64,000 nt of DNA from Candidatus Kapaibacterium sp. (GCA_963665665.1 OY762428.1:1344001-1408000); one strand, 5' to 3'; counted from the stretch's first letter, positions 1-64,000 are shown. Numbers and translations: made by a program. Notes: a model not told the origin generated them from the sequence alone.

Positions 1-363
1 GAAACAAATCTTGACTATGGAATTTTTCAGAACCACGGCTATAAAGGGCTGTATGGAGGCCTTGATCAAAAAGCAATTCATAAACTTAAGGGACTAAAGA
101 AGAGTCAGAAAATTCTTGATCACATGGGTAGTACCGAATTGGCGGCTAATTTATTCAGGGCAACCCAAACTGAAGAAAAGCTGAAAAAGGATAATATTAA
201 AGATAAAAGGCTGGCAAATAAAACTCATTATAATGTTGGAAAAGAAGTAAGGAATACCATAAAAAAAATCGGGGGTGAAATGCCGGAAAACATGCCGACT
301 GAAGACAGCATTAAAAAAATTGAAAGAAAAGAAGCAAAAGAACTGAAATCCAAAAAATCCTGA
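1..363 (+). CDS. dinD: DNA damage-inducible protein D family, 3' part (truncated by window start)
   Basis: Frame 1 is open from base 1: ETNLDYGIFQNHGYKGLYGGLDQKAIH...KKSQKILDHMGSTELAANLFRATQTEEKL...GGEMPENMPT, the recognisable DinD C-terminal signature. Confidence 0.9.
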   Translation, partial: ETNLDYGIFQNHGYKGLYGGLDQKAIHKLKGLKKSQKILDHMGSTELAANLFRATQTEEKLKKDNIKDKRLANKTHYNVGKEVRNTIKKIGGEMPENMPTEDSIKKIERKEAKELKSKKS

Positions 364-434
364 TTTTCAACCTACCATATCGGTGACGTCAACGATATGG
401 TCTAAATGTATAAATAAAAAGAGTTAAGAAAACA

Positions 435-584
435 ATGAAAAAAATAGATAATGCCCGGGTTTATCACTTTGACCTGCACGGCAACAGCAAGAAAAAGGAA
501 ACACCCCCTGAGGGCGGAAAGGACGAGAATGTTTTCGATATTATGCAGGGCGTTAGTATTAATATTTTTGTGAAAAAAGGCTAA
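435..584 (+). pseudogene. 49-aa chimeric fragment of the type ISP R-M gene (duplication junction)
   Basis: Reads MKKIDNARVYHFDLHGNSKKKETPPEGGKDENVFDIMQGVSINIFVKKG*. Its ARVYHFDL matches the start of ORF 1497; DLHGNS..KDENVFDIMQGVSINIFVK resembles the conserved segment of type ISP-like N6-MTases. Confidence 0.7.
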
Positions 585-684
585 TGCAGATATGTCAATA
601 ATTAACAATCCTGATTTTAAAGTGGCCTAATTTGACCACTTTAAAGTAAATTGTCAAATTATAAATTAATCTATTAGGTGTATA

Positions 685-1494
685 GTGAAAAATACAAAAA
701 TTGTTGTTCTCGGCAGTGAAATAACTGTACATCAGATAAAAGAACAGGACTATATATCTTTAACAGATATGGTAAAAGATATTGAAAACGGATTGGCTCT
801 TATTGAAAAGTGGCTTCGTAATAAAAATACAATTGAGTTTTTGGGTATCTGGGAAGAAGTCTATAATCCCGGCTTTAATTCCCCCGAATTCGAGGGAATT
901 AAAAATCAAGCAGGTTTGAACAGATTTATTTTGTCAGTAAAACAATGGGTAGCAAAAACAAATTCTATCGGCATTATTGCTAAAGCAGGTAGATACGGTG
1001 GCACTTATGCACATAAGGACATTGCTTTCGAATTCGCTTCATGGGTATCACCACAATTTAAAATTTACCTTATCAAAGAATTTCAACGCCTGAAAGAAGA
1101 GGAGCAAAAGCATTTAGGCTGGTCTGCCAAACGCGAACTGGCAAAGATCAATTACCACATACACACGGACGCCATCAAAGAAAACCTGATACCTAAGGAA
1201 CTCACGCCGAAGCAAACTTCTGTCATTTATGCCAGCGAGGCCGACGTGCTGAATATGGCATTGTTCGGAATTACCGCTAAGCAGTGGCGGGATCAAAACC
1301 CCGGCATGAAAGGCAACATTCGTGACTATGCCTCGATAAACGAATTGATTTGCCTTTCCAACATGGAAAATATCAATGCCGTTTTCATTAATGAGAATAT
1401 ACCCCAAAAGGAACGCCTTATAAAACTGAATAAAATTGCTATACAGCAAATGAGCATTTTAGAAAACATTGAAAACAAAAAATTACTGAGATAA
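685..1494 (+). CDS. KilA-N domain DNA-binding protein
   Basis: DYISLTDM, WLRNKNTIEFLGIWE, GRYGGTYAHKDIAFEFASW motifs; GTG start. Confidence 0.9.
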   Translation: MKNTKIVVLGSEITVHQIKEQDYISLTDMVKDIENGLALIEKWLRNKNTIEFLGIWEEVYNPGFNSPEFEGIKNQAGLNRFILSVKQWVAKTNSIGIIAKAGRYGGTYAHKDIAFEFASWVSPQFKIYLIKEFQRLKEEEQKHLGWSAKRELAKINYHIHTDAIKENLIPKELTPKQTSVIYASEADVLNMALFGITAKQWRDQNPGMKGNIRDYASINELICLSNMENINAVFINENIPQKERLIKLNKIAIQQMSILENIENKKLLR

Positions 1495-2667
1495 CAATGC
1501 CAAAACAAAATGAACACGCCCGGGTTTACCACTTTGACCTTTACGGGAAAAGAAATGAAAAATATGAATTCCTGAAGGAAAATACTCTTGATTCAATCCG
1601 GTGGAACGAGCTTGAAAACAGGAAACCGGAATATTTCTTTGTTAAAAAGGATTGGGAAGAGGAAATAGATTACTGTAAGGGATTTCGTCTAGATAAATTA
1701 TTTGAAAAATATGCTAGTGGTATTAAAACTCATGATGATAAAAATCTAATTTCAAATAAAAAATTCAATGAAAACAATAACAAGTATTTTTATAGACCAT
1801 TTGATGTTCAATTTATCAATTATGATTTGAATAAAGTTAAAAGACATAGATTTTCTTTGATGAAACATCTTATGGTAAATAATATAGCTATCCTTATTCC
1901 GAGACAAGCCATTACTTATCGATTTGGATTTTTTATCAGTAAAGGTTTAACAGATATTAATTATACAGGCACTGCCGGACAATTTGGGGCTGGTTTAACA
2001 TTCCCCCTCTATCTCTACCCCGAGGATAACGGGCAGCAGACTTTAGAGCAGGCAACCACCCCTGCTCCTCCGGCGGAGGGGAATAGGAAACCCAACCTGA
2101 ATATGGAAATTGTAAGCAAAATAGCCGGGAAGATAGGCGCAGGATTCGTTCCGGAAAAATTCCCCTCCGGTGGAGGGGTGGCGAGCGCAGCGAGACGGGG
2201 TGGTGTTTCCGACTCCTCCACCCGAGGGGTGGCCGAAGGCTCCCGACACGTCGGGACAGGCCGGGGTGGTGTTTCTTACTCCAACGGAGGAGATAATGGT
2301 GAGGTTCTGGCCCCGATAGACATTCTCGACTACATATACGCCGTACTGCATTCTCCCGCCTACAGGGAAAAATACAAGGAATTCCTGAAAATAGATTTCC
2401 CGAGGGTTCCCTATCCCAAAAACGCGGACACATTTTGGAAGCTTGTAAAGATCGGCGGCGAACTGCGGCAGATACACCTGCTGGAAAGCCCCGCCGTGGA
2501 AAACTACATAACCCAATACCCCGTTGACGGCGACAACACAGTAGAAAAACCCGTCTATGAACAAGGGGCTTCAGCCCCTTGCACCCCTCATACCGAAGGA
2601 GGGGATGAGGAACAAAACATTTCTTCTGATACAAATTCCCCTCCTCGTGGAGGAGGGGATAAAGGGG

Positions 2668-4023
2668 CATATGCGCTAACTTAGTGAAAATAAGTAATTC
2701 ATACTACTTTGCCTTTTTCGATGTCCTTCTTTTAGGCAATTAGAAACATCATCCCAGTTGTTAATACATTGATACAAAGTAATACCGGGACTGATGATTT
2801 TCAATAAAATATCTTTAACAAATACATTTTCACGCCATTGTGATGTACTCCTTTTATCATTCTCTTTTATTAAACCTGTAGCCCCAGGGGGAAAAACGCT
2901 CACCTTCATCGATAATAGCCTGAGTAAGGAGAGCTGTGATCATCTTAGCATAAAGCCACGCTCGTGCAGAGTTTTTATCTTTTTTTGGTAAATGCCCCAA
3001 GCCAAATTGACTTTTTAGTTTTTTAAATGAAATTTCAACCTGCCATCTCATTCTATATAATTCTAAGATATTATTAGAAGATATATCATTAATCAAAGAA
3101 GTCACCAAAACAATATAATCATTAAGTCCTAAAGCTGTAGAACTGATTGTCTGTTGTTTTCTAGCAAAATTCTTTTTTGCTTTCTTTCTGGATAACTCAG
3201 CTTGCTCCTTGCTTTTTTTGATAGCACATATACGTACAGGAATCTTTTTATTTTTTGAGGAGGAGGAGGAAATATAAAATATTTTGTCAAATATTTGATC
3301 TAACTTTAAACTTTTTAATTCTTTAATAATATCAACTTTATCATTTTTACTATTATATAGTGTAAAACCTTTATGCTTATATCTGACAACAAAATTTGCT
3401 TTCTTTCCGAGAATTTCTGAAATACCCTTATAACTGCAATATGCTCTGTCAATTAAAAAAAGATCAGAAGAGTTAATTTTGAAATTAGATATAGACTCAC
3501 CGACTTTTGGGCTGGTAATAATAAATTCGTCACACTTGAGGTTGAACAGATTATGGCTGTAATGAAGTCTCCAGTCAGTACCTGTTGACCCCGGCTCAGT
3601 AACAACAGACGCATCGATACATCTTACATTGAAATCCGACAGCCATTCTGGGGAATCTAATGATATCCCCCTATTATGAATCAATCCTAATGCAATCCAG
3701 CGAAGCCAATCAGCAGACGTCCTCATTTTTTTTAATAACGCAACATCTGATATATCTATATTTCTTTCATATTTAAGCTTAGTAGCAACCACCCTCATAG
3801 AATGCCCCGTTGCTACATGCATAAGTATTGCTCGAAGTTGCTCAGAAGGTGAATCAAATGCCCTGCGACGTTGGAAAGCCTGGAGTTCTTTAGCCTTTAA
3901 TTCCCATCCCAAAGGAAGTAAGGTTGTAACTACATCCCATTCTTCTATATGCTTGTTGTACTTTTCCATTTACAAATATAAAAAAATTATATATAAAAAT
4001 CAAACACTAAGTTAGCGCTTATG
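2668..4023 (-). mobile_element. IS4-family insertion sequence (1356 bp)
   Basis: 19-bp terminal IRs CATATGCGCTAACTTAGTG and CACTAAGTTAGCGCTTATG (1 mismatch); 11-bp target duplication GGATAAAGGGG at 2657-2667 and 4024-4034. Confidence 0.95.
2857..3969 (-). CDS. IS4-family DDE transposase
   Basis: CIDAS, LIDRAY and the YREK motif LYRMRWQVEISFKKLKS; lies between the IRs. Confidence 0.93.
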   Translation of the reverse strand: MEKYNKHIEEWDVVTTLLPLGWELKAKELQAFQRRRAFDSPSEQLRAILMHVATGHSMRVVATKLKYERNIDISDVALLKKMRTSADWLRWIALGLIHNRGISLDSPEWLSDFNVRCIDASVVTEPGSTGTDWRLHYSHNLFNLKCDEFIITSPKVGESISNFKINSSDLFLIDRAYCSYKGISEILGKKANFVVRYKHKGFTLYNSKNDKVDIIKELKSLKLDQIFDKIFYISSSSSKNKKIPVRICAIKKSKEQAELSRKKAKKNFARKQQTISSTALGLNDYIVLVTSLINDISSNNILELYRMRWQVEISFKKLKSQFGLGHLPKKDKNSARAWLYAKMITALLTQAIIDEGERFSPWGYRFNKRE

Positions 4024-4284
4024 GGATAAAGGGGAGGTCGGAAGAGTTTACATCAACGCCACCCAATACTTCTCGGGCGTACCCGAAGCAGCCTGGAACT
4101 TCTACATAGGCGGATACCAGCCCGCCCAAAAATGGCTTAAAGACCGCAAGGGCCGCCAACTCAGCTTCGAGGATATTTTCCACTACCAGAAAATAATTAT
4201 TGCCCTTACCGAAACAGACAGGCTTATGAAAGAAGTTGATGAGGTGGGGGTGGAGTGAGAATTGAAAAAATTTGAGAACAAAGA

Positions 4285-4899
4285 ATGAAAAATTATGAAG
4301 TAACTTTTGAAATAGCAAAAAAAATAAAAAATACGGATTATCTATCTTTGAAACTTACTGAAGATAGAAATGCTGGATGGGAAGAAGCAATTGATATGTT
4401 CGATAAAAGAATCAAGGAACGTTTTCTTGATCCAATTGATGTATTAATAAAAAACGAAGATTGTTTACCATCTGATCAAAAAAAATTTGGATTTGTGATA
4501 ATGGCTATAGATTTTATGCTAATTGAAACTTTACAATCATTCAGAGAAGGTGTTACAAATTCATCTGGTAAATCAAGAGATTTATTTGTAAGTTTTCTAA
4601 AAAAAGGAAATGCATTTAAGGAATATTTTGTAGATAAATTTAATCCTGAAGAAGTTTATAAAGATTTTCGATGTGGGATCATACATCAAACTCAAACTTT
4701 CAGAAACACAAAGGTGTGGACAATAGGTGATTTAATATTTAAATCTGATGAATTTACCATTATTAATAGAGAACTATTTCATGAGAAAGTTATTAATGAA
4801 TTTTATGAATACAAGGAAAATTTAATAAATTCTTCGAATATTGATCTTCGAAAAAAATTCATCGTAAAAATGGATTACATTAGTGGTAAGGATAATTGA
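4285..4899 (+). CDS. Hypothetical protein with HEPN-like Rx4H motif
   Basis: 204-aa AT-rich ORF with FRCGIIHQ (Rx4H) after a helical region; lies next to an R-M gene. Confidence 0.6.
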   Translation: MKNYEVTFEIAKKIKNTDYLSLKLTEDRNAGWEEAIDMFDKRIKERFLDPIDVLIKNEDCLPSDQKKFGFVIMAIDFMLIETLQSFREGVTNSSGKSRDLFVSFLKKGNAFKEYFVDKFNPEEVYKDFRCGIIHQTQTFRNTKVWTIGDLIFKSDEFTIINRELFHEKVINEFYEYKENLINSSNIDLRKKFIVKMDYISGKDN

Positions 4900-4942
4900 T
4901 AAATCTGAAATTAATTTTTAGAATAATTTGTAGGATTGAGAT

Positions 4943-6574
4943 ATGAGGATAGTATTTATTTCATTATTGTTGATTATAAATTTGAATGATATTGTTGCAA
5001 AAGAATTTTCCGCAAAAGAAATTTTCAATCTCTTTCACAATTCAGTAGCGACAGTTGTTTGCTATGAACAAGGTAAAGTTAGTTCTCAAGGAAGTTGCTT
5101 TTTCATTGATTCAAATATTATTGCAACCAATTATCATGTTGTTGAATGGAGTGATTCTGCATCCATTATTACAAGCTCAAAAGAATCAATTCCAATAAAT
5201 GAATTAGTAGCCTATGATATAAAAAATGATATTGCTCTGTTGAAAGTTGGAAGAAAGTTAGAACAAATGCAACTTCCAAAAATTAATTTTCATTATCCTG
5301 AAATTGGATCAGAATGTTTTGTAATTGGTACGCCAAAGGGGATGGAAAATACCTTTTCCCAGGGAATAATTTCATCCATAAGAACAGAAGACTCAAATAA
5401 TGTTTATATCCAAACAACAGCTCCAATATCTTCTGGTTCAAGTGGTAGTCCTTTATTTCTAAATAATGGAGAGATTTGTGGTATAATAACATCTCAATTA
5501 GTTGACGGTCAGAATATAAATTTTGCCAGACCTGCCAAATTAATTCATTCTTTACCTTTATCAGAATTTACATCACTTGAAAAACACTACAAATATTATG
5601 ATAATATCAGGCATATCAATATAACTACTATTGAGGCAGCCCTACATGCTTATGGTTGGAAATTAACTGATATATCGCCTGAAGATTTTAAAATTATAAT
5701 TACAGAAATTGCTTTATCAATACCTGATTTTAGTAAGGAAACAATTATCGATTTATCAACTGCAAAAAAAATTGTTTCAGATATATTAGGGAGAAAAAAA
5801 GTACCAGTTGAGAATAATGCAAGAAATAAATATATTGATGATTTTTATGATGATTTTTATGATGATTTTTATGATGATTATCATAATAATTATCATAATA
5901 ATTATTATTATGATAATTATTCAAATAACGATAACTATTCAGAGAACTCTTCATACCCTAACTTCATAATTATTAATGGTATAAAATTTTGTTTTGATTT
6001 CCACACTGATATAACTTCAGATTTAATCAATCCAGAAATAAAAAATGGTAAAATGAATATAGCAGTTAGCTTCGAATATGAATTTCTTTTCAGGCTTTAC
6101 AAATATTTTGATATTGGGCTTGGTATTCAAGCAATGCTGCCAAGGGATGTTTATTCTTTTGATGGTGATGGTATGTATAGTGAAGATTTTGTTAAGCAGG
6201 ATTTTTTACTCATACCAATTCATACAATATTTCATTTCAATTTTCTTAATTGGACAGATTTTCATTTCGAGAAATTTATTGCAAGATATACATCAGTCTA
6301 TCTATTAGGAAAATTTGGAATAATTCAATATGGTGAATTAATTGATATTAACGGAAAAAAAATTCTCTGCAAAAATTGGTTTAAAACTCAGGACATTAAA
6401 GATCATTCAGTATTTTCATTTGGTATTGGCTGGTCTGTAGAAAGTAAAAATGGAATTGGTTTCCTAGTAGAATTAACTTATCAGAATTTTACAAATTATT
6501 TTTCATTTGACCAAATGAAAAAGAAGACATTAAAATTAGATCAAATTCAATTCAATTTGGGTTTAAGATTTTAA
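4943..6574 (+). CDS. Secreted trypsin-like (S1C) serine protease fused to a probable C-terminal outer-membrane beta-barrel
   Basis: Signal peptide; catalytic motifs TNYHVV, DIALL, GSSGSPL; D/N/Y-rich linker; amphipathic beta strands ending QFNLGLRF. Confidence 0.8.
   Translation: MRIVFISLLLIINLNDIVAKEFSAKEIFNLFHNSVATVVCYEQGKVSSQGSCFFIDSNIIATNYHVVEWSDSASIITSSKESIPINELVAYDIKNDIALLKVGRKLEQMQLPKINFHYPEIGSECFVIGTPKGMENTFSQGIISSIRTEDSNNVYIQTTAPISSGSSGSPLFLNNGEICGIITSQLVDGQNINFARPAKLIHSLPLSEFTSLEKHYKYYDNIRHINITTIEAALHAYGWKLTDISPEDFKIIITEIALSIPDFSKETIIDLSTAKKIVSDILGRKKVPVENNARNKYIDDFYDDFYDDFYDDYHNNYHNNYYYDNYSNNDNYSENSSYPNFIIINGIKFCFDFHTDITSDLINPEIKNGKMNIAVSFEYEFLFRLYKYFDIGLGIQAMLPRDVYSFDGDGMYSEDFVKQDFLLIPIHTIFHFNFLNWTDFHFEKFIARYTSVYLLGKFGIIQYGELIDINGKKILCKNWFKTQDIKDHSVFSFGIGWSVESKNGIGFLVELTYQNFTNYFSFDQMKKKTLKLDQIQFNLGLRF
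5837..5920 (+). repeat. 12-bp coding tandem repeats (GATGATTTTTAT x3, then CATAATAATTAT x2)
   Basis: Directly visible; encode DDFY DDFY DDFY DDY HNNY HNNY. Confidence 0.85.
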
Positions 6575-6622
6575 TAAATTCAAATTACTTTTTTTAACAA
6601 TTTTACTTATAAAGGGATAAGT

Positions 6623-7108
6623 ATAACTGAAGTAGATATTTTAATTAAAAAAACAGGAATTAATAAAGACCTATGCCTGAAATTCTTCTTTCTTTTCTCA
6701 AGATTCGAATACAGTTTGAAAAGGGCAGGTTATATGAAGAAGGGATATAGGGATATTTGTGAACCTGATTGGAATAAATTTCGTGATAAATACCAAGACA
6801 AAATTGAGGAAGATATTCTGAATGATAGTAGAATTATTTATTTAGTAAATAATCCCCCTAAGCAACAGATAATAAACTCTAAAAATAAAATTGGATGGAA
6901 AGATATTGAAAATAGGAACAAAGTAAAAAAATTGATTTTATCTCTAAAAACCATAAGAAACAATTTATTTCATGGAGGGAAATATCCATGTGGAGAAAAA
7001 GAAGAAGATGGTAGAAATAAAAAACTACTAGAACATGGTATTTATATATTATTATCATTAAAGGATATTGATACAAAAGTTAAAGAATACTTTGAATATG
7101 ATATTTAA
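6623..7108 (+). CDS. HEPN-like protein; start uncertain (ATA 6623 or TTG 6716)
   Basis: IRNNLFHGGK (Rx4H). The frame is open upstream of 6716 and adds KFFFLFSRFEYSLKRAG; AAGGGA precedes ATA 6623. Confidence 0.65.
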   Translation: MTEVDILIKKTGINKDLCLKFFFLFSRFEYSLKRAGYMKKGYRDICEPDWNKFRDKYQDKIEEDILNDSRIIYLVNNPPKQQIINSKNKIGWKDIENRNKVKKLILSLKTIRNNLFHGGKYPCGEKEEDGRNKKLLEHGIYILLSLKDIDTKVKEYFEYDI

Positions 7109-7144
7109 TCCCCCCATCCTCAACTTAATGGCAGATGAGATGAA

Positions 7145-7435
7145 GCCGCCCTGTCCCCCGCTGGCAGTGGACAAATTCCCGATTAATCGGGACAAGCTGG
7201 GGCCGGCAGTAAGTGGAGTTCCGGAAAATTCCCCTCGTTGAGGGGTGGCGAGCGCAGCGAGTTCCCGACACGTCGGGACAGGCAGGGGTGGATTCTTTTT
7301 CTTAACCTCCCTTATCCACGAGCTAAAGCACGTGGCTATTGAACTTGATAAAAGGCGGGGGAGTTAATTCTATGATATTTAATTCTTATCCCCTCCTCGC
7401 GGAGGAGGGGATTATAGGGGAGGTCGGGGGAGGTT
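7145..7435. repeat. Cluster of REP-like palindromic repeats
   Basis: TTCCCCTCGTTGAGGGGTGGCGAGCGCAGCGAGTTCCCGACACGTCGGGACAGGC recurs at ~8960-9020; also a degenerate copy of the 132-bp unit with hairpin TCCCCTCCTCGCGGAGGAGGGGA. Confidence 0.85.
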
Positions 7436-8685
7436 CACACCTGCAATATCTCGGCCATTGCCTGGACGCTCGGTTCGCTGCGCTGCTCCCCGGCGGTGGC
7501 AATTATGTAGTAGTAGTGGCGGGTCTGGGCGGCAACCTCGTAATCAAGGTAGCGTGTGGCGCTGGTTTCCACTATCTTGCTGAACGTTCCCGGAGGGTCG
7601 TTTATGGGGGTTATCGAGCGCCATATCTCATAAAGATCGGCACGTGCGGATTCCGCCCATGTCACTTCCACATTGTTCTGTTCCACCCTCGGGGCGGGGG
7701 CATCGCCCGGGGCTGCCGGCGCTCCGCTGTAGTGGGCATAAACCCAGGCCGGCGGCAGCAGCGTGTCATCAAGTTCGGCTGTGATCGGAGCGGTAAAATC
7801 GCCGTAGCCGTGCTGGTTGCGGGCACGAACGCAGAACTCCCAGTTTCCCGCACCGGGGAAAAAGTTGCTGCTTGTTTCGCTGCCATGATAGCCCTGCTCC
7901 CAGTTGTCCGAGCTCCCGGCAGCACGGTATGCCAGCTGGTAGCTCGTGGCTGTTTCCACTGCATCCCATGAGAAAATTCCCGTATCGAAATTGTAGGTGA
8001 AATCCGCAGGAACGCCGGGAAGCCTGCCGCCATGCCGCGGCCTGGGGTTCACCATGCCGATATAATCAATCCTCGCGTCCTCTTTGCCCATAACGGCAAA
8101 CCACCAGGACTTCAGGGAATTCAGCTTTTTGGTATCATATTCTATCAAATCTGTCAGCTCTGTGGTGGCGTGCTTTGCCTCTGCTCTTTCCACGTCCTGA
8201 GCTTCCAGCGCGGCCTTGAAATCCGTCATTGCCGTGGTCAGCCTTGTTATCAGAACGTCAGGGATAAGATGCACAATCCCTTCGGCCTGATGCCTTGCAT
8301 GAACGTTCAGCACATTTTCCACCCGCGCTATACACTGATACCTTTCCTGCGGGTAAGCCGTATCGAAATCAAAATCCTCCAGGTTCACCGGGTCGTCCAC
8401 GTAGGCGGCCATTCCCGTGCTGCGGCAGTTCTGGTATTCTTCCTCCATTTTTTCTTCTTTCAGCGTAACATCCAGGGTTGCGCCCTCGCTTTCTCCGTGC
8501 TCGGTTTCGGAACCGCTCCATTTCTGCATAAAAATATCATAGCATCCCGAAGCCCATCCGGTAATTTCCGGCGGGGCGTTTAATTCGGGCTGAATAACGG
8601 GCAGGTTTGCCTGTATGGTGTGCAGACGCTCGGCGCGAACGCCGTAAGAATCTCGAGAGAAAATGTTATCAAGGATAATAGCCAT
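7435..8685 (-). CDS. Protein with N-terminal helical region and two C-terminal fibronectin type III-like domains
   Basis: FSWDAVETATSYQLAY..WEFCVRARNQHGYG and VTWAES..YEIWRS..YYYIIA FN3 patterns; AAGGAG RBS upstream; no signal peptide. Confidence 0.75.
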   Translation of the reverse strand: MAIILDNIFSRDSYGVRAERLHTIQANLPVIQPELNAPPEITGWASGCYDIFMQKWSGSETEHGESEGATLDVTLKEEKMEEEYQNCRSTGMAAYVDDPVNLEDFDFDTAYPQERYQCIARVENVLNVHARHQAEGIVHLIPDVLITRLTTAMTDFKAALEAQDVERAEAKHATTELTDLIEYDTKKLNSLKSWWFAVMGKEDARIDYIGMVNPRPRHGGRLPGVPADFTYNFDTGIFSWDAVETATSYQLAYRAAGSSDNWEQGYHGSETSSNFFPGAGNWEFCVRARNQHGYGDFTAPITAELDDTLLPPAWVYAHYSGAPAAPGDAPAPRVEQNNVEVTWAESARADLYEIWRSITPINDPPGTFSKIVETSATRYLDYEVAAQTRHYYYIIATAGEQRSEPSVQAMAEILQV

Positions 8686-8812
8686 AATTATAGCTCCTTT
8701 ATTATTTTGAAAAATAACGGGATTGTATTATCCCGCGGATATTATTTTAAATTTGTTGCTTGATTGCCTCCGGACTTCTTTTTCCGATTGAAGTTATTAT
8801 AGTTGCCGGGAT

Positions 8813-9110
8813 GTCATTCTGAGCGAAGCGAAGGATCCATTCTTTATGCACTATCTGCAAACGAAAATGGATTCTTCTGTCGCTTCGCTCTGTCAGAATG
8901 ACGGATGGGAATGTCCCCCGCTGGCGGGGGTGTCCGAAGGACGGGGGTGGACTTCCGGAAAAATTCCCCTCGTTGAGGGGTGGCGAGCGCAGCGAGTTCC
9001 CGACACGTCGGGACAGGCTGGGGTGGATTCTTCACACACTATCTGCAAACAAAGATGGATTCTTCCGTCGCTTCGCTCCTGAAGCCTGCCCCGACGTGTC
9101 GGGGAATGAC
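8813..9110. repeat. Composite REP-like cluster (GTCATTCTGAGCGAAGCGAAG...CTTCGCTC..TCAGAATGAC plus CCCCTC/GAGGGG and CCCGACACGTCGGG palindromes)
   Basis: Inverted repeats are visible; the same GTCATTCTGA family recurs at 12791-12874 and 55251. Confidence 0.85.
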
Positions 9111-9313
9111 AACATAACACCTCATTCTTTTGCTCAGTTTACCCATTCTTCCACCCCAATGAACAGGCCGCAGGACTTAATTCCCTATCCTGTGGTTTCA
9201 ATGAACCGGATAATTTCCTTACTTCAATGCTGTTTTGAACCAGAATTCAAATGTTTGGGCTAATTGCTTTGTTGGCAGGGCTTTAAACTGCCTTGGCCGG
9301 AGGTATTGAACTA

Positions 9314-9860
9314 CTGTTTGGCCTTATTGTAGTGAAATTTGGCCTTATTGAGGACTTGTTTAGCCTTATTGAGGACTTGTTTGGCCTTATTGAGGACTTG
9401 TTTGGCCTTACTGAGGACTTGTTTGACCTTATTGAGGTCTTGTTTGACCTTACTGAGGACTTGTTTGACCTTATTGATGTCTTGTTTGACTTTACTGAGG
9501 TCTTGTTTGGCCTTACTGAGGACTTGTTTAGCCTTACTGAGGACTTGTTTAGCCTTATTGAGGTCTTGTTTGGCCTTACTGAGGACTTGTTTGACCTTAT
9601 TGAGGTTACTCATTATCTTCAAACAAGGCATCATTATCTTCAAACAAGGCAGCAATGACTCCGACCAAGGCGTCAATGCCTTCAAACAAGGCATCAATGA
9701 CTCCGACCAAGGCAGCAATAAAGCAAAACATTGCTGCAATAGCTTCAACCAAGAGTTCATTATCTTCAACCAAGAGTTCATTATCTTCAACCAAGGCAGC
9801 AATGACTTCGAACAAGGCAGCAATAAAGCAAAACATTGCTGCAATAGGTGCAAACAAGAC
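9314..9860. repeat. Two adjacent 21-bp tandem arrays
   Basis: 14 units of TTGTTTGRCCTTAYTGAGGWC-like sequence (9314-9607), then about 12 degenerate units of CAWTRWCTTCRAMCAAGGCAK-like sequence. Confidence 0.9.
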
Positions 9861-10481
9861 CTCAATACCTCTGACCCCTCCCAAACCCTCCCCGAAGGAG
9901 ATGGCTTTGATGGAAAATAAGGAGGCAATGGGTTCGAACATCGGTGCATTACCATAGACCCTTCCTACCTCCCCCCGTCCCCCTCCTTCAAAAGGAGGGG
10001 GAGTTAATTCTATGTTATTTAACTTCTTATCCCCTCCTAAAGTAGGAGGGGAATAAAGGGGTGGATTCTTTTTCTTAGCTTCCCTTATCCACGAGATAGA
10101 GCACCTGGCTATTGAATTTGATGAAAGCAGGGGGAGTTAATTCTATGATATTTAATTTCTTATCCCCTCCTAAAGTAGGAGGGGAATACAGGGGTGGTTT
10201 TGTTTCTTAGCTTCCCTTATCCACGAGATAGAGCACCTGGCTATTGAATTTGATGAAAGCAGGAGGAGTTAATTCTATGATATTTAATTTCTTATCCCCT
10301 CCTAAAGTAGGAGGGGAATACAGGGGTGGTTTTGTTTCTTAGCTTCCCTTATCCACGAGATAGAGCACCTGGCTATTGAATTTGACGAAAGCAGGGGGAG
10401 TTAATTCTATGATATTTAACTTCTTATCCCCTCCTAAAGTAGGAGGGGAATACAGGGGAGGTCGGGACAGGAAGCAGGAAT

Positions 10482-10883
10482 TCATTTCTTTGTCCATCCG
10501 AATTCAGAACTAATGGCATTAAGAACTGTTTCCGGATTTTCAAGAACAAGTTCATTTTCAAATCTCAGTACTTTTATTCCATAGGCTTCAAGAAATAAAT
10601 TCTTTTCATTGTCATATTCTTTTTGATGAATTAAATGATGAATTTCACCATCAAGCTCAATACCGATTTTTTCCTCCGGACAATAAAAATCAAGAATATA
10701 ATCACCAATACTATGTTGACGCCTGAATTTATTCCCTCCAAGCTGTCTGTTTTTCAGAAACATCCATAAACGGCTTTCTGCCTTTGTCGGATTGTTTCGT
10801 AGATCTTTTCTGAAAGTTTTCAGATATCGCAAGTTATTTAGTCTACATTTCATGATATTCCTTTCAATTCCTGTCTTCTTCAT
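10482..10883 (-). CDS. DUF559 (Vsr-like / PD-(D/E)xK) endonuclease, copy 1
   Basis: LRNNPTKAESRLW..FRRQHSIGDYILDFYC..IELDGEIH..GIKVLRFEN. Confidence 0.92.
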   Translation of the reverse strand: MKKTGIERNIMKCRLNNLRYLKTFRKDLRNNPTKAESRLWMFLKNRQLGGNKFRRQHSIGDYILDFYCPEEKIGIELDGEIHHLIHQKEYDNEKNLFLEAYGIKVLRFENELVLENPETVLNAISSEFGWTKK

Positions 10884-11329
10884 CCTTCATGAAGAAGTAT
10901 ATTGGATTGTTTCTTATTTAGTCCTTTTCTTTCTACCTCCCCCCGGCCCCCTCCTTCAAAAGGAGGGGGAGTTAATTCTATGATATTTAACTTCTTATCC
11001 CCTCCTAATGTAGGAGGGGATTATAGGGGTGGATTCTTTTTCTTAGCTTCCCTTATCCACGAGATAGAGCACCTGGCTATTGAATTTGATGAAAGCAGGA
11101 GGAGTTAATCTTATGATATTTAACTTCTTATCCCCTCCTAATGTAGGAGGGGAATACAGGGGTGGTTTTGTTTCTTTGCTTTGGAACCTTGCACCTTTAT
11201 CCACGAGATAGAGCACCTGGCTATTGAATTTGATGAAAGCAGGGGGAGTTAATTCTATGATATTTAACTTCTTATCCCCTCCTCGGGGAGGAGGGGATTA
11301 TAGGGGTGGTCGGGACAGGAAGCAGGAAT

Positions 11330-11731
11330 TCATTTCTTTGTCCATCCGAATTCAGAACTAATGGCATTAAGAACTGTTTCCGGATTTTCAAGAACAAGTT
11401 CATTTTCAAATCTTAGTACTTTTATTCCATAGGCTTCAAGAAATAAATTCTTTTCATTGTCATATTCTTTTTGATGAATTAAATGATGAATTTCACCATC
11501 AAGCTCAATACCGATTTTTTCCTCCGGACAATAAAAATCAAGAATATAATCACCAATACTATGTTGACGCCTGAATTTATTCCCTCCAAGCTGTCTGTTT
11601 TTCAGAAACATCCATAAACGGCTTTCTGCCTTTGTCGGATTGTTTCGTAGATCTTTTCTGAAAGTTTTCAGATATCGCAAGTTATTTAGTCTACATTTCA
11701 TGATATTCCTTTCAATTCCTGTCTTCTTCAT
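11330..11731 (-). CDS. DUF559 endonuclease, copy 2
   Basis: Protein identical to copy 1; one synonymous change near 11413 (aatcttagt vs aatctcagt). Confidence 0.92.
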   Translation of the reverse strand: MKKTGIERNIMKCRLNNLRYLKTFRKDLRNNPTKAESRLWMFLKNRQLGGNKFRRQHSIGDYILDFYCPEEKIGIELDGEIHHLIHQKEYDNEKNLFLEAYGIKVLRFENELVLENPETVLNAISSEFGWTKK

Positions 11732-12164
11732 CCTTCATGAAGAAGTATATTGGATTGTTTCTTATTTAGTCCTTTTCTTCCTACCTCCCCCCGCCCTCTC
11801 CTTCAAAAGGAGGGGGAGTTAATCTTATGATATTTAACTTCTTATCCCCTCCTAATGTAGGAGGGGATTATAGGGATGGATTCTTTTTCTTAGCTTCCCT
11901 TTTCCACGAGATAGAGCACCTGGCTATTGAATTTGATGAAAGCAGGAGGAGTTAATTCTATGATATTTAACTTCTTATCCCCTCCTCGGGGAGGAGGGGA
12001 TTATAGGGGTGGTTTTGTTTCTTAGCTTCCCTTATCCACGAGATAGAGCACCTGGCTATTGAATTTGACGAAAGCAGGGGGAGTTAATTCTATGATATTT
12101 AACTTCTTATCCCCTCCTAAAGTAGGAGGGGATTATAGGGGAGGTCGGGACAGGAAGCAGGAAT

Positions 12165-12566
12165 TCATTTCTTTGTCCATCCGAATTCAGAACTAATGGC
12201 ATTAAGAACTGTTTCCGGATTTTCAAGAACAAGTTCATTTTCAAATCTCAGTACTTTTATTCCATAGGCTTCAAGAAATAAATTCTTTTCATTGTCATAT
12301 TCTTTTTGATGAATTAAATGATGAATTTCACCATCAAGCTCAATACCGATTTTTTCCTCCGGACAATAAAAATCAAGAATATAATCACCAATACTATGTT
12401 GACGCCTGAATTTATTCCCTCCAAGCTGTCTGTTTTTCAGAAACATCCATAAACGGCTTTCTGCCTTTGTCGGATTGTTTCGTAGATCTTTTCTGAAAGT
12501 TTTCAGATATCGCAAGTTATTTAGTCTACATTTCATGATATTCCTTTCAATTCCTGTCTTCTTCAT
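12165..12566 (-). CDS. DUF559 endonuclease, copy 3
   Basis: Protein identical to copy 1. Confidence 0.92.
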   Translation of the reverse strand: MKKTGIERNIMKCRLNNLRYLKTFRKDLRNNPTKAESRLWMFLKNRQLGGNKFRRQHSIGDYILDFYCPEEKIGIELDGEIHHLIHQKEYDNEKNLFLEAYGIKVLRFENELVLENPETVLNAISSEFGWTKK

Positions 12567-12790
12567 CCTTCATGAAGAAGTATATTGGATTGTTTCTTAT
12601 TTAGTCCTTTTCTTCCTACCTCCCCCCGGCCCCCCCCTTCGAAAGGAGGGGGAGTTAATATTATGATATTTAACTTCTTATCCCCTCCTAATGTAGGAGG
12701 GGATTATAGGGGTGGATTCTTTTTCTTAGCTTCCCTTATCCACGAGATAGAGCACCTGGCTATTGAATTTGATGATGATAAGGCTGGAAG

Positions 12791-12874
12791 GTCATTCTGA
12801 GCGTCAGCGAAGAATCCATTCTTCATGCACTATCTGACTAAAGAAGATAGATTCTTCACTTCGTTCAGAATGAC
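12791..12874. repeat. REP-like inverted repeat GTCATTCTGAGCG...CGTTCAGAATGAC
   Basis: Terminal IR GTCATTCTGA/TCAGAATGAC; same family as 8813-8902. Confidence 0.85.
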
Positions 12875-12951
12875 CGCTTTTCTAACCTTTTAGAAAGCCC
12901 CATGAGGGAAATCCTCTTTGCTTTCGGATAGGACAGCTGACAGAGCATCGG

Positions 12952-12979
12952 AATATACTAAGGGTATATCAATTGTCAA
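12952..12979 (-). promoter_or_regulatory. Putative sigma70-type promoter TTGACA-N16-TATATT facing the DUF559/repeat array
   Basis: Minus strand reads TTGACA attgatatacccttag TATATT; motif match only. Confidence 0.45.
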
Positions 12980-13258
12980 AGAACTATTGATATGATGAAA
13001 TATGTTATAAATGCCCGAAAGATTGCCGATTGTAATTCACATTACTGCAAGAATTTATGAAATTATTTATAAAAATACAAATGGAATTATTGAAAAAATC
13101 CTGAAGAAAATGAAGACAAATAAAACCGGATTGAATATGATTAAGTAATTGATACAATTGTTCCACTGGAACAGGAAGAAAAAATAACAGCTCAAGATAT
13201 CGCCAGATTGAATAAAATGCTCGCAAAATTTGAAGGTGTAAATATCCCATAATATCGT

Positions 13259-13723
13259 TTACTTATTTTCCTTCGATATTTCCAACGCTTCAATTATTGA
13301 TGAAAAAAGTAGAGAATCGCTGCAATCCTTATTACTAATTTCGATTTTCTCATCGTTATATTCCTTCAAAGCCCATCCCGGCCTACTTTTATCATAGTAT
13401 ATATATGGAGTAATTGTAGTTTTTTCTCCATAATCCTTTATACAACAGGAACAAGAAGTCCTGTATAATTTTGAGAAGGATTTTTGCCCCATCTTATCCA
13501 GCAAAAATCTTTCTCTCTCTTTACACTTTTCGCGAGGCGGCCTTATAACATCAATTCTGCTGCTGTTTAAAGCTATTTTAACTTTCTGAAGAAATAAATC
13601 TGTTTCAATATCTATTGGCAAAACAAAAATTGGTTCATCAGAAATAGTAATTCCTTCAACAGATTCTGAATTTGTTACTATGATAAATTCTTTTTTAGTT
13701 TGATATATATAACACATTTTCAT
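13259..13723 (-). CDS. Putative immunity protein, CdiI-like
   Basis: Small ORF downstream of the Rhs tip; pattern YIY..FIIVT.S...G.....P...L......L...V..AL..SR recalls CdiI-type immunity proteins. Confidence 0.55.
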   Translation of the reverse strand: MKMCYIYQTKKEFIIVTNSESVEGITISDEPIFVLPIDIETDLFLQKVKIALNSSRIDVIRPPREKCKERERFLLDKMGQKSFSKLYRTSCSCCIKDYGEKTTITPYIYYDKSRPGWALKEYNDEKIEISNKDCSDSLLFSSIIEALEISKENK

Positions 13724-13773
13724 GATTTAATCCACAACATTTATAGAGATATGCCACGCCTTTACACCTCCTA

Positions 13774-14352
13774 TCATATTTCCCCATCCCATCCGTTGTA
13801 GCAGCCTGCCAGTCCCTGCCAGAAAAGTAGATAATCCTCACCTCCGGCAGCAATTGAAGCTTTCAGAGCTATATCACATTTGTCGTCGTAACTAAATGTA
13901 TCTTCTTTACTTTTCAATTCATTACAGTATTGTACAAATACGATTGCCAGAGCATCAAGAAAAGAAAACTGATCTCGTGCACAACTGTAAAATGTCCTTG
14001 GCTCGATATCATCAGCTTCCATAAATTGTATTTTCCCATTCAGATGATTTATCACAATTGCATCATCAGAATATTCTGCAACAACCTGACAATGATCCGG
14101 GTAAACAACCGTTTCGGAAATATCAAAATTCAGCCCTGCAAATCCGAAATTTTCCAATTCATAATTCATAAGCAAATCTTCAACCGGTTTACCTGAGAAT
14201 TTCTGATTAGCTTTTTTCTCAAAATTCAATTCAATCACAAATTCTTGAGAAAGAGAATCCCCAAGCCCGGCAGCAATCATTTCATCATAGCCAGGTGCGT
14301 TTTCATTAACAATATTATAGAATTCTTGTGCTGTCATTATAACACATATCAA
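13774..14352 (-). CDS. Putative immunity protein, SUKH/SMI1-KNR4-like (probable ATG at 14337)
   Basis: Acidic 190-aa ORF with VVAEYSDDAIVINHLNGKIQF..CARDQFSFLDAL; Rhs-downstream context. Confidence 0.5.
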   Translation of the reverse strand: MICVIMTAQEFYNIVNENAPGYDEMIAAGLGDSLSQEFVIELNFEKKANQKFSGKPVEDLLMNYELENFGFAGLNFDISETVVYPDHCQVVAEYSDDAIVINHLNGKIQFMEADDIEPRTFYSCARDQFSFLDALAIVFVQYCNELKSKEDTFSYDDKCDIALKASIAAGGEDYLLFWQGLAGCYNGWDGEI

Positions 14353-14365
14353 TTATTTATTGGAA

Positions 14366-15016
14366 TCACCCCTTAAATATCCTGGGTTCTTTGATACCAT
14401 TGTCCTTCATAAATTGTTTTAATTCTGCAATTTTTTCATCTGCATCTTCTTTTGACAGATAAGTATTTATGATTTCAATATACATATTTCTCCATGATTC
14501 CTTCTTTATATCAAAGTAATCATATATCGAACTTCCATTCCTAAGTAAATAAATAGCAGATGTCATATAAGGAATTGAATTAATGTGCTTATAAATTCTG
14601 GTTGGTAAATGTCTAATTTCTTCATATGAACATCTGATATATTCTGTGAATTCTTGATAACCTGGATTTTTATATCCAATTCCTGTTTTCGACCAATCTA
14701 ATTCAAATGGATAGCAATCTAGTTCTTTAAATAATGGAAATTCCCTATTATAATTTGAATTAGTTCCAACATATTTCCATATTGCATTGCCTTTATTATT
14801 TCTCGGCATACTAAAAACCTTTACTGCTTTGATAAGTAATTTTTGCCTAATTATACTTTCAATTTGAATTTTTTTACATATATCAATTTCAATATAGTCA
14901 TATACTTTTGCTATTAATGAAGATACATCTTTAAAGTCAACAATTTCACAAAATGAATATCCCAAGTCTGCTAATAATTTAAATCGATATATTCTTCCTG
15001 ATTTTTTATGTTTCAT
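14366..15016 (-). CDS. Putative cognate immunity protein (Imm26-like N-terminus)
   Basis: Starts 24 bp after the Rhs stop with a GAGG RBS; N-terminal GRIYRFKLLADLGYSFCEIV resembles Imm26; same low GC as the toxin tip. Confidence 0.6.
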   Translation of the reverse strand: MKHKKSGRIYRFKLLADLGYSFCEIVDFKDVSSLIAKVYDYIEIDICKKIQIESIIRQKLLIKAVKVFSMPRNNKGNAIWKYVGTNSNYNREFPLFKELDCYPFELDWSKTGIGYKNPGYQEFTEYIRCSYEEIRHLPTRIYKHINSIPYMTSAIYLLRNGSSIYDYFDIKKESWRNMYIEIINTYLSKEDADEKIAELKQFMKDNGIKEPRIFKG

Positions 15017-15039
15017 AACTTTTACCTCTTAAAATATGT

Positions 15040-18000
15040 CTACTGTTTTTTGAATATAGTCTCCCAATTTGGAATATTATGATTTAACCAATCTCTTGCT
15101 GCAGATTTATATATTTCGTTAACTGTAGCTCTAATTTTATTAGCAGTTCGGTTTATGGCTCCTGCCCTAACTTCAGCTTTAGTTTTAAAACCATTCAATT
15201 CAATAATAAGTTGTTCAATTCCTTTTGCTATTCCAATATTCGGAATATTCCCTTCAAGTTCTTCAAATGCTCTAATAGAATTTTCTAATACGAATTCTAA
15301 CGAATATCTGCCTCCTCCAATTGCATTCATTGTAATTCCAATATATAATTTTTTTTCAGACAATTCTTTTAGCGTTTTAAAATAATGATATACCGTATAC
15401 CCATTTTTAACTTTTTCGAGAGTACCAAAATTGGAACCTAATAAACTGGAAATCTTTCCAATATTTTTTAATGATTTCACAATTGTTTGATAACTTGTAA
15501 CACTGGCATATACCGTATTAAAACCAGTTAAGTATCCATCACTATCTACAATCCAACCATTCCATCTCCTCTCTCCAACAATAAACCGAGAAAGACCTGA
15601 TAATTTAGGTAGCACCTGCCCACCTTCCCAATCAAGATTCACTATTTCATAATATTCAGGCAAATACCATCCAGCTTTACCGTAATCATTGCCTTCATGA
15701 TAAATTCTCGTTTCCTTTTTTCTATATTGGGTAGTTCCATCATCAGCAAAATATGGATCCCACATTATTGTTTGCTCATCACCTTGCTTACCAACGCCCC
15801 AAACAGCTTCTTTCCCATTTTGAGTTATGATATTTTCATCCAAACCCATCGGATCCACGAAAACAATTGGATTATTACCAAAAGATATGTAGCCGGAGAC
15901 ATCGGGTTTCACTACCGGGTCCAGCTTTAGCCAGCGGGCAATATCCGGATCGTATAATCTGTGGAGAGTTGTATACCCCTTCCCCTCTCCCCTGAATTCC
16001 GGATCCTGTTCCATGCCGTTGAAGCCGAAGCGGTAAGCGGGGCTGTTGGCGCTTATCCATGTTTGCGCCAGGCCGAAGGGATAATAATTATTGATGGCCA
16101 GCGGCGTCAGGTTGAATGCGAAATTCTCGCGGTCGGCATTCAGGTTGACAGGCTGCTTTATATCTCCTATCAATGCACGCAGGTTGCCGAGGTGATCCTT
16201 GTACTCGTATTCCTTGAAGCCAAGCTGCCGCTCGTTGGTTGCCGGAGTGAAATTAAAATAAGGATGCGAAGCAATTGCTACAGCTTCGGGATAAATAATA
16301 TTGCCGTTATCGTCGGGGTATTCCGTGGAATTATCCGAATCCTTTTCAGGACGAACTGTTGCTATGCGCCCCATGGCGCCCGAACCATACACAAACCACT
16401 CGCGGACATCCAGCCAGAAGAAAGGCATGCAGGTAGTTTCTTCCAGTTTTCCCATTGTTTCATAAACGGCAAGTACGGTATTATTGGCATCAGGGATATA
16501 GTAAGTTCCCTTCATCTGCACCTGGCCGAAACATTCACTGCAATTGCTGATCTCATCCCTGGCCGCCATAAGCTCAGGCGAGTATGTCAGCTTTGCCACC
16601 CTGGTTCCGGAAGCGTCGTAAAGGAAACGCGTTTCCATTGTAAAATCGCTTGCCGGAGCGCAATCTATATTCGGCAGCAGATCGCTTTTTATATTCCTGA
16701 TGATCTTGCCGTTATGATCCCATACCATCGTGTTAGTATAAGTATCCTGCCCGATGCTGCTTTCAGTATCAAGGTTCCCGATATCGTCATAAGTATAATC
16801 AACAGTACCAGCGCCCTTAACCGCCGAGATCAGTTGATTATTCGTTCCCGATATATTCATCATCACATCATTGCTGTTTCCGCCATTATCACCCCGGAAA
16901 ATGGTTCTTATGTTCCCGTTGGCATCGTAGTGATATGCGCTTTTCAGCCTTTCCGACTCGGCATTCCAGGTATTAACATATTTATTCCTTTTCGATCGGG
17001 TCAGCCTGTTCAGGTAATCATACCGGTACTGGTAACCATTTCCGATTTCATTCAGTGTAGAAGGTGCTTTCAGCCCAAGATAAAATTTCAGAGAATCATC
17101 AAAAGCATACTCGGCGGAGGCAATATTCCCGTTATATAGATTCACAAGGCCCGGCAGACGATCAACTGAACCAAGCAACGCCGGATTTACCGGGTAGATA
17201 AAATCGTTTTCGTAATAATTCAGCACATAGCCAAAAGCATCGGGGGCTGTCTGAGTTCCGTAGTCCTGGTTAATTCCCGCCCTGTAACCCTGGACGCCGC
17301 CGTTCACAGCTTTAAGCTTGCCGTCGGCAGTATAGTAATAATCGTCGGCAGTTATCAGGTCCTCGCCCGTAACCGTGCGCTGCAAAGGCCCGTGAGGATA
17401 ATATTCATAGCGGTTGTCCCTGTCCCAAAGCTTCCCATTCCTTGAGCTGAGAGCAAGTGAAATTTTATTATCGGCGTCATACTCGAACATCTGGTGGAAC
17501 TGGTCGGCGCGGCCGGAACAATAATGCACCTGCCGGGTATTCCCGCTGATAAGGTCGTACTCGTAGTCAATTTTCATGCTGATAGTTTCCGGCAGGAAGG
17601 TTTCCTGGCCCTGGAACATAGCCCATTCCATAAGCGGTATTTCCTGCACCAGCCACTTAATATTTCCATGCAGATCGTAACTGTAGGAGGTAGCCACTGT
17701 AAAATGACTTCCGAGCGGCTCAGGCAGCCGTCCGCCCTCCCGGTTATTATAATGAACGGCATAGCTGAGCCTATTTCTTAAATTGTCCTGCTGTAGATTT
17801 TCGTAAGGAATTTTGAAAGCGCCAAAGGGTTTGGTATAGAAATATTCGGTATATGAAACCCTGTCAATAAGCGGATCAGGATAAAACCTGTCATTCGCGG
17901 GATTTCCGTTTGCAAAAACTGTCTCGTCGTAGGCAATCTCGCCTTTTTCAATCACACGGTTCTGCAAATCGTACTTAACATAGGAAATCAGCGGCGGGGC

Positions 18001-21000
18001 GTTAGCCTTCTGCACGGCGTCGCGCGAAAACCTGAGGCGGCCGAAATCATCGTAGAAATATTCCTTCGGCAGTATTTCATCCGGGGATTTTGCGCTTACA
18101 ACATTGCCAAGCGAATTATACTGGTACATACTTTTGTAGCCATGCTCCGGATGCTCCAGCCTGCCAGTCCTTGTTCCGTCAATATCCACCCCCTTTGGCG
18201 GCACTGTTTGAACAAGATTTCCGGCGCGGTCGTAATAAAACAGGGTGAAATGGTTATAATCCACATCATACTTTACCGTAAACTCCTCGTTTATCAGCGA
18301 AGGATCGTCCATAATAGCAGCTATTCTTTCTCCAATCTGTTCTTTACCCTGCTTAATCAGTTCCTTTCGGCAGCTATTCATCTGCGCATTAAGCGAGTTT
18401 ATCAGAGCCTGTTCAATTTCGTCGTTACAATCCCGGAGTGTCAATACCTTCTCAATATTATCCTCATCATATTCCCTGTCAATCCACCGGAAGCAGAGTT
18501 TGGGATTGCCTCCATTAAATTCAATCGCAGAACAAAGAAATGTATAATCCTGAGGAGTAGGAAAACCTTTACATATGTTAAGAGGCTTATCTAAATATTC
18601 AAAACTTCTGGAAAGAAGAAGATAATCTATTAATTCTCCGTTATTATAGTAGTTATTAATAACAAAACGATCATAATATTTAATCTTCCATATTGATGTT
18701 TCCAAATTGTAACAATTATTTCTGGTTTCAACATTTATCCATTTATCTTTTGGAAAGAATACCCATTCATTAAAGGCAAGTCCGTTTTCATCTTTATAGA
18801 ATGAGGAATAATGAGGATAAGGCATATTGGTATAATGATTATATTCAGGATTGTTTTCCGGTATTGCCCATGGATGTTGTTCAGTTCTTGGTACGACATT
18901 TACAAATTGATCAGTAGTTTCACAACTATAACATTCGTCAAAACTTAATGTTTGGTCAGTACAAATATCATTTAACATATCAAAAGCAGCTTTAATCAGT
19001 AGGCAATTGACCTGCCTCATTAAACTATCGCCACTTTCTGCTGCATATTCATCTGCAATGATATTAACATTATATGGTATATAATCTTCGAGGCCTTCTA
19101 TTAGATAATCCAGTCTCATATTCAAAAAATCAACAATAAATTTTTTATATGCAATATCCGTTGGAATATTTAGGGTTGTGTTATCATAAGAATATTGATT
19201 ATCATATAAAGTAGTCCAATAACTTGGACATGGCGGATCATCTCCTGCAAGTTTTAATTCATAATCAGCATACATTGAATTGTGGAAATTTTCTCTGGCA
19301 TTCAAATCACCGAGAGCAATTTCCCCAAAATTATCCCTTCTGATATTAAGCTTACAACCTCCCTTGCAGTGGGCTACCAGGATATCAACATAGTCATCTG
19401 CTGCATCTTCAGTCAGATAATGGTTTATATTTAAAATTTGATCACCATTTGCATCAACCGGATACGGATTCCAATCACTTATATAAATATAATCATCACA
19501 ACTATTGTTTTCCGGATTGGGATCAAAGTATTTGTCATCATAAATAGCATAGTCATTATCCCTGTGCAGTTTGATAATACTCGCCCTGAAGTTTCTTTCC
19601 TCGCAACCGTCCTCGCATTGATCAACCAAAAGAGCTACCATTTCCTCAACACATTCCATATCAATATCGCCGGTAGCAGGGTCAAGACAGTGAGAAAGAT
19701 CTACATAGTCAAACACCCCGGACAAAAACGGATCATTATCAACTTCATCCTTCTTTTCTTTTATCTTACTTTTTACCACATCATAGGGAAGAGTTGCAGC
19801 AACGCATTGGTAAAAATTATTCCACTCGTCCGAAGTAAAACTATCCGGATCAAGATCAATGCTTTGTGTTACAATTGGCGGTATCGTTGCAGAAAATGAA
19901 AAATTTGGAAATACAGCGCTAAAATTTTCCTCGCATAATTCCTGATAAAATTCCAGATTACTTATATTATTTGTAAATGCCGGGAAATAATAGAAATATT
20001 CAAATGCGTAGTCAATATAGCCCTTTCCATATTGCTGCGATGTTTGTGTATTATCCCACAGGCCATTAATATCGGTTTCACTTGCGTATCCTCCTAATCC
20101 ACCGTATGGATGATTGGAAATTCCCTTTATCTTCCTGCCTGTACAATCCAGAAAAGCGTTAAGCAGGTTAAAGTCTTCGGAAGGAACCCGTACTATTGAT
20201 CCGTCGCTCCTTACAACATTGTTCCCGGAAGCGTCAATATATTCCTCAGTACCCTGGGCAACAAACATTTCCACAGCATTTACCCAGCAATCACAGAATT
20301 CATCCTTTTCATAATCTTCATATTCAATGGTACTTTGCATGTTTCCTATTAAGGCATCAAAAGCGCCGTTACCCCCGGTACTGTATGGAGATATTTCTGG
20401 AATAATTTTTTCAATATCCCCGTCACGGTTCATGTCTCCCCAGAAATATGAAGAAATATTTTCACTATTCAGAACAGTTTCATTATCTATATCTCCAAAA
20501 TTTGTTGTATAAGGATCATAGCACAAACTGATTAGCTCAACAGCTTTATCTTTAAGGTATTCTTCATAACTTCCTACAATTTCGCAAGTCTGCTCGCATG
20601 TAACAATACTGATTTTCGCTTCAGAGCAGCACCCGATTTGTTTAGTAAATATATTTTCCTCCGAATTATAAACCCAGCCAATATCAAGGAGTTCATAAGT
20701 ATCAGAAGGATCGTCAGCAACATGGAAGAGCCTCGTTAAATCCGGCTCAGTACTGATCATTATCGAGTTTATCAACGAACTGACCTGAGTGATTTCTATG
20801 TTCCAGTCATTTTCAACGGCAGTTTTTACTTTATCTGTAAAGTCCTGCTCAATTTCAGAAACATCAAATCGGATGTATTTTTTTGCTTCATATTTACCAC
20901 TTCCGAGCAAATCTTTACCATTTGGATTACCATCAAAAGCCCATGATTTGGTATAAACAATCGGGGCATCAGCGTCCCGGTCATCGCAGGTCGGATACTC

Positions 21001-23289
21001 CTGAAAGGGTTGCGAAATAAAGGAATTGTCAAGTGCCGGCAGTTCTTCCGGCAACAAATCTCCCCCGTTACTATTTTTCTGATATAGCCCGAGATCAATC
21101 TCAAAAGGGATAAAATAACAAAAAAGCAATTCCGGACACAATTCAATATCCAGCTCAGGAACCGATATTGTATAATCAACATATACATTGTTCTGCTGGT
21201 TGATTAGTGCAAATATCCTGCTTGCAAGAAAATCATAATTCTCGCTGATCCTTTCATTATTCTTTATTCTAATAATATTTTGCTTATATAATCCCGGATC
21301 GCCCGTAAGCGGATCAAGCAAAGAATTCTCGTTATTCATCTTCAATGCCGTAGCAAGGGTCTTACCACTTAAATCAAAGAATTCATATGAATTAACCTGG
21401 TTGGGATCAGTAATTATTCTTTTAAGAACAAAATTCTCCGATGGTGCTTCGTCACCAAAAATTGCTATTAATTCATCATCGGATGCAGTAGATACATAAA
21501 TCCTTGTAGAAGTGGCTTGTTCTCCGGCTACGGGATTGAAAGATTCAAACCTGTTCAATGCCGCTCCGAATCCTCCCTGTTCATAAACCCTTCCGCTCCC
21601 GTCATTCATATATATGGTTCTGGCAATGGGATAGCCCTCGGCAGAAGGAATGCCATCATTAATTATACCAAGCGATGAAAGCAGATTATCCCCGTCATAA
21701 TAGTCTTCAAGCAATCCGTCAGTTATTCCGGTAAATCCCGTGGACGTAAAATCATTACTATTCAACGGAATACCTGATGAATTTGTTATCAGCCCGTCTT
21801 TGTAATAAAGTCCAGAAATCGTTTTTGGAAGCAAATCCTGGAAACTATCCCAATAATAATCTTCAAAAATTGACACGGGTAAAGTTGACAGCAGTTTCCT
21901 TCCGATATTGTCATAGTAAACTTCTGAAACCAATGCATTATCTCTCATCAAATTCAGGCTTTGACTCTGCCTGGGTTTTAAAAGATTATCATAAAAGGAA
22001 ATACTATTAAACATTTGTGTACCGGCAAATTTATCCTCAACAAATGACTTGGTATATATCCAGTTCAGATCGCTGTTATATTGCCAGATTGCAATAGCAA
22101 ATAGCTTCTCGTAATCCTTAATATTTGTATTACCCTGAGGGTTATATTCTTCGGTACAGGGAATTGTTACAACATTCTGATAGTTTAAAGCCCTTACCAT
22201 GTTCCACTTTCCATAGTTCAGGTCGTTTCCAATACCTCCCGGAAAGTATGATCCGACAGGCCTTACTCGCCAAAGATAAAAACCCATTCTCTGCGAAAGT
22301 AATACATCAATAAACTGATTAGAATTCCCCGTGTAAAGGTTCAGCGCCTTCGACCAGTCAATTTTGCTATCTAATTTTACAAAATCAGAAAAATAATTAA
22401 CACTTCTGTTTCGATTCTCTAATTTTAATATCTGTATATGGTAATTTGGAATTGAATCTCTTACACAATCATCAGCAAACTCCCATTCAAGTCGGATTGG
22501 TTGAATTTTATTCGAATATGATACTGCAAATGACTTATAGAAAACATATAATGTTTTCTCTGCTGCTTGAGCACCGAATATATAATTAATACAAATAATT
22601 GGTTCTTCATTTGGATCGGGAATAAGATCTTTCCTCGCATGTATTTTTCTGTCTTCAATAGTATAATAGTATTCAAGGAACAATTCATCCTGAAGTTTCT
22701 GAGCAATATTGGAATTCATTGAATCAAAATCATAATCAAACACTAAATTAGTTAAGGCAATATGCGGCGTTTCTTCCATTGTTGAATAATCATCTTCCGG
22801 AGAGGCAAACACAATGTCTGTTTCATACATATCCTCCGGCTTTACAAACCCATCCTTAGCATTAATCTTTAAAGTACACAGCCTAACATCTCCCGGACCG
22901 TTCAAAACAACGCCTGAATTATCAACCTTATGGAATTCAGCAATACAGCTGACAGTGAAATCCATATACACATTATCAAAATCACCGAACTCATAATTAT
23001 CCAGGCCGATCTTTAACCTTACAACCAACTTGCCGGAATGAATACTTGGCAGACAACTTACAGGACTGGGATCTCCAAATAAGTGAAGGTATTTTGTTTC
23101 AAGCTCACTACTAGTATGATCGCACAAAAATTCGTAGTCTAACGTCCTTTTTGTACACTGATCTAAAACGGTTAATTTTTCAGCTTTCTTTTTATTGATT
23201 ACCTGCCCAAAAGCTGTTTCCAAAGAAATGGAAATTATAATTATCACTATAATAAATCTGATTAGTTCCCTCATTGTACCATCTTTCAA
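15040..23289 (-). CDS. Signal-peptide Rhs/YD-repeat polymorphic toxin with C-terminal URI/GIY-YIG-like nuclease tip (probable ATG at 23274)
   Basis: YD repeats; Rhs core YRFGFNGMEQD..YDPDIARWLKLDP..NNPIVFVDPMG; DUF6443-like segment (FYDNLLKPRQSQ..YYDNIGRK); tip contains YIGIT..R..AKGIEQLII..NKI. Confidence 0.88.
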   Translation of the reverse strand: MKDGTMRELIRFIIVIIIISISLETAFGQVINKKKAEKLTVLDQCTKRTLDYEFLCDHTSSELETKYLHLFGDPSPVSCLPSIHSGKLVVRLKIGLDNYEFGDFDNVYMDFTVSCIAEFHKVDNSGVVLNGPGDVRLCTLKINAKDGFVKPEDMYETDIVFASPEDDYSTMEETPHIALTNLVFDYDFDSMNSNIAQKLQDELFLEYYYTIEDRKIHARKDLIPDPNEEPIICINYIFGAQAAEKTLYVFYKSFAVSYSNKIQPIRLEWEFADDCVRDSIPNYHIQILKLENRNRSVNYFSDFVKLDSKIDWSKALNLYTGNSNQFIDVLLSQRMGFYLWRVRPVGSYFPGGIGNDLNYGKWNMVRALNYQNVVTIPCTEEYNPQGNTNIKDYEKLFAIAIWQYNSDLNWIYTKSFVEDKFAGTQMFNSISFYDNLLKPRQSQSLNLMRDNALVSEVYYDNIGRKLLSTLPVSIFEDYYWDSFQDLLPKTISGLYYKDGLITNSSGIPLNSNDFTSTGFTGITDGLLEDYYDGDNLLSSLGIINDGIPSAEGYPIARTIYMNDGSGRVYEQGGFGAALNRFESFNPVAGEQATSTRIYVSTASDDELIAIFGDEAPSENFVLKRIITDPNQVNSYEFFDLSGKTLATALKMNNENSLLDPLTGDPGLYKQNIIRIKNNERISENYDFLASRIFALINQQNNVYVDYTISVPELDIELCPELLFCYFIPFEIDLGLYQKNSNGGDLLPEELPALDNSFISQPFQEYPTCDDRDADAPIVYTKSWAFDGNPNGKDLLGSGKYEAKKYIRFDVSEIEQDFTDKVKTAVENDWNIEITQVSSLINSIMISTEPDLTRLFHVADDPSDTYELLDIGWVYNSEENIFTKQIGCCSEAKISIVTCEQTCEIVGSYEEYLKDKAVELISLCYDPYTTNFGDIDNETVLNSENISSYFWGDMNRDGDIEKIIPEISPYSTGGNGAFDALIGNMQSTIEYEDYEKDEFCDCWVNAVEMFVAQGTEEYIDASGNNVVRSDGSIVRVPSEDFNLLNAFLDCTGRKIKGISNHPYGGLGGYASETDINGLWDNTQTSQQYGKGYIDYAFEYFYYFPAFTNNISNLEFYQELCEENFSAVFPNFSFSATIPPIVTQSIDLDPDSFTSDEWNNFYQCVAATLPYDVVKSKIKEKKDEVDNDPFLSGVFDYVDLSHCLDPATGDIDMECVEEMVALLVDQCEDGCEERNFRASIIKLHRDNDYAIYDDKYFDPNPENNSCDDYIYISDWNPYPVDANGDQILNINHYLTEDAADDYVDILVAHCKGGCKLNIRRDNFGEIALGDLNARENFHNSMYADYELKLAGDDPPCPSYWTTLYDNQYSYDNTTLNIPTDIAYKKFIVDFLNMRLDYLIEGLEDYIPYNVNIIADEYAAESGDSLMRQVNCLLIKAAFDMLNDICTDQTLSFDECYSCETTDQFVNVVPRTEQHPWAIPENNPEYNHYTNMPYPHYSSFYKDENGLAFNEWVFFPKDKWINVETRNNCYNLETSIWKIKYYDRFVINNYYNNGELIDYLLLSRSFEYLDKPLNICKGFPTPQDYTFLCSAIEFNGGNPKLCFRWIDREYDEDNIEKVLTLRDCNDEIEQALINSLNAQMNSCRKELIKQGKEQIGERIAAIMDDPSLINEEFTVKYDVDYNHFTLFYYDRAGNLVQTVPPKGVDIDGTRTGRLEHPEHGYKSMYQYNSLGNVVSAKSPDEILPKEYFYDDFGRLRFSRDAVQKANAPPLISYVKYDLQNRVIEKGEIAYDETVFANGNPANDRFYPDPLIDRVSYTEYFYTKPFGAFKIPYENLQQDNLRNRLSYAVHYNNREGGRLPEPLGSHFTVATSYSYDLHGNIKWLVQEIPLMEWAMFQGQETFLPETISMKIDYEYDLISGNTRQVHYCSGRADQFHQMFEYDADNKISLALSSRNGKLWDRDNRYEYYPHGPLQRTVTGEDLITADDYYYTADGKLKAVNGGVQGYRAGINQDYGTQTAPDAFGYVLNYYENDFIYPVNPALLGSVDRLPGLVNLYNGNIASAEYAFDDSLKFYLGLKAPSTLNEIGNGYQYRYDYLNRLTRSKRNKYVNTWNAESERLKSAYHYDANGNIRTIFRGDNGGNSNDVMMNISGTNNQLISAVKGAGTVDYTYDDIGNLDTESSIGQDTYTNTMVWDHNGKIIRNIKSDLLPNIDCAPASDFTMETRFLYDASGTRVAKLTYSPELMAARDEISNCSECFGQVQMKGTYYIPDANNTVLAVYETMGKLEETTCMPFFWLDVREWFVYGSGAMGRIATVRPEKDSDNSTEYPDDNGNIIYPEAVAIASHPYFNFTPATNERQLGFKEYEYKDHLGNLRALIGDIKQPVNLNADRENFAFNLTPLAINNYYPFGLAQTWISANSPAYRFGFNGMEQDPEFRGEGKGYTTLHRLYDPDIARWLKLDPVVKPDVSGYISFGNNPIVFVDPMGLDENIITQNGKEAVWGVGKQGDEQTIMWDPYFADDGTTQYRKKETRIYHEGNDYGKAGWYLPEYYEIVNLDWEGGQVLPKLSGLSRFIVGERRWNGWIVDSDGYLTGFNTVYASVTSYQTIVKSLKNIGKISSLLGSNFGTLEKVKNGYTVYHYFKTLKELSEKKLYIGITMNAIGGGRYSLEFVLENSIRAFEELEGNIPNIGIAKGIEQLIIELNGFKTKAEVRAGAINRTANKIRATVNEIYKSAARDWLNHNIPNWETIFKKQ

Positions 23290-23309
23290 TGTCTGCCAAC
23301 AAAAATTAA

Positions 23310-24779
23310 TTATTCAATCACAATAATTTCAAACGCCGGGGGTTGGCCCGGCATTTCAATACTAATTACATAAGTTCCGTGAGGATAATCACTGCCCGGG
23401 ATAAATTGAATGCTGTTACCGCCAAGGAAATATGCACCGAAGCTCTCAATCAGCTCACCGCGGATAGTATAAATCTTAATATCAGCCCTTACGCTGATGT
23501 TTCCGGTTGGTTCAATATTTATCACTTCACCTGTTTTTGCAGGGTTGGGAAAAACGTTGAATTGCTTCACATATCTTTCATCATATTGCAGGACACCGTT
23601 GCCATCTGGGAAGTATGAAGCTATCCAGTCGTTCAGCATACAGAAAACATTATCTGGCGAATAGCCTTTCAGGCAGTCCATACCTGTCCAGTAATCTATT
23701 GATGTGTAGTCTCCATTGCTGATATCTTTGTCGAAATGCTGAATAGTCCAGCTTTTACCTGCATCCGTCGTATGATAAAAATATTGATAGCTGATTCCGG
23801 TTAGTTCTGTCTTCTTGGAATAATGCGGATTTGTGATATAGTTCAGGCTGTCCAGATATACAAATTCATCCAGGCCTACACTATATGAACTATCCTTTTC
23901 GAACAGAAGGTTTTCCCAGCTCTCTCCTCCATCGGTGGTTCGGTACAGGACAGAAACAAGATAATTCGATTCTGGGTATTCAGGGTCTCTTTTTCCTCCC
24001 CACATAAACCCAAGATTCTCATCAATAAAATCTATCTGGCGACATAATACACTATCCGTATTAGGATATTCCTTCCAGGTTTTGCCACGATCAGTGGATT
24101 TCATTAATGAGAAGTTATCAGGCTGAAAATCTCCACCAGTGCCATCCCTGAAATAATCCAAGTTGTATTTTTGAAGTATGAATGTATTGTCAAACCAAGA
24201 ATAACTATTAAATATTACCGTATCTTTAGAGATTTGTACCTTTTCAAATGATTGAAACTCATCATTAGTTGTATAAAACCAACCTAAAGAATTATTAAAT
24301 CGAAACATTGCTTTAGCTGAATCGATTATTGTCATATTTATTAATCTTTCAGATTTGTAATTATCTTCACTACCAAGAGGTACTTCATGCGTCATTTCCT
24401 TTACTTTCCAGTTATCCCCGCCGTCTGTAGTTTTCAGAAAAAGGCGGGATTCTTTGAAAAAGAAATACATTACATTGTCATCTACAACATACATATCGAT
24501 AGGCCTGTTTAAATACTCGCATGGATAACCTTGGAGTGAATCTCCCATCTCATCCTTATACTTTAAAACAGATCGCCAGTTTTCGCCCTTATTCCATGTT
24601 TTAAAAATTTCAAAATAACTATGGCTTGACCAATATTCATCCCAGAAAAAGAGGTCTCCGTCAGGAGTTACATTTAGAGTTCTCATATATACAGCTTTTA
24701 AATAGCCTGTTATACGCCATTCACCCGCTTGTACCATAATTGGTAAAACTAATATTACAAGTAGTAGAATTCTTTTCAA
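23310..24779 (-). CDS. Family A (A10): secreted BNR/YCF48-like beta-propeller with T9SS-type CTD
   Basis: Signal peptide; Asp-boxes KTTDGGDNW, KSTDRGKTW, RTTDGGESW; VFPNPA..GTYVISI tail; TTG start. Confidence 0.85.
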   Translation of the reverse strand: MKRILLLVILVLPIMVQAGEWRITGYLKAVYMRTLNVTPDGDLFFWDEYWSSHSYFEIFKTWNKGENWRSVLKYKDEMGDSLQGYPCEYLNRPIDMYVVDDNVMYFFFKESRLFLKTTDGGDNWKVKEMTHEVPLGSEDNYKSERLINMTIIDSAKAMFRFNNSLGWFYTTNDEFQSFEKVQISKDTVIFNSYSWFDNTFILQKYNLDYFRDGTGGDFQPDNFSLMKSTDRGKTWKEYPNTDSVLCRQIDFIDENLGFMWGGKRDPEYPESNYLVSVLYRTTDGGESWENLLFEKDSSYSVGLDEFVYLDSLNYITNPHYSKKTELTGISYQYFYHTTDAGKSWTIQHFDKDISNGDYTSIDYWTGMDCLKGYSPDNVFCMLNDWIASYFPDGNGVLQYDERYVKQFNVFPNPAKTGEVINIEPTGNISVRADIKIYTIRGELIESFGAYFLGGNSIQFIPGSDYPHGTYVISIEMPGQPPAFEIIVIE

Positions 24780-24847
24780 TTTTTTTCCCTTAGCAGTTGT
24801 TTTTTAAAATTGAGGCCAGCCCAATTTAAAAGCCAGCCCCATTATAT

Positions 24848-26032
24848 CTATGGAACTAATAAAAATTTGTCACTTTTTAAAATTGTTATGTCATTCTTCA
24901 AAACATAGTAATATGTCCCGCTGACAAAATCACTCATATCAATTTCAAATACATCAGGGGATTCAGTTAACCTATTATCTACTATTTTGATTCCTTCCGA
25001 ACTATAAACAGACAACTGATTAACATTACCGGCAACTCTGCATAAATTGAATTTTATTATACCGTCCGAAGGATTTGGATAGATTAACATTCCATCAAAT
25101 TTTAAATCATTCCTATTTTCTTTAATATCATTTATTTTACCTGATTCATCTTCAAAATTTAACAGGGCATAGCATTTGTCATAGCATTCGTGTAATTCAT
25201 CACATGGTTCAGCAGAACTACGTGAAACATCTCCGAATCTTCTATAAGTTGTATTCCCAGGAATATAATTTCGTTCAAAATCATACCCCCAGGTAATTTC
25301 CAAACTTATCTGGCAGCAGGCTGTACTCAGGCATTTTCTATAAACTGTACTGAATGAAACCAATTCATTATCTGCGGTTTTATCCTTGTTATTTTTCTTT
25401 ATTGTTCGTGTTTCGAATAATGGAAATGTTATCCCCTCGCCCCCGACAGATGCTAAAGTCCTGAAATATGATCTGTCAGTTGTCATTGAGATATTATCTC
25501 CGGTCCAGCAAGAAGCAATTGATGCGCCATAAAAGTTTCCGGACTTTGGTATTCCATTTGGATCGCTTGGCAGCAATCCCTTTGACCTTAACTCTTCAAA
25601 ACAGGCTTTAGTTGCAATTTCTACAAGATCTTCAAATTCTGGAATATCACACTCACATTCTTCTTCATCCGGAAGAAATATTTGGGTTATTTGCACTTCA
25701 GTGTAATTAGTAGTATTTGTTCTCCAATTAGCATCAAATGCAATTTCACATTGATAATTAATACCATTAACAGTACAATTAATTAAAATTGATGGATAAA
25801 TATACTCTCGAATATGTTGAACAACCAATCCTCCTTCAATCTCAACTATTCTGTAATATTCAGCAGTTATTTCGTAAAATGGCTGCCAGACACCAACATT
25901 TGATACACCTTCAGGTAATCCGGGATCACAAGGTGCATCAGGCTCAAATGGTATATGGACATCTGTATATTGTCCATTTGCAAATGAATTTAATAAAACA
26001 AAAAACAATATAAACAAGAATGATTTCTTCAT
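24848..26032 (-). CDS. Family B (B5): secreted Cys-rich protein with T9SS-type CTD
   Basis: Signal peptide; more than 10 Cys (ASCW, KCLSTACC, ECYDKC); IYPNPS..GTYYYVL..KFLLV tail. Confidence 0.85.
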   Translation of the reverse strand: MKKSFLFILFFVLLNSFANGQYTDVHIPFEPDAPCDPGLPEGVSNVGVWQPFYEITAEYYRIVEIEGGLVVQHIREYIYPSILINCTVNGINYQCEIAFDANWRTNTTNYTEVQITQIFLPDEEECECDIPEFEDLVEIATKACFEELRSKGLLPSDPNGIPKSGNFYGASIASCWTGDNISMTTDRSYFRTLASVGGEGITFPLFETRTIKKNNKDKTADNELVSFSTVYRKCLSTACCQISLEITWGYDFERNYIPGNTTYRRFGDVSRSSAEPCDELHECYDKCYALLNFEDESGKINDIKENRNDLKFDGMLIYPNPSDGIIKFNLCRVAGNVNQLSVYSSEGIKIVDNRLTESPDVFEIDMSDFVSGTYYYVLKNDITILKSDKFLLVP

Positions 26033-26088
26033 CTCATTTCTCCTTAATTTGGTTAGGGATAGTTTTTTTATTTCTCATAATTAAATAC

Positions 26089-27558
26089 CTATTCAATCAC
26101 AATAATTTCATACGCCGGGGGATGGTCCGGCATTTCAATATCAACTACATAAGTTCCGGGAGGATAATCACTGCCCGCGATAAATTGAATGCTGTTACCA
26201 CAAAAGAAATATGCACCGAAGCTCTCCATAAGCTCACCTCGTATTGTATATATTTTTATCTCAGCCCTTACGCTGATGTTTCCGGTTGGTTCAATATTTA
26301 TCACTTCACCTGTTTTGGCAGGGTTGGGATAAAGGTTGAACTTCTTCTCATATCTTTCATCATATTGCAGGACTCCGTTGCCGTCAGGAAAGTATGAGGC
26401 TATCCAGTCGTTCAGCATACAGAATACATTATCAGGTGAATAGCCTTTCAGGCAGTCCATACCTGTCCAGTAATCTATTGATGTGTATTCCCCATTGCTG
26501 ATATCTTTATCGAAATGCTGAATAGTCCAGGTTTTACCTGCATCCGTCGTATGATAAAAATATTGGTAACTGATTCCGGTTAGTTCTGTCTTCTTGGAAT
26601 AATGTGGATTTGTGATATAGTTCAGGCTGTCCAGATATACAAATTCATCCAGGCCCACACTGTAGGAACTATCTTTCTCGAACAGAAGGTTTTCCCAGCT
26701 TTCACCGCCATCGGTTGTGCGGTACAGGACAGAAACAAGATAATCCGATTCCGGGTATTCAGGGTCTCTTTTCCCTCCCCACATAAACCCGAGATTCTCA
26801 TCAATAAAATCAATCTGGCGGCATAATACACTATCCGTATTTGGATATTCCTCCCAGGTTTTGCCCCGGTCAGTGGATTTCATTAATGAGAAGTTATCAG
26901 GCTGAAAATCTCCACCAGTGCCATCCCTGAAATAATCCAAGTTGTATTTTTGAAGTATGAATGTATTGTCAAACCAAGAATAACTATTAAATATTACCGT
27001 ATCTTCAGAGATTTGTACCTTTTCAAATGATTGAAATTCATCATTAGTTGTATAAAACCAACCTAAAGAATTATTAAATCGAAACATAGCTTTAGCTGAA
27101 TCGATTATTGTCATATTTATTAATCTTTCAGATTTGTAATTATCTTCACTGCCAAGAGGCACATCAGGCGTCATTTCTTTTACATTCCAGTTATCACCGC
27201 CGTCTGTGGTTTTCAGGAACAGCCGGGATTCTTTAAAAAAGAAATACATTACATTGTCATCTACAACATACATATCAATTGGTTGATCAATATATTCCCC
27301 CGGATACCCCTGATAGCTTTTTCCAAAACCATTCTTTATTCTCAATGCATTCGTCCAACTTTTACCTTTGTCAGAAGTTTTCATTATCGTAAGATATTTC
27401 GAATCAGACATTCCTTCATCCCAGAAAAAAAGATCACCATCAGGAGTGACATTCAGTGTCCTCATATAAATAGCATTCAAAAAACCTGTTATTCGCCATT
27501 CACCGTAGCAAAGGGTTATGGGAATAAAAATCAATATCAGGGTTAGTATCTTTTTCAT
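26089..27558 (-). CDS. Family A (A9) BNR propeller + T9SS CTD
   Basis: Paralog of 23310; start taken at MKKILTL. Confidence 0.85.
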   Translation of the reverse strand: MKKILTLILIFIPITLCYGEWRITGFLNAIYMRTLNVTPDGDLFFWDEGMSDSKYLTIMKTSDKGKSWTNALRIKNGFGKSYQGYPGEYIDQPIDMYVVDDNVMYFFFKESRLFLKTTDGGDNWNVKEMTPDVPLGSEDNYKSERLINMTIIDSAKAMFRFNNSLGWFYTTNDEFQSFEKVQISEDTVIFNSYSWFDNTFILQKYNLDYFRDGTGGDFQPDNFSLMKSTDRGKTWEEYPNTDSVLCRQIDFIDENLGFMWGGKRDPEYPESDYLVSVLYRTTDGGESWENLLFEKDSSYSVGLDEFVYLDSLNYITNPHYSKKTELTGISYQYFYHTTDAGKTWTIQHFDKDISNGEYTSIDYWTGMDCLKGYSPDNVFCMLNDWIASYFPDGNGVLQYDERYEKKFNLYPNPAKTGEVINIEPTGNISVRAEIKIYTIRGELMESFGAYFFCGNSIQFIAGSDYPPGTYVVDIEMPDHPPAYEIIVIE

Positions 27559-27568
27559 AAACAAACAC

Positions 27569-29035
27569 CTATTCAATCACAATAATTTCATACGCCGGGG
27601 GCTGGCCCTGCATTTCAATACCTATTACATAAGTTCCGGGAGGATAAAAGTTATCCAGGACAAACTGAATACTGTTACCGCCAAGGAGATATGCGCCGAA
27701 GCTCTCAATCAACTCACCTCGGATTGTATATATTTTTACATCAGCTCTTCCAGTGATGTTGCCGATTGGTTCAATATTTATCTCTTCACCTGTTTTGGCA
27801 GGATTGGGATAAACGCTGAATTGATTTTCATATCTTTCATCATATTGCAGGACTCCGTTGCCGTCAGGAAAGTATGAGGCTATCCAGTCGTTCAGCATAC
27901 AGAATACATTATCAGGTGAATAGCCTTTCAGGCAGTCCATACCTGTCCAGTAATCTATTGATGTGTATTCCCCATTGCTGATGTCTTTATCGAAATGCTG
28001 AATAGTCCAGGTTTTACCTGCATCCGTAGTGTGATAAAAATATTGATAGCTGATTCCGGTCAGTTCTGTCTTTTTGGAATAATGCGGATTTGTGATATAG
28101 TTCAGGCTGTCCAGATATACAAATTCATCCAGGCCCACACTATAGGAACTATCCTTCTCGAACAGGAGGTTTTCCCAGCTTTCGCCTCCATCGGTGGTTC
28201 TGTACAGAACAGAAACAAGATAATCAGATTCCGGGTATTCAGGATCTCTTTTTCCTCCCCACATAAACCCAAGATTCTCATCAATAAAATCAATTTGCCG
28301 ACATAATACACTATCTGAATTCGGATATTCCTTCCAGGTTTTTCCACGATCAGTAGATTTTAACAGGGAATAATTATCCGCCTTGTAATATTTGTCTGAC
28401 ATCTTTAAATATTCTAATTTATTTTTATGTAGGATAAAGGTATTGTCAAACCAATGTAAGCTGTTAAATATTGTTGTATCCTCACTTACTTTTATTTTTT
28501 CAATATTCTTAAAATCATCATAAGTAATATAGAACCAGCCAATAGAATTTTTAAAACGAACCAATCCCTTTATAAAATCAAACATGGATATTGTCAAGGC
28601 TCTTTCAGATTTGTAATTATCTTCACTGCCAAGAGGCACATCAGGGGTCATTTCCTTCACATTCCAGTTATCCCCGCCGTCTGTGGTTTTCAGGAACAGC
28701 CGGGATTCTTTAAAAAAGAAATACATTACATTGTCATCAACAACATACATGTCAATTGGTTGATCAATATATTCCCCCGGATACCCCTGATAGCTTTTTC
28801 CAAAACCATTCTTTATTCTCAATGCATTCGTCCAACTTTTACCTTTGTCAGAAGTTTTCATTATCGTAAGATATTTCGAATCAGACATTCCTTCATCCCA
28901 GAAAAACAGATCACCATCAGAAGTTACATTCAATGTCCTCATATAAATGGCATTCAAAAAACCTGTTATTCGCCATTCGCCGGAATATAGGGTGATAGGA
29001 ATCAGTATAATTATCAGAATTAGAATTTTTTTCAA
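27569..29035 (-). CDS. Family A (A8) BNR propeller + T9SS CTD
   Basis: Paralog with a unique middle segment (ALTISMFDF..). Confidence 0.85.
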   Translation of the reverse strand: MKKILILIIILIPITLYSGEWRITGFLNAIYMRTLNVTSDGDLFFWDEGMSDSKYLTIMKTSDKGKSWTNALRIKNGFGKSYQGYPGEYIDQPIDMYVVDDNVMYFFFKESRLFLKTTDGGDNWNVKEMTPDVPLGSEDNYKSERALTISMFDFIKGLVRFKNSIGWFYITYDDFKNIEKIKVSEDTTIFNSLHWFDNTFILHKNKLEYLKMSDKYYKADNYSLLKSTDRGKTWKEYPNSDSVLCRQIDFIDENLGFMWGGKRDPEYPESDYLVSVLYRTTDGGESWENLLFEKDSSYSVGLDEFVYLDSLNYITNPHYSKKTELTGISYQYFYHTTDAGKTWTIQHFDKDISNGEYTSIDYWTGMDCLKGYSPDNVFCMLNDWIASYFPDGNGVLQYDERYENQFSVYPNPAKTGEEINIEPIGNITGRADVKIYTIRGELIESFGAYLLGGNSIQFVLDNFYPPGTYVIGIEMQGQPPAYEIIVIE

Positions 29036-29098
29036 TTTGATTACCTTAAAATAATTTAAAATAAGGCCGATCAGATCTTCTGACCGGCCTGAGAATAT

Positions 29099-30295
29099 CT
29101 ATTGTACTAATATAAATTTACCACTTTCAAGAATTGTAATATCATTTTTCAGAACATAAAAATATATCCCGCTGACACAATCACTCATATCAATTTCAAG
29201 AAGCCGTGAGTGAATATCAGTTAACATTCTACTTAAAACAATGATTCCTTCTGAACTGTAAATTGACAACTGATCAATATTATTTGGAATGCTGTTTAGA
29301 TTAAATTTTATAGTACCATTCGAAGGATTCGGATAGATCATTATTCCATTAAATTCAGAATCATTATTTATTTCTTCTTTATAGTTTATTTTACCTGATT
29401 CTTCTTCAAAATTTAATAGTGCATAGCACCTGTCATAGCATTCGAGTAATTCATCACATGGCTCAGAACTGCTTCTGGAAACATCACCGAATCTAGTATA
29501 TGAAGTATTTTCCTGATCATAATTCCCAAGAACATCATACCCCCAGTTTATTTCCAAACTTATCTGGCAGCAGGCTGTACTAAGGCATTTTCTATAAACT
29601 GTACTGAATGAAACCAAATCATTATCTGCGGTTTCATCCTTGTAATTTTTCTTTATTTTTCGGGTTTCGAATAATGGAAATGTTATACCGTCGCCCCCGA
29701 CAGATGCTAAAGTCCTGAAATAGGTTCTGTCAGTAGTCATTGAAATATTATCCCCGGTCCAGCAAGAAGCAATTGATGCTCCATAAAAGTTTCCTGACTT
29801 TGGTATTCCATTTAGATCGCTTGGTAATAATCCCCTTGACCTTAAATCTTCGAAGCAGGCTTTTGTTGCTATTAAAACCAAATCTTCAAAATCAGGTATA
29901 TCGCAGGGACAATCACTTGGATCGGGAAGATAGAATTGGGTAATTTGAACTTCGGTATATTCATCATTATCAGTCCGCCATCTTGCATCAAAAGCAATAT
30001 CACACTCATAATCAACATTATCAATTGTACAGTGAAGAACTATTACGGGGTATTGTAGTTTCTTTACAGTTTGTGGTATCAACTGCCCATTAATTTCAAT
30101 GAGTCTCTCGTAAGAACCCAAATATGTATAAAATGGATTCCAACCGCTGACAGAATCTTCGTCAACACCGTCAGGTACTCCCGGGTCACAAGGTTCTTCA
30201 GGGTCAAAAGGTTCATAAACAACACTTGGCGATTGCCCAAAAGTTAATGAACTAAAAAACATAAAAGCTGTTAATATCAAGAATGCTTTCTTCAT
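29099..30295 (-). CDS. Family B (B4) Cys-rich + T9SS CTD
   Basis: Paralog of 24848. Confidence 0.85.
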   Translation of the reverse strand: MKKAFLILTAFMFFSSLTFGQSPSVVYEPFDPEEPCDPGVPDGVDEDSVSGWNPFYTYLGSYERLIEINGQLIPQTVKKLQYPVIVLHCTIDNVDYECDIAFDARWRTDNDEYTEVQITQFYLPDPSDCPCDIPDFEDLVLIATKACFEDLRSRGLLPSDLNGIPKSGNFYGASIASCWTGDNISMTTDRTYFRTLASVGGDGITFPLFETRKIKKNYKDETADNDLVSFSTVYRKCLSTACCQISLEINWGYDVLGNYDQENTSYTRFGDVSRSSSEPCDELLECYDRCYALLNFEEESGKINYKEEINNDSEFNGIMIYPNPSNGTIKFNLNSIPNNIDQLSIYSSEGIIVLSRMLTDIHSRLLEIDMSDCVSGIYFYVLKNDITILESGKFILVQ

Positions 30296-30350
30296 CTTAT
30301 TTCTCCTTAATTTGTTTATGGTTAGTATTTTTATTTCTCATAATAAAAAC

Positions 30351-31820
30351 CTATTCAATCACAATCATTTCATACGCCGGGGGTTGGCCCGGCATTTCAA
30401 TACCAATTATATAAGTTCCGGGATGATACAAGTTATCCAGGACAAACTGAATACTGTTATCGCCAAGAAAATATGCGCCGAAGCTCTCAATCAGCTCACC
30501 ACGAATTGTATATATTCTTACCTCAGCTCTTCCGCTGAAGTTCCCAGTTGGTTCAATATTTATCTCATCCCCATTTTTGGCAGGGTTGGGAAAAACGCTG
30601 AATTGCTTCTTATATCTTTCATCATATTGCAGGACACCGTTGCCATCTGGGAAGTATGAAGCTATCCAGTCGTTCAGCATGCAGAAAACATTATCAGGTG
30701 AATAGCCTTTCAGGCAGTCCATACCTGTCCAGTAATCTATTGATGTATATTCCCCATTGCTGATGTCTTTATCGAAATGCTGAATAGTCCAGGTTTTACC
30801 GGCATCCGTAGTGTGATAAAAATATTGGTAACTGATTCCGGTTAGTTCTGTCTTCTTGGAATAATGTGGATTTGTGATATAGTTCAGGCTGTCCAGATAT
30901 ACAAATTCATCCAGGCCCACACTGTAGGAACTATCTTTCTCGAACAGAAGGTTTTCCCAGCTTTCACCGCCATCGGTTGTGCGGTACAGGACAGAAACAA
31001 GATAATCCGATTCCGGGTATTCAGGGTCTCTTTTCCCTCCCCACATAAACCCGAGATTCTCATCAATAAAATCAATCTGGCGGCATAATACACTATCCGT
31101 ATTTGGATATTCCTCCCAGGTTTTGCCCCGGTCAGTGGATTTCATTAATGAGAAGTTATCAGGCTGAAAATCTCCACCAGTGCCATCCCTGAAATAATCC
31201 AAGTTGTATTTTTGATAATAAAATATATTATTAAACCATTCAATACTATTATATACTAAACTGTCTTTACTAACTATTATGGTATCAATAGTAGCAAAAT
31301 CATCAGATGTTGTGTGAAAATACCCCCGCCATCCAACAAATCCAACAATTCCCTTACCGTCGCCAATCATATTAGCAATTCCGATCCTTTCAGATTTATA
31401 ATTTTCATCACTCCCAAGAGGTACATCAGGCGTCATCTCTTTAACATTCCAGTTATCTCCCCCGTCTGTAGTTTTCAGAAAAAGGCGGGATTCTTTAAAA
31501 AAGAAATACATTACATTGTCATCTACAACATACATATCAATTGGTTGATCAATATATTCCCCCGGATACCCCTGATAGCTTTTTCCAAAACCATTCTTTA
31601 TTCTCAATGCATTCGTCCAACTTTTACCTTTGTCAGAAGTTTTCATTATCGTAAGATATTTCGAATCAGACATTCCTTCATCCCAGAAAAAAAGATCACC
31701 ATCAGGAGTGACATTCAGTGTCCTCATATAAATAGCATTCAAAAAACCTGTTATTCGCCATTCACCGTAGCAAAGGGTTATGGGAATAAAAATCAATATC
31801 AGGGTTAGTATCTTTTTCAT
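30351..31820 (-). CDS. Family A (A7) BNR propeller + T9SS CTD
   Basis: Paralog; start taken at MKKILTL. Confidence 0.85.
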   Translation of the reverse strand: MKKILTLILIFIPITLCYGEWRITGFLNAIYMRTLNVTPDGDLFFWDEGMSDSKYLTIMKTSDKGKSWTNALRIKNGFGKSYQGYPGEYIDQPIDMYVVDDNVMYFFFKESRLFLKTTDGGDNWNVKEMTPDVPLGSDENYKSERIGIANMIGDGKGIVGFVGWRGYFHTTSDDFATIDTIIVSKDSLVYNSIEWFNNIFYYQKYNLDYFRDGTGGDFQPDNFSLMKSTDRGKTWEEYPNTDSVLCRQIDFIDENLGFMWGGKRDPEYPESDYLVSVLYRTTDGGESWENLLFEKDSSYSVGLDEFVYLDSLNYITNPHYSKKTELTGISYQYFYHTTDAGKTWTIQHFDKDISNGEYTSIDYWTGMDCLKGYSPDNVFCMLNDWIASYFPDGNGVLQYDERYKKQFSVFPNPAKNGDEINIEPTGNFSGRAEVRIYTIRGELIESFGAYFLGDNSIQFVLDNLYHPGTYIIGIEMPGQPPAYEMIVIE

Positions 31821-31830
31821 AAACAAACAC

Positions 31831-33300
31831 CTATTCAATCACAATAATTTCATACGCCGGGGGCTGGCCCTGCATTTCAATACCTATTACATAAGTTCCG
31901 GGAGGATAAAAGTTATCCAGGACAAACTGAATACTGTTACCGCCAAGGAGATATGCGGCGAAGCTCTCAATTATTTCGCCACGGATTGTATATATTTTAA
32001 CTTCAGCTCTTCCGTTGAAATTACCGGTTGGTTCAATATTTATCTCTTCACCTGTTTTTGCAGGGTTGGGATAAAGGTTGAACTTCTTCTCATATCTTTC
32101 ATCATATTGCAGGACACCGTTGCCGTCTGGGAAGTAAGAGGCTATCCAGTCGTTCAGCATACAGAAGACATTATCAGGAGAATAGCCTTTCAGGCAGTCC
32201 ATACCTGTCCAGTAATCTATTGATGTGTATTCCCCATTGCTGATGTCTTTATCGAAATGCTGAATAGTCCAGGTTTTGCCTGCATCCGTAGTGTGATAAA
32301 AATATTGATAGCTGATTCCGGTCAGTTCGGTCTTTTTTGAATAATGCGGATTTGTGATATAGTTCAGGCTGTCCAGATATACAAATTCATCCAGGCCCAC
32401 ACTATATGAACTATCCTTTTCGAACAGAAGGTTTTCCCAGCTCTCGCCACCATCGGTGGTTCGGTACAGGACAGAAACAAGATAATTCGATTCCGGGAAT
32501 TCGGGGTCTCTTTTCCCTCCCCACATAAAGCCAAGATTCTCATCAATAAAATCTATCTGCCGGCATAATACACTATCCGTATTGGGATATTCCTTCCAGG
32601 TTTTTCCCCTGTCAGTGGATTTCATTAATGAGAAGTTATCAGGCTGAAAATCTCCACCAGTGCCATCCCTGAAATAATCCAAGTTGTATTTTTGAAGTAT
32701 GAATGTATTGTCAAACCAAGAATAACTATTAAATATTACCGTATCTTCAGAGATTTGTACCTTTTCAAATGATTGAAATTCATCATTAGTTGTATAAAAC
32801 CAACCTAAAGAATTATTAAATCGAAACATAGCTTTAGCTGAATCGATTATTGTCATATTTATTAATCTTTCAGATTTGTAATTATCTTCACTGCCAAGAG
32901 GCACATCAGGCGTCATTTCTTTTACATTCCAGTTATCACCGCCGTCTGTGGTTTTCAGGAACAGCCGGGATTCTTTAAAAAAGAAATACATTACATTGTC
33001 ATCTACAACATACATATCAATTGGTTGATCCAAATAAAGGGCAGGATAGCCCTGAAGGCTGTCTCCCATTGAAGTTTTATACTTTAAAACAATTCGCCAG
33101 CTTTTACCTTTATCCCATGTTTTTGATATTTCGAAATAGCTATGGTTTGACCAATATTCATCCCAGAAAAAGAGGTCTCCGTCTGGGGTTACGTTTAGGG
33201 TTCTCATATATACTGCGCTGAGATATCCTGTTATTCTCCATTCACCCGCTTGTACCATACTTGGTAAAACTAATATTACAAGTAGTAGCATTCTTTTCAA
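31831..33300 (-). CDS. Family A (A6) BNR propeller + T9SS CTD
   Basis: Paralog of 23310. Confidence 0.85.
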   Translation of the reverse strand: MKRMLLLVILVLPSMVQAGEWRITGYLSAVYMRTLNVTPDGDLFFWDEYWSNHSYFEISKTWDKGKSWRIVLKYKTSMGDSLQGYPALYLDQPIDMYVVDDNVMYFFFKESRLFLKTTDGGDNWNVKEMTPDVPLGSEDNYKSERLINMTIIDSAKAMFRFNNSLGWFYTTNDEFQSFEKVQISEDTVIFNSYSWFDNTFILQKYNLDYFRDGTGGDFQPDNFSLMKSTDRGKTWKEYPNTDSVLCRQIDFIDENLGFMWGGKRDPEFPESNYLVSVLYRTTDGGESWENLLFEKDSSYSVGLDEFVYLDSLNYITNPHYSKKTELTGISYQYFYHTTDAGKTWTIQHFDKDISNGEYTSIDYWTGMDCLKGYSPDNVFCMLNDWIASYFPDGNGVLQYDERYEKKFNLYPNPAKTGEEINIEPTGNFNGRAEVKIYTIRGEIIESFAAYLLGGNSIQFVLDNFYPPGTYVIGIEMQGQPPAYEIIVIE

Positions 33301-33368
33301 TTTCTATCCCTTAGTAAAGTGTTTTTAAAATTGAGGCCAGCCCAATTTATGAGCTAGCCCTGTAATAT

Positions 33369-34553
33369 CTATGGAACTAATAAAAATTTGCCCCTAACAA
33401 GAATAGTTATATCGTTTTTCAGAACATAAAAATATGTTCCGCTGACAAAATAACTCATATCAATTTCAAATACATCAGGGGATTCAGTTAGCCTTTTATC
33501 AATTATCATGATGCCTTCAGAACTATAAATTGACAACTGATCAATATTGCCAGAAACGCTGCTTAAATTGAATTTAATTTTACCGTCCGTAGGATTTGGA
33601 TAGATTAACATTCCATCAATATTTGAATCATTGCAATTTTCTTCAATATCATTTATTTTTCCTGATTCTTCTTCAAAATTTAACAGGGCATAGCACCTGT
33701 CATAGCATTCGTGTAATTCATCACATGGTTCAGCTGAACTCCGTGAAATATCTCCGACTCTTTTAAAAGTTGTATTCTCAGGAATATAATTTCTTTCAAA
33801 ATCATACCCCCAGTTTATTTCCAAACTTATCTGGCAGCAGGCTGTACTAAGGCATTTTCTATAAACTGTACTGAATGAAACCAAATCATTATCTGCTATT
33901 TCATCCTTGTTATTTTTCTTTAATTTTAGGGTTTCGAATAGTGGAAATGATATACCGTCACCTCCGACAGATGCTAAAGTCCTGAAATATGATCTGTCAG
34001 TTGTCATTGAAATATTATCCCCGGTCCAGCAAGAAGCAATTGATGCACCATAAAAGTTTCCGGACTTTGGTATTCCATTTGGATCGCTTGGCAGCAATCC
34101 CTTTGACCTTAACTCTTCAAAACAGGCTTTAGTTGCAATTTCAACAAGATCTTCAAAATCAGGAATATTGCAGGGACAATCTTCGGGATCGGGAAGATAG
34201 AACTGGGTAATTTGAACTTCCGTGTAATTAGTTGTATTAGTCCTCCAATCAGCATCAAAACCAATCTCACAAGAATATTCAATATTATCAATTTCACATT
34301 CTAGTTTTATCATTGGATAGTTATACTCATGTATATATTGAACAACCAATCCTCCTTCAATCTCAACTATTCTGTAATATTCAGCAGTTATTTCGTAAAA
34401 TGGATGCCAGACACCAACATTTGATACACCTTCAGGTAATCCGGGATCACAAGGTGCATCAGGCTCAAATGGTATATGGACATCTGTATATTGTCCATTT
34501 GCAAATGAATTTAATAAAACAAAAAACAATATAAACAAGAATGATTTCTTCAT
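33369..34553 (-). CDS. Family B (B3) Cys-rich + T9SS CTD
   Basis: Paralog of 24848. Confidence 0.85.
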   Translation of the reverse strand: MKKSFLFILFFVLLNSFANGQYTDVHIPFEPDAPCDPGLPEGVSNVGVWHPFYEITAEYYRIVEIEGGLVVQYIHEYNYPMIKLECEIDNIEYSCEIGFDADWRTNTTNYTEVQITQFYLPDPEDCPCNIPDFEDLVEIATKACFEELRSKGLLPSDPNGIPKSGNFYGASIASCWTGDNISMTTDRSYFRTLASVGGDGISFPLFETLKLKKNNKDEIADNDLVSFSTVYRKCLSTACCQISLEINWGYDFERNYIPENTTFKRVGDISRSSAEPCDELHECYDRCYALLNFEEESGKINDIEENCNDSNIDGMLIYPNPTDGKIKFNLSSVSGNIDQLSIYSSEGIMIIDKRLTESPDVFEIDMSYFVSGTYFYVLKNDITILVRGKFLLVP

Positions 34554-34609
34554 CTCATTTCTCCTTAATTTGGTTAGGGATAGTTTTTTTATTTCTCATA
34601 ATTAAATAC

Positions 34610-36076
34610 CTATTCAATCACAATAATTTCATACGCCGGGGGATGGTCCGGCATTTCAATATCAACTACATAAGTTCCGGGAGGATAATCACTGCCCGCG
34701 ATAAATTGAATGCTGTTACCACAAAAGAAATATGCACCGAAGCTCTCAATCAACTCACCTCGGATTGTATATATTTTTACATCAGCTCTTCCAGTGATGT
34801 TGCCGATTGGTTCAATATTTATCTCTTCACCTGTTTTGGCAGGATTGGGATAAACGCTGAATTGATTTTCATATCTTTCATCATATTGCAGGACTCCGTT
34901 GCCGTCAGGAAAGTATGAGGCTATCCAGTCGTTCAGCATACAGAATACATTATCAGGTGAATAGCCTTTCAGGCAGTCCATACCTGTCCAGTAATCTATT
35001 GATGTGTATTCCCCATTGCTGATATCTTTATCGAAATGCTGAATAGTCCAGGTTTTACCTGCATCCGTCGTATGATAAAAATATTGGTAACTGATTCCGG
35101 TTAGTTCTGTCTTCTTGGAATAATGTGGATTTGTGATATAGTTCAGGCTGTCCAGATATACAAATTCATCCAGGCCCACACTGTAGGAACTATCTTTCTC
35201 GAACAGGAGGTTTTCCCAGCTTTCACCGCCATCGGTGGTTCGGTACAGGACAGAAACAAGATAATTCGATTCCGGGTATTCAGGATCTCTTTTTCCTCCC
35301 CACATAAAGCCAAGATTCTCATCAATAAAATCTATCTGCCGGCATAATACACTATCCGTATTGGGATATTCCTTCCAGGTTTTGCCTCGGTCAGTGGATT
35401 TATACAAAGAATAATAATCTGGCTTATAGTATTTACTTGCAGATTGATGATAATCTAATTTATATTTTTGCACTATAAATGTATCATCAAACCATTCTAT
35501 GCTATTATAAGCCACGCTGTCTTTACTGACAATTATTGTATCAATGGTAGCAAAATCATCATATGTAGTATGGAAATAACCCCGCCAACCTACGAATCCA
35601 ACAATTCCCTTACCGTCGCCAATCATATTAGCAATTCCGATCCTTTCGGCTTTATAATTCTCTTCACTGCCAAGAGGCACATCAGGCGTCATTTCCTTCA
35701 CATTCCAGTTATCTCCGCCGTCTGTGGTTTTCAGAAAAAGGCGGGATTCTTTAAAAAAGAAATATATTACATTGTCATCTACAACATACATATCAATTGG
35801 CCTGTTTAAATACTCGCAAGGATAGCCTTGGAGTGAATCTCCCATCTCATCCTTATACTTTAAAACAGATCTCCAGTTCTCACCCTTGTTCCATGTTTTA
35901 AAAATTTCAAAATAACTATGATTCGACCAATATTCATCCCAGAAAAAGAGGTCTCCGTCTGGGGTTACGTTCAGGGTTCTCATATATACAGCTTTCAAAT
36001 AGCCTGTTATCCTCCATTCGCCCGCTTGTACCATAATGGGTAAAAATAATATTACAAGTATTAGAATTCTTTTCAA
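34610..36076 (-). CDS. Family A (A5) BNR propeller + T9SS CTD
   Basis: Paralog of 23310. Confidence 0.85.
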   Translation of the reverse strand: MKRILILVILFLPIMVQAGEWRITGYLKAVYMRTLNVTPDGDLFFWDEYWSNHSYFEIFKTWNKGENWRSVLKYKDEMGDSLQGYPCEYLNRPIDMYVVDDNVIYFFFKESRLFLKTTDGGDNWNVKEMTPDVPLGSEENYKAERIGIANMIGDGKGIVGFVGWRGYFHTTYDDFATIDTIIVSKDSVAYNSIEWFDDTFIVQKYKLDYHQSASKYYKPDYYSLYKSTDRGKTWKEYPNTDSVLCRQIDFIDENLGFMWGGKRDPEYPESNYLVSVLYRTTDGGESWENLLFEKDSSYSVGLDEFVYLDSLNYITNPHYSKKTELTGISYQYFYHTTDAGKTWTIQHFDKDISNGEYTSIDYWTGMDCLKGYSPDNVFCMLNDWIASYFPDGNGVLQYDERYENQFSVYPNPAKTGEEINIEPIGNITGRADVKIYTIRGELIESFGAYFFCGNSIQFIAGSDYPPGTYVVDIEMPDHPPAYEIIVIE

Positions 36077-36145
36077 TTTCTATACCTTAATCAGTTGTTT
36101 TATAAAATTTAGGCCAGCCCAATTTATGAGCCAGCCCTGTAATAT

Positions 36146-37330
36146 CTAAGGAACTAATAAAAATTTGCCACTATCAATAATAGTTATATCGTTTTTCAGA
36201 ATATAAAAATAAGTTCCACTAACGAAATAACTCAAATCAATTTCAAATACACCAGAGGATTCAGTTAGACTTTTTTCTATTATAATGATGCCTTCAGAAC
36301 TGTAAATTGACAACTGATCAACATTCCCAGAGACGCTGCTTAAATTGAATTTTATTTTACCATCCGTAGGATTCGGATAGATTAACATTCCATTAAAATC
36401 TGCATCATTTGTAGTTTCCTCTTTATCATTTATTTTACCTGATTCCTCTTCAAAATTTAACAGGGCATAGCACCTGTCATAGCATTCGTGTAATTCATCA
36501 CATGGTTCAGCTGAACTCCGTGAAATATCTCCGACTCTTTTATAAGTTGTATTCTCTTGTATATAGTTATCATAATCGTCATACCCCCAGGTAATTTCCA
36601 AACTTATCTGGCAGCAGGCTGTACTCAGGCATTTTCTATAAACTGTACTGAATGAAACCAATTCATTATCTGCGGTTTTATCCTTGTTATTTTTCTTTAT
36701 TGTTCGTGTTTCGAATAATGGAAATGTTATCCCCTCGCCCCCGACAGATGCTAAAGTCCTGAAATATGATCTGTCAGTTGTCATTGAGATATTATCTCCG
36801 GTCCAGCAAGAAGCAATTGATGCGCCATAAAAGTTTCCGGACTTTGGTATTCCATTTGGATCGCTTGGCAGCAATCCCTTTGACCTTAACTCTTCAAAAC
36901 AGGCTTTAGTTGCAATTTCTACAAGATCTTCAAATTCTGGAATATCACACTCACATTCTTCTTCATCCGGAAGAAATATTTGGGTTATTTGCACTTCAGT
37001 GTAATTAGTAGTATTTGTTCTCCAATTAGCATCAAATGCAATTTCACATTGATAATTAATACCATTAACAGTACAATTAATTAAAATTGATGGATAAATA
37101 TACTCTCGAATATGTTGAACAACCAATCCTCCTTCAATCTCAACTATTCTGTAATATTCAGCTGTTATTTCGTAAAATGGCTGCCAGACACCAACATTTG
37201 ATACACCTTCAGGTAATCCGGGATCACAAGGTGCATCAGGCTCAAATGGTATATGGACATCTGTATATTGTCCATTTGCAAATGAATTTAATAAAACAAA
37301 AAGCAATATAAACATGAATGATTTCTTCAT
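36146..37330 (-). CDS. Family B (B2) Cys-rich + T9SS CTD
   Basis: Paralog; mature N-terminal two thirds identical to B5. Confidence 0.85.
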   Translation of the reverse strand: MKKSFMFILLFVLLNSFANGQYTDVHIPFEPDAPCDPGLPEGVSNVGVWQPFYEITAEYYRIVEIEGGLVVQHIREYIYPSILINCTVNGINYQCEIAFDANWRTNTTNYTEVQITQIFLPDEEECECDIPEFEDLVEIATKACFEELRSKGLLPSDPNGIPKSGNFYGASIASCWTGDNISMTTDRSYFRTLASVGGEGITFPLFETRTIKKNNKDKTADNELVSFSTVYRKCLSTACCQISLEITWGYDDYDNYIQENTTYKRVGDISRSSAEPCDELHECYDRCYALLNFEEESGKINDKEETTNDADFNGMLIYPNPTDGKIKFNLSSVSGNVDQLSIYSSEGIIIIEKSLTESSGVFEIDLSYFVSGTYFYILKNDITIIDSGKFLLVP

Positions 37331-37386
37331 CTCATTTCTCCTTAATTTGGTTAGGGTTAGTATTTTTATTTCTCATAATTAAATAC

Positions 37387-38853
37387 CTATTCAATCACAA
37401 TAATTTCATACGCCGGGGGTTGGCCCGGCATTTCAATACCAATTATATAAGTTCCGGGATGATACAAGTTATCCAGGACAAACTGCATACTGTTATCGCC
37501 AAGGAAATATGCGCCGAAGCTCTCCATAAGCTCACCTCGTATTGTATATATTTTTATCTCAGCCCTTACGCTGATGTTTCCGGTTGGTTCAATATTTATC
37601 ACTTCACCTGTTTTGGCAGGGTTGGGATAAAGGTTGAACTTCTTCTCATATCTTTCATCATATTGCAGGACACCATTGCCATCGGGAAAGTATGAGGCTA
37701 TCCAGTCGTTCAGCATACAGAATACATTATCCGGGGAATAGCCTTTCAGGCAGTCCATACCTGTCCAGTAATCTATAGATGTATATTCCCCATTGCTGAT
37801 GTCTTTATCGAAATGCTGAATAGTCCAGGTTTTGCCTGCATCCGTAGTGTGATAAAAATATTGATAGCTTATTCCGGTCAGTTCTGTCTTCTTGGAATAA
37901 TGCGGATTTGTGATATAGTTCAGGCTGTCCAGATATACAAATTCATCCAGGCCCACACTGTAGGAACTATCCTTCTCGAACAGGAGGTTTTCCCAGCTTT
38001 CGCCTCCATCGGTGGTTCTGTACAGAACAGAAACAAGATAATCAGATTCCGGGTATTCGGGATCTCTTTTGCCTCCCCACATAAACCCGAGATTCTCATC
38101 AATAAAATCAATCTGGCGACATAATACGCTATCGGTATTGGGATATTCATTCCAGGTTTTTCCCCTGTCTGTGGACTTATACAAAGAAAAATAATCGGGC
38201 TTAAAGTATTTACTCGCAGATTGATGATACTCTAATTTATATTTTTGCACTATAAATGTATCATCAAACCATTCTATGCTATTATAAGCCACGCTGTCTT
38301 TACTGACAATTATTGTATCAATGGTAGCAAAATCATCAGATGTAGTATGGAAATAACCCCGCCATCCAACAAATCCAACAATTCCCTTACCATCGCCAAT
38401 CATATTAGCTATTCCGATCCTTTCGGCTTTATAATTCTCTTCACTGCCAAGAGGCACATCAGGCGTCATTTCCTTCACATTCCAGTTATCCCCGCCGTCT
38501 GTAGTTTTCAGAAAAAGGCGGGATTCTTTAAAAAAGAAATATATTACATTGTCATCTACAACATACATATCAATTGGTTGATCAATATATTCCCCTGGAT
38601 AACCCTGATAGCTTTTTCCAAAACCATTCTTTATTCTCAATGCATTCGTCCAACTTTTACCTTTGTCAGAAGTTTTCATTATCGTAAGATATTTCGAATC
38701 AGACATTCCTTCATCCCAGAAAAATAGATCACCATCAGGAGTGACATTTAATGTCCTCATATATATTGCATTCAAAAAACCTGTTATCCGCCATTCACCG
38801 GAATAGAGAGATAGCGGGATAAAAATCATTATCAAGAGTAGTATCTTTTTCAT
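37387..38853 (-). CDS. Family A (A4) BNR propeller + T9SS CTD
   Basis: Paralog; start taken at MKKILLL. Confidence 0.85.
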   Translation of the reverse strand: MKKILLLIMIFIPLSLYSGEWRITGFLNAIYMRTLNVTPDGDLFFWDEGMSDSKYLTIMKTSDKGKSWTNALRIKNGFGKSYQGYPGEYIDQPIDMYVVDDNVIYFFFKESRLFLKTTDGGDNWNVKEMTPDVPLGSEENYKAERIGIANMIGDGKGIVGFVGWRGYFHTTSDDFATIDTIIVSKDSVAYNSIEWFDDTFIVQKYKLEYHQSASKYFKPDYFSLYKSTDRGKTWNEYPNTDSVLCRQIDFIDENLGFMWGGKRDPEYPESDYLVSVLYRTTDGGESWENLLFEKDSSYSVGLDEFVYLDSLNYITNPHYSKKTELTGISYQYFYHTTDAGKTWTIQHFDKDISNGEYTSIDYWTGMDCLKGYSPDNVFCMLNDWIASYFPDGNGVLQYDERYEKKFNLYPNPAKTGEVINIEPTGNISVRAEIKIYTIRGELMESFGAYFLGDNSMQFVLDNLYHPGTYIIGIEMPGQPPAYEIIVIE

Positions 38854-38862
38854 AATAAACAC

Positions 38863-40332
38863 CTATTCAATCACAATAATTTCATACGCCGGGGGTTGGC
38901 CCGGCATTTCAATACCAACTACATACGTTCCGGGAGTATACGAGTTATCCGGGACAAACTGGATACTGTTTCCACCAAGGAGATATGCGGCGAAGCTCTC
39001 AATTATTTCGCCACGAATTGTATATATTTTTACCTCAGCTCTTCCGTTAATATTCATGGTTGGTTCAATATTTATCTCATCCCCAGTTTTGGCAGGGTTT
39101 GGATAAATATTAAATTGCTTCTCATATCTTTCATCATATTGCAGGACTCCGTTGCCTTCTGGGAAGTATGAGGCTATCCAGTCGTTCAGCATACAGAAGA
39201 CATTATCAGGAGAATAGCCTTTCAGGCAGTCCATACCTGTCCAGTAATCTATTGATGTGTATTCCCCATTGCTGATGTCTTTATCGAAATGCTGAATAGT
39301 CCAGGTTTTGCCTGCATCCGTAGTGTGATAAAAATATTGATAGCTGATTCCGGTCAGTTCGGTCTTTTTTGAATAATGCGGATTTGTGATATAGTTCAGG
39401 CTGTCCAGATATACAAATTCATCCAGGCCCACACTATATGAACTATCCTTTTCGAACAGAAGGTTTTCCCAGCTCTCGCCACCATCGGTGGTTCGGTACA
39501 GGACAGAAACAAGATAATTCGATTCCGGGTCTTCAGGGTCTCTTTTTCCTCCCCACATAAACCCGAGATTCTCATCAATAAAATCTATCTGGCGGCATAA
39601 TATACTATCGGTATTAGGATATTCCTTCCAGGTTTTGCCACGATCAGTGGATTTCATTAATGAGAAGTTATCAGGCTGAAAATCTCCACCAGTGCCATCC
39701 CTGAAATAATCCAAGTTGTATTTTTGAAGTATGAATGTATTGTCAAACCAAGAATAACTATTAAATATTACCGTATCTTTAGAGATTTGTACCTTTTCAA
39801 ATGATTGAAACTCATCATTAGTTGTATAAAACCAACCTAAAGAATTATTAAATCGAAACATTGCTTTAGCTGAATCGATTATTGTCATATTTATTAATCT
39901 TTCAGATTTGTAATTATCTTCACTACCAAGAGGTACTTCATGCGTCATTTCCTTTACTTTCCAGTTATCTCCGCCGTCTGTAGTTTTCAGAAAAAGGCGG
40001 GATTCTTTGAAAAAGAAATACATTACATTGTCATCTACAACATACATATCGATAGGCCTGTTTAAATACTCGCATGGATAACCTTGGAGTGAATCTCCCA
40101 TCTCATCCTTATACTTTAAAACAGATCGCCAGTTTTCGCCCTTATTCCATGTTTTAAAAATTTCAAAATAACTATGGCTTGACCAATATTCATCCCAGAA
40201 AAAGAGGTCTCCGTCAGGAGTTACATTTAGAGTTCTCATATATACAGCTTTTAAATAGCCTGTTATTCGCCATTCGCCGGAGCTAAGGGTTATGGGAATA
40301 AAAATCAATATCAGGGTTAGTATCTTTCTCAT
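38863..40332 (-). CDS. Family A (A3) BNR propeller + T9SS CTD
   Basis: Paralog; start taken at MRKILTL. Confidence 0.85.
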   Translation of the reverse strand: MRKILTLILIFIPITLSSGEWRITGYLKAVYMRTLNVTPDGDLFFWDEYWSSHSYFEIFKTWNKGENWRSVLKYKDEMGDSLQGYPCEYLNRPIDMYVVDDNVMYFFFKESRLFLKTTDGGDNWKVKEMTHEVPLGSEDNYKSERLINMTIIDSAKAMFRFNNSLGWFYTTNDEFQSFEKVQISKDTVIFNSYSWFDNTFILQKYNLDYFRDGTGGDFQPDNFSLMKSTDRGKTWKEYPNTDSILCRQIDFIDENLGFMWGGKRDPEDPESNYLVSVLYRTTDGGESWENLLFEKDSSYSVGLDEFVYLDSLNYITNPHYSKKTELTGISYQYFYHTTDAGKTWTIQHFDKDISNGEYTSIDYWTGMDCLKGYSPDNVFCMLNDWIASYFPEGNGVLQYDERYEKQFNIYPNPAKTGDEINIEPTMNINGRAEVKIYTIRGEIIESFAAYLLGGNSIQFVPDNSYTPGTYVVGIEMPGQPPAYEIIVIE

Positions 40333-40342
40333 AATTAAATAC

Positions 40343-41809
40343 CTATTCAATCACAATCATTTCATACGCCGGGGGCTGGCCCGGTATTTCAATACTAATT
40401 ACATAAGTTCCGGGAGGATAAGAGTTATCCAGGACAAACTGAATACTGTTACCGCCAAGGAAATATGCGCCGAAGCTCTCCATAAGCTCTCCGCGGATTG
40501 TATATATTTTTATCTCAGCCCTTACGCTGATGTTTCCGGTTGGTTCAATATTTATCTCTTCACCTGTTTTGGCAGGGTTTGGATAAATATTGAATTGCTT
40601 CTTATATCTTTCATCATATTGCAGGACTCCGTTGCCGTCTGGGAAGTAAGAGGCTATCCAGTCGTTCAGCATACAAAACACATTATCAGGTGAATAGCCT
40701 TTCAGGCAGTCCATACCTGTCCAGTAATCTATTGATGTGTATTCCCCATTGCTGATATCTTTATCGAAATGCTGAATAGTCCAGCTTTTACCGGCATCCG
40801 TCGTATGATAAAAATATTGATAGCTGATTCCGGTCAGTTCTGTCTTCTTGGAATAATGCGGATTTGTGATATAGTTCAGGCTGTCCAGATATACAAATTC
40901 ATCCAGGCCTACACTATATGAACTATCCTTTTCGAACAGAAGGTTTTCCCAGCTCTCTCCTCCATCGGTGGTTCGGTACAGGACAGAAACAAGATAATTC
41001 GATTCCGGGTATTCGGGATCTCTTTTGCCTCCCCACATAAACCCGAGATTCTCATCAATAAAATCTATCTGGCGACATAATACACTATCCGTATTAGGAT
41101 ATTCCTTCCAGGTTTTGCCCCTGTCTGTGGACTTATACAAAGAAAAATAATCGGGCTTAAAGTATTTACTCGCAGATTGATGATACTCTAATTTATATTT
41201 TTGCACTATAAATGTATCATCAAACCATTCTATGCTATTATAAGCCACGCTGTCTTTACTGACAATTATTGTATCAATGGTAGCAAAATCATCAGATGTA
41301 GTATGGAAATAACCCCGCCATCCAACAAATCCAACAATTCCCTTACCATCGCCAATCATATTAGCTATTCCGATCCTTTCGGCTTTATAATTCTCTTCAC
41401 TGCCAAGAGGCACATCAGGCGTCATTTCCTTCACATTCCAGTTATCCCCGCCGTCTGTGGTTTTCAGGAAAAGCCGGGATTCTTTGAAAAAGAAATACAT
41501 TACATTGTTATCAACAACATACATGTCAATTGGCCTGCTCAGATAATTAGCACAATACCCCTGAAGAGTATCTTTCAAAGTATTTTTTATTCTCAGGACA
41601 TTGCTCCAACTAATGCCTCTGTCGCTAGTCTTCATAATGGTCAAACGTCTTGTATCCGAGACTCCTTCGTTCCAGAAAAAAAGATCACCGTCAGGAGTGA
41701 CATTCAATGTCCTCATTTGTATTGCATTCAAAAAACCTGTTATTCTCCATTCACCGGAATAGAGAGATAGCGGGATAAAAATCAATATCAGGATTAGTAT
41801 CTTTTTCAT
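40343..41809 (-). CDS. Family A (A2) BNR propeller + T9SS CTD
   Basis: Paralog with a unique first segment (NEGVSDTRRLTIM). Confidence 0.85.
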   Translation of the reverse strand: MKKILILILIFIPLSLYSGEWRITGFLNAIQMRTLNVTPDGDLFFWNEGVSDTRRLTIMKTSDRGISWSNVLRIKNTLKDTLQGYCANYLSRPIDMYVVDNNVMYFFFKESRLFLKTTDGGDNWNVKEMTPDVPLGSEENYKAERIGIANMIGDGKGIVGFVGWRGYFHTTSDDFATIDTIIVSKDSVAYNSIEWFDDTFIVQKYKLEYHQSASKYFKPDYFSLYKSTDRGKTWKEYPNTDSVLCRQIDFIDENLGFMWGGKRDPEYPESNYLVSVLYRTTDGGESWENLLFEKDSSYSVGLDEFVYLDSLNYITNPHYSKKTELTGISYQYFYHTTDAGKSWTIQHFDKDISNGEYTSIDYWTGMDCLKGYSPDNVFCMLNDWIASYFPDGNGVLQYDERYKKQFNIYPNPAKTGEEINIEPTGNISVRAEIKIYTIRGELMESFGAYFLGGNSIQFVLDNSYPPGTYVISIEIPGQPPAYEMIVIE

Positions 41810-41819
41810 AATCTAGCAC

Positions 41820-43289
41820 CTATTCAATCACAATAATTTCATACGCCGGGGGCTGCCCCGGTATTTCAATACCTATTACATAAGTTCCGGGATGATAATC
41901 ACCACCCAGAATAAATTGAATGCTGTTACCACCAAGGAAATATGCACCGAAGCTCTCAATCAGCTCACCACGGATTGTATATATTTTTATCTCAGCTCTT
42001 CCGCTGAAGTTTCCGGCTGGTTCAAGATTTATCACTTCACCTGTTTTTGCAGGATTGGGATAAACGCTAAATTGCTTCTCATCCAAATTATTTCCAGCAA
42101 AAGGTACAGTAAGATCATCCGGAAAATACTTGCAAAGCCATTTCCATACCATACAGTATATTCTATCGGGATAATATCCCTGAAGACAATCCATCGGCTC
42201 CCACTCTTCTATATAGCCGTAGATATCATTAGCTATATCCCTGTCAAAGAACTGCAATTCCCAGGTTTTACCGGCATTACTTGTATGGTAAAAGAACTGA
42301 TAGCTTTTGCCTTTTGGTTCAACTTCCGATCTGCTTACAGGGGTTGCAACATAATGTGAACTATCCAGATAATGAAACTCGTCAATTCCAATGTATTTTG
42401 TACTATCTCTCCTGTACAATATGTTCTCCCAGCTTTCGCCACCGTCAGTTGTTCGATAAATCACGTTTATATTGTAATCTGATTCAGGGTAAAGAGTATC
42501 AGCCTGAGCGCCCCAAACAAAACCGAGATTTTCATTAACAAACGTTATTTTACGATAAATTACACTGTCAGAATTAGGATATTCTTTCCATGTTTTTCCC
42601 CTGTCAGTACTTTTTAGTATTGAATAAAAATCTGCTATTGATTCACAACCCAGATTAGAAGTATATTCCCTTTTTGCTTTATCAAGATAGAATGTATTTT
42701 CGAACCAGCCACAAACTTTGAAACTTGTTGTGTCATCGCTAACCTTAATATAATCTAAATCTTCATAATCATTATTTGTAATACGGAATCCCCAGCCATC
42801 ATCATAATATCTAATAATACCACGATTATTATCATAAAGTATAGCATATCCAATTTTTTTAGTTCTATAATAATACTCACTGGTGGAAGGAGCCTGCGAT
42901 GATAATTCTTTTATTTCCCAATTCTCACCTCCATCAGTGGATTTTAAAAACAATCTTACACCATCAAAAAATAAATATATTAAGCTGTCATTTAAAACCT
43001 GGAAATCCATGGGTGTATGGAAGTATTTTGTAGCATATCCCATGGCTGAATCTAAATTATTGGTATTCATTAAAAACAAGGTTTCCCTGGTTTTTCCATC
43101 GTCTATGGTTTTTGTTACTTCCGTCCAGGCCTTTTCATTTGCATACCTGTCAAAGAAGTAGCATGTACCATTGGGACTAACCTGCAATGTTCTCATTTCA
43201 ACATTATGTATCCTGTTCATAATACGCCATTCACCGGAATATAGACTCGAAATACAGAATACAAAGACTATTATTAGTTTGAATTTCAT
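41820..43289 (-). CDS. Family A (A1), divergent member
   Basis: Same architecture and CTD but a diverged propeller. Start taken at MKFKLII because the longer ORF start lies inside an intergenic hairpin. Confidence 0.85.
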   Translation of the reverse strand: MKFKLIIVFVFCISSLYSGEWRIMNRIHNVEMRTLQVSPNGTCYFFDRYANEKAWTEVTKTIDDGKTRETLFLMNTNNLDSAMGYATKYFHTPMDFQVLNDSLIYLFFDGVRLFLKSTDGGENWEIKELSSQAPSTSEYYYRTKKIGYAILYDNNRGIIRYYDDGWGFRITNNDYEDLDYIKVSDDTTSFKVCGWFENTFYLDKAKREYTSNLGCESIADFYSILKSTDRGKTWKEYPNSDSVIYRKITFVNENLGFVWGAQADTLYPESDYNINVIYRTTDGGESWENILYRRDSTKYIGIDEFHYLDSSHYVATPVSRSEVEPKGKSYQFFYHTSNAGKTWELQFFDRDIANDIYGYIEEWEPMDCLQGYYPDRIYCMVWKWLCKYFPDDLTVPFAGNNLDEKQFSVYPNPAKTGEVINLEPAGNFSGRAEIKIYTIRGELIESFGAYFLGGNSIQFILGGDYHPGTYVIGIEIPGQPPAYEIIVIE

Positions 43290-43329
43290 AATCTTACCGC
43301 TTTTATAGAAAAATCCAACAAAAACAACC

Positions 43330-43360
43330 AACTCCATTCTGGCATAAGCAGAATGGAGTT
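43330..43360 (-). terminator. Stem-loop after gene B1 (terminator or mRNA-stability hairpin)
   Basis: AACTCCATTCTG-gcataag-CAGAATGGAGTT, 12-bp perfect stem; weak U tract. Confidence 0.55.
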
Positions 43361-43366
43361 GAATGA

Positions 43367-44554
43367 CTATTTTATTATTATAAACTTCCCACTTTCAAGT
43401 ACTTTAGAACCGTCCTTTAATATATAAATATACGTCCCGCTTGCAATTTCTGGAAGATTTAGTTCTATAGAATCCTTTTCGTTGTTATCTATTATCGAAC
43501 AATAAACCGATATTCCCTCAATACTTACTATTTCTATACTTATATTCTCAGAATTTATTTCCTGTAGATTCAAGGTAAATGAACCGGAATTAGGATTTGG
43601 ATGAATTCTTCTATTATCTTTTGCAGATATTAATTTAATATCATTATTTTCTCCATACTTAGGCAACTGACCACAACAGTTTTTTTCAAATGTCATGAGA
43701 GCATTGCATTTGTCTTCACAGACTTCAACTATTTCGCAAGTATAATTTGGTGAATTACTTGATACTTCATCCTCAATCCTGCCAATTTGAGATACTATCC
43801 AAATTTTATCTATGTCATCCCATTCCCATATTATACATACACCAATATAACAGCATGTTGATAGATCACATTTAATCCAAAATCCGGGAGAAGATTGTGA
43901 TGAGTTCTGAATTTCATCACTCTTTTTACCAGGAATTGGAATATTAACAGATGGAGGTGTCAAATTTGGAAAGTCAATCACATGATTCATTTCATCATTG
44001 CTAACATCAACTCCCTGATTGAGATAATGCCAACATGAAGCAATTGCTGCCGAATAATAATTTCCGTCAAATGGCCTTCCATTCTCATCCTTTGGAAATA
44101 AAGGATATTGTGCAGCTTTAATAAAAGCAACCTGTACGGCATAATTTAGAAAGACATCGAAGGATAGAGGACAATGGCAAGGATCGGCAGGATCCTGAAC
44201 AATTTCCCACCATGTTATCTCAACCTGGGTATAATCATCTTCATTGGTTCGCCAATATGCGTCAAATCGATATGTACAGGTTGTATTATCATCGCATTCA
44301 ACAGTAAAAGATAAAAATCTGTATTCTTTTACTCTCCTTTCTACCCATTGTCCGTTAAGCTCAACAAGTTCCACCTGATCATGAATCAATTCATGCAAGG
44401 GTTTCCATTCGCCAACACCAGTAATACCTTCTGGAATATCCGGTGTACAAGGAGCTTCAGGTTCTCTTCCAATAACATAAACCGGCGGCGGGTCGCTCAA
44501 AGCTACAGCTACATTTAAAACAAAAAGCAATATAAACAAGAATGCTTTCTTCAT
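43367..44554 (-). CDS. Family B (B1), divergent member, Cys-rich + T9SS CTD
   Basis: EAPCTP, AIASCW, KCDLSTCC, IHPNPN..GTYIYIL..GKFIII. Confidence 0.85.
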   Translation of the reverse strand: MKKAFLFILLFVLNVAVALSDPPPVYVIGREPEAPCTPDIPEGITGVGEWKPLHELIHDQVELVELNGQWVERRVKEYRFLSFTVECDDNTTCTYRFDAYWRTNEDDYTQVEITWWEIVQDPADPCHCPLSFDVFLNYAVQVAFIKAAQYPLFPKDENGRPFDGNYYSAAIASCWHYLNQGVDVSNDEMNHVIDFPNLTPPSVNIPIPGKKSDEIQNSSQSSPGFWIKCDLSTCCYIGVCIIWEWDDIDKIWIVSQIGRIEDEVSSNSPNYTCEIVEVCEDKCNALMTFEKNCCGQLPKYGENNDIKLISAKDNRRIHPNPNSGSFTLNLQEINSENISIEIVSIEGISVYCSIIDNNEKDSIELNLPEIASGTYIYILKDGSKVLESGKFIIIK

Positions 44555-44555
44555 C

Positions 44556-47500
44556 TTATTTCTCCTTAATTTGTTTAGGGTTAGTATTTTTATTTATTTT
44601 TGAAAGTGAATCCACTTTCTTTTTCTTATCTTCGATTATGCCATTGATTTCTTCTTTTGGCAAATCAGGCAATTTGATCTCCGGAATAGGTTTTTTACAG
44701 GTTTCTAATTTTTCCTCAATTCCCTTTATCGGTGATTTGATATCACTTCCTTTAATATCAGTGCCGGGCAAATGAAGAGAATCCGGCAAATTTGGTTTAG
44801 GAAGTATTTTTTTAACATTGATACTGTCCTTATCCATACCAAATACTTTGATTTTCTGATTCTCAGGATCAAATTTCAGCTCAAAAATGTCTAAGTCGGC
44901 ATCAATACCCGGACCATCGGTTTTATGTTGTTCCTGAATGTTTCCCGGGATCATAAAATTGTTATAATCAAACTCAAAATCACTATCAGGTGCTGGTATC
45001 TTTCCTACAGGAAAAATCAAATTTGGATTGTATAATCTATCCTGAAAAGGAGTATTAGTAATAGTTTCAGAAACAGTCATAACGCCCCGGGCAGTTTCCT
45101 TCATAGTTCTGATAAACTGCCCCTTCTGGTTATACTGAAAGTATGTGGCAAAATGATTATTATCGAGCATTGCCATCATACTATTATCAATATTATCATA
45201 TACATAGCAGCTCATTTCTGCCGAAAGTGGAAGAATCCTGACATCATCCAACCATATATAGTTTTCCTCAGCAATTCCATCATAAGTACTTTTGATATTG
45301 ACCTTTATTCTAATATCATTCCCGCCAACAGGAGAAAAGTCTTCCTCCTGGAGTATTGCCTCATACAAAGCCCACTGTCCTGTTTTAACGATATGATTCA
45401 TATTGATTTCAAAGGAGTTTGTATTTGCCTGATCATCACTAAAATCGAACCTGCATTGCAGATCACAATCAATTACATCCGGAAATCCTGCCACAGAATT
45501 GCTATAGTTATTGATCTCTGATTCGGACATTACCCGGTGCGCCCATAACTGTACCAGTAATCCCCTGTCAACATTCTGCTGATCATATTTCATTGCCTCG
45601 CTTATATTTATTTCGCCGGCAGGAAGCATATATTCATTATCAGTTAGCTTGTATGAGAATTTCCCTGTGTGTGCATATTCTTCACTAATATTAGCACTGA
45701 CTCCAAAATTTTCAAATCCCTGATAACTAACATTTTTGTAACCCGCATTAGCAGCGGCAGCAGAAATATAACTAATATCAGTAGGTTTGAACTCACTCGC
45801 TGTGTTATCCCAAATTTGATTGCCAACATTTATTGAACTAATCAGATCAGGATTGCTAACCATTTGAACAGGAATACCGTCAGGAGTAAAAGAATTACTC
45901 TGTGAACTGATAATCCAGCCCGGCTGTGGAATACCATTCCTATATCTGTGAGGCATAAGGAAATCTTCTATAACACCGGCATTTGTATATATCCTGCTGT
46001 CCGGATCGTTAAAATCCGACCCCGGAACAATGCTATAGTTGGGAACAATTGTTTCTTTAGTTCTCCAGCGTCCTTTTTCACCACGCTGATAAGGATTATC
46101 GGGATTGGAATTGTCAATACTAAAGCCCTCGATGGTTTCCCAATCATCCGAAAGTCTTGTAGCGCCGGCTACAATTATGTTATCAATATTATAATTTGGT
46201 TCGTAATCATCGATAAACTCAATACATGATATATCTCTTGACCATGTATGTGGCAAAAATCTATCCTCACTATAGCATTGAGAATTATCAGGATTTACAC
46301 AAAGTTGACCTTTCTCATTCAACATCAGCCATTCATGATCCTCCGGGACATTATAACCGGGAGTCCATCTTAAATCCATTGTGCAATTTACAGTATCAAG
46401 ATCTCCAATATCAAAGATCATCATTGGTAATTTTCCGGCAACGAAATCATTAACTGAATTAACTAATCTGCTTGTATATTTAAGGCTGCCATTAGGATTG
46501 GCTGAAAAATAAACATACTGATCAGTAAAATTAATTGTATTTGCCTGATCGTACATTCCGGTAATAGTTGGGTAACCAAAATTCGTAGCAAGGCAAATTT
46601 CAATTTGCGGGCCGCTTGCATTTTTAAATCTGTTTATTCCAAACCACCTGTTCAATAGCGGATCGGTATTAAATCCTTTCCAATAATCTGAATATTCCGG
46701 CTTAAAAGCAAATTGGTACTTTCCAAGGATACATTTATCATTGCACCTGTCATATAGAATTGAGATTTCATCTCCTCTTTCAAAAAGATCGTCACCTGAT
46801 ATCCAGATGCCATTTATCGAATAAACCGATGATCTAATTCTTTCAAATCCGGTGATTTTATCTATAAGTTTTTTCTGCTCATCATTAATGAATATTTGTA
46901 CACAACGTATATCATCATTTGTACAAATGTCTGTATGGTGAAAACCTCCAAGATTATTATCCGCCAGGAAATCCGGAATTTCTTTATTCAAATCCACAGA
47001 AAAAATTCTGTCAAGGAAATTATTTAAATCACTAACAAGCCTGTTCTTTTCTTGTGAAAAATCCAGTATTTGCACATCTGATTCTAAAACTTCGTTTACA
47101 CCGATCCTGAAATTAAGTATTGAGTTCCAATAATCATTAATAACTTCAAGATATATTTTATCACTGATATCCCCTGCATTTATTTCCATAAAACCACCAC
47201 AGGGCTTAGCAATTTTCAATGGGCCGCCTGTATATATTATACTGCCATCCCAATAACCAATAGTTTTTATACAAGCATTCAATGCGTCAACAAGCAGTTG
47301 TCTGTTCTGAAGCTCTGAATCCGAGATAATTGGCAATGCCTCTTTCGTTAAGTTACTTTCAATTGGCAGTGAAGCGCTATTACCGTAGGTTGTCAGGTAA
47401 GCAAAATCTGAACTTAGTTCATTTGTCCTACCGCTTTTTACTATCCTGAAACAGCATTTCATATCAGACGGAGCTTCGCTTTCCGGCTCATATAATGGTT

Positions 47501-50500
47501 CAAGACAAACAACATTTCCATGAATATCAATAATCTGGTAATATTCAGGATCATTCAGGCTGATAAATACTTTTTCCCCGTCTAAAGTGCATTCAGGTGC
47601 AACTTCAATTATATCTCCCGGAATTATTTCAGAAAGAAATAGTGTTTCATTGTTCTGCAAAACCCATGCATCAGAGCCGAAGTAATCCGGTTCGTGGTCT
47701 TCGGACGGAAAATACAGGTAAATAAAATATCCCTGGCCGCTGATACGCCTGTACATGTGCATATTATCATTTGAAAAGAATTCCTTATTCTCAAATTCCG
47801 CCTTCTGACCTGTCTCTTCGTACTCATGACTTATCGGGATAACAATATTATGATAAGAACCGTCGTGATTTGCAGACTTTTGCAGGGACAATTCATCAAA
47901 TCCGTCATTGCTTCTTGTTATCAGAGCCCTGCCTGAATTCGGATCGAAAGCAAGATTCTCAGTCAGGCTATACCTTCCGTCCATATAGCTTTTGATTGAC
48001 TTTGTAAATACAGGGCAATTAATAATGGTATTGGTCGAATGAATATGTGTCTTTGTACAAATCCTGTCATAACCTGCATTCGCGCTGATGCTCCAGGGAG
48101 TGAACGGAAGCTGGACATCAAAATCAGCTTCTCCCTTGACTAAGTACAGGTCATCCATCATCTTCTTCGACTCACAGACAATCTCCATATCAGTCCCAAG
48201 GAATTCATTTTCCAGGCTCTTTGTTTCCCAGTTATAAACCGGGACAGGATCGTCATAAGGATAATATTCCCACTCAGTAAATGAGGTTAAAGACCAGTTA
48301 TCCGGATTAACATCATAGTCACCATCAGTAGCAAGCGGAACAGCCATGTATGAAGCAGTTCTACGGGGCTTTCCATGCATATTGTTCAGGATAAATTTAT
48401 ATCCCTGAGAGCCGTAATATTTTTTTACAATCCTTGTAACAGGCCATACCCAGGGAGTTAAAAAATCGAAGTCTTTATCAATATTAGTGAGTTTTACAGA
48501 TTTACTGTTTAACAACGGATAGTCCCTGCAAGTCCAGAATTCTTTCTCGACTATACCGCCATTATCGCTGCCATCGTAAATACTTTTAGCAACAATTCTG
48601 GAATATGCCACAGACGGAGCCGGAAGGAGGCTCTCCCCAATCGGCCCCTCCTCAAAAATCAATTCTGCAGGTTTGTTGCTGAATGAAAACAATCCGTCCA
48701 TATATGAAATACTGGCATCAACAACATCATCTTTAATATTGCGGATTAGAGAATTTTCATAACGGCCTATACCCGGTTCGTTTGTTGCCACACCGCTGCA
48801 ATTATTATCCTGAGTTTTATAAATATATTCTGTCCCGTATAATTCCGCTTCGGCATCTTCGTTAATCCTGCTCATAAACGGGTCGAACATTAATACCCTT
48901 TTAACTCTTATTCCTCCTCCTTTTTTGGGCAGACTTTCCGGCAAAGGCAAGCGGATATATGAATTGTCAAAATCAATATGCTTGCAAAGATCGTCGTCGC
49001 CTTCAATAGCTGAAAACATATTCCAGAAATCACTTAGCTCTTCATAATCCAGATAGCTCCGTTCATAGGAACTGCAAGGCTCGCAGTTATACTCATTCTC
49101 ATCCATAATGCCGGCCCTGTTATTTTTATAAAACTCCCGGCAGGAAAACAATGGAATATTCTCGTTGTTTTCCCTGGCAAAATGGAAATATAATTTATTC
49201 GTGGCGGGATCAATATATGGATCATTTCCGAGAGTAAAATTCACATGTGACCAGCCATTTATGAATTCTGAGGTACAATAATCAATACCGACCCTGTCTC
49301 CCAGTACAGTATATAAAAATTTAAAATAGATCAGTTCATTTTCTTTGAAAAATATTCTATTGAATAATTCCAGGATATCAGAATTTACTATACTTTTATC
49401 AATTATATCGGAATAGCCGGGAAGCTGATTCAAATCAACAACTACCTGCATATTCCCGTCATAACTGTCTATTTTGCACATCACCGATACATTTCTGTCC
49501 TGCACGAAGGAATATTCATTTGGTTCATAGTGAATATGAATCTCACCCTGTGATGGCAAATTGATATTTTTCAAAGACCAAGCCGCCGGATCAAAATCAC
49601 TATCCGGATTCTGATTCAACCATGTCTTATAATTATCATTCCAGGAGAATCCTTCTTTTCGATGATTACCCCATCTGTCAATTTTAAATTGGTCATAGTC
49701 CGGTTCCTGCTCCTTTTCAGCACCATAATCCCTCAAATTTTCATATATTTCCGGATAATTCTCACCACTATCATAAACATAATCAAATTCATAAGTACTT
49801 ACTCCATAATCCTTGATGTCTCTTTGGTCAAACCATAGTCTTCTAAGTGACAATTTTCCGAAGTTTTTACCGGTTTCACTATTCGCGATTGAATTCGGCT
49901 GATCTTTCCATATTGGATAATCAATATAATATTGGAATTTTGTTGTAGTTAGTAGTTCAGCATGTATAAGGCTGCTCCCTCCGTTGATAGTCTCTGAAGC
50001 TTTTGAGTAAAGTTCAATTCTCTCAAGAAATTCTGATTTATTTACTTCAGGCAAAGTATAATCATCCGTTTTTCCAGCATTATTTTCATTATGATCTGCT
50101 TCATATCCATCCTTCCTTTCAGCCACTTCATCATCAAGCAGGGTTCCGGTTATTTGTTTTGTTGTTATTTCCCCGTCGTCGTCAAGGATGGTAATTGTCA
50201 GGTTGGTTTTGTTGGTAACGAAATATGCTATGTGGGTTTTGGTTTCTATTGATTCCAGGTAGTAAAGTTCCCTTTCGCCGGATGAAAAGCTGCACATGTC
50301 GTCATTATAATCGCTCAGGGAGTTCCTTTGGAATAGATATCCCCGGTATGGATTGCGCCATTTATACCAGCAGTCATTGCTGTCCCCGGGGCTGAAGCCT
50401 GTTTCGGTATTTTCGTATCCGTCTTGGTTCTGCCACTGATCGGCATAAGGGTCGCTCTTCATATCTGTTCCCGCAGCCCGCCTGTAGTTGAAGATGGTAT

Positions 50501-59527: not shown

Positions 59528-60241
59528 TCAAAATAAATTAAAGGATCTGAACCGGAAACTCCTGTCCAGATGAAAACTGTAATATTTTTCAAAAAAATCA
59601 ATTATTCGTTTTTTCTGAGAATCATTCAATCTGTCATGATAATATCCTGTAAGGACTATCTCATTCAGAATTGAATAAATCTCTTTATCAAACCTGTACA
59701 TGGAAGAATACGAATTCTCCCCATTTGCCAGACAGCCGTTCTCGAAAGAAAACCAGCATGTGCGGCCATCGACAATATCATTTGTAAAATCAACATTTAT
59801 GCCAAGTTGAACCGTAAGAAACACCTGGAAAAGAATAAATACAACAAATGGTTCTTCAGGCAGCAGGTTTAGTTCTTTCAGAGATTGAACCAAACGGCCG
59901 TAAAGCTCAATATTTATATCGCCCTCCTCCTGGGTTCGGCTTACAGATTCCAGAATAAGCAGCCCTGCTGAAATATGATCCACATCCTCAGTCAGGCGGT
60001 TCATAGGAATGGCGAGTTCCGCCCGTGAAAGAGTTTGTAAGCCACGGTTAGGTTTTTTATAATATGATACTGAAGAGCAGCACAGAGGTTCCAGTGCGCC
60101 GCCAAACTTGCTTTTGGATTTCCTGGCTCCTTTGGCAATCAGCGAAACAAGGCCCTCGTCACGAGAATAGGCAGAAACAATTTTACTTGAATCCCCGTAT
60201 TTCCTGCTATGCAGAATTACCACTTCAGTACTAACTATCAT
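59528..60241 (-). CDS. recO: DNA repair protein RecO
   Basis: VILHSRKYGDSSKIV..GLVSLIAKGARKSKSKFGGALEP. Confidence 0.93.
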   Translation of the reverse strand: MIVSTEVVILHSRKYGDSSKIVSAYSRDEGLVSLIAKGARKSKSKFGGALEPLCCSSVSYYKKPNRGLQTLSRAELAIPMNRLTEDVDHISAGLLILESVSRTQEEGDINIELYGRLVQSLKELNLLPEEPFVVFILFQVFLTVQLGINVDFTNDIVDGRTCWFSFENGCLANGENSYSSMYRFDKEIYSILNEIVLTGYYHDRLNDSQKKRIIDFFEKYYSFHLDRSFRFRSFNLF

Positions 60242-60418
60242 TAAAAAAACGGCCCGGATATGATGTTGAAAAAATAGTTTTATATTTGAAAATAAAATAT
60301 TATTTTCGCAACCGTAATTTAGCTAATAAATGCTAATTTAACAATAGAAACTAATATTCATTGCCGATAGAATTCGGCAGGCACATTGAAAAAAAATTTA
60401 AAAAAGTTAAAATTATTC

Positions 60419-60449
60419 TTGCACAGAATTGAAAAAACTTTTAACTTTG
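60419..60449 (+). promoter_or_regulatory. Putative tRNA promoter
   Basis: TTGCAC-N17-TAACTT; TAACTTTG also fits the Bacteroidota TAnnTTTG element. Confidence 0.5.
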
Positions 60450-60483
60450 TACTCCCTTTGAGAGGGAAATTGACAAAAGAGAT

Positions 60484-60557
60484 TCCTGAGTAGCTCAGTT
60501 GGTTAGAGCATCTGACTGTTAATCAGAGGGTCCGCGGTTCAAGTCCGTGCTCAGGAG
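60484..60557 (+). tRNA. tRNA-Asn (GTT), CCA not encoded
   Basis: TCCTGAG/CTCAGGA acceptor stem, D arm GCTC..GAGC, anticodon arm TCTGA-CTGTTAA-TCAGA, T loop GGTTCAAGTCC. Confidence 0.97.
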
Positions 60558-60566
60558 CTTCAAAAC

Positions 60567-60600
60567 AAACCCGCTACAAATAGAACTGTAGCGGGTTTTT
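60567..60600 (+). terminator. Terminator hairpin after the tRNA (possibly bidirectional)
   Basis: AAACCCGCTACA-N8-TGTAGCGGGTTTTT. Confidence 0.8.
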
Positions 60601-60721
60601 ACGTTATACGACGATATTTTTTCTTCTTTTTTTCTTTGGCTAATTTTAACCAATTCTACCTTTTTCTACTGTTTTCTACCGTTTTTAGTAGAACATTGGT
60701 AGAACATTAGTAGAACGTTTT

Positions 60722-61792
60722 TTAAAACTTTTCCTCCAATATATCTTTCAATACATCAGTATATTTCTTTGTGTACTTTCTGTATGTCAAATTTATATCG
60801 GTGTGCCGCATCAGATTTGCAGTGTTTTTTAATGACACCCCGGAATTAATTAATTTATTGCTGAATGTATTTCTCAGCCTGTGGAAGGATTCCCCAGGAA
60901 CATAATACCCCAATTTCTTGCACACATTGTTAAATTTTTTTGTCAAATTTGATTTCGACACAGCCTCCCATTTAAATACCTTTTGTTTCTTAGCACCGTA
61001 TCTTGATTGTGCAATCTGGTACTGCTCCAACAATAACTCACTTATATTTTTTGTAATAGGGAAAGTATCAATCACTTCCTTATTTATTTTATTTGGCACT
61101 TCGATAATCCCTGTTTCAAAATTTATGTCTGTAAACTTCATGTTAAGCGTTTCACTAATTCTAAATCCTGTCATATACATAAAACGTATAAGATTATTAA
61201 ACTCTCTGTCCGGCCTGTAATTTGTTCCTTCCATTGTTTCCAGAAAATGAAATATATGTTCCATTTCCTCATCAGAAAATGGCTCTTTGGGCTTATTCTG
61301 TACTTTTTTCATAAATTCATTACATATATTCGTTTTCTTGATATACTCTTCGCTAATACAATAATTCACAAAAGTACGAATATGCCGCAATGCAGTGTTT
61401 TTCGATACAACCTGCATATCGGAATTCAATACAAAACTATTTATCATTTTTTCGAGTATTTTCTTTGATAATATTTCATCAGGTTTCTCAATAACCTTGC
61501 AATATGCCCATTCATAATTTTTCATAGTCTTCTGTGCCCTTCCTTTTGCTATCTGCCTATCTGTGAACTCCTGCCAGGCTTGCGCTATTGTTTTTTGCTT
61601 TGCCGTTGCGTCTTCAAATTGCCCGGTTATTTGCTGGCGATAATACTCGTCCTTCAGCTTGTACGCCAGGGCGTAACCCTGCTTATCGGCATTCAGGCCG
61701 GTTTTATACCATTTGTTTGATATTTTTATATACAGCTTATTCCGTTTTTTCACCACACTTCCCGGTGAGCTTGTTCCGCGTTTCCTTGCCAT
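60722..61792 (-). CDS. Tyrosine recombinase / phage-type integrase
   Basis: TGFRISE (R), FHRLR (HxxR), LMRH, KYT (Y); basic N-terminal arm-binding-like domain. Confidence 0.93.
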   Translation of the reverse strand: MARKRGTSSPGSVVKKRNKLYIKISNKWYKTGLNADKQGYALAYKLKDEYYRQQITGQFEDATAKQKTIAQAWQEFTDRQIAKGRAQKTMKNYEWAYCKVIEKPDEILSKKILEKMINSFVLNSDMQVVSKNTALRHIRTFVNYCISEEYIKKTNICNEFMKKVQNKPKEPFSDEEMEHIFHFLETMEGTNYRPDREFNNLIRFMYMTGFRISETLNMKFTDINFETGIIEVPNKINKEVIDTFPITKNISELLLEQYQIAQSRYGAKKQKVFKWEAVSKSNLTKKFNNVCKKLGYYVPGESFHRLRNTFSNKLINSGVSLKNTANLMRHTDINLTYRKYTKKYTDVLKDILEEKF

Positions 61793-61818
61793 ACATCTCT
61801 CCTGTTTTAGTAAAATAT

Positions 61819-61839
61819 GGCGGGGTTTGCGGCCCCGCC
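61819..61839 (-). terminator. GC hairpin between the CAP gene and the integrase
   Basis: GGCGGGG-N7-CCCCGCC, followed on the minus strand by ATATTTT. Confidence 0.5.
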
Positions 61840-61844
61840 TGTAA

Positions 61845-62486
61845 TTACAGAATTATACCAATTTCCCCTGTTGCCTTCCCGTGTTTTGCAATTATTACAC
61901 ACATTCTTGCGTATGTTTTATCATCTGAATAAGCTATACCAATCCCGCAATCAATACAATCTTCCCAAAAATCTATAATCCCTAATAAATGATTCCTATG
62001 GCCCGGCGGATCCCATCCCTCATCAACAATCAAACACTTTATCCCAACTGTATCAAAATTGTTTAAAGGATACTTCCCATCACCCCACTGTGATATTGAT
62101 TCAAAAGAAGCATCAGATTTATTTTGTATAAAATTCTCTGACATTTCATAGCCAGCATCATGTAACCGTCGATTTATACCGTATCCATCCGGATCAACAT
62201 GCCCGAAATAATCTCTTTTAATCATATCCAATGCTTTTTCCTCTGCAACCTGGGCGCAAATGCTATTCCAGACAAGTTTGTGGCGCGGTTCCACGTAGGA
62301 TAAATCCACGCCTATTTCATTACTGTAAGCGCCAGGGTTCTGCCTGATATTGTTTAAATAATTAAATGCCTCCTGCGCTTCGGCTTTATCCAAAAAACCG
62401 CTGACTTCCGGGCTGCTCCCGTCATCGGAACAAGATAATATAAATATTCCTATGAATAAACTGATAAAGGTTAGCTTCATTTTCAT
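61845..62486 (-). CDS. CAP/SCP-domain lipoprotein
   Basis: Lipobox ILSC; LNNIR, DMIKRDYFGHVDPDG, PGHRNHLL, CGIGIA. Confidence 0.85.
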   Translation of the reverse strand: MKMKLTFISLFIGIFILSCSDDGSSPEVSGFLDKAEAQEAFNYLNNIRQNPGAYSNEIGVDLSYVEPRHKLVWNSICAQVAEEKALDMIKRDYFGHVDPDGYGINRRLHDAGYEMSENFIQNKSDASFESISQWGDGKYPLNNFDTVGIKCLIVDEGWDPPGHRNHLLGIIDFWEDCIDCGIGIAYSDDKTYARMCVIIAKHGKATGEIGIIL

Positions 62487-62495
62487 TTTTTCCTC

Positions 62496-63143
62496 CTAAT
62501 TAACTTCGTATTCTGTGAGTTCATAAGAAACTTGTTCAGAACTTTCATCCGTGCATTCGTATTTTATCAAGCCAATTCCGGGCTTCATATAAATAAATTC
62601 ACTTGCAGCGCAATCCGCCTTCTTCCAGCCAATTTTCCAACAACCTTTGTATTTTACTCCGCCTGCCTCAACTTCATCTATCCACTGGTAATCAGTTTCC
62701 ATACATGCTTCAGAAACATGGTATTCTTTTTCTTCAGGTTTGTTATAAAAATGTGACATAGGAAAGATCATAGTGCCATTCGTACCTGTATATTCATACA
62801 AGAAATATATCTTGTCATCTCTGTATAGCACATAATGTGGCTGGAACCTTAGTGTTTTTTCCGGATGGGTGGAATACACCTGCATTTTATATATTTCAGA
62901 TGTTTCGTATGTTACAGTATTTAAAGTAAATTTCTTAACAACTGCACCTTCACATTCCTGATAAAATTGTAATTTTTCGCCATTGTAATCAGCCTCGTAG
63001 GTTAATTTATTCCCTTTTGCCAAAGGAATTAAATCTGAATTATCAATCTCGACACCTCCGTTGTTATTCGTCCCGGAATCATCACTACAAGAAAGAAACA
63101 AAACAGTAATAATTACACTCAAAATTCCTAATAACTTTTTCAT
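62496..63143 (-). CDS. Hypothetical lipoprotein
   Basis: FLSC-SDD lipobox; PLAKGNKLTY and YMKPGIGLIK motifs. Confidence 0.8.
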   Translation of the reverse strand: MKKLLGILSVIITVLFLSCSDDSGTNNNGGVEIDNSDLIPLAKGNKLTYEADYNGEKLQFYQECEGAVVKKFTLNTVTYETSEIYKMQVYSTHPEKTLRFQPHYVLYRDDKIYFLYEYTGTNGTMIFPMSHFYNKPEEKEYHVSEACMETDYQWIDEVEAGGVKYKGCWKIGWKKADCAASEFIYMKPGIGLIKYECTDESSEQVSYELTEYEVN

Positions 63144-63154
63144 TTTTTTATCTC

Positions 63155-63832
63155 CTATTTCAATTCATAACCAATTAATTCAAATTCTGATATTTTCCCC
63201 TCTATGCCATCAATTTTAACAATTGGGGTCTCCATACTTTCATTCAAATATTTTAAATTTGTAATTCCAATCCCCTTTTCAAAATAATATACTTCAACCC
63301 CTTCACTATTCACACCATTTATAACAGATACAGGTAACACCTTATACTGTTTTTCCCCAATCTTTTCCCATTTTGAAAAGAAATCTCTTTCTATCCCATG
63401 ACTTGAATCTTTAAGATACTGCAAACGACCTTGTTCGACACCATTTTTTGGGTAATATTGTAACTTAAGACTTCCATTCCATATCGTGTCTTTTGATAAT
63501 TCTAACCAGTTTCGGAAATCTCCCATTATTGGATTCCCTGAGTATAAAAATAAATGGGAAAAATAAGTCTCTTCTACCTCTGAAAAAATATATTTTTCAT
63601 CTTCATAATCAATAATTTCTGCTTTAATAATTTTACTTTTCGTTTTGTTGTCACCAATATCTACTGTAACACGGTACCACCATTTGTTCCCAACAGATAA
63701 TGGTAAAATCTGGTCCGGCTGTAATATTGATGCAACCTGTGGCAAATCCTCATCCGGGTTTGTCCCGCTGTCCGAACATGCCCAAAATGCCAACATTGCT
63801 AAAATGCTAATAAATACAAGTAACTTTTTCAT
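63155..63832 (-). CDS. Hypothetical lipoprotein, distant paralog of 62496
   Basis: FWAC-SDS lipobox; PLSVGNKWWY and YFEKGIGIT motifs; AGGAG RBS. Confidence 0.8.
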   Translation of the reverse strand: MKKLLVFISILAMLAFWACSDSGTNPDEDLPQVASILQPDQILPLSVGNKWWYRVTVDIGDNKTKSKIIKAEIIDYEDEKYIFSEVEETYFSHLFLYSGNPIMGDFRNWLELSKDTIWNGSLKLQYYPKNGVEQGRLQYLKDSSHGIERDFFSKWEKIGEKQYKVLPVSVINGVNSEGVEVYYFEKGIGITNLKYLNESMETPIVKIDGIEGKISEFELIGYELK

Positions 63833-64000
63833 TTCATAAACTCCTGTTAATGTAAAATATTAATGTATATTATGCCAATAACGGAAGAATCCTTCAACCC
63901 GAAATATTGAAGTTGCGATTTAGCAAATAATTTTACTTTCGTTTTTTATTTGTTAATAAAGTAACTGTTTGGAATATGATTTCCAAATTTATCTTTGCAA

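What the first reader, a model, noticed from the sequence alone, without database searches (positions are those of the whole stretch)
23310..41809. Combinatorial segment shuffling among nine beta-propeller paralogs (variable/constant organisation)
Seen: the N-terminal half is built from discrete alleles separated by conserved Asp-box spacers. Segment 1: a=EYWS.HSYFEIFKTWNKGEN, b=EGMSDSKYLTIMK, c=..EISKTWDKGKSWRIV, d=EGVSDTRRL. Segment 2: 1=LINMTIIDSAK, 2=IGIANMIGDGK, 3=ALTISMFDF. Segment 3: x=DYFRDGTGGDFQ, y=YHQSASKY, z=YLKMSDKY. Genes: A10 a1x, A9 b1x, A8 b3z, A7 b2x, A6 c1x, A5 a2y, A4 b2y, A3 a1x, A2 d2y. All four a/b by 1/2 combinations occur, which requires recombination. The next ~160 aa are almost invariant in protein yet carry many synonymous differences. 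Signal peptides and CTDs are also mosaics. All copies are intact, so this looks like an expressed repertoire rather than silent cassettes.
Basis: seen in the sequence. Interest (0 to 1): 0.85.

Follow-up and report, generated by a model that had tools for sequence, protein, structure and literature searches.

The report
Recombining propeller gene array in toxin operon
Ten tandem genes for secreted beta-propeller proteins, sitting inside a large bacterial toxin operon, have swapped whole propeller blades with each other by ordinary homologous recombination, giving a real but mechanistically familiar mosaic gene family.

Summary
All nine allele assignments and all four a/b x 1/2 combinations are in the sequence. 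Recombination is overwhelming: my PHI statistic is 0.259 against 0.641 +/- 0.005 in permutations, and 0 of 2000 permutations were as low. Ten tracts of 300-724 nt with at most one mismatch link different copies. The array fills the gap between two giant genes, a weakly SpvB-like protein and an Rhs toxin, in a tightly packed ~41 kb cluster. In a same-family relative these giants are adjacent.

The A proteins are seven-bladed Ycf48-like Asp-box propellers with a signal peptide and a T9SS-type tail. Variation replaces whole blades, core strands included, not the loops of one face. Blades 5-7 are under strong purifying selection (dN/dS 0.023). Tracts cross gene borders, and I found no long inverted repeats and no silent cassettes.

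My reading is unequal crossing-over and gene conversion among tandem paralogs, as in the S. aureus lpl and esaG arrays. It is a new member of a known kind. Function, expression and long-read phasing remain untested.

The parts
52433..54661 (-). First gene of the cluster: 742-aa FG-GAP repeat protein with a T9SS C-terminal sorting domain
   Evidence: Pfam FG-GAP_3 scores 75.5 bits. Por_Secre_tail scores 25.9 bits (cut-off 27) and TIGR04183 scores 31.1 bits (cut-off 23). A 710-aa counterpart sits in the same position in relative G120.
44556..52412 (-). 'giant1': 2618-aa protein with a signal peptide and a weak SpvB-like N-terminus
   Evidence: Pfam SpvB scores 19.7 bits, below the cut-off of 22. 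The signal peptide is seen directly. It is single-copy in the genome. N-terminal homologues occur in 25 of 301 genomes of the phylum.
43367..44554 (-). B1, the divergent B paralog: signal peptide, Cys-rich body, T9SS tail
   Evidence: Por_Secre_tail scores 39.6 bits. It is 32-34% identical to the other B copies. Its start lies 1 nt after the giant1 stop.
41820..43337 (-). A1, the divergent tenth A paralog (about 50% identical)
   Evidence: Its linker and tail are 86% identical to the nine other copies, while its propeller is 41-61% identical, so its 3' end has been homogenised with the others.
40343..41809 (-). A2 (alleles d-2-y)
38863..40350 (-). A3 (a-1-x); the likely start is the ATG 10 nt after the A2 stop
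   Evidence: A 656-nt tract with 1 mismatch is shared with A10.
37387..38862 (-). A4 (b-2-y)
   Evidence: A 341-nt exact tract is shared with A2.
36146..37330 (-). B2
   Evidence: A 724-nt tract with 1 mismatch is shared with B5. Mosaic pattern.
34610..36076 (-). A5 (a-2-y), TTG start after a hairpin
33369..34553 (-). B3
   Evidence: A 410-nt tract spanning the B3 5' end and the A5 3' end equals the B5/A9 junction.
31831..33300 (-). A6 (c-1-x)
   Evidence: It shares a 420-nt exact tract with A9 and a 360-nt exact tract with A3.
30351..31838 (-). A7 (b-2-x), the only gene that breaks the segment 2-segment 3 linkage
   Evidence: A 472-nt exact tract across the A7/A6 junction equals the A9/A8 junction.
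29099..30295 (-). B4, the most divergent of B2-B5 (67% identical to B5)
27569..29035 (-). A8 (b-3-z)
   Evidence: A unique 369-nt run contig covers its segment 2/3.
26089..27576 (-). A9 (b-1-x), tiled end to end by exact matches to A7, A6, A7, A5, A4 and A5
24848..26032 (-). B5
   Evidence: Por_Secre_tail scores 32.5 bits. Mosaic pattern.
23310..24779 (-). A10 (a-1-x), the copy that was modelled: a seven-bladed propeller plus tail
   Evidence: AF2 mean pLDDT is 81.7. Foldseek finds Ycf48 with target-normalised TM 0.62-0.67 for six listed chains (0.44 for 2xbg), plus PorZ and sortilin.
15040..23289 (-). 2749-aa Rhs protein: signal peptide, RHS repeats, Rhs core at residues 2402-2483, then a ~265-aa C-terminal domain
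   Evidence: RHS_repeat scores 24.7 bits (cut-off 22) and TIGR03696 scores 46.4 bits (cut-off 32.5). Its start lies 20 nt after the A10 stop.
13259..15016 (-). Three small ORFs (216, 192 and 154 aa) packed directly after the Rhs gene; candidate immunity genes by position only
   Evidence: Gaps are 23, 13 and 50 nt. They match no family, apart from one far-below-cut-off NCBIfam line for the 216-aa ORF.
29064..29090 (-). Hairpin (12 pairs, 7 G-C) followed by a T-rich tail in the B4-to-A8 spacer. Similar hairpins lie at 36111-36137 and 24833-24859.
   Evidence: The total count of terminator-like sites is not above that in shuffled sequence (11 against 12.8).

Best explanation
The region is a lineage-specific tandem array of ten 'A' genes and five 'B' genes. 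Each A protein has a signal peptide, a seven-bladed Ycf48-like Asp-box beta-propeller and a T9SS-type C-terminal tail. Each B protein has a signal peptide, an orphan cysteine-rich body and a T9SS tail. The array fills the slot between two giant partner genes of an Rhs polymorphic-toxin cluster.

The mosaic arises from general, homology-dependent recombination between misaligned tandem copies, that is, unequal crossing-over and gene conversion. Old, deeply diverged versions of blade 1 (second half), blade 3 and blade 4 (first half) are copied from gene to gene. Blades 2, 5, 6 and 7 are held nearly constant in protein by purifying selection.

The result is a standing set of intact, probably co-transcribed propellers with different blade combinations. 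It is not a programmed switching system.

Shown: the mosaic, the recombination signal, the fold, the selection pattern and the insertion into the toxin cluster. Inferred: the recombination pathway, co-expression, export by T9SS, and the idea that the variable sector sets binding specificity while the constant sector holds a shared function.
For: Recombination signal:
- The PHI-type statistic is 0.259 against 0.641 +/- 0.005, with 0 of 2000 permutations as low.
- 24,918 of 40,470 pairs of biallelic informative sites show all four gametes.
- AU tests reject the segment-1 clade {A10, A3, A5} on segment 2+3 data (p 0.00013), on constant-region data (p 0.00058) and on tail data (p 0.00048).
- Ten tracts of 300-724 nt with 0-1 mismatch link different copies, against a background of 94% identity in the constant region.
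- Two of the ten tracts (472 and 410 nt) span gene junctions.
- The B genes are mosaic as well.
- The A1 tail is 86% identical to the others while its propeller is 41-61% identical.
- The A-to-B spacer keeps a remnant of an A start codon region.

Against a specialised mechanism:
- No inverted repeats of 300 nt or more lie in the array.
- No reverse transcriptase appears among the window ORFs I scanned.

Selection:
- In the constant region dN is 0.008 and dS 0.34. In the variable segments dN is about 0.35 and dS 0.9-1.4. The alleles are therefore old and every copy is under selection.

Fold and export:
- AF2 mean pLDDT is 81.7. Ycf48 chains match with target-normalised TM 0.62-0.67 for six listed chains.
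- The T9SS translocon SprA is present in the genome at 162.7 bits.

Context:
- Gaps between genes run from -8 to 69 nt from 54661 down to 13259.
- In same-family genome G120 the FG-GAP protein, giant1 and the Rhs ortholog (E 7e-61) are contiguous with no array between them.

Independence from this one assembly:
- Two proteins from another assembly, on a 502,520-nt contig, carry combinations not seen here and a fourth segment-2 allele.
- Contigs of run X6 join the array at other places.
Against: - There is no read-level phasing. The run contigs inside the array are at most 687 nt long, so long-range linkage rests on the single-contig assembly alone.
- 4 of 182 (X3) and 5 of 165 (X4) laid contigs run on into other sequence. 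8 of the 9 listed loose-end strings from X3/X4 are absent from the assembled genome. This may mean minor variants or other organisms in those runs.
- One reciprocal AU test, of segment-1 data against the segment-2 clade, gave p 0.10. Identical rows were left free in that test.
- The Hudson-Kaplan minimum of 79 events is inflated by multiple hits between old alleles.
- Tract borders are only about twice as dense in conserved stretches as in variable ones, on 30 borders. The homology dependence is therefore suggestive, not proven.
- There are no expression data.
- GldM was not found with PF12081.
- The A tails score just under the curated cut-offs: 23 bits against 27, and 21.4 bits against 23.
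Confidence: 0.75

Rival explanations
1. The array is an immunity or decoy repertoire. In this reading the A and/or B proteins neutralise polymorphic toxins of competitors at the cell surface, and the array diversifies like the esaG and tipC immunity strings beside T7SS toxins.
For: - The array lies inside a polymorphic-toxin cluster.
- Tandem immunity paralogs beside toxin genes are known to recombine through conserved blocks (PMC9484751, abstract read).
- A1 gives a weak match to the Tli3 immunity family: 23.1 bits against a cut-off of 27.
Against: - The array lies upstream of the Rhs gene, whereas three small ORFs occupy the usual immunity position downstream.
- The proteins carry secretion tails for export out of the cell.
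- Other A-like arrays in the same genome have no giant ORF among those of 200 aa or more listed around them.
- The Tli3 match is below the cut-off.
Confidence: 0.1
2. The mosaics are artefacts of assembly or polishing, that is, chimeric joins or false conversions between near-identical copies.
For: - Exact shared tracts of 300-724 nt exceed what short reads can phase.
- The runs labelled with the organism hold 0.5-1.1 billion letters of contigs, far more than one 5.46 Mb genome, so they are not a single clean genome.
- Some contigs run on into sequence that is not in the assembly.
Against: - The genome is one 5.46 Mb contig, 99.5% complete.
- 178 of 182 (X3) and 160 of 165 (X4) laid contigs are at least 99% alike, and only one substitution type is flagged.
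- A multi-copy piece has read depth 3.1-3.4 times that of single-copy pieces, matching its mean multiplicity of 3.45 in the assembly. Seven other pieces are single-copy in both.
- A second assembly carries further mosaics with private substitutions.
- The purifying-selection pattern and intact frames in all 15 genes are not what random chimeras give.
Confidence: 0.08
3. The array is a programmed variation system: one expression site plus donor cassettes, or site-specific shuffling as in pilE/pilS, vlsE or shufflons.
For: - Discrete alleles are flanked by conserved stretches.
- A tyrosine recombinase gene lies at 60722-61792, about 6 kb upstream of the cluster.
Against: - Every copy is full-length with its own start, signal peptide and tail.
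- All genes lie on one strand, and no inverted repeat of 300 nt or more lies in the array.
- Tract borders lie in all regions and tracts cross gene borders.
- The spacers between the variable segments hold no invariant run of 23 nt or more across all nine genes. Within the coding sequence the only such runs (50, 41 and 27 nt) lie in the constant half; a fourth listed run is all-gap leading columns.
Confidence: 0.04

Closest known systems
Staphylococcus aureus lpl tandem lipoprotein cluster (Tsuru & Kobayashi 2008, PMC2568036; abstract read)
   Same: - Tandem paralogs for exported proteins.
- Variable regions flank conserved sequence, and homologous recombination in the conserved part shuffles the variable parts.
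- The conserved unit can span the 3' end of one gene, the spacer and the 5' end of the next. Here the A9/A8 junction equals the A7/A6 junction over 472 nt.
   Different: - The protein family and phylum differ.
- There are three or more variable blocks per gene instead of two.
- A second gene family (B) is interleaved.
- The array sits inside a toxin operon.
- The evidence here comes from one genome plus fragments of a second strain, not from many strains.
esaG and tipC immunity gene strings beside T7SS toxins (Garrett et al. 2022, PMC9484751; abstract read)
   Same: - Strings of non-identical tandem paralogs sit at a polymorphic-toxin locus.
- They recombine through conserved blocks, which causes both expansion and loss of copies.
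   Different: - Those genes are shown immunity genes of Gram-positive bacteria.
- The A and B proteins have secretion tails, lie upstream of the toxin gene and have no shown function.
Porphyromonas gingivalis gingipain/HagA adhesin domain rearrangements (Dashper et al. 2017, PMC5266723; abstract read)
   Same: T9SS cargo proteins diversified by domain rearrangement and allelic exchange.
   Different: - Those are dispersed genes compared between strains, not a 15-gene tandem array.
- Adhesin domains are exchanged there, not blades of one propeller.
Neisseria opa gene family and silent-cassette systems such as pilE/pilS and vlsE (recalled; no call)
   Same: Surface proteins with hypervariable blocks separated by conserved blocks, reassorted by recombination among paralogs.
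   Different: - The opa loci are dispersed and phase-variable.
- Cassette systems use silent donors and one expression site.
- Here all copies are intact, adjacent and on one strand. The variable blocks are whole structural blades.
Ycf48 (PSII assembly factor), PorZ and sortilin Vps10p propellers
   Same: The fold is the same: an Asp-box beta-propeller. Foldseek gives E about 1e-9, with target-normalised TM 0.62-0.67 for six of the seven listed Ycf48 chains and 0.44 for 2xbg.
   Different: - Sequence identity is only 10-14%.
- The NCBIfam Ycf48 equivalog scores 25.3 bits against a cut-off of 326.
- PorZ has two propellers.
- No functional link is shown.

Membership tests
BNR/Asp-box beta-propeller (Ycf48-like fold) | Repeated S-x-D-x-G-x-T-W motifs | tested here: met
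   Five motifs are visible in the alignment. Pfam BNR scores 32.8 bits for A1 (cut-off 27) and 26.6 bits for A10, just under the cut-off.
BNR/Asp-box beta-propeller (Ycf48-like fold) | Seven four-stranded blades closing a ring | tested here: met
   The AF2 model has mean pLDDT 81.7 and seven groups of strands. Foldseek to Ycf48 chains gives E about 1e-9 and target-normalised TM 0.62-0.67 for six listed chains.
Ycf48 / PSII assembly factor (orthologue) | Equivalog-level sequence match | tested here: not met
   NF010237 scores 25.3 bits against a cut-off of 326. The A proteins share the fold but are not family members.
T9SS type A cargo | C-terminal Por_Secre_tail sorting domain | tested here: inconclusive
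   For A10, Pfam scores 23 bits (cut-off 27) and TIGR04183 scores 21.4 bits (cut-off 23), covering profile positions 1-63. For B5 the score is 32.5 bits and for B1 39.6 bits, both over the cut-off.
T9SS type A cargo | N-terminal Sec signal peptide, and T9SS machinery in the genome | tested here: inconclusive
   Signal peptides are seen in all 15 proteins. SprA_N is found at 162.7 bits. GldM_1st was not found with PF12081.
Tandem paralog cluster diversified by homologous recombination (lpl / esaG type) | Incongruent phylogenies of different parts of the same gene | tested here: met
   AU tests give p 0.00013, 0.00058 and 0.00048. One reciprocal test gave p 0.10. The PHI-type test had 0 of 2000 permutations as low.
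Tandem paralog cluster diversified by homologous recombination (lpl / esaG type) | Shared tracts that span adjacent genes, and copy-number change between strains | tested here: inconclusive
   Tracts spanning junctions are shown: 472 nt and 410 nt. Differences between strains are seen only as two proteins of another assembly and two joints in X6 contigs. Copy number in the other strain is not known.
Rhs polymorphic toxin cluster (context) | RHS repeats and an Rhs-associated core before a variable C-terminal domain | tested here: met
   RHS_repeat scores 24.7 bits (cut-off 22). TIGR03696 scores 46.4 bits (cut-off 32.5) at residues 2402-2483 of 2749.
TcdB/TcaC-type (SpvB) partner protein (context, giant1) | SpvB N-terminal domain | tested here: inconclusive
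   SpvB scores 19.7 bits against a cut-off of 22. There is no PDB sequence match. The signal peptide is present.
Silent-cassette antigenic variation | Truncated or promoterless donor copies plus one expression site | tested here: not met
   All 10 A and 5 B genes are full-length, each with a start codon, signal peptide and tail.

The most novel reading that the evidence does not exclude
The array may be an adaptive specificity library for the toxin apparatus. In this reading the surface-displayed propellers keep a constant sector (blades 5-7) that docks to a shared partner such as giant1, the Rhs protein, B or the cell surface. The exchangeable sector (blades 1, 3 and 4) would recognise different prey or substrates, and recombination among copies would create new target ranges. 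The conserved slot between the two giant genes would then act as a general landing site for such accessory modules. Other genomes hold unrelated small genes in that slot.
Probability: 0.12. Interest if true: 0.85.

Novelty: new member of a known kind. Interest (0 to 1): 0.5.

Why it matters
- It is a clean natural example of whole beta-propeller blades being exchanged between paralogs while every chimera stays under purifying selection. That bears on how modular propeller blades really are.
- It shows that the gap between two conserved giant genes of an Rhs toxin cluster can take up a 21 kb array of secreted proteins, which raises the question of whether they serve the toxin.
- The family is almost confined to this lineage. 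Only 3 of 1.84 billion representative proteins match at E of 1e-30 or better, and two of those three are from this genome. It would therefore be missed by family-based annotation.

Tried and rejected
Only the cluster representatives could be read.
- A self-BLAST of the array returned only the identity hit. A brute-force diagonal scan timed out. A seed-based script replaced both.
- Function of the B protein:
  - The protein atlas gave no usable hit.
  - The 5.8-billion-protein search found only B1 itself and one B-like cluster.
  - The AF2 model was poor, with mean pLDDT 51.9, so I ran no fold search on it.
- The A10-B5 complex prediction gave no verdict (score 0.00, controls not run). It says nothing either way.
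- PDB sequence searches with both giant proteins found nothing.
- The search for related loci with the constant half of A found no relative in metagenome contigs or in genome contigs.
- Rfam found nothing over 9500-56000.
- The bin-wise read depths did not track assembly multiplicity, because contigs that fit two places are laid at one. I did not use them.
- The dN/dS value of 9.5 for segment 3 is an artefact of saturated pairs being dropped. I discarded it.
- I recalled that the TipC immunity protein is a propeller. The TipC structure paper holds no occurrence of 'beta-propeller' (search listing only), so I dropped the idea.
- The runs with a small share of the query words (X1 and X2, marine metagenome label, 0.12) show pieces 95-99% alike. 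I draw no habitat claim from them.

Full report
WHAT IS THERE

On the minus strand, window 13259-54661 holds 21 genes with gaps of -8 to 69 nt. In reading order they are:
- a 742-aa FG-GAP protein with a T9SS tail;
- a 2618-aa protein ('giant1') with a signal peptide and a weak SpvB-like N-terminus (19.7 bits, cut-off 22);
- the array B1 A1 A2 A3 A4 B2 A5 B3 A6 A7 B4 A8 A9 B5 A10;
- a 2749-aa Rhs protein, with RHS_repeat at 24.7 bits and the Rhs core at 46.4 bits at residues 2402-2483;
- three small ORFs.

The finding's coordinates cover A2-A10 and B2-B5.

The A proteins (488-505 aa) have three parts: a signal peptide, an Asp-box propeller, and a C-terminal domain that matches the T9SS sorting domain over its length. 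That match scores just under the curated cut-offs. The B proteins (394-398 aa) have a signal peptide, a cysteine-rich body with no known family, and a sorting domain above the cut-off. The T9SS translocon SprA is present in the genome. GldM was not found with PF12081.

CHECK OF THE OBSERVATION

The alignment reproduces all nine allele assignments and the four a/b x 1/2 combinations.

At nucleotide level the pattern is a patchwork of blocks:
- My PHI-type statistic is 0.259 against 0.641 +/- 0.005, and 0 of 2000 permutations were as low.
- 24,918 of 40,470 pairs of biallelic informative sites show all four gametes.
- The Hudson-Kaplan minimum of 79 events is inflated by multiple hits between old alleles, and I do not lean on it.

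Trees of segment 1, segment 2+3, the constant region and the tail disagree with each other. The segment-1 clade {A10, A3, A5} is rejected by the other three data sets (p 0.00013, 0.00058 and 0.00048). The reciprocal test on segment-1 data gave p 0.10, but identical rows were left free, so it was a weak test.

Exact matches of 290-420 nt tie different pairs of genes together. A9 is tiled end to end by exact matches to A7, A6, A7, A5, A4 and A5. Over the whole array, ten tracts of 300-724 nt have at most one mismatch. The constant region averages 94% identity, so these tracts must be recent exchanges.

- There is a tenth copy, A1, about 50% identical. Its linker and tail are 86% identical to the others while its propeller is 41-61% identical. 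In the tail tree it nests among the others. Its 3' end has therefore been homogenised.
- The five B genes are mosaic too. B5 and B2 share 724 nt with one mismatch and then diverge.
- Two of the ten tracts cross gene borders. 472 nt across the A9/A8 junction equal the A7/A6 junction. 410 nt across B5/A9 equal B3/A5.
- Only two Asp-boxes sit in conserved stretches. The first Asp-box lies inside segment 1 and varies.
- Segments 2 and 3 are contiguous and linked in 8 of 9 genes.
- Borders of exact runs of 100 nt or more (30 distinct) lie in every region. They are about twice as dense in the conserved c1 and constant parts (3.2 and 2.6 per 100 nt) as in variable parts (1.2-1.6).
- The spacers between the variable segments hold no invariant run of 23 nt or more across all nine genes. 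The only such runs within the coding sequence (50, 41 and 27 nt) lie in the constant half.
- No inverted repeat of 300 nt or more lies in the array.

STRUCTURE

The AF2 model of A10 has mean pLDDT 81.7 and shows seven blades followed by the tail domain. Foldseek finds Ycf48 with target-normalised TM 0.62-0.67 for six of the seven listed chains (0.44 for 2xbg), and also PorZ, sortilin Vps10p, GH74 enzymes and sialidases.

I mapped the variation onto the strands of the model:
- Segment 1 covers the second half of blade 1 and the loop to blade 2.
- Blade 2 is constant: 2 of 24 strand residues vary.
- Segment 2 covers all of blade 3, where 17 of 20 strand and 18 of 24 other residues vary, plus the first two strands of blade 4.
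- Segment 3 is the long loop of blade 4, which has pLDDT under 50.
- Blades 5-7 are nearly invariant: 1 of 72 strand residues varies.

So whole blades are exchanged, core strands included. The variable part is a sector of the ring, not one face. I had no coordinates and could not compute burial directly.

SELECTION AND AGE

All values are Nei-Gojobori estimates over the 36 gene pairs:
- Constant region: dN 0.008, dS 0.34, ratio 0.023.
- Conserved stretches c0 and c1: ratio 0.059.
- Segments 1 and 2: dN about 0.35, dS 0.94 and 1.38, ratios 0.38 and 0.25.
- Linker and tail: ratio 0.31.

The many synonymous differences in an almost invariant protein stretch show that the copies have coexisted for a long time under purifying selection. 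The still higher dS of the variable blades shows that their alleles are older than the rest. This is what one expects if exchange homogenises similar sequence and is hindered in diverged sequence. There is no sign of dN/dS above 1. The segment-3 value is an artefact of saturation.

IS THE ASSEMBLY SOUND?

The genome is one 5.46 Mb contig, 99.5% complete.

Contigs of two runs labelled with the organism cover all 30 depth bins of the laid stretch (window 23300-43299):
- In X3, 178 of 182 laid contigs are at least 99% alike, and in X4, 160 of 165.
- Only one substitution type is flagged.
- A shared 285-nt piece has depth 3.1-3.4 times that of single-copy pieces. Its mean 31-mer multiplicity in the assembly is 3.45. 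Seven other pieces are single-copy in both.

There are limits. Contigs inside the array are at most 687 nt, so they cannot phase the segments. 4-5 contigs per run continue into other sequence, and 8 of the 9 listed X3/X4 loose-end strings are not in the assembly. These runs hold far more sequence than one genome. Minor variants or other organisms may therefore be present.

Independent support comes from another assembly with a 502,520-nt contig. One of its proteins is A8-like up to the constant region but has an A3-like tail. Another is A4-like but has a fourth segment-2 allele (best local matches 9-14 of 20) and the z form of segment 3. Both carry private substitutions. Run X6 is nearly identical in A1 (1 difference in 1247 nt), yet it has contigs that join 27495 to 33238 and 28456 to 41420.

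SPREAD OF THE FAMILY

- Among 1.84 billion representative proteins, 1319 match at E of 0.001 or better, and only 3 at 1e-30 or better. Those three are the gene's own cluster, an own-genome paralog and a 271-aa fragment.
- Among 41 genomes (G000 and 40 relatives), 2 match at E of 1e-20 or better. The other one matches only weakly, at 31% identity over the constant half and tail.
- Neither JGI metagenome contigs nor species-representative genomes gave a relative.
- The B family is an orphan.
- The genome holds other, more distant arrays of A-like genes. One has a distant B-like gene upstream (E 5e-4). No ORF over 1000 aa is among those of 200 aa or more listed around them.

CONTEXT

In same-family genome G120, three genes are contiguous: a 710-aa FG-GAP/T9SS protein, a 2823-aa giant1 homologue and the Rhs ortholog (E 7e-61). 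The last two overlap. In G284 and G288, three or four unrelated small genes lie between the giants, for example a protein with an FGE-sulfatase domain. So the slot between the two giants is variable, and here the A/B array fills it. giant1-type N-termini occur in 25 of 301 genomes of the phylum.

The spacers tell the same story of recombination:
- A-to-A junctions have 10 nt between stop and ATG.
- A-to-B spacers keep a remnant of an A start region, followed by an AAGGAG box and the B start.
- B-to-A spacers carry a hairpin and then a TTG start.

MECHANISM

The pattern matches the model worked out for the S. aureus lpl cluster: recombination in conserved sequence between misaligned tandem copies, with units that span adjacent genes (PMC2568036, abstract read). 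It also matches the esaG and tipC immunity strings at T7SS toxin loci (PMC9484751, abstract read).

I therefore read it as general homologous recombination, both unequal crossing-over and gene conversion, acting on an old array. I find nothing that points to a dedicated mechanism.

Function is inferred only. Asp-box propellers of this fold bind peptides or glycans in the solved relatives (titles). The A proteins are probably exported by T9SS. The constant half is also the part most conserved in distant homologues: many of the best-matching stretches start near query residue 220. So the constant half is likely to hold a shared function and the variable sector a diversified one. Zhang et al. (PMC3482391, passages read) describe the signal-peptide/SpvB/propeller route for Rhs toxins, and noted in 2012 that no propeller immunity protein was known.

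VERDICT

The recombination reading is right. The kind of system is known, so I file this as a new member of a known kind. Two features are worth follow-up: blade-level modularity in a natural protein family, and a 15-gene secreted-protein array lodged between the two giant genes of an Rhs toxin cluster.

Noticed in passing
window 10482-10883, 11330-11731, 12165-12566 (minus strand): Three 133-aa DUF559 (endonuclease-like) ORFs lie in tandem just downstream of the toxin cluster. Their spacing is 848 and 835 nt, and their Pfam scores are identical (111.4 bits each).
   Followed up: no
window 54995-55076 and 55309-55396: Two copies of a repeat of about 85 nt (95-96% alike) lie in the 1 kb spacer upstream of the cluster. 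Each ends in a 25-nt palindrome, so they look like REP-type elements.
   Followed up: partly
G000:C1:939698-951206: Seven matches to the Rhs-associated core lie in ORFs of 343-440 aa on one strand. This looks like a string of orphan Rhs C-terminal modules far from the only full-length Rhs gene. Eight further short matches lie elsewhere in the genome.
   Followed up: no
G000:C1:3534458-3540688; 2577162-2581474; 4590830-4593684: There are other tandem arrays of distant A-like propeller-plus-tail genes.
- The first has four genes alternating as X-Y-X'-Y', 75-77% identical within a type and 32-35% between types.
- The second has three copies 85-96% alike, preceded by a distant B-like Cys-rich gene (E 5e-4).
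- The third has two copies 82% alike.
   Followed up: partly
window 30296-30350, 26033-26088, 34554-34609, 37331-37386: Each A-to-B spacer contains a decayed copy of the start of an A gene (an ATG plus signal-peptide codons) ahead of the B ribosome-binding box. This is a scar of the recombination that placed B genes between A genes.
   Followed up: partly
window 23300-43299, runs X3 and X4: A few contigs (4 of 182 and 5 of 165) match the array in part and then continue into other sequence. 8 of the 9 listed X3/X4 loose ends are absent from the assembled genome. They may be minor strain variants or other organisms in the same runs.
   Followed up: partly
window 55666-58143 (plus strand): An 825-aa protein with 14 RCC1 repeats (another propeller type) and a T9SS tail is divergently placed upstream of the cluster.
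   Followed up: no
window 685-3969 and 60722-61792: Mobile or defence-type genes flank the region: KilA-N, a Type ISP restriction C-terminal domain, a DDE transposase and a tyrosine recombinase.
   Followed up: no
L025 and L027 (G288:C20, G284:C8): In two genomes of another family of the same order, the slot between the giant1 homologue and the second giant gene (RHS repeat detected only in G284, at 22.4 bits) holds a 398-403-aa protein with CarboxypepD_reg and FGE-sulfatase domains plus small unknown ORFs. The slot may be a general site for accessory genes.
   Followed up: partly
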